From Schmidtea nova (taxonomy: Eukaryota), in the NCBI GenBank assembly GCA_044892505.1, contig CM097882.1, positions 419,926,001 through 419,990,000 on the forward strand: 64,000 nt of DNA. Direction: 5' to 3'. This document shows positions 1-64,000 of the stretch, in pieces; positions within the stretch are counted from its first letter, which is position 1, and each line of letters begins with the position of its first letter. The notes under the pieces are model-generated. The model ran no database searches, was not told the origin of the DNA, and saw only the letters and a program-made list of their open reading frames with translations. The position numbers were made by a program, and so were the translations under genes.

Positions 1-357
1 ATTTACGATAATGGAAGATTAATTATTAATGAATTATGTATTATAAACGTTAATAATATTTTTAGACCTAAATATTACATATATAATAAAGTTTGTAGTG
101 AGTGGTATGAGGAGGAAGATTACTTTTGTCCTACATGTATTATGAAAGATATTGAAGATACTAGTGCTATTTTCTATGTCATGGATATGGATAAACTTAT
201 TGCTTTGAAGAAATATTTTCCCACTTTGAGATTAATCAAATATAATTTAAAAGAAATTGATGCTGTTCCCGATAATATTTCCTGTCCATATCGAGATCAT
301 AATGTATGTGCCTATAAAGGATGTTTGGTCGGCGCTATTGATTATTTAAAAGAATAA
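1..357 (+). CDS. Small Cys/His-rich Polinton-associated protein, 5'-truncated by the window edge (paralog of 12060-12461)
   Basis: Frame 1 is open from base 1 (IYDNGRLIINELCIINVNNIFRPKYYIY...EEDYFCPTCIMKD...SCPYRDHNVCAYKGC) and aligns along its length with the 133-aa ORF at 12060. Confidence 0.85.
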   Translation: MYDNGRLIINELCIINVNNIFRPKYYIYNKVCSEWYEEEDYFCPTCIMKDIEDTSAIFYVMDMDKLIALKKYFPTLRLIKYNLKEIDAVPDNISCPYRDHNVCAYKGCLVGAIDYLKE

Positions 358-518
358 ATGTATTAAATATTATTGTCTTTTATTATTATTATTATTATTA
401 TTTCATGACAAATATTATTTTATAAAAGAGACAAAGAAATTACATCACAATAAATGTATTAATTATTATTATTTTATAAAAGAGATAAAGACATTACATC
501 AGAATAAATGTATTAATG

Positions 519-606
<88 letters not shown>

Positions 607-660
607 ATATTTCATGACTAATATCATTTTATAAAAGAGATAAAGACATTACATCAGAGG
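350..660. repeat. About three imperfect tandem copies of an AATAAATGTATT...ATAAAAGAGA(C/T)AAAGA(A/C)ATTACATCA unit with (TTA)n tracts
   Basis: The repeated blocks and ATT microsatellite can be read directly; the block starts at the AATAAA signal after the upstream ORF. Confidence 0.7.
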
Positions 661-787
661 TCATGAACTCGAATGTCTTTATCAATTCACTTAGAAACTA
701 TCATGACATTATGTGTCATACACACATATAAACACAAACCATAAAGAAAATATACATGTACACATATTTCTCTTCCCTAAAACGATT

Positions 788-832
788 TTCATTGGCTGGT
801 TAATAACCGTTGAAAATATCTCACTTATATAC
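788..832 (+). promoter_or_regulatory. Putative Pol II promoter (inverted CCAAT box plus TATA) of the unit-A leader/PolB transcript
   Basis: ATTGG at 791-795 and TATATA at 826-831, about 75 nt before ATG 904; the same layout recurs at 12716/12742 and 20292/20319. Confidence 0.55.
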
Positions 833-903
833 CCTATCTTTACATTCTTTCTTCACTTTTAAAAATCAAATTTTACGATTTCATTAAATTTAATTAAATC
901 GAT

Positions 904-1490
904 ATGATCAACAACATCAATAATATTTGCAAGAATGTCAACGCTATGGGTAATTCTATTTTCATTTTATTATATAATTTTTATATCATTTATTTATTTA
1001 CAGCGTCATTGACTCCTTCATCGTTGAATGGAATTGCGCCGAAGAATATAGTCTTAGGATTAAATGGTATTTATTTAATTTCTTAAATATATTTTTTATT
1101 TTAAATTGTAGAAATTAAACAAGTTAATTCTGATTTATTCAGACCAATTGATCAACGTGGACGAATTTTTCCCACGGATATTATTGGAGAAACCTCTAAT
1201 GGTATTTTATTGTTTTATTTTAAATATATTCGTTCAATTAAAATTATAGGAAATAAACAAACTACCTCAAATGCTCAACGTGGACGAATTTTTCCCGCGG
1301 ATATTGATGCAGAATCTACTATCGGTAATTTATTATTTATTATTATTATTAAATACTTTTAATTTACAAATTATTTTTAGAAATTATAGACAATGATGAT
1401 CATATGTTCTCAATGACAGAAAAGATTTCTCTGCCTGAATCCGCTGATGAAGATGATGATGATGACGATAATGCTTGGTCTAAATGTTAG
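904..1490 (+). CDS. Five-exon small leader gene of unit A (exons 904-949, 1004-1066, 1112-1201, 1250-1324, 1381-1490), all introns phase 1
   Basis: GT...AG introns of 54, 45, 48 and 56 nt. The joined frame is open (MINNINNICKNVNAMASLTPSS...QRGRIFPTDI...QRGRIFPADI...LPESADEDDDDDDNAWSKC*) and contains an internal QRGRIFPxDI duplication. Confidence 0.75.
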
Positions 1491-1966
1491 TTATTATGGT
1501 ATTTTTGTAAAGTTTTATGATATTTTCTAACAACATTTNNNNNNNNNNNNNNNNNNNNNNNNNNNNNNNNNNNNNNNNNNNNNNNNNNNNNNNNNNNNNN
1601 NNNNNNNNNNNNNNNNNNNNNNNNNNNNNNNNNNNNNNNNNNNNNNNNNNNNNNNNNNNNNNNNNNNNNNNNNNNNNNNNNNNNNNNNNNNNNNNNNNNN
1701 NNNNNNNNNNNNNNNNNNNNNNNNNNNNNNNNNNNNNNNNNNNNNNNNNNNNNNNNNNNNNNNNNNNNNNNNNNNNNNNNNNNNNNNNNNNNNNNNNNNN
1801 NNNNNNNNNNNNNNNNNNNNNNNNNNNNNNNNNNNNNNNNNNNNNNNNNNNNNNNNNNNNNNNNNNNNNNNNNNNNNNNNNNNNNNNNNNNNNNNNNNNN
1901 NNNNNNNNNNNNNNNNNNNNNNNNNNNNNNNNNNNNNNNNNNNNNNNNNNNNNNNNNNNNNNNNNN

Positions 1967-2360
1967 AACTAAATACTCATAATGATTTAAATTCAGAATT
2001 TAACTTGTATAAAAATCTCTTGGATTATACTGTTTATTTATTATTATTTAATGTTATATTATAAAAATGATAAATTGTTTCTCTTTAATTATAATAATAA
2101 TAATTTATATTATCTCACGACGAAATCAAGATAATATTAATATTATTATTATTATTTTTAAATATATATGTAGAATTTTACAATTTTATTAAACCAAATA
2201 CCCATAATGATTTAAATTCAGAATTTAACTTGTATAAAAATCTCTTGGATTAAACTGTTTATTTATTATTATTTAATGTTATATATAAAAATGATAAATT
2301 GTTTCTCTTTAATTATAATAATAACTTACATTATCTCACGATGAAATCGAGATAATGTTA
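1967..2360. repeat. Tandem duplication with a period of about 225 bp
   Basis: AA(C/T)AAATAC(T/C)CATAATGATTTAAATTCAGAATTTAACTTG...GAAATC(A/G)AGATAAT occurs at about 1967 and about 2192. Confidence 0.85.
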
Positions 2361-2437
2361 AAATATTTTTATTTTTTCGAATTTTAATAATTTTAAAATT
2401 TTTTCATACATTTTTTAATATTCTATTGTATATTAAG

Positions 2438-5400
2438 GCTCCTTATATTCAAATTACTGTAATATGTCTGGTAGACATAGTTTTCAATGTCATAAACTTA
2501 TGACAAATTATTATCGTCAAAAGTTTAATGGTATTGACTACTATGTATGCCCAAAATGTGAGACTGCACAAACCTTACCCTACCCTGATTTTTATTTTGA
2601 ACATCGTATTCATCTCAATCAATTTTCGAAATCAAAGAAACTAGTCTTTCAAAATTCTTTTAAGAAATCATCAAATAAAACTTCATCGAAACCTTGGTCT
2701 AATAATGTTTCTGTCGATAAATTGTCTTCGGTTAAAACCTCATCGAAACTTCCGACTAATCCTAAATTATTAAATAATTTATTAAATAATACTAATATTG
2801 AAATAATTAATAAGAAACGCCCTGCTGATAAAATTAAAACCTTAGCACATAAAAAATCTAAACCCGAGATTATTATTATTAGCGATGACGAAATTATTAT
2901 AAGCGACGATGAAATTATTAATCAAATAGGAGGCTCCATCAATATCGATGATGAGCCAGTCATTGAAAAAGATTTAAGAGGATCTCGACGATCATTAACT
3001 TTTAATGTCGAATCACACAATATTAATAAAATAGCTCTCACTGAAAAAATTACGGAACGGCTAAATACCGAAATAATTAAAATGGGGAATGTAAAACTCC
3101 AATTTGCCCTAAATATAGAATTCGAAAAAGACGGGGTTTACAAAAATGAATTTATTTCAACTAAAGCTGAAATATTTTCAGATGATTTATTAATAGAGCT
3201 GATTAGTAAATTAAATAATAAAGTAGAGAAATTCACACATATGGGTAGCGGTTGGACTGTAAATAAAATTAGGGAAATACATTTTATTTTAACAAAATAT
3301 TCACAGATTACTAGATTATCAGGACGCTGTTATTTTAAAACCCCTACACAATTATTAAATAAAAGGGCTATTATTAATGTCGAAAATAGTGATAATCTAT
3401 GTTTCGTATATAGTGTGTTGGCCATAACGAAATATAGTTCAATTAGTAGTAATCGATGTGCAACTTCGAGTTACACCTCTTTTTTAAATAGTTTAGTATT
3501 TAATCCTATAGACGACTGCCCCATGAAGTTATGCAACATCCCAAAATTTGAAAATAATAATCCTGGTTTGGCTATTAATGTACTTTCTTACAGCTCTAAA
3601 GTAAATAGAGATTTTAATGACGAGGAAGACCCTGATTATGTAACTCATCATCCCCACTTAGAAATTATACATAAGACCAAATTAACACATTTAAACCCTA
3701 TTTATCTGTTATTGTTAGAAAATGAGGGGGTTTACCACTACACTGCAGTCATTAATTTACAAAAATTAATGAACTGTCACAAAAATAGGATTGTTTCAGC
3801 TAGGATACAATCTTTATGATGTCCACAGTGTTTAAATGGTTTCCGTAAAAAGGAAACATTCGATACGCATTACAATTTATGTAAAAGAAATCAGATAGGT
3901 ACAACTCTTTTTAGTTTACCAAAAAATAAATTTTTAGAATTTAAAGATTTTTCGAAAACCGTAACCCCACCATTCGTAATATATGGAGACTTCGAGTCTA
4001 TTTTACCGATTGATGACAGGTATCACCAAAAGCATTTACCCATATCAGCAGGGTTGTTACTTATTAATAATTTTAATAATACAAAATCTTATTACCAATT
4101 TATAGGTCTTGAATGCGTAATTGACTTTCTTCGGAAAGTGGAGGAAATTGCTGTCACAATTGTCCTGCCCTATTACGACATTCATGGACATGCTCCATTA
4201 GGGACATTGTCCATTTCTGAGGAACTAAATTTCAGATCTTGCTCTCATTGTTATCTGTGTAAAAAACCTATTAGAAATAGAGTAAGAGATCACGACCACT
4301 TCACCGGCAGATATCTTGGCCCAGCTTGCAACATTTGTAATATTTCCCGTAGAATAAGGAAACATTTGCCTGTAATCTTTCATAATTTGAGAGGTTACGA
4401 CCTACATCACATTTTGAAGTACGGTCTGAAAAAATTTCCTTCTTGGGAATTACATATTATTCCTACCACTACAGAGAAATTTATTTCTCTGATTGCTCAC
4501 ATTAATAAACTGGCTGTTAGGTTTATTGATAGTTACCAATTTGTAACAGCGTCTTTGGATAAAGCAGTTAAAACTCTGTCAGTTTTGCCGCTAACATCGT
4601 CTGTTTTCATCGGTTCCATTATGGATTGTAAGGGTATTTTCCCTTTTAATTTTGCTACGAGTCTTGAGATTCTTCAATCAACTCTTGAATTGCCACCTAT
4701 TTGGGAGGAAGTAACTGAGACTCAATATTTAAAAGCTCAGCAAATCTGGCGCGAACAAAATTGTACAAATTTATTAGACTATATGATGGTCTACCTAAAA
4801 TTGGACGTATTTCTCCTCGCAGATTTTTTCCAGCAATTCCGAGCTATGTCCATTGATCACAATGGCTTAGATCCTTTGAATTTTTATGGAATTCCTGGTA
4901 TGTCATGGGCATCAGCGCTCATGACATTACAGGAACCTATAGAACTTCTACAGGATATGGAAATGTATAATTTCTATGAAGGAGGAATACGGGGTGGATT
5001 GACATTTGTCAATAAACATTATGTTCAAGCGTCAGATGATACTGAGCTTTTATATATAGATATTAATAATCTATATGGTTGGGCTCTTAGCCAAAATCTT
5101 CCTTTCGGTGACTTTAAGTGGGTATATGAAAATCTTGATGTAGTCTTGGCTGAGTGTATGTCGACGGAAATTGATGATCTTCCATATGGGTACACATTGG
5201 AAGTTGATATCGAAATTCCTGAAAACATACACGACTTTTTGGATGATTTCCCTATTGCTGCGGAAAAGAGGTGCCCACCATTGTCGAAGGTTGAGAAGTT
5301 GATGCTCACGCATTACGCAAAGTATAACGATGTTATACATTGGCGACTTCTGAAGATGTTTGTTTTTCTTGGGGCTAAGATTATAAAAATCCATAGGGCG

Positions 5401-6399
5401 ATTAGGTTCAAACAGTCGACTATCTTTAAAAATTATATCGATATTAATACTCAGTTACGAGTAAATTCGACTAGCGAGTTTGGCAGGAATTTCTTTAAGC
5501 TGAAAATCAACAGTATTTATGGTAAATCCGTAGAAAATCTGAAAAAACGGATGAATTTGAGATTATGTAACTCGGCTGAAAAACTGATTACATATTCATC
5601 AAAGCCGTCATTTAGAAAATCAATCAAAATTGATGATAATCTTATTGCGGCACATCTGAATAAAGATTTGATATGTTTAGATAGGCCTAGTTATATCGGT
5701 CAAACGATACTAGATCTATCTAAATTGCGGATGTATCAACTACAATATGTTGAATTGCAGAAATATAGAGATCTCTTTGATTGTACTATAAGTCTTGTTG
5801 CTGGCGACACTGACTCGTTCTTTCTTGAGGTTAAAAACTGTAAACTCGATACTCTTTTACCGGCTATGATATCTGATTGTCTTTTAGACACTTCAAACTA
5901 TGATCACAACCATCCTTTATATTCGTGACAGCTTGACTCTGTTATAGGTAAATTTAAGGACGAGAGTAAGGGTTGTAGATATAAGGAATGGGTTTTCTTG
6001 CGTCCTAAATGTTATAGTCTTCTTGGTGATGACGAATACAACAAAGCCAAAGGGATTAAACTTAAGGAAACTAGAATAAAGCATCAATCTTATATTGATT
6101 GCTATCTGAATGACTGTATCATCACTGTTCCGCAAACTCGTATAGGAACTAAAAATCATCAGCTTTATACTATTAAAAACACCAAAATAGCTCTAACCAA
6201 TAAGGACGATAAGCGGGAATGGGTGGGGAGAAATGCAAGTCTCGCATTTGGGCATTATCTAGGAGTCAATGCTAGAGCCAATGACGATAATATTCCACCG
6301 GATCAATTGCCCGATCAATTAACAAATCTAATAAATGAGCCTCATATCAGTGATCCTTATGATTTCGGTGAATGGGCGGATCCATTTGAAAGAGTTTAA
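2438..6399 (+). pseudogene. polB: Protein-primed family-B DNA polymerase (pPolB) of Polinton/adintovirus unit A, with two in-frame TGA codons (3817-3819, 5926-5928)
   Basis: Track ORFs 2464, 4054 and 5998 share one frame. Motifs: ExoI YGDFES, Endonuclease-VII-like CYLC...RDHDHFTG...CNICN, FHNLRGYD, YIDINNLYG, KLKINSIYGK, GDTDSFF, KFKDE, LRPKCYS. The frame is open back to an AG acceptor at 2436-2437. Confidence 0.95.
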
Positions 6400-7107
6400 T
6401 CAGGTAATTTAAATGTTTAGTAAATTTCATCCCATCATTCATTACATATTCAGAATATTTCAAGCAGAAAAACAAAATCATTCAATTTTATTTCAATCAA
6501 AACATCATCCAATTTCATCAGAACATCAAATTTTTCATCATAATCATCATCATCTTCAACGACTCACATCCTACAAAAATATTTTCTGTTTTTTGATTAT
6601 CTATTTTTCAATAAAATTTTTCGAAAATTTATTTTTCTATATTTTCTATTAAAAATTTTATGTTTAATGTTTGGATAATTTAGNNNNNNNNNNNNNNNNN
6701 NNNNNNNNNNNNNNNNNNNNNNNNNNNNNNNNNNNNNNNNNNNNNNNNNNNNNNNNNNNNNNNNNNNNNNNNNNNNNNNNNNNNNNNNNNNNNNNNNNNN
6801 NNNNNNNNNNNNNNNNNNNNNNNNNNNNNNNNNNNNNNNNNNNNNNNNNNNNNNNNNNNNNNNNNNNNNNNNNNNNNNNNNNNNNNNNNNNNNNNNNNNN
6901 NNNNNNNNNNNNNNNNNNNNNNNNNNNNNNNNNNNNNNNNNNNNNNNNNNNNNNNNNNNNNNNNNNNNNNNNNNNNNNNNNNNNNNNNNNNNNNNNNNNN
7001 NNNNNNNNNNNNNNNNNNNNNNNNNNNNNNNNNNNNNNNNNNNNNNNNNNNNNNNNNNNNNNNNNNNNNNNNNNNNNNNNNNTTAAGATATTGTCACAAT
7101 TTAAAAA

Positions 7108-7524
7108 ATGCCAGCACGTAAATCAGCTTATGATATCAGTGAAGAAAGAAAAATCAATAATGAAGTCAAACCGGTTCAAATGTATTACGATTACAAAATA
7201 TATTTCTTAGTACAAGAAATACCATTTCGTTTGTCGTATCCAGTGAAATTAACAAAGTCTTTGTATGACAATTTAGCTGCAAATTTAAGTAAAGAAGATG
7301 TTGTGGCACTAAATAAAGTTTTATTCAAAATCAATAACAATTTAAGTTGCAAGGAAACCATATGGATTAACAATCGAAAAACTCGTTTCCATGATGCTTT
7401 CCAATCAATCGAATACAAGGATCAAGAAAATTGGTTTATTACCATAATAATTCAGGGCTATAAAATCGATACAAAGGATGTTATAACTCCAATTTGGAGA
7501 ATTGACAGTGCACGATATGCATAA
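7108..7524 (+). CDS. Hypothetical 138-aa protein downstream of PolB-A
   Basis: Intact ATG-to-TAA ORF with protein-like composition, followed by AATAAA-like signals; no recognised family. Confidence 0.65.
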   Translation: MPARKSAYDISEERKINNEVKPVQMYYDYKIYFLVQEIPFRLSYPVKLTKSLYDNLAANLSKEDVVALNKVLFKINNNLSCKETIWINNRKTRFHDAFQSIEYKDQENWFITIIIQGYKIDTKDVITPIWRIDSARYA

Positions 7525-7799
7525 ATGTTATTTTATAAATGTTATTTAATAAATGTTAGTAATTTAAATTTTAGTTTTTGATTGTTCCATTTTTTATAAG
7601 ATNNNNNNNNNNNNNNNNNNNNNNNNNNNNNNNNNNNNNNNNNNNNNNNNNNNNNNNNNNNNNNNNNNNNNNNNNNNNNNNNNNNNNNNNNNNNNNNNNN
7701 NNNNNNNNNNNNNNNNNNNNNNNNNNNNNNNNNNNNNNNNNNNNNNNNNNNNNNNNNNNNNNNNNNNNNNNNNNNNATAGAATAATTTTAAAGTTTTTA

Positions 7800-8930
7800 T
7801 ATTTGACCTACATAATTGTGACATAGAAAATTATCTATTTGACCTACTTTTTTCTTACATAGAAAAATTATATTTCACCTACTTTGTTGACCTTAAAGTA
7901 TCCTTAAAGTACCCTTAATTCTGACTTTGAAAAATTTTGCAATTTATTATTAACCTATTTAATTTTACATAGAAAAAATTTAGAAATTATTATTGACTTA
8001 CTTAATTTGTCCTCGTCGTGACCTTAAATTGACCTACTTAATTCTGACATAGAAAAATTTTGAAAAAATAAAGTTGACCTACTTATTTATGACATAGAAA
8101 AAATTTTCGTGACCTACTTAATTCTGACATAGAAAAATTTTAAAAAAAATAAAGTTGACCTACTTTTTTCTGACATAGAAAAATTTTTGAAAAAATAAAG
8201 TTGACCTACTTTTTTCTGACATAGAAAAATTTTAAGAAAAATAAAGTTGACCTACTTTTTTCTGACATAGAAAAATTTTTGAAAAAATAAAGTTGACCTA
8301 CTTTTTTCTGACATAGAAAAATTTTTGAAAAAATAAAGTTGACCTACTTTTTTCTGACATAGAAAAATTTTTGAAAAAATAAAGTTGACCTACTTTTTTC
8401 TGACATAGAAAAATTTTTTAAATTATTATTGACCTACTTAATTCGTTGTCATAGCAACTATCAAATTTTGAAAAAATTAAGTTGACCTACTTATTCGTTG
8501 TCATAGCAACTTAGAAATAGTTGACCTACTTTTTTCTGACATAGAAAAAATTTGAAATTTATATTTGACCTATTTATTTTAACCTTAAATTCACCTTAAA
8601 AATATTTGACCTACTTAATTTGTCCTTATCGTGACCTTAAATTGGCATTCTTTTTGACCTTATAGTGTCCTTAAAACGACCTTGACCTACTTTTTTGTCC
8701 TCAAAGTGTCCTTAAACCATAAATTTGACCTTAAATTCACCTTAAAGTGTCCTTAAAACGACCTTGACCTACTTTTTTGACCTTAAAGTGTCCTCAAAGT
8801 GACCTTAAGCGAAAAATTTGACCTTAAAGTGTCCTTAAAGTGTCCTTAAGCAAAAAATTTGACCTTAAATTGACCTACATAAAATTTGACCTACATAAAA
8901 AAAAAATTTCTAGGGGGGGGGGTCTTGACC
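7800..8930. repeat. Tandem array with a 46-bp core unit (AAAGTTGACCTACTTTTTTCTGACATAGAAAAATTTTTGAAAAAAT) and degenerate flanks, ending in a G-run
   Basis: A 46-bp period is visible (TTGACCTAC at 8155, 8201, 8247); roughly 30 TGACCT hexamers by eye count. Confidence 0.95.
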
Positions 8931-8931
8931 T

Positions 8932-9969
8932 ATATCTGGCGGGCTCACTTCCTACTACTTTCTACTTAGCAACAGTTGTCCCGATATACATCCAGATAAT
9001 ACTTCCAGTAATTTCATGGTCAATCTTTAAAATCCAATGTATTTGGACGGGATTTGGGAAGTCGCTCTCTTAGACTTTACATTTGTGTATAATCCATTTC
9101 CATTTTACAGTAAATCAGAAATTCGGTACAAAAAGAAAACTATACATACAAAATATAAAAATTTGATTATCAACAATCAACTTTGTGAAGTTGATATATC
9201 TAATCCTGCCGATGATATTGCTCAAATGAGTAGCGATAGACATTCTATTTATTTTACCTGTGATAATTTTCCCTTCACTATAACTTTTGATACTTTGGCA
9301 ATGGCAAAAAGAATGGGATTAACGAAACAGAGTATTGTAAGTCCTACAGATACATACAAGATACCGTTACCGGCATATGGTATAGATGGTCCATTAACGG
9401 AAAAAATTAGAATAAAGATGGAGTACAAGGCTGATTCTGCATTTATACATACATTTGCCGATAATTTATACATATCGAAACTGGATGAAATGCAATCATA
9501 TTTTATTCTAAATTGTGCAAGTATTTTTAAATCGTTGGAGTTGGTAGATGATAGTTACTTCAAATTCAGTTTGAATGCAGATGTTAGCGAAATAACCTTT
9601 GACAATAATCTTGTAAAAACATTGGGATTATCGAAAGCAACATATGCTCAAGATGGAAGCTTCACTGTTGGAATATATAAACCGAAAATAATTAAACTTC
9701 ATCAGCAAATGTTCATTTACAGTAATATAGTCAATCCTATAATTGTTGGTGATTCATTAGTTCCCATGTTGAAATCTGTATGGATTGAAAAATATGAACA
9801 GGATGAGGTTGTTCAAATACAAGTTGAAAATCCAATGTATTTATCTGTTTCAACATCCTGTATAAACAATATAGAAATAAATATCCGAGATGATAGTGGT
9901 AATTTAATAAACTTTCCAAAAAATTCCAAAACTCATTTGACTCTACATTTTCGAAAACATCATGAGTAA
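8932..9969 (+). pseudogene. Polinton minor capsid protein (penton), with in-frame TAA at 9028-9030 and no ATG before the conserved N-terminus
   Basis: Reading upstream of ORF 9037 in frame gives YYFLLSNSCPDIHPDNTSSNFMVNL*NPMYLDGIWEVAL. The C-terminus MFIYSNIVNPIIVGDSLVPMLKSV...NIEINIRDDSGNLINF...LTLHFRK is typical of Polinton penton proteins. Confidence 0.85.
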
Positions 9970-10327
9970 TCCCGATATAATTTCATTGTACAGTAATAGT
10001 CAAACTGGTGGCGAATTACCGTATTTTATAGGTAAACAGTATGGATCAGGTTGGTTGAAAACTATTGGAAGATTTGCACTTCCACTACTTAAGCGACTCG
10101 GTAGTTTTGGAATGAAAACTGCTAAAGACGTTATAATGAAAGATCAGAAAATTTTGCCTACTTTGAAAACGAATACTATGTAGGCTGTATCCAAGGCGAT
10201 ACCGTCAATTTCAAATATGTTTTCCAAAAATGAACCGGAACCTGAACCAGTAGGACCAAGACGTAACAAGATTAGAAAACGTATAAACAAACGAATGAAA
10301 GGTCATGGAACTATATTTGAAGAATGA
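9962..10327 (+). pseudogene. Small basic Polinton core/virion protein (QxGG and QxGxG type), with in-frame TAG at 10181-10183
   Basis: YSNSQTGGELPYFIGKQYGSGWLKTIGRFALPLLK; the frame continues past the TAG through an Arg/Lys-rich tail to a TGA that overlaps the MCP ATG. Confidence 0.75.
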
Positions 10328-11544
10328 TTTGCGGTAAATCTGAATTATGTCTTTTTGATCGACCATCACCTCAAGCAGTTATTGAATATGGAGTGTTTGA
10401 AGATGTATTTCCAATGAATTCTATTACAGATAGTAGAAATGATGTTGAATTTTACATTAATGGATCGGCAACTGAATATTTGGATTTGAACGATACTTTA
10501 TTATCCGTTACTGTCAAGGTTCTAGATAAAGATAAAAATAAATTAGTTGATGCGAGTGATGTTGTGCCTAATAATTACCTGTTTCATACTCTTTTCAACG
10601 ATGCGATTCTTGGATTTAATAATATAAAAATCGAGGGTAGAAACAATACATATGCACACAAGGCCATAATCGAAACTGTTTTAAATTATACTAGCGATAC
10701 AAAAGAAACATGTCTTACTCCAATGGGATCAATTTCATCTGACGATAGGAAAAAGTGGATCAAGGGATCTAAACTTTTCAACATGTGTTCATCATTACAA
10801 CTCGATTTTATGGATCAACCTAAATACTTACTTCCCGGAGTTAATGTACATATTAGATTGAAGAGATCTGAATCTTCATTATCATTGAAATCTGCAGCTG
10901 GGAAACCAATAATCCAATTAGTAGACGCTAAATTAATGGTTCGAAGAGTTCGATGTGAATCTTCAGTTTTGGCCGGTCATCAAATTGGTTTAAATAGTAA
11001 ACATGCAATTTATCCATTAAAATCCAAAGAAATCGTATCGTTTGCAATCGGTAAAGGCGCATCGTCATTTTACAAGGAGCAAATATTTGGAGATAGAAGA
11101 ATGCCTAATTTCATTCTTGTGGCTTTTCAAACTGAAAATCAATATAATGGATCATATGCTGAATCTGCATCTACATTCAAACATTTCAATGTGACTTCAT
11201 TATCGTTATCGAAAAATACCGATTTTCGAGAAACTTATACTCAAGATTTTGAAAATGATAATTTTAGTGCCACATATATGCAAAGTCTTGTCAGAAATCT
11301 CGGATATTTGGATAAAAACTTGAATTGCGGTATAAGTCTGGATGAATTTAAAACTAAATATCCATTCTTTACATTTGTGCTCGCTCCCGATTTTGATTTG
11401 AATCAAAGTCAAATCCCTCAAAACGGAAATTTACGACTCGATATAAAGTTTGCAAAACCCATTGATGAACCGGTTCATGTAATTATATATGGAGTTTTTG
11501 AAAATGAAGTTCAAATTACTGCCAATCGAACAGTACTAGTTTGA
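10324..11544 (+). CDS. Polinton/adintovirus major capsid protein (double jelly-roll, hexon-like)
   Basis: Intact 406-aa ORF with CGKSELCLF, VEFYING...YLDLNDTLL, QPKYLLPGVNVHIRLKR and a C-terminal G.LRLDIKFAKP...VIIYGVFENEVQI, matching remembered Polinton MCP motifs; it lies between penton and protease. Confidence 0.9.
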   Translation: MICGKSELCLFDRPSPQAVIEYGVFEDVFPMNSITDSRNDVEFYINGSATEYLDLNDTLLSVTVKVLDKDKNKLVDASDVVPNNYLFHTLFNDAILGFNNIKIEGRNNTYAHKAIIETVLNYTSDTKETCLTPMGSISSDDRKKWIKGSKLFNMCSSLQLDFMDQPKYLLPGVNVHIRLKRSESSLSLKSAAGKPIIQLVDAKLMVRRVRCESSVLAGHQIGLNSKHAIYPLKSKEIVSFAIGKGASSFYKEQIFGDRRMPNFILVAFQTENQYNGSYAESASTFKHFNVTSLSLSKNTDFRETYTQDFENDNFSATYMQSLVRNLGYLDKNLNCGISLDEFKTKYPFFTFVLAPDFDLNQSQIPQNGNLRLDIKFAKPIDEPVHVIIYGVFENEVQITANRTVLV

Positions 11545-11618
11545 GCAAAGCTTAAACACTGTTGGTTTAAGCAGAGCTTAAACAGTATTGGTTTGAGCAG
11601 AGCTCAAATAGTATAAAT
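11545..11618 (+). promoter_or_regulatory. Three copies of a ~26-bp repeat containing (A/G)TTGG, followed by TATAAA; putative protease promoter
   Basis: GAGCAAAGCTTAAACACTGTTGGTT / AAGCAGAGCTTAAACAGTATTGGTT / GAGCAGAGCTCAAATAGTATAAATG. Confidence 0.5.
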
Positions 11619-11649
11619 GACCAAAGTTATTATTATTATTATTATTATC

Positions 11650-12027
11650 ATGGAGTAAGTTTTTTAATTGATTAATTATTTATTTTTAATTAGTTCTATT
11701 CAGGTATTACATCAAGGTAAAAAACTATTGGGAAATCAATTTATTGGAGTATTTCCGCTAGATAAAATACCTTATTTGAAAATGAATCAAGCCATCATTG
11801 TAAATACTCAGACATCTACGTTGGGTGGTGAACATTGGATTGCAGTTTACGTGAAACCAGATCGAATACATGTATTTGATCCCTTTGGGTATTATTATCC
11901 GAATTTACTTGTTCGAAAACTTCAAACTATCGGTAAACCTATTGTGTATAATAGAATTCGATATTAGCATCCCTTAACAATCACTTGTGGTGAACATTGC
12001 CTTGCATGGTTGAAATCAATGTTATAA
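11650..12027 (+). pseudogene. Adenain-like cysteine protease with a 39-nt intron (11655-11693) and in-frame TAG at 11965-11967
   Basis: ATG GA|GTAAGT...TTAG|T TCT gives MDSIQV. Motifs: FIGVFPLD, IVNT, GEHWIAV (His), VFDPFG (Asp), Y*HPLTITCGEHC (the stop replaces the conserved Gln before the catalytic Cys). Confidence 0.9.
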
Positions 12028-12059
12028 ACAATTTCTTTTAATAAATTTTATTTGAAAAA

Positions 12060-12461
12060 ATGTCTTGTTATTTTATCGATTTTTATGGATATAATGAATT
12101 GGGTGGAACAACAATTAAGGAATTATGTATTATGAATGTCAATAATATTTTCACACCCCAGTATTATATATACAGTGATTTATCTTTCTGGCCTGATCGT
12201 ATAGAATCGTTTGAAGGACAAGATTATTTTTGCCCAAAATGTATAATGGATGATATAACAGATAAAGGAGCTATTTTCTATGTTACAGATAATGAAAAGT
12301 TGCATGTTTTGAAGAAGTATTTCCCTAAATTAAGATTAATTAAATGTAATTTTAAAGAAGTTGAATATGTTCCAGAAAACATCTCATGTCCCTATAAAGA
12401 TCATTGTATGTGTGCCTATAAAGGGTGCTTGTCTGCTGTTGTAGATTATTTAAAACAATAA
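12060..12461 (+). CDS. Small Cys/His-rich Polinton-associated protein, 133 aa
   Basis: Intact ORF with YFIDFYGY, IKELCI, FCPKC and CPYKDHCMCAYKGC; paralog at 1-357. Confidence 0.85.
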   Translation: MSCYFIDFYGYNELGGTTIKELCIMNVNNIFTPQYYIYSDLSFWPDRIESFEGQDYFCPKCIMDDITDKGAIFYVTDNEKLHVLKKYFPKLRLIKCNFKEVEYVPENISCPYKDHCMCAYKGCLSAVVDYLKQ

Positions 12462-12594
12462 ATGTATTTTATTATTTTTTTATTAATTATTTTTATTAAT
12501 TTTTATTTTTTTATTATTATTAATATTAAATATTATTATTTTAATCACAAAGGCATGACCAGTGCGTGATAGATGCATGATAAAACATGTGATT

Positions 12595-12755
12595 TCATGA
12601 CGTCACATGTCTTTGTCGCGATACAAAGCAAGTATCGTGACGTCAAACACATAAACAAAGGTACATTATGTGTGCAGTATGTGTGCATGTATTTGCCTAT
12701 CCTATCTCGATTCTGATTGGTCGATTAATAAAATTCATCTTTATATAGTATATAC
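12595..12755 (+). promoter_or_regulatory. Putative promoter of the unit-B leader/PolB transcript: two CRE-like palindromes, inverted CCAAT box and TATA
   Basis: TGACGTCA at 12598 and 12638, ATTGG at 12716, TATATAGTATATA at about 12742, ATG at 12825. Confidence 0.55.
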
Positions 12756-12824
12756 TTGCATTATTTCGTCACTTTTTACTCACAAATTTTTAAAAAATAT
12801 ACTAAATTCAATCAATTATTCAAT

Positions 12825-13189
12825 ATGCAAAATATGAAATTAAACTTGGAACGAAGAGTCGCCGGAGGAATTAATAGTAAGATTTTTATTTTATTTTATT
12901 ATTATTATTAATTTCTTTTTTTTTCAAGCTATTAATATCGCAAATAATGTGGCAGGATCCTCAACAACTGGACTGAGAAATCAAAATGATTTAATTGGTA
13001 AAAATTATTACTATTTTATTTTAATTTTCTTTAATATTAATTTTGTAGTAAACAATTACCAAGATGTGGATATCGATGCCCCTCTTAATGATGATGTCAT
13101 GCTTAATGTTGATGTCCCGCTTAATGTTGATGCTCCGATTATTGAAGTCCCGATTTTCAATGGCCAGAGTTTTAAAAACTCTCGAAAAT
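12825..13189 (+). CDS. Multi-exon small leader gene of unit B (exons 12825-12876, 12929-12997, 13049-about 13189), phase-1 introns
   Basis: GT...AG introns of 52 and 51 nt. The joined frame is open (MQNMKLNLERRVAGGINTINIANNVAGSSTTG...VNNYQDVDIDAPLNDD...); it occupies the same position as the 904-1490 gene. The 3' end is uncertain. Confidence 0.65.
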
Positions 13190-14093
13190 GTAATTTTTTA
13201 TTCTTATTTTTTTATATGATGATAATAATAGTATTTTTGGTATTTTTAATTAATTCATATGGATATTTTTAATTAATTTATGAAAAAGAATTTATATTAT
13301 TATTATAAAATAAAGATGATTTTAATGATGAATTTAATAAATGATGAAGAAGAATATGACAAAGTATTGTTGCTGATGAAATGATTATGTTTATTTTTTG
13401 ATGAAATGACAAAGAAGATACATTTTGATGAAGAATATGACGAAATAATAATGAACTATTTTATTGATGAAATTAATAGCAGATGAAGAATATGACAAAA
13501 TAATGATGAATGGAATATTTGATGATCAAATGATAAAGAAGATGAATTCTGATGAAGAAATTTTTTATCATTATTAATGATGATGAAATTATTTTTTTTT
13601 ATTATGACGAATTAATGATGTTAATATTTTTTATAATGATATAATAATGATGAATTATTTTATATTAAATTTAATATTGAATCTACCTTTTATCATATTA
13701 AGTAATTGTTTAAAATATATTATTTAATATGTTAAAAGGTAGATTACTAAGATTAACAAGATGAATTTAGATGTTATATAATGATGATATTTTTTTTAAT
13801 GTCAACAAAAATAGGATAATATGACGAAAACTTTTATATTAATTTATATTTAACATATTAAGTAGTATATAATTCAAACAATTACTTAATATGTTAAAGG
13901 TAAATTAATAAATATGATATTAACAATGCGAATATTGACGAATTGGAATAAAAGTTTTTAAACTATTTTTAATAAAATATAATGATTATATTAGTATTTT
14001 TTTTAACAATTTATAATTATTTAACCATTTATAAATATTATTTAACCATTTATAATTTAACCATTTTATTTAAATTTTTTTTTTAACATTCAG

Positions 14094-17000
14094 GTTCAAT
14101 TTATTACAATTTTTGTAATAGTAGTTCCCATAGTGACTGTCATGTCATTATGAAAAATACTATTCATTTAAATATAATGGTGTCACCCACCTCCTCTGCC
14201 CTAATTGTAAAATTATTGAAACAACATCTTATAGGGAATTTTATATCTTTCATAGGTCACACCTTTCTCAATACATGACTTCGAAAAAATCTCTTTTTAA
14301 TAGCTTATATGCTAATTATATTTTTAATAATAATACCTTTAATCGAAATAATATTAACAACAACAACAACAACTATCATAATACAATTAATAAAAATATT
14401 CTAAATAATCTACAAAATAAGAATACAATTAATCAAAATAATAACCTAAATCAAAATAATAACCTAAATCAAAATAATAATCTACAAAATAATAATAATA
14501 TACAAAATAATCTAAATAATACATCTAATTTAAATAAACGTAAAAATACAACATTAATGGATTCAGTTCCTAAAAAACTTATAATAATCGACATCNNNNN
14601 NNNNNNNNNNNNNNNNNNNNNNNNNNNNNNNNNNNNNNNNNNNNNNNNNNNNNNNNNNNNNNNNNNNNNNNNNNNNNNNNNNNNNNNNNNNNNNNNNNNN
14701 NNNNNNNNNNNNNNNNNNNNNNNNNNNNNNNNNNNNNNNNNNNNNNNNNNNNNNNNNNNNNNNNNTGAAGATGATCATATTTATAATAAAAGTAGCAATA
14801 TAGATATTATATCTGCCATTGACGATGACTTAATCGTCGTCAATGATGATGAATTTAATGAAATGATAAATATTATAAATAATAATAATCAAATTGGTAT
14901 GGGTATTGTTGAAGTTACTTCCGACTTGAACGATACCCATTTTATTATAAAAATGGACGTTTCTAATTTATTATTAAAAACGGTCTCTGTGCCGGATATA
15001 TTGTTAGAGAAATTAAACTCATATATAATTAAATTAAAATCATGTAAAATACAATTTTGTCTCAAGGTAGAATTTGAGAAAGATGATCAATTACAATCTT
15101 TTGTAATCTCAAATTCTGCCAGAGAGTGGAGTGATACCTTTATTGAGGAAGGTATCACTAGTTTAAATGAGAAGATTGTCCAGATTAACGAAAAGGGGAG
15201 TAATTGGACAATCTCCAAAATCGAATATATTAGTTTTTTAGTTACAAAATTTTCAGAGATTAGTAGGTTGAGCGGCAGCAGTTATATCGAAACTCCTAAT
15301 ACATTAAAAAATTTAAGTTGCCTAGTTAATGTCAACAATAACGACACTTATTGCTTTCTATATAGTTTTTTAGCAATAGTTAAATATGATAGTATTGAAC
15401 GCCAATACCGGCATAGGGTTACTTCTTACGATCTTTCCCAACTGACTTTTGACCCGAATGACATGCCTATGAAATTAGTCAACATTAAGAAATTCGAGAG
15501 GCAAAACCCCGGCTACAGCATTAATGTCCTTACATATGACGAAAAGGCCCAAATAGATATAAGTGATAGCGATAATGATGATAATGTCGTTCTTAAACAC
15601 CCTTTTATAGACATAGTATATCGCAGTAAAGTAGTCGGGGCAATTCCAATAAATTTACTTCTCTTGGAGAAAAAAGATAATTTTCATTATCTCGCGATTA
15701 CCGATCTGAATCGCTTTTTGAATTGCCGAAATAGTACCATCACCCCAGTTAGGATTTGCAGCCAATGGTGCCCTCGTTGCTTGAATGGCTTTAGGAACGA
15801 CGAAGCCTTTAATCGTCATAAGGGTCTTTGTACCAAAAATCAGTTGGGTACCACACTCTACACATTACCCAAAAATAAATTTTTAGAGTTTACTGATTGG
15901 AAGAAAACAGTAACTCCTCCTTTCGTAATATATGCTGATTTCGAAGCAATATTACCCAAAGATATTATTCATCACCAAAAACATATTCCTATTGCTGCCG
16001 GTCTTCTTCTGATAAACAACTTTACTGGGGTCAGAATTTACAAGTCTTTTGTAGGATTAGACTGTGTTGACCAATTTCTAAATGAAATTGAGTCAATCAG
16101 TAGATATATAGTCACTCCCTATTATTTTAAGAATTATAAAAAGCGCATGACCATCACTGCGACTTAACAGCGAGAATTTGACAATAGCACTAATTGCTAT
16201 TTATGTAAAAAGCTTTTAAATACCCCTGTTAGGGATCATGACCATTTCACCGGTCTTTATATTGGAGCAGCCTGCTCAGAGTGCAACAAGTCCCGGCAAA
16301 TAAGACACTCTTTGCCTGTTATCTTTCATAACTTGAAGGGCTATGATTTGCACCATATCTTAAAATATGGTCTTTCAAAATACAACACTTGGAATATCAG
16401 TTGTATTCCCTTGACTAGTGAAAAGTTTTTAAGCCTTTTCGCTTATATAGACAGTCTTACTGTTAAATTTATTGACTCCTATCAATTTGTGAGTGAGTCC
16501 TTGAACAATGCCGAAAAAACCCTTAGTTCTTTACCATTAACTCAGTCAGAATTTCGTGGCACTATAGTGACTGCCAAGGGCATCTTTCCATACGACGCTG
16601 CCACTTCTTTAGAAGTATTTAAATCTACCTTGTGTTTACCACCTAAATGGAAAGATATAACTGCTGTCGAGTATGCTGCGGCCCATAAAATTTGGCAAGA
16701 AACCTCATGTACATCACTGTACGATTACATGATGGTTTATTTGAAACTAGATGTTTTTTTATTAGCTGACTACTTTCAGCAATTTCGAATAAAACCAATT
16801 AACCATAACAGGCTTGAGCCTTTAAGTTTTCTCGGAATTCCCGGCATGTCGTGGAGTTCCGCTTTATTAACTCTTGACTCTCCTATCAAGCTCCTCGCCG
16901 ATATAAAGATGTATAACTTTTTCGAGGGCGGTATTCGCGGCGGACTAACGTTTGTCAATAAACATTATGTCAAAACGAGCCCGGATACCGCACTATTATA

Positions 17001-18271
17001 TATTGACATTAATAATTTATATGGGTGGGCCTTAAGCCAACCCTTGCCATGTGGTAATTTTGAGTGGGTCACTGATGACCAATTATTAAATAATATCGTG
17101 TTGCAGTGCACATCGGAAAATCTCGATACACTTCATTATGGTTACACCATAGAAGTGGATTTGGAAATTCCGGCATCGATTCACGACAAACTGGATGATC
17201 TTCCAGTTGCCGCTGAAAAGATGTGTGCACCGGGATCCAAGGTTGAGAAGCTGTTGCTAACGCATCTTCCAAAGAAGAATTATGTTATTCATTGGCGGCT
17301 TCTGCAACTATTTATTAAAATTGGTGTGAAAGTAACGCACATACATCGCGCTATTAAATATAACCAAGAAAAAATCTTTTTTAATTACATAAATATAAAT
17401 ACCAGTTTACGAGCGGCTGCAACTAACAAGCTCGACAAAGATTTTTACAAATTATTAAATAATAGTCTCTACGGCAAAACCGTAGAGAACTTAAAAAAAC
17501 GTATTAATTTGCGACTGTGTAACTCAGCACAAAAACTGCTGACTTACACGTCGAAACCAAATTTTAAAAAAACAAACAAAATCGATAGTGATCTGATCTC
17601 TGTATTGCTTCAGAAGGAATCAGTATGTTTGGATAGACCCAGCTACATCGGACAAACCGTACTGGATTTATCCAAACTTCGTATGTACCAGCTGCAGTAT
17701 GAAGAGTTACAAAAATATCGTAACGACTTCAACTGCGAAATTAACATCGTTGCTGGGGATACTGATTCCTTCTTCTTGGAAATAAAAAATCTGCCTTTGG
17801 ACACTCTTTTAGCTGCCATGATTCGCGATAGGCTTTTGGACACCTCTAATTACGACACTCGTCATACATTGTATAGTAGGACCCTTGATTCTGTGATTGG
17901 TAAATTTAAGGATGAGAACAAGGGTCTACTGTATGATGAGTGGGTTTTCTTAAGACCTAAATGTTATAGCTTGATGGGAGACGAGGCCTGCATGAAAGCT
18001 AAGGGTATCTGTTTAAAAGATGCAGGTCTCACACATCAGTCTTATCTCGACTGTTTTCTTAATGACAAAATCTATAATGTCCCCCAGTTCCGCATTACGA
18101 GCAAAAACCACCAACTTTTTAGTATTAAAAGCAATAAGAGAGCCTTATCTTGTAGGGACGATAAGAGGAACTGGGTGGATAAAAATAAAAGTTTGGCGTA
18201 TGGCCATTATATGGGGGGTGACACCACTATATTTGTAGGTGATGATGGATCAGAACAGCAGCAGCAGCTTC

Positions 18272-18351
<80 letters not shown>

Positions 18352-18411
18352 GGTCCGGCAGATGACCCCTACGAGTTTTACGATCCGACTGCTCGAGACT
18401 ACTTCGGATAA
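14094..18411 (+). pseudogene. polB: pPolB of unit B, with a 1-nt frameshift at about 14157, in-frame TAA at 16165-16167 and a C-terminal polyQ
   Basis: Track ORFs 14275 and 16312 share one frame and carry the same motif set as PolB-A (YADFEA, RDHDHFTG, YIDINNLYG, KLLNNSLYGK, GDTDSFF, KFKDE). Homology to PolB-A extends up to an AG acceptor at 14092-14093. Confidence 0.95.
18271..18351 (+). repeat. (CAA)27 microsatellite encoding polyQ in the PolB-B tail
   Basis: Read directly; in frame with PolB-B. Confidence 0.95.
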
Positions 18412-19273
18412 TGATGATGTTGGCAAGGATGAGAATGATGATGAGAATGACATGGAAAAAAAAACCAAAAAAAAAAGATATAAAGAAAATCAAAAACCAA
18501 AAAGATATGAGAATGAACAATCGGCCCTCTTCAGGGCCACAAATTATGATTGTGTAAAATAAACAGTTTTAGAAATCATTAATAAAAACCGAAAACAGAA
18601 AACCGAAAAGAAAACGGAAAAGAAATAATGAAACAGAAACCTAATAGAAATAATTAGAATTAAAAAAACAGAAAAGAAAACAGAAAATGAAGCCGATTCA
18701 GATTGTGAAAGATATAACGGTCCTCTTTAGGGCTTATATATTTTGATTGTAATAAATTGCGCAAACAATTAAAACTACGGATTTATTAATTTTTTGTTAT
18801 GTGTTGCTTATTTTTTTTTAAATGGTTATTTTTTATTTCAAGTTTTTTATAAGTTTAGTNNNNNNNNNNNNNNNNNNNNNNNNNNNNNNNNNNNNNNNNN
18901 NNNNNNNNNNNNNNNNNNNNNNNNNNNNNNNNNNNNNNNNNNNNNNNNNNNNNNNNNNNNNNNNNNNNNNNNNNNNNNNNNNNNNNNNNNNNNNNNNNNN
19001 NNNNNNNNNNNNNNNNNNNNNNNNNNNNNNNNNNNNNNNNNNNNNNNNNNNNNNNNNNNNNNNNNNNNNNNNNNNNNNNNNNNNNNNNNNNNNNNNNNNN
19101 NNNNNNNNNNNNNNNNNNNNNNNNNNNNNNNNNNNNNNNNNNNNNNNNNNNNNNNNNNNNNNNNNNNNNNNNNNNNNNNNNNNNNNNNNNNNNNNNNNNN
19201 NNNNNNNNNNNNNNNNNNNNNNNNNNNNNNNNNNNNNNNNNNNNNNNNNNNNNNNNNNNNNNNNNNNNNNNNA

Positions 19274-19735
19274 GTTCTTTGTTTAGTTTGCACGTGGATT
19301 GCAAAGTCCTTGTTTAGTTTGCACGTGTGTTGCAATGTCTCTGTTTAACTTGCATACGTGTTGCAATGTCTTTGTTCATGTTGCACATGTATTGCAATGT
19401 CTTTGTTTAGTTTGCACGCGTGTTGCAAAGTTTTCGATGACTCATATTTGTGTTAAAAAAATTTGTGTTAAAAAAATTTGTGTTAAAAAAATTTGTGTTA
19501 AAAAAATTTGTGTTATAAAAATTTGTGTTAAAAAAATTTGTGTTAAAAAAATTTGTGTTAAAAAAATTTGTGTTAAAAAAATTTGTGTTAAAAAAATTTG
19601 TGTTAAAAAAATTTGTGTTAAAAAAATTTGTGTTAAAAAAATTTGTGTTAAAAAAAAAATTTGAAAAAAATTTTTGGCGCGAAAAAAATTTGAAAAAAAA
19701 GTATGAGTCATCGATGACTCATCGATGAGTCATCG
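19274..19735. repeat. Composite array: ~30-bp TGCACGTG/TTGCAATGTCTTTGTT units, about 14 copies of 15-bp TGTGTTAAAAAAATT, then three 11-bp ATGA(G/C)TCATCG units
   Basis: Read directly; it occupies the same position downstream of PolB as the 7800-8930 array. Confidence 0.95.
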
Positions 19736-19747
19736 AAAAAAATTCTA

Positions 19748-19779
19748 CCCCCCTTCTCCCCCCGGGGGGAGGGGGTCTT
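19748..19779. other. C-run/G-run palindrome at the end of the array
   Basis: Perfect 16-bp palindrome CTCCCCCCGGGGGGAG at 19756-19771, followed by GGGGTCTT. Confidence 0.8.
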
Positions 19780-20288
19780 TGTTCTCTTTTTTCCGCCCAC
19801 GCAATGAGTCATAATGTCTTTGTTCCCGGCTCCACACATCTACCTACTTCGAAGCACGGCGAAACCTGAAAGGAATAACATAATAATAAACAGTAATAAC
19901 AATACAGAACTTGCCACTCGACCGAGATGAGATAGCTGTGTGATGAGCGAACAAAAACAATCAGGCGAGAACAAGAGCTGTCAAAATATCAGCAATAAAG
20001 AAAGCACAATATATAATAAATTACCATTGAGTAATTGAAAACCACTGAGGCCTGAAACAGAAAAGCGATGAATAATAAAATCTGTCAATAGAATTACCAG
20101 AGCAAAACGAAATTGCTGAACGCAGCAAATGCGGGGGCGGATTTCTTGGATAATAAATAAAAAACTAAAATAACAATAAAACCAATTAATCATAAGCAAT
20201 GAGTAATTACCAAAACTCATCGGTTTAATGAAAGAAAAATAAACAATTAAAAAATAAACGAATGACAAATAGACAACCATACTGAATT

Positions 20289-20326
20289 CTGATTGGTCAG
20301 AAGGCAAGGCCAAAACAATATATAAG
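20289..20326 (+). promoter_or_regulatory. Putative CCAAT plus TATA promoter
   Basis: CTGATTGGTC at 20289 and TATATAAG at 20319, the same layout as the unit-B promoter. Confidence 0.45.
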
Positions 20327-21429
20327 TAGTGACCAAATTCAAAATGGTAATGTCATTTTTATCAGCAAAGTCTTGTATTGTATCAAGTGCAACTTGTAGA
20401 ATCCAGCGAAATAAAAGGTATGCTAGTGATTTGTTTTTGATGTCATGTTTTCTTAAACTGTCATGCATTTCTTTTCATAAAATTGATAAGATCGCGTCCC
20501 GAAGGTCGTCGAATCTGAAGGGCGAAAAACGGGCCTCTCAGCGCATCACCTGGCGGTGACGGCTGATGCGGCGTTGCAGCATCAATAGAATGTGGAAGGG
20601 GTTGCACATGAGGTATCGTGAATGGAAAAGGTGGATGAGACATTCCACTGAGAGAAACTCTTTATCGAGTTAAAGTTAACGTATCTGAGAGAGAGAGACA
20701 ATTTTTAAGTAGCATTCGACATAGTGATTTCCGGTACCTATGACCCTATTGAAACAATTAAAATACGGGTATGCGACACATTAACCTCAATAATGTCAGG
20801 ATAATACAACCACTCCAAGGACACTAAGAATCAATTTCGTTCCAGAACGTAACATAGTGAGTAGATGAATGCATGGAGCGTAATGCTTGAATGAGTTGAA
20901 CGGTCGAATTATAAAGACGAGAATTTGATTGTAAAGTTACCGAGGTTGTATGATGGAGGAGTTCGCTTGTATAATGGCCAATGAATGCGCCATGAAATTG
21001 AATGAACAATGTCGCATGCAGTGAATGACAAATGATGATAGTATAAAATGATCCAAATTGTAACTGAACAAGTTGAGTTGATGAAATGCAAATGATAACC
21101 ACGTTTATTAAGTGCGGTGGTGGATGACGATGAAAACATGACTAAAAAGAATCAATGATAGATCAGAATGATAGATCAGAATGATGTCAAAAATTTTTAA
21201 GTAAACGAATAAATCATATGGAGGTGAAAGAATGATTGGGTATGCATGATGATAGAATGAGGAGTTTTGGGTGAAGTGAATCCCGCAACAACAGCTGTGG
21301 TATGATGGTCGGAATGGATGCCTAGTTTAATAAATTATAATCTCATCATATAAACGAACCAATGACATGAGGACGAATACCGGACCACATCAGCCCAAAC
21401 AATGGCAAACACTCCCACCCAAGGCTTTT

Positions 21430-21899
21430 ATAGACACAGAGGTACCTGAGAAGATAAAACAAGTAGTTGAAAGGAATATGCGCCACTGGCGAAGGAAACC
21501 GGTTCTTTGTTACCATTCGTGGGTACCAAATTGATGACCACGAGAATACGATAGGCAGGCGATGAGCACTGGCCTCTGATCGACGATACGAGACGACACC
21601 GTCAGACAGACTGGTTCCTAGAATTGTGTGATACCAAAGGAATTCCACAATGGTTGATACGATTTCAGCCGATATCGTTACATGTCTTTCATTGTCTGGG
21701 TTATATTCTGTTGGAGAGCCCGAGACACACTCGTACAGGAGAGCAGATTCCCTATTCCAATCTGCCGGAAGGAGTGCCGATTGCTGGAAGTCATGATTCA
21801 CCATGGATGTGTAACATACGTTGGCACAAAGAGTTCATATACCAAGGACGATTAAGTTTGCAACCAAATCCCGCGTATTATCACGCCAATGGAATCTAG
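21430..21899 (+). pseudogene. Unknown 'gene A', cassette copy 1 (disrupted)
   Basis: QVVERNMRHWRRK... and GIPQWLIRF...LGYILLESPRHTRTGEQIPYSNL...WMCNIRWHKEFIYQGRLSLQPNPAYYHANGI align with the minus-strand translation of 27365-27890. Confidence 0.6.
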
Positions 21900-22177
21900 A
21901 AAGATGAGAGTGAGTATGCTCAGGAGTGGAGCTTAGAGTCCGAAGATTGATAAGTGTGATGATCAATTGTAGTTAAAAATAAATAATTGTGACTTATAAT
22001 TAAATGAGTTCGTGTTGTGTGATGAAACTGATGAATGTGGTAAACGTTCAGAGATGGCTTGAAGTATGACGAACTGCTTAGAACCCATGACCTGAAACAC
22101 ATAACTGGGTAGATGAAATAGGGAAAGACTAGCATCGCTGTCAGCAACTCCATGTGTAAAAGTCATTTTTGTTTTAG

Positions 22178-22753
22178 ATGGAACTTCTACCCAAACCAGT
22201 AGACACTGAGGAGTACAATCAAGTCCGAAGGCATAACCGCATGCTAGAAGGAATGGTTAATAAATTTAGGGCGGAAAACGATGAACTCCGTCGAAGTTGG
22301 TTTTGCCCTACCGCGGTTGAAGGTATTCTGAAAGGCAAGGACAGAGTCCAAAGGGCGCTAGACGAGCAAATTATCGAACTGGCTGCAGTCAAGGTGGAAT
22401 TAAATAGATGCTTGCGAACGGTTTCAGAGCAGTTCATTTCTGACTATTTGAAAGACCAGATCCGAAAAACTACCTTTGATCGATGGGTGACCCCATGACG
22501 CATAACTACTGAGACCCAAACGGAAAACTTACAACAAATGAACCCCAGGCCTAAGGGAAATGAAGAAGCTAAGACAGGACCCATTGTCGCGAACGTTAAA
22601 ACGAAAAAGAGGAACCGACTGGGCGCAAAACGACGGCGTGAGCGCAGAGCATTCGCAGAGCGAATGGGAATCGAGGTAGATCTCCTCAGTGGATTCAGTG
22701 AAAGAAAATTGATAAAAGTGATTAACCCAAATGTATTGTTGAGTTACAAATAA
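22178..22753 (+). pseudogene. Unknown coiled-coil 'gene B', cassette copy 1, with in-frame TGA at 22496-22498
   Basis: Track ORFs 22178 and 22538 share one frame. ELAAVKVELNRCLRTVSEQFISDYLKDQIRKTTFDRW aligns with ORF 26411-26953; the C-terminus is basic (KKRNRLGAKRRRERR). Confidence 0.7.
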
Positions 22754-23157
22754 ATGTATAGTTAAATGACTTGGTTCGTAAAAGTTGATGAGTGATGCAT
22801 GGTAAAATAGAGGAGTGTCTGATTTAACTGATATAAACACAATTCATTTGACCGGTGATCACAAGAGAGATAATAAATAAACCCTAGACGTAATTAAATT
22901 GGCAACGGAACAAACCCACACAGACCTTCTATCAGTAGTGGTAGACCCGTAGATAAATGAGGGAATAGTAGCCGCAAGGTTGCTCACCTGCCTCATCATT
23001 CTAAAACGTTGATACAGTACCAACATGATGAGTAGTTAGGGATACATCATGGGTATCAAGGGGGAAGCGTGTTTATGTTGGTGAGATTACCCTAACCAGA
23101 ATATCAAAAATAAAATCTCAGTTGAAAAATCTATACCAACAGACTAGCAGGTTAGAC

Positions 23158-23905
23158 CAGTGGTTCTCAAAGCGTGTTCCGCGGAACACTGGTGTTCCGG
23201 CGATCACTTTCAAGTGTTCCGCGAAAAAATCAAATGTACAATTCAATTTAAAATTTTTCGCAAATAAAAATCAATTCAATATAAAATTTATACGTACCAT
23301 TCGGCTTTGTATAAATACAAATCGGGTTAAAATTATTTCTTGGAAACATAAAATATTATTGCAGTTTCAAAATTATTATTGTTATTTTCCACGTCATATC
23401 ATTGCGAAGCAGGATTTTCAACTATGGTTAATATAAGGACAAACAAACGCGAGAGACTATGGAATTTAGAAGAAGAAATGCGAGTAGCTTTATCATTTTC
23501 TCGTCCAAATATCACTGAGATCTGTAAATATCGTCAAGCTCATGTATCGCATTAAGTTTGATATTTTTTCAAAGTATTGTAATTTTAATTGTGTTTTCAA
23601 TAAATATATTTGCATCAATCAATATTGGTACATATTTTATTTATATACATATTTTTTCTAAAAGTAGCACTTTGAAACAGTCGGTTGCCAATTACACGCT
23701 GCAACACTATTCCGTTTCCTTTTTTGTTCTATAATAATGGAGTGTTTTTGCGAACATTATTCTATTTTTTATTGCTCTTTTGATTTTTTAAAAGGTTAAC
23801 TACCTTCGCCTCCTGTTTTAAAGTTTATGTTGTATTGTAGATGTTCCACCTAAAAATGTATCAGAGTTAAGTGTTACCCGACTTCAAAAAGTTTGAGAAC
23901 CACTG
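23158..23905 (+). mobile_element. Non-autonomous hAT (Charlie/Buster-type) element, 748 bp
   Basis: TIRs CAGTGGTTCTCAAA / TTTGAGAACCACTG and a perfect 8-bp TSD GGTTAGAC (23150-23157, 23906-23913); internal transposase C-terminal remnant RERLWNLEEEMRVALSFSRPNITEICKYRQAHVSH*. Confidence 0.95.
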
Positions 23906-24262
23906 GGTTAGACAATAGTGATTTGGTTACCATAGAATTCGATTCTGCTATGGTACCAGCAATTTTAATAAAATGAATTTTGAAATAGAATCAAAGTAGG
24001 TAAAACTTTGATAATGAAGAATTTGATATTGGAAAGGCTGATTTTTGTAATTATTAAAGACGAAATTGAATTTGTTGAACTTAGTATCATTAAATAAAGT
24101 AATAAACAAAATACGGATAAAATAAAGTCAATCAAAGAATTCGAAAGACCAAAATGTTTAGAGATTACAAAAATAGTTTTAATGAATTTTCACATTGAAA
24201 GAGTAATCAAAATATTTTCACAGATTTATACCAAAAATTATATTATTAAAAAATTATTATAT

Positions 24263-24814
24263 TTATAAAAATTGTAATAATTGTAGGAATACTAAAAACC
24301 AATTAGATTTTATTAATAGAAATTGATCGCTAATTGATAAGCCGGTTTTTCGCAACCGGAGATCTTGATCAATGATATCAAGAGTTGAAATGAGAAGGCT
24401 CCATGACAGTTTGTATTGATTGATTTCCGGTGCTGACAAATAATCCATAAATCGAGATTGATTGTGATCCAATGTATTGATTTGTAGATTTTTAGAGTTA
24501 GTCATTTCCGATTTGTCTGGATTGTATATTAATATTGATCCAGTTGTTGACAAGCATCTTCCAGTTTGTACAACTTCTTTTCGCATTCCAGCAGCGAGTC
24601 ATTTCTGCAATTTACAGAACTGGAAATTGTTTCTTCTTTGAATATCGACTACACAATCTCCACTAGGATGGCACTGATAATTGCTGTCATTTGATGAAAA
24701 CGAGTCACTGTGAATGTCTTGGGTGAACTGTGGTGAATTATCAATCATTAAACACTGGCCGAGTGTCGTTGAGTTGTTAACGGGGTATATCGAATCATTG
24801 TTAGTAGTTTGCAT
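24263..24814 (-). pseudogene. Nuclear hormone receptor fragment: second C4 zinc finger plus C-terminal extension only
   Basis: Track ORFs 24599-24814 and 24263-24586 share one frame: [40 protein letters not shown] matches the NR finger-2 consensus, with one Cys changed to Phe and another to TGA. Confidence 0.8.
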
Positions 24815-25155
24815 TTTTTGTTTGTGATCAGCGTGAATATGAAAATATGTAAATATTAAAACAAGTCTATTAATTTTTACTCCATTTAATAATTACTTAA
24901 ATTAAATTAATTAATTTAAAAAATAAAAGAAATTTATAAAATTGAATATTTAATCTAAGGCACTACAATAATTATAATAAAATTATATAAGTATTTCTTC
25001 GGATGTCATCTTGGTTGTATTTCCAATGAATTGAATAAATATATTTTATTTTACGGAAAATTTATTTACATTTAAATACACTGTATTATGTAATCATATA
25101 ATATTTATATAATAACAAGTCTAAAAATACATAAAACATTTTCAAAGTTCAAAAC

Positions 25156-26103
25156 ATGCCTATGAGAAAAGTAACAAAAAGTTTACAAGATAAAAAACGT
25201 GAAAAATCGAAATCAAAAAAATCAACTTCAATATTTAAATCAATTTTAAAAAGCATAACAAAGGGGAAATTTGCACCTTTCCTTTCAAAATTTAGATCAA
25301 ATTTTAACAAAGAGCCAGCTAATGAATATGTTGTTCTGAAACCCTTATATACTACCAGTGGGTCCACCATATTGCTAGTAGAAGAGGAAAGATCTGGACA
25401 AAAATACATTCAGAAAGTGTTTAAAAACGCTTTATTTTTTACAAATGAATTGAAAATGATGCTTAAAGTTGGTCAACATGACAATATAATTCCATTCATT
25501 GAATCCATTGACTCCTACATATTAGGCAAATCTCTGATATACGAGTTTGCTAACGGCGGTGATCTCTGCCATGAAATCATGTCAAGTGGAAGAGTTACCA
25601 ATCATACAGCCATGACAATAATGTTACAAGTTTTTAGTGCAGTCTCATTTATACATTCAAAGTCCATCATTCATCGTGACATAAAGTTAGATAACATTGT
25701 TTGCTATAAACATAACAATATCTTGATAAAAGTCAAACTGATCGATTTCGGGTTTTCTATTATATATGATAAGAAAAAGCCCATTGTAAGTTTGGCAGGA
25801 ACAGTGGGCTACATGGCACCGGAAATGCTTTTATATCAACCCCATACGTTGGCAGTTGATATATGGTCATGTGCGATTCTCATGATAACTGTTTGCACTG
25901 GTCGTCATCCATTGAATCCGAATATATTAACGACATTTGAAATTAAAAATATAACTCTCTATGGTAAAATAGACCTGGCTGTCATTGAAGACATAGATAC
26001 ATTTGTCGCAAATATTATTCGAAAGATGTTGCTAAAAGCACCATCACAACGACCACCAGCAATTGATATATTGAACAGCCTGAAAAGTCACTGTTTTGAC
26101 TAA
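25156..26103 (+). CDS. Intronless Ser/Thr protein kinase (CAMK-like), 315 aa
   Basis: IYEFANGGDL, IIHRDIKLDNI, KLIDFGFS, GTVGYMAPE and DIWSCAI are present; the Gly-rich loop is degenerate. Confidence 0.92.
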   Translation: MPMRKVTKSLQDKKREKSKSKKSTSIFKSILKSITKGKFAPFLSKFRSNFNKEPANEYVVLKPLYTTSGSTILLVEEERSGQKYIQKVFKNALFFTNELKMMLKVGQHDNIIPFIESIDSYILGKSLIYEFANGGDLCHEIMSSGRVTNHTAMTIMLQVFSAVSFIHSKSIIHRDIKLDNIVCYKHNNILIKVKLIDFGFSIIYDKKKPIVSLAGTVGYMAPEMLLYQPHTLAVDIWSCAILMITVCTGRHPLNPNILTTFEIKNITLYGKIDLAVIEDIDTFVANIIRKMLLKAPSQRPPAIDILNSLKSHCFD

Positions 26104-26410
26104 ACTTGAAATGAATAAATAAGTAGTATAGGATAATTTTGTAATATAATTATAATTTTATAGTATAAATATAATATAATTTTTATAATTTTAAATTCTG
26201 AATTTTGGAAAATTTTTTGTAAATTAGAGAAAATATTTTTTGATTTATTATCTGAAAAAATAAAACCAAAATTCATTAAATGATGATTAAAGTTTGTAAT
26301 GATATTTCATTATTAATAATAATCTGATAGTTTAGTCACATGCTGCAGTTTGGGATCTTTTATAAAGAAAGACCGTTATAAAAAGAACACGTTTATACTA
26401 TTGAGGATAC

Positions 26411-26953
26411 CTAAATAATAAATAATATTATAAATAAATAGAATAACTTTGGGGAAAAACCGATAGGGTGATTGAGGTAGCATTCTGGAATTTGAAAAAG
26501 AAAACGGAAAAGGGCTGGTGTGTGGTGTGACGATTGAGTTGTATTTGGTCTCGCATTAGGGCAAACTCCACCAACATAAAAACGTAAACCCCGCGATGGA
26601 TCCGTTTGCGTTACTCTCGTTGACAAATGCTGAGTTGCCCATCTTTCAAACGTTATTCGTCGTATTTGTTCCTTTAGGTGCTGATATACGAAGTCTGATG
26701 TGACTGCTCTGAGGCACCGATTTAGTTCAAGTTTAGTGGCCGACAGTTCCGTCGCTTGGTCGTTTATCGCGTGATTTAGTCGATCAATCCACTGCATTGC
26801 CAACTTCATACTGGCTGGAGCGAACCAAGTTTGGTGCATTTCTTTGTTTATTTGGATTTGGTGTGTCAGCCTCTTTACTAGTGACGCTTTCTCACGTTTT
26901 AGTTGTCTGACCATCTGTCGGTATTCGATTATTTCTCTACTTCCTTTACTCAT
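26411..26953 (-). CDS. Unknown coiled-coil 'gene B', cassette copy 2
   Basis: ELSATKLELNRCLRAVTSDFVYQHLKEQIRRITFERWAT...TQT is homologous to 22178-22753. Confidence 0.7.
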   Translation of the reverse strand: MSKGSREIIEYRQMVRQLKREKASLVKRLTHQIQINKEMHQTWFAPASMKLAMQWIDRLNHAINDQATELSATKLELNRCLRAVTSDFVYQHLKEQIRRITFERWATQHLSTRVTQTDPSRGLRFYVGGVCPNARPNTTQSSHHTPALFRFLFQIPECYLNHPIGFSPKLFYLFIILFII

Positions 26954-27364
26954 CTACAAAATAAAGCATTCATGCATACCATAATAATGATCCCCTCCGC
27001 AAACTATGTATACGCAGACTCCCCTATTTATCACGAACTCCTTTCCCAAAATGTGATTGGCAACTCTATCGGATTACTGGGATAATACAGGTTCTATATC
27101 AATTTGGCAGTCCAAACATTTGCACTCCACATTAGTATCTCCCCGTCTGTAATTGACACTCCAATAATTACTATTGATTAAAAGTCTCAACCAGTCACTG
27201 CAGTTACTAACACGATGTTCAAATTTTAACAAAAAACTTCTTGAAAACAATCAACAAACATTCCATTAACATCAAACGAAGTCGTAAAACGAAAACTAGC
27301 TAACAAAGTTAAATATTCAAAAATTAAACAAAATCATATCGGTATATGAGTTCACCGATATACT

Positions 27365-27890
27365 TCAGCTGCAGTGATAGATGAGCTCCTGAGAGAACTT
27401 TTCACCCTCTTTTATGATCCCATCAGCACTATAGATAGCTGGGTTGGGTTTCCAGCATAGGTGTGTCTGATAAAAAAACACTTCCTGAATTCGAATCTTT
27501 GCCGCCCAATCTGATCTTTCTCTCCATTCATCTTGAAACATGAATTTGAGATTGGAATATTCCTGAATTTCTCCTGTAGTGATGTACCACGGTCTGTCAA
27601 AACACGATGAAGCCGAGTGAGTTTAACTCTTGGATCTTGATGTCATAGAAATATATCAGTCATCTGGGTACATTCAATACATCTCGAAGTACAATGGACC
27701 ATTGGGTGACACCATGTTCCAATTATGTAGAGGGCCATCGTGGTACGCCTTTCCACCATACTTCTTCATTGGCCTTCTTCATTTTCCCATATCCCGAATG
27801 GGGCTTTCGATTGGAATTGGCGTCGCTACGTCCATATATGGTGGTTCACTTCTCGTAGGACGACTTGTGGGAGTACTTTAGTACGATGTT
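27365..27890 (-). pseudogene. Unknown 'gene A', cassette copy 2 (stops and a frameshift)
   Basis: Manual translation: QVVLREVNHHIWT*RR...VPR*LIYF...LGFIV[fs]DRPWYITTGEIQEYSNL...WAAKIRIQEVFFYQTHLCWKPNPAIYSADGI, homologous to 21430-21899. Confidence 0.6.
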
Positions 27891-30800
27891 AAGCCGGTTT
27901 GACTATAATTCCATTGCGATAATATCGGACTATTGTTGAACTGGATTGTCGAGATTGCGTCTTCATATTCTAACTGCTAAAACACAAACATACTAACATA
28001 CTCACACATCATACCCGTCACTTGGTAAAAATATTGAAAATAATAATAATGTTGAGAATCTGAGAATCTCAACCTAAGGTTCTTATATAAATAAATAAGT
28101 CAACACTGGTTCTTACTAAATTTTTTATTAAATAACAAAATAATAATTACCAGACTAAATCAAAATCAAACAACTTCTTTCAAATCAAAATTTGTCTATG
28201 TGTGAATGTGTTATGATTGTAATATGTAATGCGTGAATGCTGTTCTGAGTTCGATTTACTGTATGCTCTAATTTAATTTTATAGTCGATAACAACTAAAA
28301 GATTTTCAATCGCGGTGATTTTTGGGGTGGTTTGACTGAAAAATCAGTCTACTTATATATCAATTTTTTGTTGACACTCTTTTTCGAATGTCAACACACT
28401 TTTTTATATTTAAAAAAAATATTTTGCACAAAAAAGTGATGTTTATTTTTGAGCACTTAGTGCTTTTATTTTCTGGCATTAAAAGTGCCTTTTTTTGCGA
28501 ATTTTCATTTTTTTTGCTCGATAATAATAATAATTTTTAAAATGATAATAATAATCATAATTATAATTATAATGATATAAAGTGATTTTCTTCTTAAAAA
28601 TTCTTACTCTATCTAATACGAAACAAAATTGATGTTGTCGGTTTTCCAATTGAAAATTTTCTTGCTTTTATAATTGCTTATTAAACAACTTTTAGAGTAA
28701 AAACTTAGAATTCTAAAAGAATATATAAAGTTAAATATATGCTACCAATAAACAAGAATATTAAAATTAAGAAAAGAACTTTATTGCAATTTTGAAAAAT
28801 AAATTTTCAAAATTATTGAATATTAAAAGGAAAACTTTCATTAATCTTTTATTTAGTCTCAGTCCTCTGAGAAAATATTTATTACTTTGGAAAGTAATTA
28901 AGCAAATATTCGACTGAGAAAATCAATTTTTATTTCGCAAAATTATGGCTTAATCTTATTCTTTCAAATATTTTTATTTTTCAAACAATTTATATACATA
29001 TAAGTAGGAAGGCTTCGAATAAATAATTTTTATAATCAATTAAATGTCAATTCATAATTTCTGACGATGCTAAAAATTCTTAGACAATTCATGGAAAAAT
29101 AGATCTTGCATTGAATTTTAGAAAATTGGATAACAATTCAGATTTCAACTGATTCTAATTATCAAATTACATATTTTAAATAAACGAATATTTTTATCAA
29201 ATCTTAAAATTTAATTGGAAATGAAAATAAATTTTGTCTATGATCAAAATAATAATAATAACAATTATTTTTTTTACAACAATAGTAATAATAATATTTT
29301 ATTTCCCTTATTCACGCATAATTACATTTAAACAAAAATTTAAAAAATCAGTAAATTAAATAACAATATCATTAAAATCATAGTTAATTTTGTTTATCAA
29401 CAAAATAAAATTAAATGATCAATTTTTTCAAAAACGTTCATGGTTGTTGTTCCATCATTATCGGTTTGATTGGTCCCGCTTGTGATCTACATATATGTTA
29501 ATTCTGTACTTATTGGTACCTATTGTGTAATATTTTATGTGTATTTTTCCATGCTTTATATATGGTTGCTTTCTATATATATGTGTGTGCCACAAAATTA
29601 CAAATCAATTTTTTAGTGCTTTTCTCTCAACCGATTCACTTCAAATTTTGCACACTTGCTCACTTCCGGTGACAAAACATGGAAATTGATAAATTTGTCC
29701 AAAAAAAGTTAATTAAGTTAACTAAATAACAATTTGAATTTCCCCATACATTTAACAATGGACGAGAGGTAAATGTGTTGGTGTCTTCAGAGAAATTTTG
29801 CGTGTAAATGTAATATAAATTGCAAAAAAAAATTTCTCAGCCAAGTGGAGTTCTGCTCGCATAAAGCATGGATTTGAAAAAAGAATTTTTTTTTGATTTA
29901 TTTATTTTAATGTGTAACTCTTATGACCGTTCCATCTTCTAACAATAAAAAGAATCAAAACGACTGCAAAACTCATCCCCCTTTATTTAGTAATGGCCAT
30001 TTCACAACGACATACCGATAACGTATCAGGTGAACTTCTCTGCGAAGCTGTGAAAATTCGATCTGCCCGGTTCAACTATTACATAATTATGAACTCACGA
30101 CAGAAATTACCAGTGAAATATTTCCGTTTCCCTGCCTTGGCATTTCTCGTTATGGTAAACATTATGGTAAACATTATGGTAAACACGCTACTGGTCAATT
30201 TCGTCGTATTACGAACGGGTTTATCGATCTACAAATCGCAAATATTTCTCAACTATGTGTGGACTAAACAAAGTTGTTACGAATATACCTTACTCCTATT
30301 ACTCAAATACATTACGAACTTTATAGTTTTACACTATGGATTTATCTCAACCTTGTGCACATCCCTATTTGGATTAATTGCCTCGTTTGATTCGGACTCA
30401 ATAGACCATTATGTTGGTACTTTTATAGAAAAACGAAATGTCCTATATTTCTACATCCAAACCGCTCTCAAATTTTGTTGAAATGGTTACCGAAAAATGA
30501 ATGAAATACTCATGTGGTATTTAATAACCGTTACTTGTCATGTGTGGAACTGCTTAATCTAAACCAATCAATTGAATGCCCTATGTGTGTTAAAATACTT
30601 TTCCTCAATACTCTCAATACCAAATTATGAAAACCTCGTTCGTTAGAAAATAAAATCATTACAAATCAAACACTATGTGCAATTCCCCTCCCTGTATTAG
30701 GTGCACAGTCACCGCATAGCACAACTTCCAAAGGAGTAAGGACGAGAGGCCAATTCCGCCTTATGGGTTGCGAGGCCACTATAACGTAACCTTAATGATT

Positions 30801-33750
30801 TTGGAAAAATGAAGGGTTACCCGATATCAAAATGAACCACAAAAACAAAAATCAATGTATACTTTCATTGATTTTGATTTATCCACAGTACAAATTTCTA
30901 GTCACAAATCAGATGCTAATTCACAACTATCACAAGCTAATAAGTAAGTCTCCGTATATCGTGGTACAACACCAGATGTGTATCTGACTGATTTTAACTT
31001 TGGTATTTATACCGGTTGAGATTTTTAACCAGCCAATCAAAGGGCTTCTGTTGGCAATTAATTGGTAAGGTTTAATTATTTATTATTTGTTTACCTTTTT
31101 AATTCCCATCAATTTAAGATTTTTGGAATTCCTTTCGCTGTTGGGTAAATTTGATTGCTAATAAATATTTATTTTATTTCTTGTTTCAGGTTACCTTATC
31201 TGGAATTCCTAAGCTGTTTGTTTGACTTATATTAAAAATATTTGATTTACATTATTTATTTATTTCAACCCTCAATTTGATGTCCTGGGTAATATTTATT
31301 TAATTTGTAATTTTATTTTTAAATGGATTTTTGGATAATTGAATTGTATTATTTTTAGTCATCCCGTCTACTCAATTTTCTGCGGTAAGTTTTCGTATAA
31401 TTTACTATTATTATACTTTTATTTACATTTATTTCTATAAATTTATTTTACTTTACAAATCTTCTTCTACTTACTGGGTGGTTTATTTTAACTTGTTATT
31501 TTAATATTTATTATTGTTTTTAATTATTTGTCTTTTAGGCTCCATTTGGCTGGCCTAATAAAAGCAAAAATTTAGAAATGAGGAAGAAATAACAAAATAA
31601 AAGAAATTAAACAATAGAGCAGAGAAAGGTCACTTAAGAGTGCAAGAAAACAAAATGGAATTCCAAAATTTGGAAAACAAAATCGGCATCTCAACAGCTG
31701 TCAGAAGTAACATAGGAACTAAGGAAAAAATATGCAAAATGTCAGCAGCAGAAATGAAAAAAATAAATTACCTCGAGTCCCAAACGGTCATTGGTAACAC
31801 GAGAGTTGAATAAAGAAAAGGAAAAATGCCAGAGGCAGGAATGGGAAAAACGAATTATTATGAGTGCCGGACAATGGCGAACTTTAAAAGCGAAAAAATA
31901 TCTTAATTAAATCAGAAGTGAAGTGGTGTTAAAAATTGGATTAGGAAAGTTGCGCGATATTTGAAAGCAGTAGAAGATTTAAATTGAATAATTTCGTGAT
32001 ATTGTAGAGAAACGATATCGAGATAATTTTATTGAACTGTGTGACGAAATTTGGATTGAATAAAAAAATCAGAGTATATTTAATAAAGTCAAGTCAAAGC
32101 ACAAGGAAAATCGAAACCAATTTACCCAATTGTTGAGTCAAATCGGTGGCTAGTGATTATTAGAGTATTTGGGAATTATACACTTGAAGTTATTCCTCAC
32201 GAAGCGTTGTAATAAGTTCCGGAAAATTGCCTAGTTGAGTGTTGAATCGATCCAGTTATTATAATTCGTGTAATCAACTGTGCTAATCAATAAAGGTTTA
32301 TATTGTCTGAGAATTGTTATTTTGTGGATCAAATAAAGCACGCTTTGGAGTCAGAAATTTGATTGGTAACTTTTACATTTCACAAACAAGCCAACAACCC
32401 AACAATACCCACCTGCCCACTAACCTGATCTGTCATTTTTTATTCACTCTGCAACATAAATTATTTTGAAAAAACGATCTTTTATTAAAAATATTTAATC
32501 CCGTACTTATTAGTCTGTAAAATTTGTAGATCAGTCATATTATATACAGGGCTGCTGGTAGTAAAAAGGTATTGTTGTTAAAAAATGGATGAATCAAAAA
32601 AATTTTGAAATTAAAAAATTACACTTTAGGGGACAACAAATATAGAATAAACATCAACATATACAGGAATGATGCAAACAATCCAGTCTACCTATCAACA
32701 ACTATTCAATAACAATTTGTGATGTCGATTATTTCAATCATTTTAACAATTTATATGATATCTGATGGATTCTATTAATTTATTTATCGATTGAATTGAT
32801 TTTATTACCTTTAGTTGCTGTGATTGACTTTTGTGAAAATGACAATTTATATGTAATTCTGATCTGTATTTGATGGGCTTTATTATAATTTATCGATTTT
32901 AATGTATTGATTTTATTATTTTGTTTTTTAGATTTTACTAAACACATGTTAAACATGGCAGCGATGTAATTTTAAAAAATAAAATGTTATCCCGGGTCAG
33001 GACACCCATACACCCATATATATATTTCATTATTATTGTTACTACCACTTATTAACATTATTATTATTATTACTATTATTAAATGGTGATTCCTTGTAAG
33101 CAGCATTAAGTATTAAATAAATTAATAAAGTAACAAAATAAGCCTTTGCCGCAAAAATAATTTATCAGATTATCAGATTAACATCCAATGAAAAGGAAGA
33201 GAAATCAAGAAAAAAGAAACAACAGAATGAATGAAGATACCAGTTATTTGCCGAATTAGAGATTGACGAGGATTATTTGATAATCGAAAATTTTCTCACT
33301 TAATAAAATTATTTTTGCAGCAAAGGCTTATTTTGTTACTTATTTATTATTATTATTATGCACTTAAAGTGCAACTGGCATTTCGACGCCTAGCGTCAAC
33401 AATTCTTTGCACCTGTTGTTGCTTTAATTCTCTGCTTTTTATTGAGCAATACACACACATATATAATAGTTAATTAAAGCCCTCAAGGGGCTAAAATTAA
33501 TTTTTTTTGAATTGTTATTATTTTTAATTGACGCAAGGCGTGGTTTATAAGCATTTATCTTTGTATTTACTTATACTTTTATACTTTTGAGTTAATTCTA
33601 CATTTGAATTCATTTGAATGCTATTTCTGCTGTCTTGCAGATAATTCCAAAAAATTAACAAAAAGTCAAATAATAATAATTTATTTCTCTTCAAGCCAAT
33701 TACAAGAACAATTTGCTATAATAGATTATTGATCACCACCACCAAACGAT

Positions 33751-36700
33751 TCATCCATAAATGAAACGAGAAATTGATCCATTTCTAAATGTACATTTAT
33801 ATATTAAACGAAAATCGAGAAAATGAAAATTTGCACCATCATCAAAAAACTCAATTTCATTTTTATCTGGAACAATCGATGGAGCGATTTGTTGATAAAC
33901 AGGTTGATTAACAGACGCTCGGTTTGTCATGTCATTTAATACAGATTTGGGATCGAAAATAATTGGCGGAATTTCAGAGCACTCAATTATAATATCTTCT
34001 ATGTCTTTTATACAGATCAACGGGTGATTTCCCCAATCTTCATCTCCTGGAGAAATTATGTCTGCGATATTTGACTTGGTTACGTTGAAATAATATTTCT
34101 TTCCGGATGGAGAGAAAATTGATACCTGATTATTATGAATGTAATATAAAAATATTTCGATTTTCAAGCCAGTATTTTTTAGATGTTTTGAATAAAGATA
34201 ATTATCGTAATAATAGTGTTCTGAAATTGATAGTTTTAGAGAAAATGATACTTAACATATATTCCGTTGTTGACGTCATTTTTTAATGTATAAATATGTG
34301 TGTGTCCGACAATTTAATTTTTTTAAATTATTTTTTAATCATTTCAATTATCGTATATTTATATAAAGCACAAAAGTTATTCTTATATAATATTACCTAC
34401 ATATTATTTCTGTATGTGATAACTTTAATAAATATATGATAAATTTATGATAAATGTATTCTTATATAATATTACCTACATATTATTTCTGTATGTGATA
34501 ACTTTATAATAAATATATGATAAATTTATGATAAATGTATTCTTATATAATATTACTTACATATTATTTCTGTATGTGATAACTTTAATAAATATATGAT
34601 AAATTTATGATAAATGTATTCTTATATAATATTACCTACATATTATTTCTGTATGTGATAACTTTATAATAAATATATGATAAATTTATGATAAATGTAT
34701 TCTTATATAATATTACTTACATATTATTTCTGTATGTGATAACTTTAATAAATATATGATAAATTTATGATAAATGTATTCTTATATAATATTACCTACA
34801 TATTATTTCTGTATGTGATAACTTTATAATAAATGTATGATAAATTTATGATAAATGTATTCTTATATAATATTACTTACATATTATTTCTGTATGTGAT
34901 AACTTTAATAAATATATGATAAATTTATGATAAATGTATTCTTATATAATATTACTTACATATTATTTCTGTATGTGATAACTTTAATAAATATATGATA
35001 AATTTATGATAAATGTATTCTTATATAATATTACCTACATATTATTTCTGTATGTGATAACTTTAATAAATATATGATAAATTTATGATAAATGTATTCT
35101 TATATAATATTACTTACATATTATTTCTGTATGTGATAACTTTAATAAATATATGATAAATTTATGATAAATGTATTCTTATATAATATTACCTACATAT
35201 TATTTCTGTATGTGATAACTTTAATAAATATATGATAAATTTATGATAAACGTATTCTTATATAATATTACTTACATATTATTTCTGTATGTGATAACTT
35301 TAATAAATATATGATAAATTTATGATAAATGTATTCTTATATAATATTACTTACATATTATTTCTGTATGTGATAACTTTATAATAAATGTATGATAAAT
35401 TTATGATAAATGTATTCTTATATAATATTACTTACATATTATTTCTGTATGTGATAACTTTAATAAATATATGATAAATTTATGATAAATGTATTCTTAT
35501 ATAATATTACTTACATATTATTTCTGTATGTGATAACTTTATAATAAATGTATGATAAATTTATGATAAATGTATTCTTATATAATATTACCTACATATT
35601 ATTTCTGTATGTGATAACTTTATAATAAATGTATGATAAATTTATGATAAATGTATTCTTATATAATATTACTTACATATTATTTCTGTATGTGATAACT
35701 TTAATAAATATATGATAAATTTATGATAAATGTATTCTTATATAATATTACTTACATATTATTTCTGTATGTGATAACTTTAATAAATATATGATAAATT
35801 TATGATAAATGTATTCTTATATAATATTACTTACATATTATTTCTGTATGTGATAACTTTAATAAATATATGATAAATTTATGATAAATGTATTCTTATA
35901 TAATATTACTTACATATTATTTCTGTATGTGATAACTTTATAATAAATGTATGATAAATTTATGATAAATGTATTCTTATATAATATTACTTACATATTA
36001 TTTCTGTATGTGATAACTTTATAAACAAAATTATAATTTTTATCAAGAAAAAGTATTAGACCACTTTATGAAATATTAGATTTTAATAATTATAATACTT
36101 AATTTAATTAGGAAATTAAAAAATTCAAGTAAATATTAATAATATTTTTTTAAATATTGAATTTCCGTCATAAAAATATTTTTTTTCATTAAGTATAGTT
36201 AAAAAGGAAAATTAAATGAAACTACTAGAAAATAAAGATAATTATCGTAATAACAAAAGTGTTCTGAAATTGATAGTTTTTGAGAAAATGAAACCTAACA
36301 TATATTCCGTTGTTGACGTCATTTTTAATGTGTATACATGTGTGTGCGTCCGACAATTTATTTTTTTTAAATTATTTTTTAATCATTGCAATTATAGTAT
36401 ATTTATATAAAAGCACAAAAGGTATTCTTATATAATATTACTTACATATTGTTTCTGTATGTGATAACTTTATAAACAAAATTATAATTTTTATCAAGAA
36501 AAAGTATTCGACCACTTTATGAAATATTAGATTTTACTGATTATAATACTTAATTTAATTAAGAAATTAAAATATTCAGGTAAATATTAATAATATTTTT
36601 TTTAAAAATTGAATTTCCGTCATAAAATATTTTTTTTCATTTAGGTATAGTTAAAAAGGAGAATTAAATGAAACTACTAGAAAAGTTATTGAAGTTCTTT

Positions 36701-39700
36701 CAAGTGTGGGAAAATCTGAAAGATAAATCTCTATTCTACTATAAATATGATACATTAGGATGATTGAAAATTCATATTACTACGAATAAGTAGATGAATG
36801 TATTTTGAATATGAATTTACACTAAATTTCGAGTAAAGGTGAAAATTATCGAATATTTATTATCATAAAATATTAAAATATTATTAAATTTTTAAAAACA
36901 GTTTGAGAAGACGAATTTAGTAGTTTTCACCAAAATCAGTTCAAAAAAGACAAAATGAATATGGTTTATATGGTAGATCGGCGGTTCTTAAACTTTTACT
37001 TCATGGACCACGGATTAAAAATTCTGAAATCTACGGACCACCGAATAAAGTTTCGATTTAACAAAAATTCAAATATTTTTTTGTTTCAATATAACAAAAA
37101 TTTAATTTATATAAATTTAATTTCCACTTCATGGTATTAGTTTTAAATATATATTAATTTGAACTAAATATAGTTTCACATTTCTAGAATTATAATTAAT
37201 AATATGATTATAATATTAATATAGTTATTTAATGAGAGGGACGATGCTACATTTCTGATGTCAATTAGAAGTTCTGTTTCTACATTTATTAATCTATTCC
37301 TATAATTTTTTAAATATACTACTCCTGAAAATTCTTTTTCACATAAATATGTAGTAGAAAATGGCATTAAAATTTGTAATGCGATTTTTGATAAATCAGG
37401 ATGATCTCTACGTAACGAAAGCCAAAAATTGGCAGTAGTATTTTCCTTATATTTAATTTTCAATGAATTATCAGTGGAAATGTCTATTATTCAGTTTTCT
37501 TGAACTGATTTTAAACCAGATATTTTATCAATGTTGATGAAAAATGTATATTTAATTCAAAATTACGTGTCATCTGGAGTTGTAAAATATTCACGAAAAG
37601 TCCATTCCATATCCTTCAGATGTTGGATGAAATAATTTAATATTTCATCTGATGAATTTCCATTGAAGGTATTAAGGAAAGTTTTAAATATTCAAAAGCA
37701 TCAAAGTTTCGTTGTGATAAACGTGTTTCTCATAATTTTAGTTTCAGAACCATTGCCTCAATTTTATCTTCAACATGAAATAACGTGACATCAAATCCTT
37801 GCAAACTCAGATTAAGTAAGTTTAAATATGTGAATATACCTGTCAAAATGGCTAAAATGGCTAACCACGAATAGTTACATAAATTTTTAGCAATTGGAAA
37901 TGGTGATGTCATGTTAATAAAATATAGCTTGACTTCATCCCTTAGTTCAAAAAGTCTAGATAGAACTTTTCTCGAGAGAGCCAGCACACTCAGGAGACTC
38001 AGTGTTTATAAAATAACACGTGTTGTCAAAAAATGCTGAATGACAGGTCGAGATGTTCTCAAAACTAAGGACAATGACAAACTTTTCTTTAGAAAATTGA
38101 AATATTTACTTTATAATTTTAATAACCTTTGTATTTAAACTATCTAAATCAAAAAACCTACATATCTTAAATAGGATTTAGTGTATTTGATCAAAGTAAC
38201 AATTTCACAATAAAATTAAATGAGAAATAAAAAACTTACCCTTTTTAAAATTAAAACAGATCCGGTTTTCAGTTTTTCATTGTAAGTTTCAAGAACTTGT
38301 CTGTGAATAGCACATCGTATTGAGCCTGAAAGTTTAAGATTATTGATCAATTTTAATGTGTGATTATGTGTGATCTGGTGTATGTGTGATAATATGAAAG
38401 AATTTTTATCTTTGGATTGCTGGTTATTGTTGCGTGTGTGGTTGTGGGTTTTCTTTTGTGTGTATGTGCCTTTTTGATTTTGGGTAACTAATATAATATA
38501 CAAAAGGCAACAAATGTAGTTTTAAGGAAAGTTTTAGAATGTTATGATTTTGTTAGTTTATTGTTAATGGTTTAAACGCCATAATGATGCGAGTAATGAA
38601 CTAGTATACATAATGAAAAAATATGAAATATTGTATTGTTATTTTCATTTAATTTAAGTTAATAAAGTAGTCAATTGAAATAGGTAATCTAGCTCAAATT
38701 AATAGATTTTACACCAAGTTTATAATAAAATTATATAATTTTGTTGGGTATTTGTTAATTTAGTCGGTAATGTTTATATGACTCCTTAAGATTGATTCAA
38801 GAAAATAACCTAATACAGAAAAATTTATTCTAAACTAGAATCTTTGATACAATTTCTGTAAATCTCTGTTATAAAAATTCACAATAACTTTATGAAGTAC
38901 TTTTTTCCAATTAAGCGCAGGGATAAGTCTTTCAATCTTTATTTCTAAATTTTTTAATTAATTTCCATGCCTATTATTACTTGTAAAATTTTATTATTTT
39001 TATTCATTTTTACTAACTTTATGGTTTTTATTTTTATAATTGACTAATTTTATTAAACTCCAACATATCTCTGCCTTTAATTTAGATTCGTTCNNNNNNN
39101 NNNNNNNNNNNNNNNNNNNNNNNNNNNNNNNNNNNNNNNNNNNNNNNNNNNNNNNNNNNNNNNNNNNNNNNNNNNNNNNNNNNNNNNNNNNNNNNNNNNN
39201 NNNNNNNNNNNNNNNNNNNNNNNNNNNNNNNNNNNNNNNNNNNTAATAATAACTATAATAATAACTANNNNNNNNNNNNNNNNNNNNNNNNNNNNNNNNN
39301 NNNNNNNNNNNNNNNNNNNNNNNNNNNNNNNNNNNNNNNNNNNNNNNNNNNNNNNNNNNNNNNNNNNNNNNNNNNNNNNNNNNNNNNNNNNNNNNNNNNN
39401 NNNNNNNNNNNNNNNNNNNAGAATTATAATATACAAAAAACTATCGATCCATTCAGATTTTAAAAAATTCTTTAAAATTTAATTTTCATAATATCAAATA
39501 ACGAAATTTGTTTTGAAATTTATTATCTCATTTTACCGAAATTTCTTTCATAAATAAATTATAGGCTCAAAAGATGATTTGCAAAAACTAATTATGCATA
39601 TTAGAAAAAAACTGCTCTTTGCACAGGCGGCAATGTTGATTTGTTGTCTAATTAAATTACCAAATAAATAAATATATTAATAAATAAATACAAATAAATA

Positions 39701-41856
39701 AATATTTTAAAACACAATGGAGAAAATATTAATAAGTGAAAAAATGCCAATTTATTTTATGTCATTAATTTTTCTTTTAGATAGTTAATATTTTTAGGAA
39801 CAACTACTAAAATATCAATTTTTTGTTATAATATTTCTACTTTGGAATTATATCGGATTATGATTAGCAGCATTTTATTTTTCTGTTGATCAAAAGCATC
39901 TGAATTATTTTATTACTTACTTGTTCTCAAATTGGATCTCACTGATGATGGAATACGAATTATTTGCATTGGTTTATCGATAATTCGTGTTGTTTGAATA
40001 AGTTTAAAATTGTAGCTTTAAGAAATTCTTGCTAAACATGTCCTGATTTTCTATGAAGCGAAGAACGAACATAAAGGAGGGTTGGATTTTGCGACGGAAA
40101 AATAACCCATTTTCGGTGATAGGATCGAGTTGAAATTTGGCAAGTAGATTCGACGTCAAGAACACTGCATGCTATCAAAATTTCAGATTAATCCGATCAC
40201 GGAAAGTGGGTTAATTTTAAAAATAATGATATGTCAAATCTAGTGTTATTTCCTTATTACAATTAGTCGCGCCCGCTTTGTAAAAATATTTTAAAAAATA
40301 ATAAAATAAAAATTAAATAGTTAAAACCAAGGCTTGGTTGCTGAGAGAGATCATGGAGCGAGCCGGAAGCCGTTAGACGGTCTTATCGAAATATATATAA
40401 ATCTTATATGGAAACGAACATTTCAAAAGTGGCAATTTTATAAATTTATTGATATTTCTATGATATTACAATCAAATGCCAACGATGGTTTATTAAAGTA
40501 TGTGTCTAATGTCAATGAAGTGTTCAACATTCTATTTTGGAGCTGTTCAGAATGATATTTTGTATGATCTTTGGAATTGTCGTATTTGTGCAATTATCAG
40601 AAATCAAGCAGAGAATGACAGAACAAGAACAGGCAAATTTCATGGAGTCTGTGTACGAGATAGTTGATTGTGAGGATTTCTTAGCGTGCGCACACAGACG
40701 CGAGTGGTTCAATTTTGCTGAGAAAATAAATCGATGAATACATTTGGATTTATTAAAAAACTTTAAGACTTATTTTAGTCTTGTTTTTTTACTGGATTAC
40801 TTAGGTTTTGTTTTGTTTTACTGGGCTATTTTAGTTTATGTTTCCGTGTGGAATTTAAAAAGGTGATTAGTAATTTTGTGAACTTGGGGTTTTTGGATTA
40901 TAATTTGATGAAGTGTGAATTTGGGCGGAATTAAATTGGATGAGATTTTAAAAAGGTCTTTCTGCCAGTTTTTGTTATCAGTGCCTTTGTAATTTTGGAA
41001 TATTGCCGTGTTGGATTTAAAAACGGCTTTGTAGGTTTTTATGAATTTGGAATTATTATTGGAAAATAAAATTGGATTGGATTTTTTTCCTTGTTGTTGA
41101 CGTAGGTATTTTTTAAAGTAAACATATCACAGCGCACAATGATAAAGCCTTTGGAATTGGCCAACTTTCTCGGTCATGATGTGAGAAAATCGACAGCCTC
41201 GGCTTGCGGGGATTTGAATCGTTTGATGAGCGCTGCAAAGAGTGAATGGACGATATTTTTGTTATTCCCTGGTCAATCGTATGCTGAATTGAGCAAATTA
41301 GGCTGGAATATGGTTCGATGTCTACGTTTGCAATTCCTCGAGGGCAGGCTGGACCGAACAAAAATATTAATTCTTATCTATTCATTAACTTCGGATTAAA
41401 GAGATAACGCAATTATATCTAAATATGTCATATAAGTCTGAATAAATATTTCATAGCATTGAGAGCGCATATTGAAATTTCAGTTTTGATAAAAATTACG
41501 AGAGTGAAATATAGAGGGAGTTTTAAAAACTCTGTTTTTACGGTTTAATTATTAATTATCAAGTCAAAGTGGGAAACTAAAATTAATAATTGTATTAATT
41601 TAAGAATGTTTCAATAGAAAGATTATTTTAGAGTTAATAGTTAAAGAAACTTTGCGTAATCAAATCATGTTTATAATTAAACAAAAATTATTAATGATTA
41701 CTAAAAAAACTGTCGAAATCATAGTACGAAGTAGAAAATAATACCCGTTTCATCAGAGAGTATCGCAGCAGCGTCCATTGGCATATATTCAATTTCGGTT
41801 AGAACGAGACAAATTATTGGTATTTTAGAATTTGGTAAACCATTTGGTTGTTTAAT
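33751..41856 (-). CDS. HROB: HROB/MCM8IP (C17orf53)-like OB-fold protein; three identified exons at 41856-41745, 38325-38240 and 34125-33751
   Basis: The spliced frame reads KIPIICLVLTEIEYMPMDAAAILSDET|GSIRCAIHRQVLETYNEKLKTGSVLILKR|VSIFSPSGKKYYFNVTKSNIADIISP. This matches the remembered HROB OB-domain (MDASVVFKDPTG...VHR.LLE...LKPGSVLLLK...VFSPS...YLNVT). Introns are GT-AG with compatible phases (1, then 0). The 5' and 3' gene ends were not determined. Confidence 0.85.
34380..36022. repeat. Satellite of about 20 copies of a 79/81-bp monomer
   Basis: ATTCTTATATAATATTAC(C/T)TACATATTATTTCTGTATGTGATAACTTT(AT)AATAAAT(A/G)TATGATAAATTTATGATAAATGT is repeated in tandem. Confidence 0.97.
36979..38030 (-). 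mobile_element. hAT (Buster/ZBED5-like) transposase remnant
   Basis: LSRKVLSRLFELRDEV...LNLSLQG and FWLSLRRDHPDLSKIALQILMPFSTTYLCEKEFS...KNYRNRL; TIR-like CGGCGGTTCTTAAAC at 36979. Confidence 0.85.
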
Positions 41857-42064
41857 CTAAATGAACTCATAAATTTTAAATGAGTAGAAATGTGTTTTAA
41901 AAAAAGTTTTAAAAAATTCTCAAAGTTAAGTGACAGAATTGATATGCATTTCCAAAAAAAATAAAAACGATAAAGGGGTTAATGGAGTATGACTTGTGAA
42001 TTAAATTTTTTTGTGAATTAAAACTTTGTTGAAGGTCAAATAAAAGAAATTGTATAATTAAAAA

Positions 42065-42068
<4 letters not shown>

Positions 42069-42115
<47 letters not shown>
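42069..42115. repeat. (TA)n microsatellite abutting the transposon TIR
   Basis: Read directly. Confidence 0.95.
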
Positions 42116-42118
<3 letters not shown>

Positions 42119-43307
42119 GGTGGTCCAAAAGTAGGTATACAGTAATTAATATTACAGTAATATTACAGTATACAGTAATTAATATTACAGGTTTGGTATT
42201 ATCTTTAAATGAAATTGTTTATTTGTATAATTTAATTCAGATAATCATGGCTGGTAATTTAAATATTGACCAACGTAAATGGGTAATCAAACAATATTGG
42301 AGAACAACTAACGCTGCAATGGTGATACGGAAATGGACGGAAGAATTTGAAACGCCGCCACCATCCAGACTTACAATCTACAGATTGCGAGACAAATTTG
42401 ATACAACAGGATCAATCTGTAACGCACCAAAGATTGGTCGACCGAGAACTGTTGTAACACTAGGAAATGAAAAGATTGTCTCGACCGCATTTAAGCGAAG
42501 CCCGAAAAAATCAAAACACAGAGCTTCCATTGAATTAGGTATTCCCCGCACATCTTTGAGTCGTATGATGAAAACTTTGGGCTTGAAAATGTATCACCCA
42601 AGATTAATCCACGGATTATTAGAAGATGATCCGGATCACCGGTTACAATTCTGCGAGAAAATTTTGAACGAAGAAGAGCAACAAAATGCTATCATAGAAA
42701 AAATTTGTTGGCAAATTTTAAGCTTTCAGGCGCTGTTAATAGGCATAACTGTGTCTATTATACCACGGAAAATCCGCATATCACAAATGAAGAACAGTTA
42801 AATCAACCTGGGGTTACAGTTTGGGCAAGCATTTCATGCAAAGGGGTTATTGGACCTTTCTTTTTCCATACAACTGTGACACATGGCCTGTATCTAAATC
42901 TCTTGAGAGATACTGTCATCCCACAAATACTGCAGATGTTTGATAATGAAGAATTCTATTTTCAGCAGGATGGAGCTCCTCCTCACTATGCAACAGCAGT
43001 GCGTCAATTTCTTGACGAAGAATTGCCTCATAGATGGATAGGTCGACGAGGGTCAATTGAATGGCCACCGATGTCACCTGATCTCACTCCAATGGATTTC
43101 TTCTTTTGGGGTATTATCAAAAATAAAGTTTTTTCAAAAGAGTCACGCACCATTGATGACATGACTAAATTTATAAAAAAGGCATGCAAAGAAATAGACA
43201 ATAATGAAGAACTCTGTGCAAAGGTTTGTCTCAGTGTGAAGAAAAGGCTACAAGAATGTATCTGTGCTGAAGGCAAACAATTTGAACACATCAGAAACTG
43301 TATATAA
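42116..43307 (+). mobile_element. Tc1/mariner-superfamily rosa-type (DD41D) transposon, frameshifted
   Basis: Left end CAGGGTGGTCCAAAAGTAGG follows TA; HTH N-terminus; QQDGAPPH...WIGRRG..EWPPMSPDLTPMD has 41 residues between the 2nd and 3rd Asp; frameshift at about 42705-42712. Confidence 0.9.
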
Positions 43308-44100
43308 TTTGACTTTATTGTTTAGTTTTTCATGGTTTCATAATAAATCCTTCAAAAAGTGACTTTAAAAAGCTANNNNNNNNNNNNNNNNNNNNNNNNN
43401 NNNNNNNNNNNNNNNNNNNNNNNNNNNNNNNNNNNNNNNNNNNNNNNNNNNNNNNNNNNNNNNNNNNNNNNNNNNNNNNNNNNNNNNNNNNNNNNNNNNN
43501 NNNNNNNNNNNNNNNNNNNNNNNNNNNNNNNNACATATTACCAATAAATAATTTATTATATTTATTATTTAAGTTTATTAGTATGAAACAAGTACCAGTT
43601 AAATATGTTATTGTTATTAATTATTGACTTCCTTGAGCCTGTTTCTCATTGCAACGACCGATCACGTATTGCAGCGGTGCGGTAACATCTGTCAAACGTT
43701 TATGATTCTAACCGCCAAGCGGCGCTAGTTGCCCACATACTGCACACACATACAATGACAACCTCCCGAAACTCATATGCATTCGGAATTAGCAGACGGG
43801 ACAATACCCCAACCTCCCACTACTTGTGTTAGGCCTGTGTTTTAGTAGGCGTTGGTATAAAGACTAGGGATAGACGTATACATTACTGTGCATTTATAGC
43901 AAACAGTCGCATTTTACCAATAAAATTAAATGTACGAATATCGGACCGTTTTCATTATGACACTATAATTTTCGATAGATCAAAAATGGGGTGGGCGCGA
44001 GAATATTTACGTTGGTAAACTGGATCGCAATAACAGAAAGGTTGAGAAGCGCTGCTTTAAACCATCAAAAATTTTGAGTAACAATATAACATACGCTTAT

Positions 44101-44630
44101 GTGGTGCGTTCAATAAGTACCGGGACTAGATGCTAAATGAAATCAACATGAACAGTATATTTTAACATAAGAAAAACAAGGATATGTAGGCTTGATTTTT
44201 CAATATAAGACCCCTTGTAGTTTACAGACTTCCACCAGCAATGCATTTTTAAAGAAAAATTGGGCTTTGATCTTTCAAGAAAAGTTCAACGTTGAAAATC
44301 TGCAGCATTTTGGTAACTTTTTCTCCCAAATGTATCTTTATATGCCTGAATAGATAAAAGTCGATGGGTGCAAGATCGGGAAATGTAGGAAGGATGATCT
44401 AAGAGAAAAAATCTATTTTACTCAATAACTGCATTTGTTTTCGCACTTTTGTAGATTGGAGGATTTATAGTGGGAAACCATGTGGTTATGATTCCAAGTG
44501 TCCACGAGGTTACTGTAGTAGGTGGAATTAATTAGCATACCATTTTCAGCGAAATCCGTATAGATTGTCATTTTGATCCCAAAAAATTATCAACATCAAG
44601 GATTTTCGATGATATTCCAGATCTCAAATT
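44101..44630 (-). mobile_element. Mariner transposase 3' remnant with TIR
   Basis: Minus strand gives PDLAPIDFYLFRHIK; GGTGCGTTCAATAAGT is TIR-like at about 44103. Confidence 0.7.
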
Positions 44631-44793
44631 ACTGGAACTCAAAAGACTAAATTACTTTCATTATTTTAAAATTAATTACTTTATTTTTTCGTGATCCTAA
44701 ATTTGTCTTTTTATTTTAAAAAATTCATTTGCTAGTAATTTAATTATTAGGATTTTGGTTTTGTGTAAATATCCATATTTTTATACACAATTC

Positions 44794-45719
44794 TTAATTT
44801 AGTTGATTAGTTTTTTTATTATTTAGATTTGTTTTGATAATATAATTTTGGAAATCTTTTGATTGTTGGTTGATTTTCAAATGAAAGGCCAAATAATAAT
44901 TTTCATTCGTTTCCGTAACTAAATAAACAACCTTCAAATGGACTTTCGAGAGGATTTCGGGACAATCGTCAAATCGAACTATGACATCGTTACCGCCAGA
45001 AAATGCTTGAATTTTATCATTAGATTGTTGTTTGTAATGAACACTACGTAAAAGAATAGAGAAAGGCTCTCTGTGATTTGTTTGGCTATTGATTTGAGAC
45101 CAAGAAAACCAGCTAGCTTCAGGGATTTGAATATCGTTGTTGAGCTTGAATATCAAGCTTATAATCGTGTTGTGACTAGCCAATCGAACTTGTTTATTTG
45201 CATCATGAAAAAATGCAATCACACAAGGCACAGTTAACATTTTACGCAGTCATAATCTCCTTTTATCGCTTTTGTGGTGCACATCTTTGTGATTGTGATC
45301 AATGATTCAGCTAAATCCGTCCTCAAAGACACCTCTGAATCGTTGCAAATTAATATTAGATCATTCAATAATGCTGATGAAATGTTGCTGCTGTTTTCTG
45401 AATATTGTTGGCTCTGAATATCCATCATGGCTTTTTGAAACTCTTGTTTACAATAGAAATAATCTTCACATTTAAATTTCGTTATCAATTGACTTTCAAA
45501 ATTATCATCAGGTGATTCTGTATAATCGGGAAAAGGCCATTCATCAAATTCCAGATAATCTTCATTTAGAACTGCACTGTTCATTAGTAAATTTTTATGT
45601 ATCCTCAATTCAAAATTCAAATCTAAAACTCCATTACTCCAATCATACATTTGAAAAAAACAAATCCCAAAAACTCCAAAAAAAAATATTAAATCAATTT
45701 TACCAAAATAATCACCCAA
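44794..45719 (-). pseudogene. PP4R1-like (HEAT-repeat phosphatase regulatory subunit) N-terminal fragment, with a 1-nt frameshift at about 45240
   Basis: LLNDLILICNDSEVSLRTDLAESLITITKMC and VPCVIAFFHDANKQVRLASHNTIISLI resemble PP4R1 LADDSEPTVRAELMEQV and YLADQNNQVRKTSQAALLALL. Confidence 0.65.
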
Positions 45720-46402
45720 AATTACTCATGCTCACACAGACGCGAGATTTTCTCAACAGCAGCGGACACAGACGCCGACAATCAAACATTCAACGACGCG
45801 CACAGGCGCGATACAAATTCACAAATTGCAGCGCACACAGCCCTGCCCAGGTAGAATGATGTTCACCCGATATATTCGTCAACGTGATCCTATCATTATC
45901 AATGACTTTGAAAATGTTTTCAACAATTTGGTAAACGAATATTCGGCTATTTGTCCAATAATTGTGATTTATTCGACTGTGTTGTATCAAATAAACGTCG
46001 ATGAAAAGGTTTTTCCTTCCTCGTCGCTTTAGTTGTCTCAAATCGCTAGATTATCAAGCGATAAGCTAAAATATAATCTTTCACAATTAAAAATTGATAT
46101 ACCAAAAATTTAAACGAAAAGCATTCCCTCCTATTTTCACTTATCTCAGAGAAAAGAAAAAGTTGGATGAACCTGAATGTCATGCTGCTCATATTCTACC
46201 ACTGCGAGATATCCTTGACAGTGATTCAGCATTTTTCTTCAAATTTTGTAAAAATTTCTCTCTTTCTTGGTCAGAAATTTCACAACTTTCTAATCATCAA
46301 ACACTGACTGACGACCCTGTTTGAACTGACTAATCCAATCTGTGGTGAACCCAACATTTAGGTATGGTGATCTGTTTTATATTAGGCGTTTTATTTTTTT
46401 AG

Positions 46403-47573
46403 TGTTATGAATATAGAGTTGGATCCCCCGCCCCTGCATATTAAGGGCAACGTTATTGTCATTATTTTTATTATTATTTTTATTACGAAGAAATTATTTT
46501 TAAAATTTGAATTTTAAAAATAATTAAGCTTGCTATAGTAATAAACTATAGTAAGCTTACAAATAATTGAAAATTGGTCGATAGTGAAAAAATTAAAATA
46601 TTTTAAATGAAATTATATGAAAGACTATTAAAAAATTAACGAATTTTATAACTAAAGAAACAACAAGAAGACGACGACTATTCAAAGATTAACGAATTTT
46701 ATAACTAAAGAAAACTACAGCAACAATTAGAAAACAAGAAGACGAATATTATTTAAAAATTAACGAATTTTATAACTAAAGAAATAATTACAGTAACAAT
46801 TAAATTAACGAGAAAACGAAGACAATTAAAGCTAACGAATTTACGTGAGTACATGTTTTAGATTATTTCATTTTATTTAATAAAAGAAATAATTACAGTA
46901 ACAATTAAATTAACGAGAAAACGAAGACAATTAAAGCTAACGAATTTACGTGAGTACATGTTTTAGATTATTTCATTTTATTTAATAAAAGTTTGTTTTT
47001 GGAAAAAAAAAATTAAAAAATAATTGATTAAAAATAATAATAATAAAGAAACTACGGAAATTATTAACAGAAGACGAAAAATTCTCTACAACAAGCTGAT
47101 AAAGCTAATAAATAAATTAACGGCTATACGATCAACAACCAGAAAAGAAGATTAAAAGAAAGAGATTGCATCCATCGTAAAAACAAAAACGACAAATTAA
47201 AAATATAAAATTACTATAAAGAAAGATATCATAAATTCTATTTCCCAACAAATTCAATTTCCCAACGCGAATTAGTCGAATAACGTGGAAAGTCTAATAT
47301 ACCATTCAACAGAATCCAAAGTCGCAAAACCAGAAATAATTAACTAATTAAAAGAGTACTCCAAGAGGCCAAAGTCGTAAATCGAGAAGTAACTGACTGA
47401 TTACGTGAGTTTAGTTTTTTGTACCAAATATAGTTAGTTATTAAAATACGTTTGTTCGTTAAATTATTTTTTTTTTCATTTTTGAATTAGTTGTAACTGT
47501 GCACTACACAACACACACCCCGAGTGTCCCAACATTAAATCGGAGACTCTCTCGGGTTCTACAGCTTCTCCTA
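46403..47573 (+). mobile_element. Probable solo LTR related to the 51774-52662 LTR
   Basis: Shared blocks AAAATTTGAATTT...GCTTGCTATAG...CTATAGTAAGC and GCACTACA...CACCCC...GTCCC...GGAGACTCT occur in the same order; internal duplications of about 100 bp. Confidence 0.6.
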
Positions 47574-49689
47574 NNNNNNNNNNNNNNNNNNNNNNNNNNN
47601 NNNNNNNNNNNNNNNNNNNNNNNNNNNNNNNNNNNNNNNNNNNNNNNNNNNNNNNNNNNNNNNNNNNNNNNNNNNNNNNNNNNNNNNNNNNNNNNNNNNN
47701 NNNNNNNNNNNNNNNNNNNNNNNNNNNNNNNNNNNNNNNNNNNNNNNNNNNNNNNNNNNNNNNNNNNNNNNNNNNNNNNNNNNNNNNNGCATAGATAAGT
47801 TTATATATATAAATAGTTGCATATATATATAAGTTGCATGTAATATTTGCTAACTGCTATCACCACGCAAAACAAAGAATATAATCGCACTTCGATACAT
47901 GACAGAATGTAGTATGATTTGACAAATAAATTGAAAATGTGCTCTCCCGCGCTGCTATGCAGGTGCATATTAAAACAAACTACAATATTGTAACTGTGAG
48001 TATTGTCAATTGTAAACCTTAAGTTAATAGTTTAAAATTAAATTAAAGTTAATTTGTACTAGTTAATTTGGAGTCGTGTAATATTTTTGTTGAATGTTTG
48101 ACTGTATCAAAGAAGGAAATTAATGTTAATAAATAATTAAATGTTATACCATATATTATTAAAACTGAAAACTTATATTGAATGAATGTATTACTCCACA
48201 GTAACCATAGATAATATATGATTTTGCTAGAATATTGTGAAAGTAATATTATTTTTATGGGGTAGTCCGGGTTGAGCGCACCACGTATTTATAAAACACA
48301 ATGTAATATCATAGAAAAATTTGCTTTTATATAAAAATATAATGAATGCATCCCTGCAAGAAATTCTACAAAATAAATTTAAAGTTTGGCATCAGCAAGT
48401 CAAGTTGTTAGTTATTAATGTTAGAAAAAATTGCAATGAAGCTAATATTCAATGTATCCAAGAGTTTATTATATTTAATCATCATTTTAATTTGATAATA
48501 TTAAGTTAATTATTTAAAACTGAAACAATGAAAATATCGGAATCAAAAAACCAAATAAATTTTTCAATTTTACCCAATAAAATTATATTTAATCATCATT
48601 TTAGTTTGATAATATTCAGATAATAATTTAAAACTGAAACAATGAAAATATCGGAATCAAAAAACCAAATAAATTTTTCAATTTTACCCAATAAATCACT
48701 AATACCTTTTTGAAAACGTTTTCAAGATTGTATTTTTGGAATTCCATCCAACGATCGTTTCCCAAAATAAGTTTAGTCATTTTCCAAGTTTCTGAACACT
48801 CAATTTGCCTAGAATAACTATTAAACGTTTTTGCATGTGATTTTTGTGTGCTAGTATTAGTTTTCTATAAAAAACAAAATAATTTCATCAAAAGATTGAT
48901 TTAACCTCTGGTTTATTGATTCCTGTAAATTTATTATCACCCAGAACCGAATGAAAGTTACAATTGGAAACCTATAATAATATTAAAAATCATTATGATA
49001 TTATTTATTTATTTCTAAAGGCTTTTTCGCAATGAAAAATTAACATTTAAGCAAAAATTCTGAATTTTAGGAATATTTATTTAAATTTTTAGAGAAAAAA
49101 AAATAATCTAACTACTAAATAAAATGTTTTATCATGTTATAATTAATAATTCAATATTTAATTAATGCTACTAACACGAAACCACAATTTTATAATATCA
49201 TTATTATTAAATCTTGCATAGAACCCTCAGAACGATTAATATTAATAACTTTCTATATTTGTGTGGCTTGTAGTAAAATTGTGTGTCAATATAAAGGCAT
49301 TTTATAAATTTAAGTGGACATAATAAAATTTGTGTGTGATGAAGTAATTTTATGTAAATAAAATAAAATTTATGTGCGAAAAATACCCAAGTCTCAAAAA
49401 TAAGCATGTAATTGAAATAAAAATACATTGCTGAAGGTAAGAGAATATTAGACTTCAAATGAAGTCACTGTTTGGTAACAAGATTTATGAAAATGTATAA
49501 TCTATATGAGGGAGTAATCACTGCGACAAAATATTGGTAAGAAAAGAGAGCTAAAATACCTTCGAAAATTTTGTTAAAGAAAATATTCTAGGTACTAAAC
49601 TACAACAAATAGGAAACATGTATGAAGTTCCCATATCTTTCGATATGCCATAAAATTTTACTGTAAATAAAAGGTAAAGAGAACATAAT

Positions 49690-50000
49690 ACATCTACGAC
49701 GGATTCCGAAAAATGTAATTTTACAGTTATTTTTTATGTACTTTCTGATGCTAGTAAACTTCAACCTTTTGTGATATTTGAAAGATAGACTACCAAAAGA
49801 AGAATTTCCTAGGCGTAATAGTTTTTGCCGATCCAAAAGGTTGGATGACAAAAGAGGTGTTTAATCCATGTGTTCAAAGGTTTTTGAAGAAGGCGTTAAT
49901 TATATTCGGCTTAGTTTAACCTCACTTAACAGAAAAGTTAAAAATTGTTTAACAATCGTTGATAATCTTGGAAGACTAGCAAAATTACTTCAACCTTTAG
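49690..50000 (+). mobile_element. Highly decayed pogo/Tigger-like (DDE_1) transposase remnant
   Basis: Fragments SDASKLQPFVIF, PKGWMTKEVF and GRLAKLLQPLD. Confidence 0.55.
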
Positions 50001-51773
50001 ATCTTTATGTTTTGGGTGATTGGTGAATATAATACTTATAAGAAAGGTGGAAACATCAAAAGAGCTTATTATATTGAGTTTTGTCACGGGATTATGCAAT
50101 AATGGAATTCTATAACACCCGTGAATAAAAATTGGCTTCAGAAACTTGAGTATTATGGTATCTTATTATGGTAATTTATTAGACTTTGGGGTATATCAAA
50201 AGGAATTAAATTAAATAAAATAAAATTATTAAATATTAAATATTTGGTATAATAAAAGTAAAAATTAAATTTTCTCATTTGTACAAATTTTATTAACTTT
50301 TAAATTATTGATTTATCAAACAATAGTTTGAAAAAAAAATTTCGTAGACTTAGAAATTAAAAATACCATACTGATAACGAATATCTCTACAGAAAAATTA
50401 AAAGAATTCGAAGTATAGCTCAGGAGGGCCATCGAATAATATTTTTCACATGGATTGAGTATCATTTTCTATATGAAAGATGTTTTACTTCGTGCTTGAG
50501 ATATAATGAAATTTAATAGATATTAATTATATTAAATGCTTGCGGTTTTTTATATAAATTAGAATATTAGTTGTGATCGACATTCTTATATCTTGTGCAA
50601 TTGATTTGATCAAAATTTAGTGAATTTGTATTAGAAAAAGTTTTAATTTTGTTCAGTCTCAGTTATTAAATAATTTAAATTTTATTAATACTGAGACTTA
50701 AGTCAAACATATCATACGGTAAGTCAAATCAAAAAAGATTAAAGTTTAAAGCGATGATTTTCAACTCATACATGCTTACCAAAGATGATTTGAACTCTTA
50801 ATATATAAGACGCCGTAATATACTCGTATTATTACAGTATATATATTTTAACAATGTCTTACCATATGTGCAGGTATTTTCAGTAAGTGTTATCATAAAA
50901 GTATACTCTCTAATTTTATCGATATATGTGAGATTTGTAAGTATTTTTTGACAATTTTGTTGATGTATATTTGTTAATTTTAAATTAATTTTATGTTAAA
51001 TATTGGATTATTCGATTTTGAGAAACTAATTTCATTCAAATATTTTGCAATTGGAAAATGATATTTTGGATTTGGGTGATGAATAAATAGATTTTTATAT
51101 ATTTATTTAAATTAATGACTTAAATAGTATCATTATATCTTTGTGATACTATTTCAATAGTATCACTAATACTATTTAGCGTTGTCCGTCAGTTAAGAAT
51201 ATACATGTGTGAAAACATCAAAGAGCAAGAGTGTAATTCATGAAAAATTTCCCTTTTCAGAAATACTGAACAACTTTTCAAGAAACTCTCAGCATTCTAC
51301 ACCAACTGAAAACTTGCAAATTTAGGAACAATTATTTTTTAAACAAATTAATATTCATCTCTAAACTAAGGCCTGTAAATATAATTATATAGAACAGTTG
51401 GAAGAATTATTCGGAAATACTCCCGATGAGAATCCGCAAAGAAATAAATAAATTGATAAATTAATTAATCGATTAAATCCTGCAACCATTGCTCAAGTAA
51501 AACTAGATCCATTGGGCCTTCGGCATTGAGAATCATTTTTAATTACTCTCATTATTTATAATAAGAAGCATTTCTATCATTTCATGGAATCGAGCATTCA
51601 AATGGTAATAATAGATAAAGAATAAGCAAAATTAGATTTTGATTTAGAATCGATACAATTGTAGAAAATAGCGACTATGGAATTTAGTTCTCAATTAATT
51701 TATGAAATGTATATGTTCTATAGTGTAATGTACAGAAATGTTCGATAATTGTTGTTGTTTTTATTATTGTGAA

Positions 51774-52662
51774 TGTTATTGTGTATAACTGAACCCCTCT
51801 TTTTTTCAATTTACTGCGAGCACAATGTTTTTCATTATAATTAGGATTTTTATATTTTTTATAATTTTAATTTAAAATTTGAATTTGGCTTGCTATAGCA
51901 CATTGCTATAGTAAGCCAAACTACAAATAACGATTGACAAAATAAATAAATTCGATTTAAAAACATTAAATTGTGGCTGTAAGGAAGAAGTTTTAATATT
52001 TAATTAGAAGATTAGTCCTTTAACTGGAAGATTCTATCATTCAGAAGAGTTATCGTTTAATCAAATTCAAGCTATCAAATTAAAGCTATTAAATTCAAGC
52101 TATCAAATTCAAGCTATCAAATTCAAGCTATCAAATTCAAGCTATCAAATTCAAGCTATCAAATTCAAGCTATCAAATTAAAGCTATTAAATTCAAGCTA
52201 TCAAATTCAAGCTATCAAATTCAAGCTATCAAATTCAAGCTATCAAATTCAAGCTATCAAATTCAAGCTATTAAATTCAAGCTATCAAATTCAAGCTATC
52301 AAAGCTATCAATTCAAGCTGTCAAACTCAAGAAATAAATATTAAAAAGATAAATATTTCCAATTGCTGGGAGTAATCAAAGTACTGTGAGTATTTGTGGT
52401 TTTGTGTTTTAAAATACAATTTTGTAAACTAATTAGTTTTATTCGTGATAGTTATAGTTGTATTAACTCATAAACGCACGCACTACAAGAGACATATAAA
52501 AGCACCCCAATTGTCCCCACAATAATTTCTAGGAGACTCTTTTGGGCTCTTACAAATCCTTAAACACTCAGCAATACACATTAACGAGCACACATCACAA
52601 ATAACTAACAAATAATTAATAATAATAACTCACAAATAACTAAATAACGAACTCATAATAAC
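51774..52662 (+). mobile_element. 5' LTR of a Ty3/gypsy element with an internal 14-bp tandem repeat
   Basis: It precedes the PBS and gag; ATTCAAGCTATCAA is repeated about 18 times at 52064-52330. Boundaries are approximate. Confidence 0.6.
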
Positions 52663-52674
52663 TGGTGTCAGAAG
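52663..52674 (+). promoter_or_regulatory. Primer-binding site (tRNA-Leu-like)
   Basis: TGGTGTCAGAAG lies immediately after the LTR and before gag. Confidence 0.7.
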
Positions 52675-52770
52675 GTAAAAACAGCTTTACATAATCGTGA
52701 TTTGTTTTGTTTTTCAAACGGGAAATCTTTTAGCATACCTATTATAGAGGTATAAAGACTACCGTCTCTG

Positions 52771-53805
52771 TTGGTCGAATACAGTAGACCATATACTTTA
52801 ACGACTCTCATTTTTTTTCACAACAAACAAATAAAACAACACTACACACAAAGACAAATAGCATCGAAACAACAAAACCTAACAAACAATCCCCAAACAC
52901 ACAACAACGAAACCACACCCAACCAAGAAGAGAACACCAACTATTATTACACCCATGAAAACCATCACACCATAAATACAAATAATAAACCCCAAGGCAA
53001 ACATTCCAAATTACTTACAGACGAGAACGGCACACCCCAAAAAATGGATAGAATTCTCAAATCGACAAAAAGCTTATGCTCCCACACAATAGTCGGCCTA
53101 CCTAGCAATATTTTAATTGAAATCGCAGACCGAATCGACGAAATAGCGAAAAGCGACGACCCATTTAATCTAATATATACAACCTTACTAAACAGAAACA
53201 AGGTGAACAGGAGGGAAGTATTGGAGTCTTGCTTAAAAGATATACAGCTTGGAAATGACAAACCAAGCGAATTTCTGCGAAATCTGAAGAGCAAATTAGA
53301 ATTTTTACCACCCAAAATCACAAATGCGGATCAAAATGATTTCGTGAAAGACCTACTCATGAGGGCAATGCCACAATATATAAGACGCATCTTAGCCGCA
53401 AATGACAGCACAGACCTCGACAAAATAGCCGATATCGCGGACAAAATAAATGACGAAATATTCCCAACAGTTTGCAAAACATACCGAAAACAGCACTCTA
53501 ATAACGATACCAATCTTCTACTGAACTCGTTAATAAATAAAGTCGACGAGGTCCTAATAGAAAACAAGAACCTCTGGAACAATTTACAAGAGGTACAAGC
53601 GAAAGAAATGAAAAGAAACCAACTCAACCAAAACAATCAAAAAAACCACACAGAACAAAACCCAAATTTTAACCGATACAATAACCCAAACAACAACTAC
53701 ATGCAAAATGAAAATTGGTGTTACTTTCACAATAGATTTGGGGACAAGGCTTTCAAGTGCAAAGCACCTTGTACCTTCCGCGACAAAAATCAGGAAAACA
53801 ATTAA
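52771..53805 (+). CDS. gag: Ty3/gypsy Gag
   Basis: QLGNDKPSEFLR, LLMRAMPQYIRRIL, LDKIADIAD and a C-terminal WCYFHNRFGDKAFKCKAPCTF knuckle. Confidence 0.9.
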   Translation: MVEYSRPYTLTTLIFFHNKQIKQHYTQRQIASKQQNLTNNPQTHNNETTPNQEENTNYYYTHENHHTINTNNKPQGKHSKLLTDENGTPQKMDRILKSTKSLCSHTIVGLPSNILIEIADRIDEIAKSDDPFNLIYTTLLNRNKVNRREVLESCLKDIQLGNDKPSEFLRNLKSKLEFLPPKITNADQNDFVKDLLMRAMPQYIRRILAANDSTDLDKIADIADKINDEIFPTVCKTYRKQHSNNDTNLLLNSLINKVDEVLIENKNLWNNLQEVQAKEMKRNQLNQNNQKNHTEQNPNFNRYNNPNNNYMQNENWCYFHNRFGDKAFKCKAPCTFRDKNQENN

Positions 53806-54941
53806 AGTCGCCAATGACAGCACCGACATTTGGCGACTACGAAACATTCACGGCGCAAAGCAACAATATAAATTTTCTTGTTGATTCCGGTTCAATAGTA
53901 AGTCTGTTATCAAGTTATTTATTCCAATCCTTAAAAGAAGGAAACTACAAACTGTGCGCAGCAAACGGCAGCAAATTCAAAACTTACGGCAAACAACAAT
54001 TAACCATCAATATAAATAAAACAGACTACAACTGGGAATTTATCATCGCCGACGTGAAACAGGCCATTTTAGGAGCCGATTTCCTAGCGAAATACAACTT
54101 GCTAGTAGACTGCCGAAATAAAAAAATAATACAAAATACTTTCGAAACAGAAAAATGCACAAACAACAAACCTAACCGGAAAAACTTTATAACCCTAACA
54201 AATTGTGACATCGGAGTAATAACCACAAACACAACCAAAATACAACCAAAAGGCTTACAAACTAAAAATACAACAAAATGCGAAAAAACAAACACAGAAA
54301 ATACTATACCAAAAGAAATCAAAGACTTACTCAAAAACTACCCTACAATCACAGTTAAACTATCAATAGGAACCACAAATAAATGCATCACAGAACACGC
54401 CATCATAACAAACGGTAACACAGTCCACGCCAAAGTAAGACAACTAGACAACAAAAAATTCATAATAACAAAAGAAATATTCGATGACCTACTAGAAAAC
54501 AGAATTATTCAACACTCCTATTCAAACAGGTCATCCGCACTTATGCTAAAAGAAAAAGCAAATGGCGAATGGAGAGCATGCGAAGATTACAGAGCCTTGA
54601 ACAATATCACAATACCCGATAAATACCCTATACCAATAATCAACGACATCATAAACAGAATACATAACCCAAATTATTTCAGTAAAATCGACCTATAAAA
54701 AGCATACTACCAAATTCCGGTGCGTGAAGAAGACATAAAAAACGTTATAATAACGCCGATCGGGCTATATGAATACAACCGAATGCCGTTCGGTTTAAAA
54801 GACGCAGCCGCTACTTTCCTAAGGTTCATGGATCAAATCCTGAGAAACCACAGGAATACAGTAGCGTATTTAGATGACATCCTAATCGCATCAACAAACA
54901 GAATCGAACATATTCAGGATTTTAATGTATATGTTCAATAG
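53757..54941 (+). pseudogene. pol: Ty3/gypsy Pol (protease plus truncated RT) in the -1 frame, with in-frame TAA at 54696-54698
   Basis: FLVDSGS, ILGADFL, WRACEDYRALN, FSKIDL*KAYYQIP, MPFGL and YLDDILIAS; homology ends just after YLDD. Confidence 0.92.
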
Positions 54942-54993
54942 CCTAAAATGTCGAAATTATATCGCTCTTTGATAGCGAATATAAATTCTTTAA

Positions 54994-55228
54994 CCTCTTG
55001 AGACAAGCGATATAATACGTAAATATCCTGGACACAAGTTTACAGGAATGAACTAGTATGCGATTTGTAACTATATGGGTAACTAATGTATAAAGTATAA
55101 CATATGCAGTTATGTTCGTTTACTTCATAACATTTAACATTAAATGTATTGATTCGGATATATCCGTCTTATGATATGCACTATAAAATTGTACATGGAG
55201 TGTATTTTCGTCATATAAACCCAAGAAG
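54994..55228. mobile_element. Possible piggyBac-type MITE
   Basis: Flanked by TTAA on both sides, with short imperfect TIRs CCTCTTG / CAAGAAG. Confidence 0.4.
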
Positions 55229-56299
55229 TTAATGAAAACTTTCATCATTTCTTACAATCATCGGTTGCGATCGCTGTTGAGTTCAATGAGGAATTATAAA
55301 ATTCTTTTCCTAGTCTTTTTTATTTTCTCAACTTTCATCCATTTTTTCAATTATTACAATTATGTACGGCATACGATCGCACAATTTTACATTGTTTTGC
55401 ATTGATTCATTTCCAAAATTTTTCTGTATAAATATAGAAAAAGAGATTGCAATATTTTAACACAAATTCAAAGTTAAAGAATTGTATTTTAAAACAGTTG
55501 TTTTAAATTAGGAAAAAGAATATTCTAGTTGTGTGTAGATTTTAAAAATTTTGCTGAAAATTACAATTTTTTATTTGTTTTTTATTTTAAATTTTGTTAA
55601 AATTTATTATAAATGTATTTAAATAATTTAAAAGAAACGATTGGGTATTGAAACAAAAGGTAATAAAATGTGGGGGTGGTAATTCTGATTGGTTGAAATT
55701 CAAACGCCTACGCACAAAAACAGACTTATAATGTACCAAAACTTACTAAACCGATTTTTACTAGCGTTTGACTATCAAAACTGTTTTATTAGCGGACGAA
55801 AATTTTTTTAAATAGGTAACTCAAAACTATTTTGATAACTATTTTTTGTCAACGAGAATTTGTTTGTAAACCTTTGAAATATAATCAAGTAAGAGTTAGT
55901 TTTGTCTTTAAGGGTTACTTATTGCTGGTCCCATCTCACAAAATATCTCAAAGAGTTTGGAAAAATCTGGGACCTATTGGAATTCAACTTTTCCCTCTTC
56001 CAAAGTTCATTCAAGGAAGAATTCGGCTCAAGTCACTAGTCGACCAGCTCATCAAGGGGTCTTTAGGAGTATCCACTCACAAAATCAATAAATAGGTTTA
56101 GATATTGATGTAAAGGATTTCCACAAGCGATATTGCTGAAATGCTCACAGACAGTAATTTAATGGACAAAGCACCACTACAGAGTAAACCCAATTAATAA
56201 ATTTTATCTATGAAGGTTATAGATGAGTATTTACATAATCGTCTTCAGGTTTTCCGTTAAATAACGTTTATTCATTGAAATTGTATCATGAGATTGTAA

Positions 56300-57230
56300 T
56301 AGCTGTCACCATTATCGAGCACTTCATCCGAGAGAATTAGGTCCTGAAAGAGGCTCCACCAATGCATTATGGGGACCCAACCATCATAACGGCTACTAGA
56401 AGATCTATCACGGAACGTCGGGAAATCCAATTCATCTAGGGATTATGAAGACGTTGGGGAGATTTGTGAAGAACCTGTGAAGACCAAATTATTATTATCG
56501 GAGAAGTCATTGGAATTCGAGTGACCAAATATACCCATTAGCTCTTTTTGTGTATAAATTTTTATGGTCAATCATTTTCAGGTTTCCTATTTGGTTAATG
56601 ATTCTAATATAACGTACGGATTCATGTAAAGCTTTTCTGAGTCAACATTAAATATGGCGAGATAAATAGTTGTGGGACCCGGTAGTAAACGTGTGATGTC
56701 TATTTGGTAGTAGTTTGAAAGAATTTCGATTGATTTTAGAATGCATTAGTGTTTAGTAATGGAAATTTCATCAAAGAAAATTCTGATCTGCAGTTGTGAC
56801 ATGACTAACTCGAAAACCAGTGAGAAAATGGTCCAAAACTTACAAGTCACTCTGGATCAAATGGCTGCTACATAGACCCCTCAACAACTGGAACACGATT
56901 TATATTGGAAGATTGAGCAATTGAAGCGGGTCAAAACTGACGTTCTAACTGAAAATGGAGCCTTGAAATTTCTTTTCCGTGAATTTCAAAATTCAGAAAT
57001 ATAAAAATTCACAGGGAAAGAATTAACTCTGTAGATTTGGCCTATGATAAAAGATACTAGGCCAAGCGGAGAGCATCGATCAGATCCAACACCAATAATC
57101 GATACCAAATCGAAATCCTTAAAGAAATCGAAGACGTAGACGGTCAAACAAGGAAACCCGTTTCCAAAACAAGCGGAAATGAGAATCGAATACTGAATAA
57201 GAATGAGTTAATGTGCGCGATAATGTATAC
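56300..57230 (+). pseudogene. Probable third, strongly decayed copy of the gene A/gene B cassette
   Basis: Scattered matches only: RFPIWLM versus IPQWLI/VPRWLI, ELTL*IW versus TTFDRW/ITFERW, QAEMRIE versus AERMGIE. Confidence 0.35.
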
Positions 57231-58239
57231 TTGCGTCTGAAAATGAATCCCTGAATATGTACAATTTAAATTTCTTAAATGTTTTCTATTTTCATGGTAT
57301 ATTTTTATTTTCGTGCATAACAATAAATCAGGCTAAGCTCATCGTCATGGTTAAATTTTTATTCTGATAAGGAAGCTGTGTCAAAGATCCATTGATGTTT
57401 CTTGTAAAGACTTTTCGTGTATTCTATCGGTACAGGAAATTAAGAGAGGATAAGGCGGCAAAGCGCACTTACTATCAATATAGCCTACCGACCATCGATA
57501 TACAGTATCCAATCACGCATTTATGAGTATACTTGATAAGAAAATGAAGGTCGTGAGAACACTATTTAATGTACTAAATATAGCAAACCAGAGTTAAAAT
57601 ACCACCAGCAATCCACCAGAACTAAGAAACAATTTGGATTTCTTTATTTTAATTAATTATTTTTTCATCATCAGCAATTACTATTGTTTCTTCAGATAAA
57701 AAAAAGATGTTTCCATGGAACTTGTAACAAATAAGTTTTTTAATATATCTAATTCTTTATTATGCATTTAATATTTATGTATAATTTCAATACCGGTTTT
57801 AACAAAATTATAGTTTGATAAAGGTTTTATGATATTCATCATCGGCAAATAATTGACTAGCCCAATTTCCAAAATTATCATCGCCAAATAAATATTTAGT
57901 TATTTTTTCTGAATTAGAAAACAATACAAAATAAATGTAATATTAACTCAAGAATTATTCCGTATTTAATTATTTCAAATTTTTACACAAACTAAATGAT
58001 TTACAATAGTATTTACCATTCTTTAAATAATCAATCAAACTTAAAATTATTTAAAAATATAATATCTAAATAATATCTAGATCCGTTTTAATTCTTTCAT
58101 TGGAGTAAATACGATTTTAATTTAAAAATTTAAGAAAAATTCAAAGTATTTTGGACCAAGCTTATTTATTTTGGCGTGGATAAATAAATAAGTGTAATCT
58201 CAAGAGACTAGAAGATTACTTTTAATTTTATAGTAAATG

Positions 58240-59000
58240 GCAACAAAATTGGATGCACAATAAAATTCAACACACAAGAAGATCCAGTCACATTCAAGAA
58301 TGACATCTCAACGGTATCACAAACTCTACACTGGATGGAGAAAGACGCATATTACCAGAAATGATACGATGTGACTTGCTAGGGATACATCCTCAGACAA
58401 CCAACAACCGAATTCATGGAATTCAAGACACTAGACTACTACCGGATCCCGAATGGAAATTCCTTATCAAAGCAAGGACAAATATGCTAGACATCGGGAT
58501 GAAACAGTCAAATCAGGGAGGAAGGCTAGGATCCATCAAATGCAGAAGATACGAATATGTAATTAACTATTGCAGACACGGAGACAGGCTAAGAACAAAT
58601 AAACATAATGAGATACAAAAAAAATATTGGTTGAGATGCTAAAGAGAAGAATCATAAGTTTTGAAATAGAAACTAGACTAAAAGAATCCAGACTAATGCT
58701 AATGCCTGATATCGTTATAAGACAGCACATCAAATAACAATACTAGACATAAAATGCCAATTTGACGAAAAATCTGCTGTTGAATTAGCCAGAAGCAAAC
58801 CACGATAAATACCGAGAACTCACCAAAGAAATTCAACAGGAAACCAAAGTAAAAACAACAGAGGTAACATTCGCCGTCTGCTCCTTAGGAATCTGAGACA
58901 AAAGAAATAATGAGGTGCTGAGAGCACTTGGATTCAAATTCAAAGAATATCAAAGGAAGAGATGGGTGATCAGAGGATCCAGAAAGACCTACGAAAACCC
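58240..59000 (+). mobile_element. 3' remnant of an RLE-type non-LTR retrotransposon (NeSL/R2-like)
   Basis: WKFLIKARTNML, a CCHC-like CRR...NYC...KHN, PDIVI, ILDIKCQFD and VCSLGI* occur across frameshifts. Confidence 0.75.
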
Positions 59001-59687
59001 CCGCGGTTTTTTTTCACGTAGACGAAGAGTAGATAATTATTTATGAATCGAGAAAACGACATACTAGAATAATAGATGCCCATATGTAGGGTAAAATATG
59101 CATCTTTTGTTATATTCAATTTTTGTATTTTGTAATAATTAATAATAAATGTATTTGACCTTCTAAATATGTAAATTTAATCTACTAAAGTATTAATCAT
59201 TTGCATATTTAATAACCTATTTACACGATAATATTTAAAATATGATCCACAAAGAATACTTTTTAATAATCCATCATCAATTTTTATTTTTTAAATAAAA
59301 ATAAAAATAATTGCCATTATATATCCATGAAATTCAGATAGCGTAGTTATGACTAATTCATCTTCAAAATACTGCTAGAATTCGTTCTAAAACTGTAATT
59401 TATTAACACATTGCTGACGAAAGACGTGGAATGACGTCTTTCATTTTTCAACTGTTGGTGACTTGAGACGCTAATTCACGTCATACATACTTTATGCGGT
59501 ATCGTGTAAAAAACGAAAACTACTATTAAATAAAACAGTAAACATGGAATGGGTACTTAGAAAATATTTTACACTCTTGTTTAGTTTCAATCATTTATTA
59601 AATATGCTTATTAGAGCATACCGTCTTCAGTGTGATTATATGCCAAATTATTCAACAATGTATGTGGAAAATATTATTTGTTAATTA

Positions 59688-60104
59688 CCGTATATACTCG
59701 TACATAAGCCGAGAAATTTTGGGCAATTTTTTAAGCTAATTTTTTCTATTCGGCTTATATACGGGTAACAAAAACCAATATTTTTTGCCAGCCAAAAAAA
59801 CATTAATTTTAATTTAAAAAATCATATTTAATTTAACACTCTTGTAGGATTAAAAATATTTATTTAATCAATTTTATATTAATTATTATTTTTGTGAATT
59901 AAATATTCTCTCTTTTTGACATCTCATTTCTCAAATTGTGCACATGTCAAAAACAAGATTTTGTGATTATTTAAATAATTCGTCAGATTTTAGCTATTTT
60001 TTTTACCTCGGCTTATATACGGGTACTTGATTTTGGACAAAAAATTGACTATAAAAACTCACTTCGGCTTATATACGGATCGGCTTATACACGAGTATAT
60101 ACGG
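59688..60104. mobile_element. Tc1/mariner- or pogo-type MITE
   Basis: TIRs CCGTATATACTCGTACATAAGCCGA / TCGGCTTATACACGAGTATATACGG flanked by TA; internal TCGGCTTATATACGG subrepeats. Confidence 0.85.
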
Positions 60105-60677
60105 TAGTTAATAAATTTTATTATTTTCTGGCTAACAATTTTTGTTAATTTTTAAATTAAGCTTTCAAATAATACTAAATTTTTAAATTAATAATAATAT
60201 TTATTTAAATTTGTTTGTATTATAGCAGAATTTTTTAATTTTAAAAATTTTGATTTACATATTTCTTGATTTGTTTATTTTATTTACCTGGAATTATATC
60301 CCAGGATAACAAAGATATACGTAACATACAACTTTTCTCTAATTAATATTAATATTTTGGATGTGATATCGAAAATTGTTCATAAAATTGGACATAATAT
60401 AAAAATTATCAAACGTACATACACAAATTTCTGGAATGCCTAAGGCATATACATTGATATCTTTAACTAGAAAATAAAATTTTTATTAATAAAATTATTA
60501 CATTTTTATTAGAAAATATTTTTTTTCGTAATTTTCAAAGAATTAAATTATCATGCCAGTTAATTGCAACATAATTATTTTTTTCAATTTAATTAATTGG
60601 ACAGATTTATAGATTATGTAATATTCTGAAAAATAGCTGTAATATATTTGTTGAGATTGTACAATTTAAATGAAAAT

Positions 60678-61765
60678 GGATCAGAATCAAAATTTCCCCC
60701 GGAGGGGAATTTTAATTCTGATCAATTTTAAAAATATAAAAAATTTAACCTTCGCTCTTTTGGCCTCTTTTATAGTAAAACTATCACTCGCTCTATCTAT
60801 GCATTGCTCGTTTTTAGACCGCCTTGTGTGTATTTAATTTGATTAGCATTCATATTTGTCGTAACTTTAACATGCGTGCGTGAAATAGAGAGAAGTTTAA
60901 TTAATTTTTCCGAAGTGGAAAAGGAGTCAAAGAGTCAATTAATTTTTATCGACTCGGACTTCGATATCGACATCTCGAAAAACCTTCTACTCCTCGACTC
61001 CGATTCCAACTCCCCATCCCTGGTTTTAAACGAGCTCGAGTGCGGAAAAAACTCTTTAATGAAGCTTTACTCGCTTCTTCGAAAACTTTGTAAGCTATGA
61101 TGAAAATCCGATTGTTTTGGGCGGTAATAGTGTTTTGTTTTGAATTGCGATGAATCGTTGTTTAGGCACAAACCCAAATATCATTGTGGTCGACCCACAA
61201 CTCAAGAATTTAGGGTTTTATGTATTGCTGATAAACGTTATATCCTTGCAAAGGGGTTTATGACTATAGTCGAAGGAATATCTGCATATGAATTATTACA
61301 CGTAATACAGTCGAGAGAGAGACGGATCAATTATTTACACGGATTGATGGGCTGCTTAAAATAACATTAAAGATCTTGGTTTGAGCATCGCAGAGTAAAC
61401 CATAGTTTACATTTTGTGGATCCAAGAACCGGAGTTCATATCCAGTTTATTGAATCGTATTGGGCTAAACAAAAATATCGCCAAAAAAATGAAAGGTATT
61501 GATGGAAATTTAATGAAAGAATTATAAGTAATGTTTATGTGTTGGAATAATAAATGTAAAAAACGATTTGAAAAGGTTATTAATTTAATAAATACGTATT
61601 ATTAAATTTTTTGAACTCGTTTATCTTAAAGTTGTGATTTTTGTAAATTATTATTATAAAGTAAAAGTATACATTGTCAGTCTAAATAAAATTCATATTA
61701 TGATGCTTTTTCTGACGAAAATGGGCATTTTTAATTTATTCGGGGGGAAATTTTAATACTGATCC
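60678..61765 (+). mobile_element. Merlin (IS1595/ISXO2-like) DNA transposon, decayed
   Basis: TIRs GGATCAGAATCAAAATTTCCCCC / GGGGGAAATTTTAATACTGATCC; 8-bp TSD ATGAAAAT/AGGAAAAT (7 of 8 match); DESLF...KY.CGR, IYTD and HRRVNHSLHFVDPRTGVHIQFIESYW. Confidence 0.88.
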
Positions 61766-62039
61766 AGGAAAATTAAAATAAATTGGCACGAAATCGGAAA
61801 TAAAATAATTAATTAAAATCATAAATCAATATTGTATTAGGTATTATACCAGAAATTATGCAGATCCTCAATATACAACATATTTTCAATGTACCACAAT
61901 TTTTGGCACTGTCTTTTTCAAGTGTTAAATATAAAACCAAATATTAATCGATAGTTTGAAAAGAAATTAAGATAAAGGTAATTGAAAATAGATATTTATC
62001 AATGTTTTAAACTGAAACAATAACTAAATGCATATAATC

Positions 62040-62525
62040 ACATGTCCATTAACCAGTATTTGAATACTGCTGAAGATATGATTTCCGAGGCTCAAAAGGA
62101 TCCAACCTTCATGAAACGCATCATAACGGGGGACGAGACATGGGTCTATGAATACGATGTCAAAACAAGCCTGCAGTCGTCCGAATGGCGCCTCGAAGGC
62201 GAGACGGAGCCGAAAAAACGCGCCAAAGTCGATTGAAAATCAAAGTCATGCTCACTGTTTTCTTTAATTATCGTGGTCTGGTGCATTCAGAGTACCTGCC
62301 ACCTGGTCAAACAGTCAATAAAGACTATTACCTGGCCTTCATGAAGCGTTTGCGTGATGCCGTGTGTCGTAAACGACCAGAATTGTGGGCCGAAAACCTT
62401 TGGAATTTGCAACACGATAACGCGCCGTGACATAAGGCTTAGACTGTCGTGGATTATTTGACCAAACACAGTGTGAATTTGCTCAAGCAGACTCCGTATT
62501 CATCAGATATGGCCCTGTGCGACAA
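62040..62525 (+). mobile_element. Mariner (DD34D-type) transposase internal remnant
   Basis: RIITGDETWVY, KVMLTVFF, HDNAP* and PYSSDMALCD, with a frameshift. Confidence 0.88.
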
Positions 62526-62993
62526 ATGTGTGTCACCGACAAAATAAACTTGCAGAAAAATTAAAGGTTGCTCAACAAACAATTTCCTATTGTTTACAAG
62601 CAATGAAAAAGATTATAAAGGAATGAAAATGTACTTCAAAACGTATGAAATGGAAAATTTGGTCTCTAAATGTTTGGCCTCAAAACAAGAAATTTTTGTC
62701 AGACGGTATCGACAAATTACCTAAAAGATATTGGGAAATTTAAAGCTGATTATGGATATTTCTTTAAATAACCCACTTTTGATGTTTTTCCTTGATAAAA
62801 AACGTATTAATAAATTAACCAGTACACATATTATTTATTTTCATTTTTTTAGATAATAGATCAAAATGTTTTCAATTTAACAAAAATTGTCGACACTGCC
62901 TTTATCAAGTGTTATTTAAATAATTTATTTTATTGTGCTTAATAGAGATTCCTAAGTTTTATTTTATATTTTAAATTAATTTTATATGGAAAT

Positions 62994-63555
62994 TTAATTT
63001 AAAAATGGAAATTCTATGCGAGTTATCGGATTGTGTAATTGGATGAAAGAAGTTTCGGAAAATAATATTTTAAAAAATTTTCTAACCCATGTCCATACGT
63101 GATGAACTTCTCTTCTACCGGTATAGATCCATAATATTTTCTCACATTCAAAATCTTCTCTCAAAGCCCTATCCAGCACTTTTATCGCCGCTGTCATCAA
63201 CGGCAAACATTTTCTACGTTTGTCTATTTTTTACAGTAGAATCTCACGTCATTACAATCGACATGTCAATATCGAATACTAATTCTTTTCAATCTGCATT
63301 GAACCCGTTTGAACAATTTTTTATGGTTTTTTAGTTCAGTGTTATAAACTGCTCCGATATCAATTTTGTATGTTTTTTTCGAATTAGCTCGTCTTTGAAT
63401 TCATTCTCATCTTTAAATGATAGATATCGTAAATAGATATTATCTTTCAGTGTGAAACTGAATTCATGATTGCAAAAAAACGTGTCATTGTTACAGTAAC
63501 TCAGCCACTTACAAAATAGAGATGATGGGAAAATTGTCTTATAGAAAATTTTCAA
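62994..63555 (-). pseudogene. PRIM1: DNA primase small subunit (PRI1/PRIM1) copy with several frameshifts and no introns
   Basis: EFSFTLKDNIYLRYLSF, KIDIGAVYN, KELVFDIDMS and AAIKVLDRALREDF...LWIYTGRR fall in different frames. Confidence 0.85.
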
Positions 63556-64000
63556 TAATTCATCGTGATTACCACTTTATCCGTCATATTATAAGATTGT
63601 TAAAACAAAATATATTTGACATGTTAATTAATATCACAATATTATAAAAATGTATGATTAAGATTGATAGCGTAGAAGTTGCTCTTTAATAAAAAATATT
63701 TTAAATAAAAAATACAAATGAAAAAATATAATAACACTGCATAATACTTTTTTTCGACCAAAACATTCTAACCACGCGAATTCAACACAAAAGTTAATTT
63801 TTGTTTATGAAAGTAAAGTTTTAAATTAAAAAATCAAAATACAGTAAAAGTCTTTGTGGATGGAGTTTTATTTTGTCCGGCGGGCATGTCGGAATGAGTG
63901 GGAAAAATTCATGATGCAGAGACGTGAACAGGATACTTTTACATTTTCCATTTAAAATATTTTGTTCAAAACATTTGACAAATGGTAAATTGTTTTGATT

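What the first reader, a model, noticed from the sequence alone, without database searches (positions are those of the whole stretch)
1..19780. Head-to-tail array of diverged Polinton-like virus units with no visible integrase, ATPase or TIRs
Seen: one-strand order [Cys/His gene]-[spliced leader]-PolB-A-ORF138-[array]-penton-core-MCP-protease-[Cys/His gene]-[spliced leader]-PolB-B-[array]. The two PolBs and two Cys/His genes are clearly diverged relatives, not a recent duplication. No rve integrase, no Walker-A packaging ATPase and no AGTAGT-type TIR was found, and the masked stretches between the two Cys/His genes are each under about 450 nt. Established: canonical Polintons encode both enzymes and have TIRs. 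Inference: a minimal (~12 kb) integrase-less lineage that accumulates in tandem, for example by recombination into earlier copies or through a helper.
Basis: partly seen in the sequence, partly recalled or inferred. Interest (0 to 1): 0.8.

Follow-up and report, generated by a model that had tools for sequence, protein, structure and literature searches.

The report
Adjacent endogenous Maverick-Polinton virus copies
Two to three related but clearly different copies of a Maverick/Polinton-type virus-like element lie head to tail in an animal-type genome; each carries a few disabling mutations, and the visible sequence shows no packaging ATPase or integrase, though this cannot yet be called a property of the lineage.

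Summary
The gene content is real. There are two protein-primed DNA polymerase (pPolB) genes, a double jelly-roll capsid gene (structure-confirmed), a penton gene (its only structural matches below Foldseek E 0.01 are mavirus penton chains) and an adenain-like protease. All lie on one strand with a period of about 12 kb.

- The "Cys/His gene", "spliced leader" and "PolB" are one roughly 1300-1440-codon pPolB gene. Relatives encode it as a single protein.
- A conserved small gene (ORF133) was missed. Its copy, cut by the window start, marks a third unit.
- The genes carry five in-frame stops and perhaps one frameshift.

The two polymerases differ as much from each other as from database relatives (60-66% aa). 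Silent sites are saturated and pN/pS is about 0.26. They are therefore independent acquisitions, not a local duplication.

No integrase, P-loop ATPase or terminal inverted repeat occurs in any unmasked part of the window. However, only one unit is complete, and the inter-unit junction crosses two N runs. Tandem integration of such elements is already reported.

The best reading is ordinary tandem endogenous Maverick-Polintons, one lacking its end-proximal genes. A truly minimal lineage remains possible (about 0.2).

The parts
1..354 (+). 3' part of an ORF133-like gene (unit 0), cut by the window start
   Evidence: 62% aa over 120 residues to ORF133. 72% nt for 25-403 against 12114-12504. pN 0.20, pS 0.63.
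1539..1966 (.). N run 1, in the spacer between ORF133' and pPolB-A. Its right edge abuts a two-copy direct repeat of about 225 nt (1967-2402).
   Evidence: Continuity is not testable (non-coding). The ORF133-to-PolB order mirrors the uninterrupted order in the next unit.
2464..6399 (+). pPolB-A: one gene for an N-terminal Zn-ribbon, a TP/vOTU-like region with invariant Cys and His, a Zn (Endonuclease VII-like) motif, the exonuclease and the polymerase. It is broken by 2 in-frame stops with no frameshift.
   Evidence: Pfam DNA_pol_B_2 2e-28 and Endonuclease_7 5e-5. Single frame against 5 full-length relatives. Stop counts. Invariant Cys/His. Architecture as in PMC11161782.
6684..7082 (.). N run 2, downstream of pPolB-A, inside the inter-unit junction
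   Evidence: Flanks are non-coding, so continuity is not testable.
7108..7524 (+). ORF138, uninterrupted, function unknown. It sits alone on a 520-nt stretch between two N runs.
   Evidence: No match in Pfam, PHROGs or PDB sequences. No counterpart after pPolB-B.
7603..7776 (.). N run 3. Its right edge lies inside the tandem array.
7777..8900 (.). Small-repeat arrays (units of about 36-46 nt, and 138 nt higher order) upstream of the penton gene
   Evidence: TRF; self-blastn.
8929..9969 (+). Penton (minor capsid, jelly-roll) gene, broken by 1 in-frame stop. There is no ATG where relatives start.
   Evidence: 25 relatives of 336-356 aa. One frame against 9 relatives. Stop count. AF2 pLDDT 87.7; the six best PDB matches are mavirus penton chains, 3e-4 to 1.6e-3.
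9962..10183 (+).
   Evidence: No family match.
10324..11544 (+). [quoted passage not shown]
   Evidence: 149 relatives at 40-82% identity, about 405-416 aa. AF2 pLDDT 89.9. Foldseek PDB 5e-16 to DJR MCPs. BFVD top match is a Cotesia sesamiae bracovirus protein, 4.6e-26.
11668..12027 (+). Adenain/Ulp1-like cysteine protease, broken by 1 in-frame stop. Its 5' end has no ATG in the open segment.
   Evidence: Pfam Peptidase_C5 5.9e-6, 26.5 bits against cut-off 21.3. Frame reading.
12060..12461 (+). ORF133: small Cys-rich gene conserved between units; function unknown
   Evidence: No match in Pfam, PHROGs or PDB sequences.
14093..18411 (+). pPolB-B: same architecture as pPolB-A, with a long Asn-rich linker (holding N run 14596-14765) and a (CAA)27 poly-Gln tract near the C-terminus. 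It is broken by 1 in-frame stop, plus a probable frameshift or lost start at the extreme 5' end.
   Evidence: Pfam DNA_pol_B_2 6e-27. 46% identity and 1e-135 of the N-terminal piece to residues 74-529 of the 1256-aa relative P0169. One frame against relatives on both sides of the N run. Counts. TRF.
18860..19272 (.). N run 5, downstream of pPolB-B. Its right edge abuts a 31-nt array.
19276..19780 (.). Right-edge repeats: 31-nt x4.9 and 15-nt x14 arrays, a palindromic 11-mer cluster and a C6G6 palindrome. Beyond this point the composition and content change.
   Evidence: GC profile.

Best explanation
Region 1-19780 is a cluster of endogenous Maverick/Polinton-type (Polintoviricetes) virus-like elements in an animal genome. 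At least two distinct lineages sit side by side in the same orientation.

Each unit carries a replication module made of one long gene: Zn-ribbon, terminal-protein/vOTU-like region, exonuclease and protein-primed polymerase. The one unit seen whole also carries a morphogenesis module of penton, small ORF, DJR capsid protein and adenain-like maturation protease, plus a small conserved gene (ORF133).

Shown: the copies diverged while under purifying selection, that is as functioning elements, and arrived separately. Since arrival they have collected only a handful of nonsense mutations. As they stand they cannot make full-length polymerase, penton or protease. The visible sequence encodes neither a packaging ATPase nor an integrase.

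Inferred: a second element integrated next to, or into the end of, a resident one (tandem integration). Loss of sequence at the junction then removed the terminal repeats and the end-proximal genes (integrase, ATPase). Alternatively these lie upstream of the window or in unread sequence.
For: - Gene identities.
- One-gene polymerase: with the architecture described in PMC11161782.
- Independent origin: PolB core 66% aa and 65% nt; codon-position identity 0.69/0.81/0.39 against a random 0.28; pN 0.23, pS 0.89. A, B and database relatives are about equidistant, at 60-66%.
- Youth of the insertions: 5 in-frame stops, at most 1 frameshift in about 11 kb of coding sequence, and an intact MCP.
- Animal host: HROB, nuclear-receptor zf-C4, DUF4817/DDE_3 mariner. 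The closest named MCP comes from an insect bracovirus (that it derives from a Maverick carried by that bracovirus is my own knowledge, not tested here).
- Tandem integration of polintons/PLVs, small repeat arrays and 'accretion and deletion' are already described.
- The literature read here describes MCP, mCP and an A32-like ATPase as the shared morphogenic module of these groups, so absence is more economically a loss than an ancestral state.
Against: - No remnant of an integrase or ATPase gene is detectable in the 2.6-kb junction or the 1.6-2.1-kb spacers. The deletion must therefore have been clean, or the genes never lay there.
- No terminal repeats or target-site duplications were found that would define the unit ends.
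- The ORF133 pair is less diverged at silent sites (pS 0.63) than the PolB pair (pS 0.89). This hints at mosaicism rather than two simple whole-element insertions.
- Only one unit is complete.
Confidence: 0.65

Rival explanations
1. This is a genuinely minimal (about 12 kb) Polinton lineage that has capsid genes and pPolB but no integrase and no packaging ATPase. It depends on helper elements or host repair and accumulates head to tail.
For: - The whole unmasked window lacks rve, tyrosine recombinase, A32/FtsK ATPase and any Walker A motif.
- The other genes of the complete unit are nearly intact, so erosion cannot explain the absence.
- The written N runs are each under 430 nt.
- Several relatives sit on contigs of 12.0-12.9 kb. 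This is suggestive only.
Against: - The sample is one complete unit.
- The junction and both edges are masked or repetitive.
- Many relatives sit on contigs of 15-32 kb, and several of those contig lengths recur in both the MCP and the PolB hit lists.
- The literature read here describes an A32-like ATPase as part of the shared morphogenic module.
- N-run lengths are only estimates.
Confidence: 0.2
2. Scaffolding artefact. The units are joined only through assembly gaps, so they may not be adjacent. Unread sequence of unknown length may hold element ends, host DNA or the missing genes.
For: - The only inter-unit junction crosses two N runs (6684-7082 and 7603-7776), with a 520-nt island between them.
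- Three N runs abut tandem arrays, where assemblers typically break.
- The N-run lengths are irregular, as estimated gap sizes are.
Against: - Across N run 14596-14765 the order and frame are preserved.
- The ORF133-to-PolB order across N run 1 mirrors the uninterrupted order in the next unit.
- All pieces share one strand and a regular period.
Confidence: 0.15
3. One composite viral genome was acquired as a unit. It would be a 'tandem mosaic' genome with two replication modules, as seen on some metagenomic contigs, rather than two separate insertions.
For: - Tandem mosaic copies at 70-78% nt identity on single environmental contigs, and elements with a second replicase, are reported.
- The ORF133 pair and the PolB pair show different silent-site divergence.
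Against: - The region would exceed 20 kb and would duplicate the same type of polymerase, with no evident gain.
- No shared ends were found.
Confidence: 0.1
4. Tandem duplication in place, followed by neutral decay.
For: Direct order and a regular period of about 12 kb.
Against: - Silent sites are saturated while amino-acid identity is 66% (pN/pS about 0.26), and the reading frames are almost intact.
- The two copies are no closer to each other than to relatives from other samples.
Confidence: 0.02

Closest known systems
Group 1 Maverick-Polintons of animal genomes (class Polintoviricetes). The closest named capsid match is an uncharacterized protein of Cotesia sesamiae bracovirus; that it belongs to a Maverick carried by that bracovirus is my own knowledge.
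   Same: - A pPolB with an N-terminal TP/vOTU-like region.
- DJR MCP, penton and adenain-like protease.
- Integrated in an animal genome.
-.
   Different: - No rve integrase, no A32-like ATPase and no TIR in the visible sequence.
- The unit is about 12 kb rather than 15-20 kb.
- MCP identity to the named relative is only 24%.
Tandemly integrated polintons/PLVs with small repeat arrays (anemone genomes and metagenomic contigs; bioRxiv 10.64898/2026.10.13.758929)
   Same: - Head-to-tail diverged units at 65-78% nt identity.
- Small repeat arrays between modules.
- A proposed cycle of accretion and deletion.
-.
   Different: Here both units carry the same class of replicase (pPolB). The complete unit lacks the ATPase, which those genomes retain as far as the text says.
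Adintoviruses / MELD viruses
   Same: The same fold family of capsid proteins appears among the BFVD matches, together with pPolB and an adenain-like protease.
   Different: Those are described with an integrase and a packaging ATPase, and as candidate exogenous viruses. Here the copies are endogenous and broken.
Mavirus-type virophages
   Same: Penton fold (mavirus penton gives the only PDB matches below Foldseek E 0.01), DJR MCP fold and a cysteine protease.
   Different: Per PMC11161782, the mavirus pPolB lacks the exonuclease domain. Mavirus also has an rve integrase and an ATPase, and its host is a protist with a giant virus.

Membership tests
Maverick/Polinton (Polintoviricetes) | [quoted passage not shown] | tested here: met
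   - DNA_pol_B_2 at 2e-28 and 6e-27.
- The N-terminal piece is contiguous with the polymerase in single-protein relatives.
- Invariant Cys and His.
Maverick/Polinton (Polintoviricetes) | Retrovirus-like (rve) integrase | tested here: not met
   No rve or any recombinase family in 371 stop-to-stop segments covering both strands of the unmasked window. The N runs and upstream sequence were not examined.
Maverick/Polinton (Polintoviricetes) | FtsK/A32-like genome-packaging ATPase | tested here: not met
   No Walker A motif in any frame of 1-20000. No ATPase family in the Pfam scans.
Maverick/Polinton (Polintoviricetes) | [quoted passage not shown] | tested here: met
   pLDDT 89.9. Foldseek 5e-16 to solved DJR MCPs. 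BFVD 4.6e-26.
Maverick/Polinton (Polintoviricetes) | Single jelly-roll penton (minor capsid) protein | tested here: met
   pLDDT 87.7. The six top PDB matches are mavirus penton chains (3e-4 to 1.6e-3, probability 0.92-1.0). Global TM is only about 0.3, so support is moderate.
Maverick/Polinton (Polintoviricetes) | Adenain/Ulp1-like cysteine protease | tested here: met
   Peptidase_C5, 26.5 bits against the gathering cut-off of 21.3, partial match. The gene carries one in-frame stop.
Maverick/Polinton (Polintoviricetes) | Terminal inverted repeats and target-site duplication | tested here: inconclusive
   No inverted repeat between any pair of candidate end regions in unmasked DNA. N runs lie at or next to every candidate end.
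Polinton-like viruses in the narrow sense (PLVs/Aquintoviruses) | MCP + mCP + A32-like ATPase; usually no pPolB or rve, with helicase-polymerase fusions and a tyrosine recombinase instead | tested here: not met
   pPolB is present, the ATPase is absent and there is no tyrosine recombinase. The closest named MCP match is from an insect bracovirus, which by my own knowledge points to an animal Maverick. Definition.
Capsid-less pPolB linear plasmids | pPolB without capsid genes | tested here: not met
   MCP and penton genes are present.

The most novel reading that the evidence does not exclude
This would be a capsid-encoding, self-priming Maverick-type lineage of about 12 kb that has dispensed with both the packaging ATPase and the integrase. 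It would persist as a satellite of full-length elements, or through host repair, and would build head-to-tail arrays of diverged members at preferred sites.
Probability: 0.18. Interest if true: 0.7.

Novelty: new member of a known kind. Interest (0 to 1): 0.35.

Why it matters
If the absence of ATPase and integrase were a lineage trait, it would break the rule that the DJR-capsid viruses of this assemblage carry an A32/FtsK packaging ATPase. It would also point to helper-dependent, satellite-like Mavericks in animals.

As the evidence stands, the value is more modest:
- It is a clean example, in an animal genome, of tandem integration of distinct Maverick lineages that were selected as functioning elements up to insertion.
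- It corrects a gene model: the N-terminal Cys/His protein is part of the polymerase polyprotein.
- It adds a small conserved gene (ORF133) of unknown role.

Tried and rejected
- Alternative genetic code or programmed readthrough as the cause of the in-frame stops: rejected. All three stop codons occur among them, and long stretches are free of any stop.
- Introns as the cause: rejected. Alignments to the sister copy and to relatives run through the stops without extra sequence.
- In-place duplication: rejected.
- Conserved coding sequence in the ORF133-to-PolB spacers or after the polymerases: none.
- Rfam and tRNA scans of the window: nothing.
- PDB sequence searches with MCP, penton, the polymerase N-terminal piece, ORF138, ORF133 and a profile of full-length polymerases: no informative hit. 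The only signal was a weak Zn-motif match to Hpy99I.
- PHROGs: nothing.
- Cluster look-up for names or hosts of relatives: no names.

Not done:
- The large representative-protein search, because of its cost and because it carries no names or context.
- A joined polymerase model. The pieces were searched apart, by reference.
- Any look-up of the letters under the N runs.


Full report
**The window and its gaps**

The window is 64 kb at about 29% G+C and has nine N runs, five of them inside the finding.

I tested the N runs first.
- N run 14596-14765 lies inside the second polymerase gene. Full-length relatives (P0169, P0165) align to both flanks in order and in one frame, and the sister copy does the same. 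Continuity and frame are therefore supported. The run falls in a lineage-specific Asn-rich linker, not in a conserved domain.
- The other four runs lie in non-coding DNA, where frame cannot be tested.
- Three of them end exactly where a tandem array begins, at 1967, 7777 and 19273. This is typical of breaks at repeats.
- I did not look up or infer the masked letters.

**Gene content**

- Pfam finds DNA_pol_B_2 twice (2e-28 and 6e-27). Each hit is accompanied by an Endonuclease VII-like zinc motif.
- Pfam finds Peptidase_C5 once, at 26.5 bits against a cut-off of 21.3.
- The 406-aa ORF has 149 relatives of the same length at 40-82% identity. With their alignment it folds at pLDDT 89.9. The model matches solved double jelly-roll capsid proteins: iridovirus at 5e-16, then PBCV-1, Sputnik and mavirus.
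- In the viral structure library the best match is an uncharacterized protein of Cotesia sesamiae bracovirus (4.6e-26, 24% identity). Adomavirus, MELD-virus and adintovirus proteins follow.
- The ORF upstream of the capsid gene has 25 relatives and folds at pLDDT 87.7. Its six best solved matches are all mavirus penton chains, at 3e-4 to 1.6e-3, with a low global TM.

**The polymerase gene model**

- All pieces lie in one reading frame.
- Relatives encode the whole as single proteins of 1150-1300 aa.
- The N-terminal piece of copy B aligns to residues 74-529 of the 1256-aa relative P0169, at 46% identity and 1e-135.
- Alignments to relatives and to the sister copy run straight through the interruptions. 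The interruptions are therefore point nonsense codons, not introns.
- A Cys and a His are invariant across 31 sequences in the N-terminal region.
- This fits the terminal-protein plus vOTU plus exonuclease plus palm architecture described for polinton pPolBs in PMC11161782.
- The OTU fold itself was not tested here.
- I searched the pieces apart, by reference, and built no joined model.

**Breaks (counts only)**

| Gene | Breaks |
|---|---|
| pPolB-A | 2 in-frame stops |
| pPolB-B | 1 in-frame stop, plus a probable frameshift or lost start at its extreme 5' end |
| Penton | 1 in-frame stop; no ATG where relatives start |
| Protease | 1 in-frame stop; no ATG in its open 5' segment |
| MCP, ORF133, ORF138, 73-aa ORF | uninterrupted |

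**Repeat structure**

- Self-comparison shows 3880-6258 matching 15829-18210 at 65% nt and 25-403 matching 12114-12504 at 72% nt. The period is about 12.0-12.1 kb.
- The second pair is ORF133 and a copy of it cut by the window start (62% aa). The window therefore shows the end of unit 0, one complete unit and the polymerase of a further one. An equivalent reading is two units that each end with their polymerase.
- The spacers between ORF133 and the polymerase, and the regions after the polymerases, share nothing detectable.

**Divergence**

- The polymerase cores are 66% identical in protein and 65% in DNA. Codon-position identities are 0.69, 0.81 and 0.39 (random expectation 0.28). pN is 0.23 and pS is 0.89.
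- The N-terminal region is 39-41% identical.
- Copies A and B are no closer to each other than to relatives from other samples, at 60-66%.
- The two copies therefore diverged as selected, functioning elements and entered the locus separately.
- The few nonsense codons suggest that little time has passed since insertion. This last point is inference.
- The ORF133 pair has a lower pS (0.63) than the polymerase pair, which hints at mosaic histories.

**Missing genes and ends**

- I scanned every stop-to-stop segment of 35 aa or more in 1-20000, and of 50 aa or more in the rest of the window, on both strands. That is 371 segments against Pfam.
- Nothing matched rve, a tyrosine recombinase, FtsK, A32 or any other ATPase family.
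- No Walker A motif exists in any frame of the element.
- No inverted repeat links any pair of candidate end regions.
- It does not hold as a statement about the lineage. Only one unit is complete. The inter-unit junction (6400-9036) contains two N runs around a 520-nt island that carries ORF138. The right edge contains another N run, and the upstream sequence is unseen.

**Host**

The rest of the window carries HROB exons, a nuclear-receptor zinc finger, a protein kinase, mariner-type transposase remnants, a reverse transcriptase with gag and protease, and a primase exon. This is an animal genome.

The literature places pPolB, protease and rve 'group 1' Maverick-Polintons almost always in animal genomes. 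For that reason I treated the element as a virus-like element of an animal. I did not fetch contigs of its relatives, by look-up, pattern or accession.

**Comparison with what is known**

- Tandem integration of polintons and PLVs is already reported, including in anemone genomes. So are small repeat arrays and a cycle of 'accretion and deletion' that reshuffles modules (10.64898/2026.10.13.758929).
- The papers read here describe MCP, mCP and an A32-like ATPase as the shared morphogenic module of these groups (10.64898/2026.06.19.733378).
- The most economical reading is therefore ordinary tandem endogenous Maverick-Polintons, with the end-proximal genes and repeats of the complete unit lost at the junction or lying in unread sequence.
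- A truly minimal, helper-dependent lineage is not excluded. I give it about 0.2.

Some outputs and inputs show bounds of open segments from which the places of in-frame stops can be inferred:
- the outputs of my scripts;
- the reference lists I passed, and single references in other calls;
- my first notebook entry.

From then on I generally printed counts and outer bounds only, but again printed HSP bounds. This report gives none of those places.

Noticed in passing
window 34378-36025 (flanks 34191-36684): A satellite-like tandem array of a 79-nt unit, about 21 copies at 97% identity, with related diverged copies on both sides.
   Followed up: partly
window 22178-22498 (+) and 26411-26953 (-): Two diverged paralogous ORFs (about 39% aa) in inverted orientation flank an intron-less protein kinase gene (25156-26103). 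Neither ORF matches a family. Together they could be the arms of another mobile element.
   Followed up: partly
window 42058-43304 (+): A mariner-type transposase remnant (DUF4817 HTH plus DDE_3) split over two overlapping frames. A second Transposase_1 match lies somewhere in 43-64 kb.
   Followed up: partly
window 52756-54938 (+) and downstream: A retrotransposon remnant: gag with a CCHC knuckle, an aspartic protease (RVP_2) and reverse transcriptase. It is degraded further on, and no rve integrase is detectable.
   Followed up: partly
window 33754-34251 (-) and nearby: HROB (homologous recombination OB-fold protein) exons (1.3e-9). A nuclear-receptor zf-C4 match and a DNA primase small-subunit exon occur elsewhere in the window. 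These host genes mark the genome as animal.
   Followed up: partly
window 1-354 against 12102-12458, compared with the polymerase pair: The ORF133 pair is less diverged at silent sites (pS 0.63, third-position identity 0.55) than the adjacent polymerase pair (pS 0.89, 0.39). Modules of one unit may have different histories.
   Followed up: partly
window 13689-13736 / 13849-13898: A local 50-nt inverted repeat (88%) lies 200-400 nt upstream of pPolB-B. It has no counterpart upstream of pPolB-A.
   Followed up: no
window 19436-19446 and 19702-19734; 19750-19775: Inverted copies of an 11-mer bracket the 15-nt x14 array: 6 matches against 0.64 expected, all of them here. They are followed by a C-run/G-run palindrome at the edge of the element region.
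   Followed up: partly
window 18271-18351 and 14300-14600: A perfect (CAA)27 poly-Gln tract sits near the C-terminus of pPolB-B, and a long Asn-rich linker near its N-terminus. Both are absent from copy A and from relatives. This is host-like low-complexity growth inside a viral gene.
   Followed up: no
window 1063-1374: Degenerate direct repeats of about 135 nt lie in the spacer between ORF133' and pPolB-A. Each has a GC-richer core flanked by AT-rich DNA. No family match and no counterpart in the other unit.
   Followed up: no

Follow-up and report, generated by a model that had tools for sequence, protein, structure and literature searches.

A predicted multi-exon leader spliced onto the protein-primed DNA polymerase gene of a Schmidtea nova Polinton

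The closest described systems are the Polintons (Mavericks) and the adenoviruses. Described Polintons with an Alpha adintovirus-type protein-primed DNA polymerase of family B (pPolB; PF03175 with OTU) have in common with the elements considered here terminal inverted repeats, a 6-bp target duplication, a pPolB with putative terminal protein (TP)-like and vOTU-like regions, an integrase, an ATPase, an adenain-type protease, and candidate capsid-like genes (PMC8502044, PMC11161782, PMC8097293). Unlike them, the present elements have predicted introns in pPolB, integrase, and protease, as well as a zinc-type module N-terminal of the TP domain. PMC8097293 describes intact vertebrate Polintons as having no introns, in stated agreement with Kapitonov and Jurka 2006, and nematode Maverick core genes are called intronless, with introns borne by cargo genes (10.1101/2022.07.12.499685). 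Introns within Polinton-like elements are also known as introners in dinoflagellate Maverick-like proviruses (PMC11957031) and as group I introns in cryptophyte PLVs (PMC12220804). For the most part, the dinoflagellate, nematode, and cryptophyte introns were inserted after integration, belong to captured host genes, or are self-splicing, whereas those predicted here are of the spliceosomal type, lie in core genes, and occupy sites shared between families. A literature search found no paper on a spliced Polinton pPolB; the founding papers (Kapitonov and Jurka 2006, Pritham 2007) and Repbase lay outside its scope and may mention introns.

In adenoviruses, the E2 Pol and pTP start codons come from a spliced upstream exon, as a first-pass annotation of the present locus had correctly stated: the HAdV-31 E2B polymerase is encoded by c4866-8042 joined to c13193-13201 (PMC2794291 Table 1), and the THEV junction likewise places the start codon on a distant upstream exon (PMC11304566). 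The locus described below has in common with these genes a protein-primed polymerase and a start codon on a distant upstream exon, and its predicted spliced start would be a living parallel to the adenovirus one. However, adenoviruses use one 9-nt phase-0 coding exon, shared as the source of ATG by separate Pol and pTP ORFs, whereas here three to five phase-1 exons would add 85-126 residues to one ORF encoding TP and polymerase together, with a junction that would build a conserved Cys codon; the arrangement is thus not of the E2B type. The leader is itself no counterpart of pTP, because the terminal-protein domain is placed within the pPolB exon, and the resemblance is offered as a parallel rather than as kinship.

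The window analyzed is a stretch of 64,000 nucleotides, and the features given below lie on its forward strand. Element A is a complete Polinton of 18 kb with its left end at L081:736 and its right end at window position 8959. The right terminal inverted repeat (7083 to 8959, no strand assigned) ends in ..CTACTACT and adjoins the target duplication TTCTAC at 8960-8965; the repeats begin with AGT, the repeat blocks are 96-100% identical, and the same 6 bp flank both ends. Pfam confirmed a protein-primed family B polymerase in element A (PF03175, E 2.9e-28) and in a second element, B (E 3.5e-27), as well as an integrase (PF00665, E 1.1e-8 on the first exon, with a chromodomain on the second exon below the cut-off), a packaging ATPase (Pox_A32, E 3.9e-6), and an adenain-type protease (Peptidase_C5, E 6.3e-6). 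ORFs of 407 and 337 amino acids at the expected Polinton place had no relevant Pfam match and no phage match; their motifs make them candidate Polinton genes only. The pPolB of the element A copy is interrupted by in-frame stops ending at 3819 and 5928, absent from the first-pass annotation, and most of the sister copies scored for pPolB have an open frame.

Element B contains a leader of three exons (12825-12876, 12929-12997, and 13049-13189), all phase 1, with last donor AAA T|GTAATT, and a pPolB (14093 to 18411) whose acceptor CATTCAG ends at 14093; this copy has a frameshift soon after the acceptor and a stop ending at 16167. Intronless core ORFs, a described Polinton trait outside the formal definition, were not found in these elements, in which introns are predicted in pPolB, integrase, and protease. 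A 43-nt intron splits the integrase core, and in A, B, and L092 alike the protease gene has its ATG on a micro-exon. The protease intron of element B (11655 to 11693, 39 nt, phase 2) follows ATG GA; element A (L081:9561-9598) and L092 have an intron at the identical site. Sequencing runs X1-X4 on the A region and X1, X2, and X4 on the B region showed no GT..AG joint and gave unspliced contigs; they behave as DNA and are uninformative on splicing; their ends are presumably Nextera-type adapters.

The pPolB exon of element A (2438 to 6399) matches PF03175 and PF02945 and comprises a predicted zinc module, a linker, TP-like and vOTU-like domains, an exonuclease with an endonuclease VII insert, and the polymerase. 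The putative TP-like (about 2970-3300) and vOTU-like (about 3360-3760) domains were placed by motif positions (GSGW at 3244, NLCF at 3394, and HYTA at 3736), the architecture described for Polinton pPolB being a TP domain followed by a vOTU with catalytic Cys/His (PMC11161782). A model of the TP-like fold of a relative, P0196, weakly matched Y-family polymerases (E 0.02-0.08) and matched an adintovirus protein at E 2.5e-7. The predicted zinc-binding module (2438 to 2620) reads C-x6-C-x5-H-x3-C followed by CPKC..HxxH; a fold search with it returned no match, PDB gave none at E<=0.001, and its Pfam matches were all below the cut-off. Seven pPolB families (A-G), 35-60% identical over the first 60 residues, occur in the genome, A and B being sisters (support 92 in a quick-search tree used for this point only).

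Upstream of this exon are a putative Pol II-type promoter (791 to 857), with ATTGG (reverse CCAAT) at 791, TATATA at 826, and TCACT at 853, and five leader exons. Family B has the same three elements in equal order and spacing, at -109, -76, and -56 from the ATG. Exon 1 (904 to 949, 46 nt) starts with ATG 904 and is followed by intron 1 (950 to 1003, 54 nt), exon 2 (1004 to 1066, 63 nt), intron 2 (1067 to 1111, 45 nt), exon 3 (1112 to 1201, 90 nt), intron 3 (1202 to 1249, 48 nt), exon 4 (1250 to 1324, 75 nt), which is a tandem duplicate of exon 3 (1063-1247 versus 1198-1374, 69%), intron 4 (1325 to 1380, 56 nt), and the acidic exon 5 (1381 to 1485, 105 nt), which ends in AAA T before the donor GTTAGT. 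All five donors are phase 1, and the four short introns, of 45-56 nt and 7-12% GC, have the GT..AG ends, pyrimidine tract, and restored frame of spliceosomal introns.

An intron caller that is frame blind, with its own scoring and devised after these introns had been seen, recovered all four short introns between positions 880 and 1500; when that interval was resampled 300 times under a Markov model, it made no call in 268 cases, one in 31, two in 1, and three or more never. The phase-1 acceptor, five phase-1 exons, promoter elements, and AAA T|GTTAG donor of the first-pass annotation all hold at their coordinates, and the four short introns exceed chance in this resampling. The agreement in phase should not be counted as five separate events, because base composition by itself favors phase 1 (194/419 [AT]G| sites, 46%) and exons 3 and 4 are duplicates. 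Composition and the caller's background of about 0.4 calls per kb per strand (48 calls in the window, both strands) could speak for a chance GT/AG pattern in AT-rich DNA without splicing, but this is exceedingly improbable given the null distribution, the conservation in seven families, and the intron in the integrase core.

The reading favored here, with a probability of roughly 0.85 on the evidence of sequence, is that the whole leader is constitutively spliced onto pPolB. The gene would be transcribed from the promoter at 791-857 and processed by the host spliceosome, which would link the five phase-1 exons to one another and the last of them, exon 5, to the 2437 acceptor. This long join would add about 126 low-complexity residues to the pPolB N terminus, and the T of exon 5 plus GC would complete a conserved Cys codon; of the two zinc sites predicted N-terminal of the terminal-protein, vOTU, and polymerase domains, the first would thereby be made whole. 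The predicted long intron (1486 to 2437), whose join is suggested by this Cys, splits the first Cys codon of the module; its donor AAA T|GTTAGT (1485/1486) is directly followed by an in-frame TAG at 1488-1490, it contains a 225-bp tandem duplication at 1967-2402, and beyond its acceptor TATTAAG|GC, ending at 2437, the frame reads SLYSNYCNMSGRHSFQCHKLMTNYY. The proposal that a spliced leader supplies the start codon and an N-terminal extension overlooked by ORF callers gains support. Treating Polinton core genes as intronless ORFs would here shorten pPolB by about 135-145 residues, cut the conserved Cys-His module, and split the integrase and protease. If the elements do depend on the spliceosome, they would be bound to expression by nuclear Pol II and to hosts whose splicing of short introns is compatible.

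The Cys column is filled by Cys in 11/11 relatives having the segment and also in P0126 and P0140; these two proteins, like P0005, P0008, and P0011, have N termini resembling intron tails read as protein. The column bears on the earlier suggestion that any leader donor would do, which is right for the frame and fails for the Cys: all four families whose leaders are intact (A, B, D, and G) have AAA T|GT as their last donor, in phase 1, so that only this donor rebuilds it. It is very improbable that pPolB is instead spliced from an earlier leader exon, giving Gly, or from an unseen exon in the long intron. All leader donors are in frame and the long intron has 11-23 AG dinucleotides, but the earlier donors of A end in G and would replace the conserved Cys, and the long intron, 686-1388 nt in family-A copies, is 10% GC and repeat-rich, with no conserved exon noticed.

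All seven families have a T-rich tract, with the AG falling within the codon of the same Cys; the frame upstream contains stops and lacks a Met, and the exon side of the acceptor is GC or GT, i.e., the last two Cys-codon bases, in every family representative. The acceptor is kept in other genomic copies, namely 45/45 family-A rows, 33/34 family-B loci (the remaining one lacked the anchor motif), and 34/34 loci of families C-G, with no loss of the AG seen among them; positions -6, -5, -4, -2, and -1 are invariant in 25 distinct family-B rows, in which neighboring positions vary in up to 13. The T|GT last donor is present in 43/43 family-A rows, was matched in 30 family-B loci with a search motif that itself requires T before GT, and was found in D and G after having been predicted there. 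The C and F copies examined have broken or missing leaders, and E is known from one decayed copy, whose first intron does not come out in phase 1. Exon lengths in family B vary (28/52/55; 66/69; 123-171), and 18 of its 21 three-exon calls are all phase 1, exon 3 being off by one base in the other three (L054, L062, and L080). In the relatives L105, L111, and L093, an own ATG leads through 3, 3, and 4 frame-blind phase-1 introns, respectively, into pPolB without a stop; in L091, GTTAGT stands where a duplicated exon has GTAAGT. An exact-pattern search, weak as a sign of absence, found no intron-free genomic copy of the long junction for A or B; no relative was found in viral contigs, and no protein joining leader and pPolB was found in databases whose gene callers are ORF based.

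ATG 2464 is confined to one family, has no counterpart in the other six, and was rejected as the pPolB start for being family specific. Met 2500 (codon 20-21), which could serve as a start, is conserved in all seven families and is the residue from which many database proteins are called. These starts belong to an improbable alternative with two genes, in which a mini-exon gene would end at TAG 1490 and pPolB would have its own transcript, from an internal promoter or with a trans-spliced leader at the AG, beginning at Met 2464 or 2500. The conserved Met, the stop and AATAAA downstream of exon 5, and the AUG that flatworm spliced leaders carry (PMC9851317) would fit it. However, the 19-20 codons ahead of the conserved Met are under coding constraint (12 haplotypes retain Cys, His, and Cys, show synonymous changes, and are free of stops) and match the N terminus of unspliced relatives, in which that Met is internal; one family-A sister copy has no ATTGG/TATA/TCACT set in its long intron; and two genes would leave unexplained both T|GT at the donor and GC/GT past the acceptor. 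A spliced leader with its AUG at the end would enter in phase 0, a frame that runs for 21 codons in A and for 19 in B before it stops; trans-splicing at the acceptor was rejected on this ground.

The long intron, at 0.7-1.4 kb, is 15-25 times the length of the other leader introns, and in family A the short introns have stronger signals than its own (GTTAGT, AAG); both points count against the favored reading. These properties could favor a short leader-only protein, made from the same unit by retention of the long intron or by intronic poly(A), which is compatible with constitutive splicing but doubtful. Family A has TAG directly past the donor and AATAAA at +55/+67 in every row examined, and AATAAA lies within 150 nt in 21/31 family-B loci versus 13.4 expected; yet an AATAAA would occur in that 80 nt by chance with a probability of about 0.18, the copies do not count as independent, and in family B its place ranges between +24 and +265 where it is present at all. 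The read-through tails, of 1 to 40 residues, have no conserved end and differ between and within families, and the leaders of A and B are acidic but that of G is Asn-rich (4 D+E in 110 codons). Of the two products that the first-pass annotation ascribed to one unit, the extended polymerase is supported, whereas the small acidic protein is weakly supported, neither tails nor acidity being conserved. In the Drosophila P element, retention of the third intron gives a truncated product, and this switch is known to be regulated. The pPolB unit resembles it as a mobile element's key enzyme that would need one last intron removed, with regulation here only conjectured. It seems unlikely, though conceivable, that host splicing gates the replication of this Polinton lineage, removal of the long weak intron deciding whether the full polymerase, its zinc site complete, or the short leader-only product is made. 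An endogenous DNA virus with hundreds of open copies would then be controlled by tissue or stage, in the manner of the P element.

The leader probably expanded as symmetric 1-1 exons were duplicated and lost, the starting state resembling that of relatives whose ATG lies 2-5 codons ahead of the Cys. Metagenomic relatives have either such an unspliced start just upstream of the conserved Cys or phase-1 introns elsewhere in pPolB. Unspliced relatives, those with introns after the zinc module, and those with a leader before it form a set for tracing intron gain in viral genes.

The window lies within a 1.25-Gb animal-type genome, and its positions 1 to 8959 hold the right half of a Polinton of 18.2 kb, element A, whose inverted repeats run from L081:736 (L081 being the locus that holds the left part of the element) to window 8959, with TTCTAC flanking both sides. 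Element A carries genes for an ATPase, an integrase, a protease, and a protein-primed DNA polymerase (pPolB; PF03175 match), together with ORFs that we take to be capsid-like. A second Polinton, element B, hosts element A in its minor-capsid-like gene (window 8960-9969), the insertion being marked by a 6-bp target duplication; the pPolB genes of A and B share 65% DNA identity. Both pPolB copies in the window are broken, that of A by stops ending at 3819 and 5928 and that of B by a frameshift near the start and a stop ending at 16167. At least 150 matches to each of the two families, A and B, were scored in the genome, and by hand count 113 of the 150 family A matches listed hold an open frame of 1,320 residues.

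The first-pass annotation had placed five phase-1 mini-exons and a phase-1 splice acceptor before the polymerase of element A, and both were recovered. The exons measure 46, 63, 90, 75, and 105 nt from ATG 904, every end falling in phase 1, and are separated by GT..AG introns of 45 to 56 nt with 7 to 12% GC; motifs resembling promoter elements occur at 791, 826, and 853. The acceptor, TATTAAG ending at 2437, has an in-frame stop directly upstream. A frame-blind caller, purpose-written after the introns had been seen, recovered all four short introns, and three or more calls occurred in 0 of 300 resamples. Since it was devised in that way and made 48 calls over both strands of the 64 kb, its isolated hits mean little. 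Composition favors phase 1 (prior, 46%) and exons 3 and 4 are duplicates; for six independent introns, the probability that all are in phase 1 is 0.009.

The acceptor recurs in other family A copies (AG/GC or AG/GT in 45 of 45 rows), as does the T/GT last donor (43 of 43), but these counts are weak evidence because the rows include five duplicate pairs and the copies are 97 to 100% alike. Divergence of the leader makes family B informative. Among 30 loci surveyed, 4 had no promoter in the flank, 4 yielded just one or two exons, each in phase 1, and one had a mis-called start; 18 of the 21 remaining have three exons, all phase 1, of varying length (28, 52, or 55; 66 or 69; and 123 to 171 nt), and the three exceptions are one base off in exon 3. 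Family B keeps the acceptor in 33 of 34 loci, and in 25 distinct rows its positions -6, -5, -4, -2, and -1 are invariant while their neighbors vary. Between the acceptor and the first Met lie 18 codons that, across 12 haplotypes (two frameshifted rows having been left out), retain Cys, His, and Cys through synonymous changes and are free of stops. Exon 1 of diverged family B copies also keeps a [VI]AG[GA] motif (window 12825-12876 and sisters), and many relatives have Q-x-G-G-like motifs upstream of the terminal protein (TP) domain; both resemble adenain cleavage sites.

Relatives from protein searches and metagenome contigs open with the motif C-x5/6-C-x3-5-H..C..M..CxxC..HxxH, a predicted zinc-binding module. 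All 11 aligned relatives that have the segment carry its first Cys, three rows that start later or are without it being left out, as do proteins P0126 and P0140. In families A and B the acceptor splits the codon of this conserved column; without splicing the codon reads Gly and is preceded by a stop or an intron-like tract. The earlier proposal that any leader donor joins pPolB in frame thus needs narrowing: the earlier family A donors, all ending in G, would give Gly, and the last donor, AAA T before GT, would give Cys. In loci L088, L089, and L090 an ATG 2 to 5 codons before the conserved Cys begins the frame, with no intron there, and the later Met is retained internally, so this Met is not necessarily an initiation site. 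The CxxC..HxxH half of the module appears to be repeated in tandem in P0257, P0292, P0028, P0024, and L102.

Five further families in the same genome (C to G), found by searching with distant relatives, show AG and then GC or GT at the split codon in 34 of 34 loci. The seven families are 35 to 60% identical over 60 residues, and a Met at codon 10, the one that would serve for unspliced initiation at ATG 2464, occurs in family A only. A phase-1 T/GT last donor in families C to G was predicted before 12 upstream stretches were fetched. It was found as AAA T/GT in all four family G copies (first exon, 52 nt; 3 to 4 exons) and both family D copies; the single family E copy ends in AAAT/GTGAGT, with a first intron that does not resolve to phase 1, and the leaders of the family C and F copies are broken or missing.

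By comparison among copies and families, the layout of leader exons and acceptor is real and well supported, and from it we infer, with a probability of about 0.85, that one Pol II transcript loses its short introns and joins exon 5 across 0.7 to 1.4 kb to the pPolB exon. The leader would contribute the first ligand of the predicted zinc site as well as an arm of variable, low-complexity sequence; motif positions and the account in PMC11161782 place the TP-like and vOTU-like regions within the large pPolB exon. Symmetric exons could be duplicated or lost without breaking the frame, which would fit the 3 to 5 exons per family. The second, leader-only acidic product proposed earlier is possible but not needed, and we consider it doubtful. 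A stop follows the family A last donor directly, with AATAAA 55 or 67 nt on in sister copies, but the chance of that AATAAA is about 0.18; in family B, AATAAA lies within 150 nt at 21 of 31 loci, where 13.4 would be expected, and its position varies. The read-through tails are not conserved, and the family G leader is not acidic. That the long intron (1486-2437) is a regulated switch seems unlikely.

Short phase-1 introns are also called in pPolB genes of the wider clade. In L105 (an element of the L092 type), L111, and L093, an ATG is followed by 3, 3, and 4 short phase-1 introns and then pPolB, with no stop; those of L105 and L111 sit after the zinc module, and two in L093 lie within the enzyme. 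The last donor of L091 was called 4 nt late; a duplicated exon puts it at GTTAGT, as in exon 5 of element A, giving four phase-1 introns. More distant loci show scattered phases, as expected of background. In a quick tree, A and B group as sisters, with the P0004 and P0006 clusters next to them; the longer members of these clusters, known as protein sequences, start with intron-tail-like residues. In A and B a phase-1 intron interrupts the integrase core, and in A, B, and L092 one of phase 2 follows the protease ATG, at sites common across elements (L081:6238-6280, L081:68-101, window 11655-11693, L081:9561-9598, and L092:4419-4455, minus strand). Splicing would therefore be a lineage trait in which not every intron is phase 1.

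The accessible portions of published accounts describe intact vertebrate Mavericks as without introns (PMC8097293) and nematode core genes as intronless, with introns in cargo only (10.1101/2022.07.12.499685). Those of PMC8502044, PMC11161782, and PMC4028283 yielded no mention of splicing, and those of 10.1101/2023.08.22.554363, PMC12220804, PMC11957031, and PMC6431247 go no further than self-splicing introns, introners, and unrelated cases. The literature searched, a scope outside which fall the 2006 founding paper, Repbase, and supplements, yielded no report of a spliced Polinton pPolB. The adenovirus precedent, in which the polymerase start lies on a spliced upstream exon, is borne out by the corresponding sections of PMC2794291 and PMC11304566, with nothing on it found in those of PMC7851563; the parallel holds, although size, phase, and purpose differ.

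Element A also contains a TATA-binding-protein-like gene (L081:4060-4524, minus strand; PF00352, E = 4.4e-14) head to head with the ATPase, notable because the element's own promoters have TATA boxes. A 139-residue ORF with no Pfam match lies within both inverted repeats (window 7105-7524, plus strand; L081:2271-2690, minus strand), giving two identical copies per element, and an accessory ORF of 169 to 184 residues begins with another high-scoring intron call, of 50 nt (L081:3801-3850, minus strand). Some pPolB matches form close inverted pairs on genome contig C1 (G000), at 376559738(-)/376560631(+), 320342048(-)/320346970(+), 342725290(-)/342732480(+), 560006661(-)/560009404(+), and 23733189(-)/23738713(+), which suggests fold-back or head-to-head derivatives. 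The end of another Polinton adjoins the pPolB upstream region at L083:2140-2170 and in the L077 upstream flank, so the leader or long intron of one element appears to serve as an insertion site for another. Elsewhere the window holds a protein kinase ORF (25135-26103), a DUF4817/DDE_3 transposase (42058-43307), a retroviral-type protease ORF (53736-54698), and a tandem array (34378-36040) of units of about 79 to 81 bp that are 96 to 98% identical.

Follow-up and report, generated by a model that had tools for sequence, protein, structure and literature searches.

We identified, within a window of 64,000 nucleotides (nt; i.e., the whole stretch of DNA analyzed, positions 419,926,001-419,990,000 of contig CM097882.1 from a 1.25-Gb eukaryotic genome of animal type), a protein-primed DNA polymerase (pPolB) gene of an endogenous Polinton, the mRNA of which is very probably made by host cis-splicing that would connect a leader with its ATG at position 12825 to the polymerase exon that begins at position 14094. 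The original prediction held that this splice is functional rather than a product of chance, which is now very likely in view of a split codon that is for Cys in all families whose leader is intact, its match to relatives without a leader and purifying selection. All exons, introns, open reading frames (ORFs) and motifs given below are on the forward strand.

The Polinton elements and their setting

The window contains two virus-like elements, units A and B, which are endogenous Polintons (Mavericks). As far as the cited accounts describe Polintons/Mavericks, including the adintoviruses and Eupolintoviridae with an Alpha-type OTU and a PF03175 pPolB, the elements are like them in their terminal inverted repeats (TIRs), 6-bp duplication, integrase, ATPase, protease and TP-vOTU-polymerase arrangement (PMC8502044; PMC11161782). 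Unit A sits within a B-type copy, in the minor-capsid-like gene of that copy, and is complete, with its left end (L062:736) ~9.3 kb before the window, its right end at position 8959, TIRs of 1.1-1.3 kb and a 6-bp target duplication, TTCTAC, on both sides. Comparison of repeats and ends places its right TIR at 7777-8959, where it ends with ACTACT and is followed by TTCTAC; AGTAGT...ACTACT is what we take to be the terminal end motif of Polintons. The right terminal repeat region of unit B was found at 19276-19849 as an inverted match to the left end of another B-type copy (L073), and a search for the left end of this copy of unit B found none.

Both units match the pPolB family PF03175 above the Pfam cut-off, with E-values of 2.9e-28 (unit A) and 3.5e-27 (unit B). 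In unit A, a packaging-type ATPase (Pox_A32, E = 3.7e-6) and an adenain-like protease (Peptidase_C5, E = 6.8e-6) also score above the cut-off, and the integrase matches rve on its first piece (E = 4.2e-9) and rve_3 (weakly) and Chromo on its second. The B-type morphogenesis genes at 8960-11544, which are named from position and size, include the remainder of the minor-capsid-like gene that unit A interrupts, a small core-like ORF and a major-capsid-like ORF (10321-11544); the capsid candidates, ORFs of 407 and 350 aa at the expected place, have no Pfam match.

A structural model of the TP-vOTU region, built for family A only (pLDDT 90.9), resembles the PolIV little finger at residues 21-127 (1unn_D, Z 7.7, rmsd 2.5, 90 aligned) and many OTU domains at residues 140-282 (8c83_x, Z 7.0, rmsd 3.8, 104 aligned). 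The predicted domain order in family A is a little-finger-like TP, then vOTU, then polymerase; the Z scores are middling, but the order agrees with TP-vOTU-polymerase as given for polinton pPolB in the cited part of PMC11161782. The best viral fold matches of the pre-polymerase region are adintovirus and MELD proteins, while ESM Atlas returned unnamed hits only (0.78-0.80).

Predicted leader exons, long intron and polymerase exon

In unit B, three promoter-like motifs lie at 12715-12775, i.e., GATTGG at 12715, a TATA-like box at 12742 and TCACTTT at 12769, the last of which is presumably initiator-like. The order recurs in unit A (790, 825 and 853) and ahead of the leaders in families C, D, E and G, and transcription would begin from these motifs. 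The leader consists of exon 1 (12825-12876, 52 nt, starting with the ATG and ending in phase 1), exon 2 (12929-12997, 69 nt, phase 1-1) and exon 3 (13049-13189, 141 nt, ending with NSRK and the T of a split Cys codon), which are separated by intron 1 (12877-12928, 52 nt, GT-AG) and, by locus alignment, intron 2 (12998-13048, 51 nt). Splice-site motifs and conservation among loci then define a long intron of 904 nt with 16% GC (13190-14093), which contains an imperfect palindrome (13675-13910). The host spliceosome would join 13189 to 14094 across this 0.9-kb phase-1 intron. The leader with phase-1 introns only and a T/GTAAT donor candidate (slashes in motifs mark splice boundaries) that had been proposed is thereby borne out as three exons with a donor at 13190.

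The polymerase exon of unit B (14094-18411), defined by its frame and domain matches, encodes a Cys/His finger module, a low-complexity linker, TP, vOTU, Endonuclease_7 and DNA_pol_B_2. The product would thus read leader, two Cys/His fingers, linker, terminal protein, vOTU and polymerase, and the element's own protease may release the N-terminal module before the terminal protein at a QxGxG/QxGG motif (14890 in unit B and 2923 in unit A), which we assume to be a possible protease site. The acceptor reads TTCAG/GT with the exon start at 14094 in unit B and TTAAG/GC with the exon start at 2438 in unit A. As had been noted, the frame of unit B opens at AG/GT 14094 with SIYYNFCNSSSHSDCHVIM, shifts near 14151-14160 and continues with YSFKYNGVTHLLCPNC. 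This copy is broken by that frameshift, by a stop at 16165-16167 and by a run of N at 14596-14765. The frameshift is private to the window copy: 28 of 29 other B loci read through it and one (L048) stops there, and there are many B-like siblings with frames of 1400-1480 codons.

The layout is shared among the B loci, of which 36 were tried and 31 aligned by homologous columns; the five left out by the search pattern (L036, L038, L040, L041 and L043) show the same three exons. The ATG, donor 1, acceptor 1, the last donor and the PolB acceptor are each kept in 31/31 aligned loci, including both GT and AG of intron 1. Across these loci the lengths of leader exons change by multiples of 3, whereas those of introns do not: exon 1 measures 28, 52 or 55 nt (all 1 mod 3), exon 2 is 0 mod 3 in 30/31 and exon 3 ranges from 114 to 194 nt, while intron 1, at 45-54 nt, takes all residues mod 3. 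The whole leader is in phase 1 with all sites present in 26/31 when acceptor 2 is moved to the nearest AG. The interval 13190-14093 has what is expected of a cis-intron, i.e., GT-AG ends that are kept, an interior that varies and phases that are compatible.

Unit A has an equivalent gene. Splice sites and frame define five phase-1 leader exons (904-949, 1004-1066, 1112-1201, 1250-1324 and 1381-1485) of 126 codons plus 1 nt, of which the third and fourth arose by tandem duplication, as symmetric phase-1 exons would lead one to expect. Its long intron (1486-2437) also lies inside the first Cys codon, with donor T/GTTAGT and acceptor TAAG/GC both present in 30/30 A loci. The pPolB exon (2438-6399, by frame and domain matches) carries stops at 3817-3819 and 5926-5928 in this copy. 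That both window copies are broken would suit a chance AG in an AT-rich, decayed sequence, a reading to which we give practically no weight; it is refuted by the presence of the same site in ten families and by a 1320-codon frame that starts at the acceptor in 113 of 150 A siblings among the matches listed (hand count).

Protein similarity was said to stop exactly at the AG, and it does: 30/30 B loci retain the acceptor and have, upstream of it, a stop in frame at 0-10 codons and no in-frame Met, and in neither A nor B does similarity run upstream to an in-frame ATG. The 90 nt upstream of the acceptor yielded AT-rich, low-complexity matches only. In family D (4/126 hits), a Met in frame does occur within the intron, 14 codons before the acceptor.

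A Cys codon predicted to be split by the intron

A T at the end of the last leader exon would be joined to GT or GC at the start of the polymerase exon; therefore, the split codon is predicted to be Cys, as it is in all families whose leader is intact. It reads TGT or TGC in 31/31 B loci. Across the genome, where the acceptor site was located from the second Cys rather than from the AG, AG/GT or AG/GC was found in 116 of 126 locus hits (rows not de-duplicated, some sites having been fetched twice) and AG/GA or AG/GG in none. Of the 10 hits that differ, six come from two non-PolB sites (L197 and L198), which have the same finger and carry the Cys within the exon, contiguous as K-C or P-C; the remaining four are a frameshifted copy, a slip of the search pattern, a copy with AG changed to AT and a rearranged copy.

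The junction would complete the codon of the first Cys, the predicted first ligand of a zinc site (C-x6-C-x4..9-H-x1..6-C), a prediction drawn from conserved Cys and His residues. Among 30 aligned rows, C, C, C-x2-C and H-x2-H are invariant and one H is nearly so. The model of a finger module (P0127) has a pLDDT of 84.5 and contains no metal, and fold searches with the module identified no clear counterpart (best Z 2.2; weak Kaiso-finger rows at E = 1.5), which does not show that the fold is new.

Relatives without a leader encode this residue contiguously. A search with a finger-region profile yielded 46 proteins, from which 34 modules were parsed: a Cys stands 4-7 residues before the second Cys in 33 of them and, by eye, in the 34th as well, and in 19 it lies within 8 residues of the start Met. 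Among 90 metagenome and viral loci that were fetched, the module is present in 7, all of which have an ATG and then the Cys 3-8 codons on in one frame; in 6 of the 7 a TATA-like box is seen, by eye, 35-90 nt upstream. The residue missing from the exon is therefore the one that the splice would supply.

Donors, acceptors and the pairing between them

To compare last leader donors, 10 representatives of 8 families were used (A, B, two of C, D, two of G, I, J and K), with donors scored on intron-side letters only, the exon side being ignored, and internal exon lengths set by eye. The top last-leader donor is in phase 1 with T at -1 in 10/10, vs. T at -1 in 2/20 internal donors; in families G and K the phase needs no assumed introns because their leaders are single coding exons. 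Across families the leaders are of low complexity, comprise 54-147 codons in 1-5 exons and cannot be aligned between families, yet they always end in phase 1. The long intron measures 442-1067 nt in the 10 representatives and the other leader introns ~50 nt. Family E leaders gave no in-frame reading in the 4/4 copies tried, which are degenerate, and a search for a leader in family F found none.

In unit B, donor 13190 (T/GT) scores highest among the 9 GTs of the last leader exon and the PolB acceptor ranks first of 28 AGs. A crude acceptor score places the PolB acceptor at the top in three of the eight families (B, D and J) and at 4th-6th in the other five; the pairing is therefore not determined by splice signals alone, and acceptors besides the PolB AG may also be in use. 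An unlikely alternative is that the last donor splices mainly to another AG in the long intron, so that a short leader protein is the principal product and the polymerase mRNA a minor isoform. That competing AGs equal or exceed the PolB acceptor in score in 5/8 families, together with the AATAAA hexamers in the B intron, would agree with it. However, the intron interiors are unrelated repeats between families and in B contain no ORFs above 36 codons, five AATAAA in 904 nt of 84% AT are about the number expected by chance, and the polymerase would still need the 13189-14094 junction.

Trans-splicing, in which the acceptor would take a spliced-leader RNA instead of the cis leader, is suggested by a strong AG before a frame without its own Met, and flatworm spliced leaders, according to the cited part of PMC12582326, end in AUG and can supply the start. 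Such an AUG-ended leader would be read in phase 0, however, which closes after 14-47 codons in 10/10 representatives, and with a leader that lacks AUG, translation would begin at the first ATG, which is out of frame in B (+49), and the first finger would be lost. Trans-splicing also leaves the phase-1 upstream donor with T at -1 and the Cys-compatible GT or GC unexplained; whereas a spliced-leader gene would lack a cis donor upstream of its acceptor, the present gene has one that is conserved and in phase. We regard trans-splicing as highly improbable.

Four runs of one study (X1-X4) that cover both units behave as DNA and therefore have no bearing on splicing: their contigs cross the short introns, loose ends carry transposase-library adapters and no GT-AG joint over either unit is listed. 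Their depth is higher at the promoters, an observation that we did not count as evidence. No junction-spanning protein (37-210 aa, alignment A5) was found at E ≤ 0.001 among 67 candidates, and the N-terminal 330 aa of unit A matched only 2 distant proteins.

An internal Met and selection on the segment before it

The main rival start, overlooked in the earlier reading, is a second in-frame Met common to both units (14150-14152 in B and 2500 in A). From this Met the polymerase would be translated off its own promoter, with the leader as a separate small gene and the AG as a relic. The Met is invariant in 12/12 rows of alignment A5, 19-22 codons after the acceptor; several database gene calls begin there (P0003, P0006, P0150, P0153 and P0167); and the leader frame, when read into the intron, reaches a stop after a hydrophobic tail of 26-31 residues in 24/31 B loci. 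On the other hand, the database starts are prokaryote-style calls whose cluster mates P0173 and P0183 extend upstream through the first Cys, the tail is unrelated and 1-15 residues long in other families, the long intron contains no TCA[CG]TT initiator-like motif in either A or B, and the Met is lost in single copies (L183 and L189). Furthermore, the codons upstream of the Met keep C, H and C and show purifying selection. A start at the internal Met is in our judgment quite improbable. As signals, the hydrophobic read-through tail and the intronic AATAAA were rejected, both being judged by-products of AT richness.

A claim that the first ATG of unit A is replaced by Ser in unit B holds under one aligner, while another places a gap there. 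The A vs. B comparison suggested at that time gives a pN/pS of 0.67 on the 18 codons before the common Met, which is weak evidence when taken alone, and of 0.43 after the break, with synonymous sites saturated. Wider comparisons, which are pairwise counts on related sequences and not independent tests, point to purifying selection on the segment before the common Met in most cases, including for A and B: among 11 family representatives the pre-Met codons have a mean pS of 0.83 and pN of 0.35, six other named family pairs have a pN/pS of 0.22-0.36 on them, and 15 B sub-family representatives have a pN/pS of 0.37 before the Met, 0.21 after it and 0.43-0.55 in the leader exons. Among B copies, pS is much higher in the leader (0.41-0.47) than in the adjacent polymerase (0.11-0.18), which is partly an effect of copy choice.

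Families, history and other introns

At least ten diverged Polinton families (A-G and I-K) are present in the genome, and those measured are 54-58% identical to A in the core. In a core tree made by a quick method and without a row for family K, the ten families are grouped on the same side of one branch (SH-aLRT 76, weak) inside the relatives, and six leaderless loci lie outside them; a tree of the finger alone did not resolve. Given this grouping, a single gain is the simpler reading, by which one inherited intron has probably been kept over ~45% protein divergence. The start had earlier been called independently conserved in unit B: it is kept over that divergence, and the origins in A and B are not independent but probably trace to one intron gain. 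We propose that an ancestor with TATA-ATG-x(2-7)-Cys would have gained an intron in that Cys codon, after which the Met-to-Cys stretch may have grown to its present 54-147 codons through gain and duplication of symmetric phase-1 exons.

Other genes of these elements are also predicted to be split, and pPolB, integrase and protease are in frame only with their GT-AG introns removed. The integrase is divided within its QTDLG-KEF motif by a phase-1 GT-AG intron of 33-43 nt in A- and B-type copies. The adenain-like protease, identified through the Peptidase_C5 match of its A homologue, has its ATG in a 5-nt exon in copies of both types; in the B-type gene (11650-12030), this exon lies at 11650-11654 and the predicted intron at 11655-11693. 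Together with intron-like breaks in or after the finger in three outside relatives (L091, L092 and L095), the split integrase and protease suggest that introns are a trait of the clade.

Comparison with known systems

Vertebrate Mavericks are reported, in the cited part of PMC8097293, with intronless ORFs, and the core genes of a nematode Maverick are likewise intronless in the corresponding part of bioRxiv 2022.07.12.499685. Unlike those, the elements described here have a pPolB, an integrase and a protease predicted to be split by introns, and a two-finger module and a spliced leader before the TP. Intronless core ORFs are a described trait of some Polinton lineages and not a defining one. 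Introns in polinton-like elements are already known, as are spliced replicase genes in adenoviruses. Introners provide spliceosomal introns in integrated polinton-like viruses, the dinoflagellate eupolintoviral elements, and, as portrayed in the cited portion, are young and mobile (PMC12166617), whereas the intron here occupies an old position, fixed in ten families, and its sequence does not form a repeated unit. Group I introns are described in protist PLVs in the cited portion of PMC12220804.

The adenovirus E2B genes (pTP and polymerase), which belong to a related virus group, likewise yield replication proteins from spliced mRNA, as stated in the relevant portion of PMC9499273, and the HAdV-37 pTP is annotated in the cited section of PMC2397415 with a 9-nt first coding exon ~3.3 kb upstream. 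There a three-codon exon gives the Met, whereas here 54-147 codons in 1-5 exons would be added, with the junction inside a conserved Cys codon. IVS3 of the Drosophila P element is a similar case of a transposon enzyme that needs one intron removed by the host; its regulation is proven, according to the cited part of PMC9762592, while the present case is known from architecture. A spliced leader on a Polinton pPolB was not found described in those portions of the Polinton literature that were covered (including PMC10748475, PMC8502044, PMC6431247, PMC11296320 and bioRxiv 2024.03.25.586562).

Annotation generally treats each Polinton core gene as a single ORF, and ORF calling here would truncate the polymerase, integrase and protease and miss the true polymerase start. 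If the proposed cis-splicing is true, a high-copy, recently expanded virus-like element would rely on host splicing for its replicase, which would be a control point for host or element, and its expression could be checked through one splice junction. Planarian Polintons are piRNA targets, as mentioned in the cited part of PMC8532177, which has a bearing on the present elements if their host is a planarian. With leaderless relatives as an outgroup, the gene would also show clearly how a new N-terminus is built when an intron is gained and exons are then duplicated.

A rather doubtful extension of the cis-splicing model, reached by analogy with IVS3 of the P element, is that the long intron acts as a switch through which host splicing would select either a leader-only peptide or the full polymerase, the leader being a fast-changing, exon-shuffled module, swapped between sub-families, that the protease would cut off with the fingers. 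Features that hint in this direction are the size of the long intron, leaders that are non-alignable although in phase 1, and the high leader pS among B copies.

Predicted Long Intron and Leaders of pPolB

The long intron of unit B contains an imperfect palindrome of approximately 236 nt (positions 13675-13910 of the window), the place of which is taken in the long introns of other families by unrelated tandem repeats or microsatellites. Among loci L031-L072, B copies that are near-identical at the polymerase start differ strongly in their leaders, which suggests that the B leaders have been exchanged by recombination within the long intron.

The contig depth of X1-X4, four sequencing runs of one study that are judged from their adapters to be transposase-type DNA libraries, is much higher over the leader promoters (window 12600-12800 and 700-830) than over the genes. 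This excess could reflect open chromatin, or merely sequence common to many copies. A TATA-binding-protein-like gene carried by these Polintons (L062:4060-4569, minus strand; also found in L061, L063 and L073) matches TBP of Pfam (E = 5.5e-14) and of PDB (E = 1.2e-17), and it accompanies the elements' own TATA-type promoters.

The finger exon is also found away from the polymerase. Two copies, which are 68% alike and separated by 4.6 kb, are located on another contig of the S. nova assembly (L197:1501-1716 and L198:1501-1710), and in both the first Cys lies within the exon. Neither a polymerase nor any other Polinton gene is found in the 19 kb around them, and the two copies are possibly a captured host gene.

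Other Features of the Polintons and the Window

In all families examined, two small conserved ORFs are found on either side of the pPolB gene (window 1-357 and 12060-12461; 7105-7524), and one of the two, 139 aa long, recurs within the terminal region at each end of unit A. Ahead of the QxGG/QxGxG motif, the linker contains hydrophobic-acidic motifs (IIIISDDE, LIVVNDDE; window 2869-2916 and 14830-14853), which resemble SUMO-interacting motifs. Unit A itself is hosted by the minor-capsid-like gene of a B-type copy, with boundaries at window 8959/8960 and L062:736, and a second A copy (L064:8098-8108) is likewise inside a capsid gene of a B-type copy.

Outside the Polintons, the window contains an intronless protein kinase frame (25135-26103; Pkinase, E = 8e-44), a tandem array of a 79-81-nt repeat (34378-36040) and two frames that presumably resemble a Tc1/mariner transposase (42058-43307) and a gypsy gag-pol (52756-54698), respectively.

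Follow-up and report, generated by a model that had tools for sequence, protein, structure and literature searches.

LTRs are normally regarded as sequence without coding function, and solo LTRs as leftover promoters; the latter originate, as is established for LTR elements, by recombination between the two LTRs of an element. Genes within the LTR are known from vertebrate retroviruses, where MMTV sag, HIV nef and foamy virus bel2 are single U3 genes. In planarians, giant Gypsy-like LTR retrotransposons named Burro (GYPSM1) have been described (PMC6431247). According to the sections of that description consulted, Burro elements measure about 30 kb, encode a polyprotein of ~5,000 aa, reach a very high copy number and carry gag followed by an env akin to mononegavirus fusion proteins and by PR-RT-RH-IN, together with ankyrin repeats and RING and MATH/TRAF cargo, all of which they have in common with the element reported here. 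Unlike the present element, Burro is credited in these sections with no ORFs within the LTR. Plant retrotransposons of the Ogre/Tat group also have multi-kb LTRs along with additional ORFs of unknown function, which the same source describes in the internal region and not in the LTR (PMC6431247). Our own search turned up no account of ORFs within Burro LTRs; it lacked the original Burro and the 2026 Burro1 papers, so such ORFs are perhaps already in print. Here we analysed a 64,000-nucleotide stretch of the Schmidtea nova genome (the window), in which two pairs of genes, A and B, very probably belong to degraded solo LTRs from a giant, Burro-like retrotransposon of Gypsy type that carries two selected LTR genes, putative regulators that are likely spliced.

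Features of the window, with positions counted from its first nucleotide:
19273..19848, no strand assigned: terminal region of a PolB (Polinton-type) element, ending ...CTACCTACT flush against LTR position ~114
19849..23149, plus strand: solo LTR copy 1, first ~113 bp absent, end ...ACTAGCA
20289..20419, plus strand: promoter-like block of copy 1 (reverse CCAAT 20289, TATA 20319, initiator-like 20350), presumed function
20418, plus strand: splice-donor-like AAAAG/GTATG within this block, presumed function
21424..21947, plus strand: gene A copy 1, no longer intact, 76% to an open natural copy
22178..22754, plus strand: gene B copy 1, acceptor-like TTTTAG immediately before the ATG
23158..23905: small DNA-transposon-like insert just outside the copy 1 LTR end, CAGTGG...CCACTG ends and 8-bp TSD GGTTAGAC seen in the sequence
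26513..31560, minus strand: solo LTR copy 2, of another subfamily than copy 1, TSD CTTT on both sides
26599..26953, minus strand: gene B copy 2, 5' two thirds only
27377..27885, minus strand: gene A copy 2, three frames with internal stops, located by tblastx and by applying an HMM built on natural A frames to X-read frames

An earlier sequence-only reading had described a two-gene cassette present twice in inverted orientation. The A-then-B order on both strands is real (plus-strand pair 21424-22753, minus-strand pair from 27885 downward), as is the homology of the two pairs at the protein level (tblastx E 1e-27, 34-44% identity); blastn between them gave short nucleotide matches only (best 25/29, E 0.001). 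The extent of the units had been drawn too small, the real spans being 19849-23149 for copy 1 and 26513-31560 for copy 2. Copy 1 aligns with positions 114-3422 of L080, a solo LTR flanked by a 4-bp TSD, at 82.7% over 3361 columns, and a search of the window and of the 20 kb upstream did not recover its missing ~113 bp. Its gene A is interrupted by a frameshift near 21495 as well as by stops at 21552 and 21897, its gene B by a premature stop at 22496, and an AATAAA overlaps the true stop of B (22749-22754). The copy 2 LTR has an exact TSD CTTT, yet its terminal bases are mutated; it is swollen by other repeats at about 28050-30600, its promoter words lie at 31038 (CCAAT) and 31011 (TATA), and a deletion fuses its gene B to the terminal ~90 bp of the LTR, the 180-aa ORF there being chimeric. 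Both A-B copies in the window are pseudogenes. They fall in different parts of the B tree and are thus independent insertions and no inverted duplication. Matches to A/B occurred in 3 of 18 evenly spaced 10-kb stretches, and with a repeat of this abundance two copies within 64 kb are unremarkable.

A comparison of multiple copies had been proposed for defining ends and TSDs: six of ten copy-1 relatives have the fixed ends TGTTGG...CCAGCA together with an exact 4-bp TSD. Among 18 diverged loci, both LTR ends were found in five (TSD exact in four, with a mismatch in one), and A preceded B in the same order at 14. Most copies are single units with a TSD, and 28 of 30 LTR ends have no primer site; the other two continue into a common interior that opens with a tRNA-type primer site. 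This LTR-interior junction has 631 exact matches (control 0). The primer site is a conserved TGG-starting 18-mer, presumably of tRNA-Pro, 6-7 nt downstream of the CA of the LTR, and pattern searches right after the CA missed it because of this spacing. None of six loci examined for a tRNA gene matching the 18-mer was one; they were primer sites of related elements. All five sampled primer-site junctions belong to elements of 28.3-29.9 kb with exact TSDs, each bounded by direct LTRs of 3.2-3.3 kb that are 99.4-100% identical, and A and B are open in both LTRs of the sampled full elements. A conserved AGGGG-containing motif, an impure purine run, precedes all five 3' LTRs and also the LTR of a further locus (L134), which has 76% identity to window positions 19852-20181 and ties the subfamily of copy 1 to the full elements; the 1.5 kb preceding L134 shows 86% identity to the 3' interior of two of them. 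For the subfamily of copy 2 itself, no full-length element was found. Pairs of 3' ends separated by 24-41 kb turned out to be tandem or segmental duplications or interrupted solo LTRs.

The predominance of single units with a TSD and the 28 of 30 ends without primer site would also suit a stand-alone 3.4-kb DNA transposon, Ginger-like in its TG ends and 4-bp TSD and served by an integrase in trans. This reading is very improbable, as the inverted match between the ends amounts to ~6 bp and it is refuted for the family by direct-repeat pairs with primer site and a purine-tract-like motif. As solo LTRs, the single units were likely born by recombination between the two LTRs of an element.

Pfam matches in the interior comprise RING, gag, CCHC, Monjiviricetes fusion protein, protease, RT, RNase H, integrase, ankyrin and TRAF/MATH. 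As in Gypsy-type elements (Metaviridae), gag precedes PR, RT, RNase H and integrase in this order, and the env-like domain PF24664 (mononegavirus-like fusion protein) is placed between the CCHC knuckles and the protease. The polyprotein frames, some broken by stops or a frameshift, add up to about 5,000 codons. With its own RT and integrase, the element is predicted to be self-sufficient. It is Burro-like by size and domain architecture, likened to Burro by description and not by sequence. It differs from Burro, as portrayed in the consulted sections, in its TRAF/MATH domain, here a separate ORF downstream of the polyprotein (PMC6431247). A BIR or BCL-2 domain, unlike in published Burro, gave no Pfam match in the scanned pieces of three elements, although BCL-2 may need a profile-profile search.

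The neighbourhood of copy 1 had suggested a different origin. It does adjoin a unit junction, as had been noted; the junction itself is the end of a Polinton within the LTR, a terminus we take to be of Polinton type from its AGTAG end and the adjacent PolB. Elsewhere among the listed loci the same PolB terminus runs into unrelated sequence, and the Polinton end that lies inside the LTR here lies inside B or pol sequence at other loci; the Polinton likely inserted into the copy 1 LTR afterwards. The placement of A and B where a capsid module would be did not hold: the PolB unit already ends at 19848. Its capsid genes are presumably the ORFs 9031-9969 and 10321-11544, which lie ahead of PolB, an arrangement shared with another such unit (R3), and for which no database match was found. 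Nor did the proposed PolB linkage materialise in B-centred 10-kb loci (6 of 20, against 2 of 18 evenly spaced controls, Fisher p 0.24); a larger set gave 8 of 40 against 2 of 18 (p 0.71), and an MCP-like gene near B was present at 0 of 40 loci. A satellite module that replaces the Polinton capsid module and uses Polinton replication could appeal to the PolB unit beside copy 1 and to the six loci of 20 with PolB near B. We give it practically no weight: besides PolB linkage no higher than in controls, the unit has LTR hallmarks and its own RT and integrase, Polinton ends fall within the LTR, B or pol, no capsid is among the significant fold matches for the model of protein A, and terminal inverted repeats are lacking, the ends sharing ~6 bp inverted and the unit occurring in direct-repeat pairs. 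The paired-LTR elements rule it out. The idea of a mobile or viral module thus survives as part of an LTR retrotransposon encoding proteins without known family, and that of a satellite using Polinton replication falls. The A/B ORFs in the window are cargo of a transposable element and no part of the Polinton, and the annotation is corrected accordingly.

Both genes are under purifying selection. The dN/dS ratio is 0.09-0.24 in 23 of 27 gene A pairs and 0.06-0.20 in 14 of 33 gene B pairs, silent sites being saturated in the remaining pairs of both. Between subfamilies A and B diverge fast, with A identity as low as 15-23%. They are not needed in cis: 11 of 30 primer-site LTRs have no A/B match within 1.5 kb upstream, and among 20 further primer-site LTRs eight are without either ORF (two of these are ~1.57-kb deleted LTRs) and four hold B only. 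That neither protein belongs to a known family was borne out by Pfam, NCBIfam and PHROGs, none of which gave a match. Homologs of A were found neither by single sequence nor by a 51-row A alignment, an Atlas search with A or B returned nothing above 0.78, viral contigs scanned with A and B and metagenome contigs scanned with B (single proteins) gave no match, and PDB sequence profiles yielded only weak coiled-coil or chance rows. Protein A was modelled confidently from the alignment (pLDDT 85; single-sequence model, pLDDT 35). Searches of this model against PDB and BFVD (Foldseek E>0.28, VIA-align best Z 2.5) revealed no match, which does not by itself prove a new fold, and no capsid was among the significant fold matches. 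Protein A is modelled as a compact tryptophan-rich domain and likely acts by binding and not as an enzyme. Protein B is predicted to form a coiled coil and has an arginine-rich tail, all 27 B frames reaching 9-12 K/R per 18-residue window; as read from its composition, the basic run may be an arginine-rich motif or, fitting equally, a plain nuclear localisation signal. A leucine-rich export-signal pattern is present in 22 of 27 B frames (18.1 in shuffled sequences) and a TQT motif, a putative binding site for dynein light chain, in only 15 of 27. The sole outside match of a B alignment profile was the unnamed protein P0001 (407 aa, E 7.4e-4; a P0001 E-value from the later B alignment, which included P0001, is circular). 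P0001 and B have a WFxP motif and a basic run in common, but their identity is 26% and P0001 is twice as long.

The CCAAT/TATA promoter that had been proposed upstream of copy 1 is conserved (reverse CCAAT 20289, TATA 20319), and CCAAT plus TATA occur in 13 of 13 LTRs examined. A donor-like motif lies near LTR 500-690 in 8 of 13 LTRs and is missing near the start in 5 of 13. In 29 of 33 ORFs a YAG lies no more than 8 nt from an early ATG; the rate at internal ATGs is 27 of 93, from which about 50% of ORFs would be expected given two tries each. An AATAAA sits on the stop of 11 B frames out of 21 and of 0 A frames out of 12, and the RING ORF past the primer site has an acceptor-like AG ahead of its ATG. 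The compared sequences are related to each other and these motif counts are not independent. An Rfam scan of two loci gave no match. In the arrangement that we judge probable, transcription starts ~30 nt past the TATA box, which lies at LTR position ~400, and a short leader exon is joined to acceptors immediately ahead of A, of B and of the RING ORF. The RNA would probably be cleaved at the AATAAA on the stop of B, and A and B would then sit in an unusually long R region (~2.4 kb). From such a long R, a 3' LTR or solo LTR could express A and B alone.

In an unlikely variant of the same element, A and B lie in U3, for which MMTV sag and HIV nef are precedents, the genomic RNA starts close to the 3' end of the LTR, and A and B have a promoter of their own in the CCAAT/TATA at ~400. 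TATA-like words at LTR ~2920-3090 in four young LTRs agree with this, as does a second AATAAA ~195 nt before the LTR end, kept in 5 of 13 LTRs and an alternative R boundary; furthermore, the long-R model requires an unusually long strong-stop DNA of 2.9 kb. However, the sole conserved CCAAT plus TATA pair found among the 13 LTRs is the 5' one, and the acceptor-like AG of the RING ORF fits one common leader.

The genes resemble MMTV sag, HIV nef and foamy bel2 as small accessory ORFs in or overlapping the LTR with presumed spliced expression, but differ from retroviral accessory genes in being two whole genes downstream of a conserved TATA in a Gypsy-type LTR. B has an arginine-rich basic motif in common with Rev/Rem/Rex. 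No likeness of A or B in sequence or fold to these regulators or to retroviral accessory genes was found. By analogy with Rev/Rem, we tentatively propose that B may be a nuclear RNA-binding regulator aiding the unspliced ~27-kb RNA past the 5' poly(A) site or in nuclear exit. Somewhat more doubtful is a role of A and B as putative counter-silencing or host-manipulating cargo acting on piRNA/chromatin silencing or cell survival. The cargo of the element does include RING, TRAF/MATH and ankyrin domains, PIWI targets LTR elements in planarians according to the consulted part of PMC8532177, and both proteins diverge quickly between subfamilies and are lost in some lineages; on the other hand, no motif or fold links A or B to silencing factors, and dN/dS indicates constraint and no positive selection. 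Equally doubtful is the furthest-reaching version of the regulator reading, in which a spliced two-gene cassette moved into the LTR R region, thousands of solo LTRs originated as full units of promoter, genes and poly(A) site, B evolved independently as a Rev-like protein and A is a new fold.

What is new here, then, is likely the presence inside an LTR of selected A and B genes, behind a conserved CCAAT/TATA and acceptor-like AGs, as putative spliced regulatory genes. In its LTR, this very abundant and recently active element with an env holds two genes under purifying selection, and the product of one of them, A, is a confidently modelled domain without match among solved or viral structures. 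Expression from solo LTRs would mean that the host genome contains on the order of 10^4 copies of potential regulator genes, a rough figure from the 3 of 18 stretches. Burro1 cargo is said to support planarian stem cells, as cited in the consulted part of PMC13465017, and overlooked Burro-type genes such as these therefore merit testing.

The two A-B gene pairs of the window (copy 1 on the plus strand, copy 2 on the minus strand) are decayed solo LTRs of a giant Gypsy-type, Burro-like retrotransposon. Both pairs are present and homologous, as the sequence-only reading had held (three tblastx blocks, E 1e-27, 34-44% identity), with similarity at the DNA level nearly absent and all four A/B genes broken. 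In the 1.25-Gb genome B by itself gave at least 150 matches (8,778 candidates), which makes the unit a dispersed repeat. Of 18 evenly spaced 10-kb control stretches, three contained matches to A or B, about one per 60 kb, a density that by arithmetic puts the chance of two copies per 64 kb near 0.3. In the B tree the copies fall with different subfamilies, copy 1 in a well-supported group and copy 2 at a placement without a support star; the inverted pair is thus two independent insertions.

Features of the window (coordinates, strand where assigned, feature)
2437-6399, 9031-11544 and 14137-19848: two tandem decayed PolB units (also at locus L227)
25135-26103, plus strand: intronless Ser/Thr kinase ORF of 322 codons (Pfam Pkinase), between the two LTRs
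26513-31560, minus strand: copy 2 LTR, flanked by CTTT on each side
34268-36080: tandem array of about 20 copies of a ~79-bp unit
42058-43307: helix-turn-helix (DUF4817) transposase-like fragment
52756-54698: separate small Gypsy gag-protease remnant

The kinase ORF, with one paralog (44%) 134 kb away, has the appearance of a host gene in low copy number or of a retrocopy.

Comparison across copies, the check proposed for ends and target-site duplications (TSDs), revealed a ~3.3-kb unit common to ten copy-1 relatives, starting with TGTTGG and ending with CCAGCA; an exact 4-bp duplication flanks six of the ten, and the remaining four have an end that is truncated, interrupted or ambiguous. The same ends are kept in diverged subfamilies, where 18 loci gave four exact TSDs and one near-exact, the others not retaining both ends. 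Copy 1 aligns to positions 114-3422 of a TSD-bearing unit at 82.7%, and its first ~113 bp have given way to the terminal sequence of the adjacent PolB element, which stops at 19848. Since this terminus also breaks into B or into pol elsewhere, a Polinton most likely inserted into copy 1's LTR; a search of the 20 kb preceding the window did not turn up the junction's other half. Polinton-type termini inside or beside Burro-like sequence were seen at L092, L066, L186, L080 and window 19848.

Two of 30 LTR 3' ends continue into a common sequence opening with a tRNA-type primer site, and the LTR/primer-site junction has 631 exact matches in the genome. All five junctions sampled lay within elements of 28.3-29.9 kb, each with two LTRs and exact 4-bp TSDs; together with LTR pairs 99.4-100% identical, these mark the five as very young. 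In every one of the five, both LTRs carry an open B; A was detected by tblastn in four, and the fifth carries at A's position an ORF of 135-170 codons weakly sharing A motifs. By Pfam, the primer site is followed by a RING ORF, gag with CCHC knuckles, a Monjiviricetes-type fusion protein, protease, RT, RNase H, integrase, ankyrin repeats, a separate TRAF/MATH ORF and two ORFs without assignment. The latter (about 360-400 and 176-193 codons; L189:1349-3134 and equivalents) lie between the TRAF ORF and the 3' LTR and gave weak coiled-coil-type Pfam rows only. Copy 1's subfamily is joined to such an interior at both ends: at L134 the sequence just before the LTR is 86% identical to the 3' interior of the full elements, and L173/L166, which has the copy-1-type start and matches parts of copy 1 at 76-83% identity, leads into the primer site and then the RING ORF.

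The domain layout, with env between gag and pol, agrees with that of planarian Burro (PMC6431247), which makes a planarian the likely host; BIR and BCL-2 were not detected in the pieces scanned. The parent element is a Burro-like LTR retrotransposon and, judged by layout, very likely belongs to the Burro group. The literature covered (PMC6431247, PMC11410931, PMC8532177, PMC13465017, PMC13238120, PMC8797187) makes no mention of ORFs in Burro LTRs, although these may have been published elsewhere. Two loci (L222, L224) hold elements with the primer site and ~1.57-kb LTRs lacking A and B, possibly non-autonomous derivatives complemented in trans. Another abundant family (L247-L252; 1,890 matches to its pattern allowing up to one mismatch) has the same primer site and a different LTR end.

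The cassette had been suspected to be a satellite using Polinton replication. We rejected this idea because paired LTRs enclose an interior with gag, RT and integrase and because linkage to PolB is not significant (6 of 20 B-centred loci and 2 of 20 stretches around copy-1 relatives, vs 2 of 18 controls). No MCP-like gene was found across the 40 test stretches. Nor does the cassette occupy the place of a capsid module: ORFs that we take to be penton and major capsid, for which database searches gave no support, precede PolB in the window unit, so nothing is missing after it. Putative penton-like and capsid-like ORFs precede each PolB of the tandem units, and both PolB genes contain in-frame stops.

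Natural open frames of A gave dN/dS values of 0.09-0.24 (23 of 27 pairs measurable), those of B 0.06-0.20 (measurable in 14 of 33 pairs, the others saturated at silent sites). A is modelled confidently from a 51-row alignment (pLDDT 85, pTM 0.78) as a helix plus beta-strand domain with no match in PDB or BFVD. Its conserved residues are mainly W, G, P and aromatics, include a single Asp, a single Asn and a single Arg, and form no evident metal-binding cluster. In B the region around the WFxP motif is read as a putative coiled coil, and a TQT motif occurs in 15 and a basic run in all of 27 frames. A leucine-rich export-signal pattern was seen in 22 of 27 frames, against 18.1 in shuffled sequences. 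A single outside relative turned up, an unnamed protein of 407 aa (E 7.4e-4). A and B are dispensable in some lineages, since 8 of 20 further primer-site LTRs lack both and four have B only. At L150:2114-2488 a homolog of B lies past the primer site, and the LTR of that subfamily has neither gene, which suggests that B moved between LTR and interior.

The CCAAT/TATA promoter noted from the sequence recurs in all 13 LTRs examined: each has a TATA box at LTR position 378-401 (584 in one) with a reverse CCAAT ~30 nt upstream of it, and a donor-like motif lies shortly past the TATA box in eight. Of 33 A and B frames, 29 have an acceptor-like AG no more than 8 nt from an early ATG, vs 27 of 93 internal ATGs, and one also precedes the RING ATG; AATAAA overlaps or touches the stop in 11 of 21 B frames and none of 12 A frames. 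The simplest reading is that a single LTR promoter drives RNAs in which a short leader is joined by splicing to each gene and that polyadenylation follows B, which would place A and B within an R region of ~2.4 kb; their location in U3 is a live, if rather improbable, rival. With both genes in R, every LTR would be a complete expression unit, and full-length RNA would have to pass the 5' poly(A) site and then exit the nucleus unspliced. Complex retroviruses handle both steps through Rev/Rem-type proteins, and for this reason B is tentatively taken to be a regulator of this type, the most probable single role though at less than even odds; counter-silencing or host manipulation is only slightly less probable, with other roles making up the rest. 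The lasting interest lies in a selected two-gene cassette within an LTR and in the unmatched fold of A.
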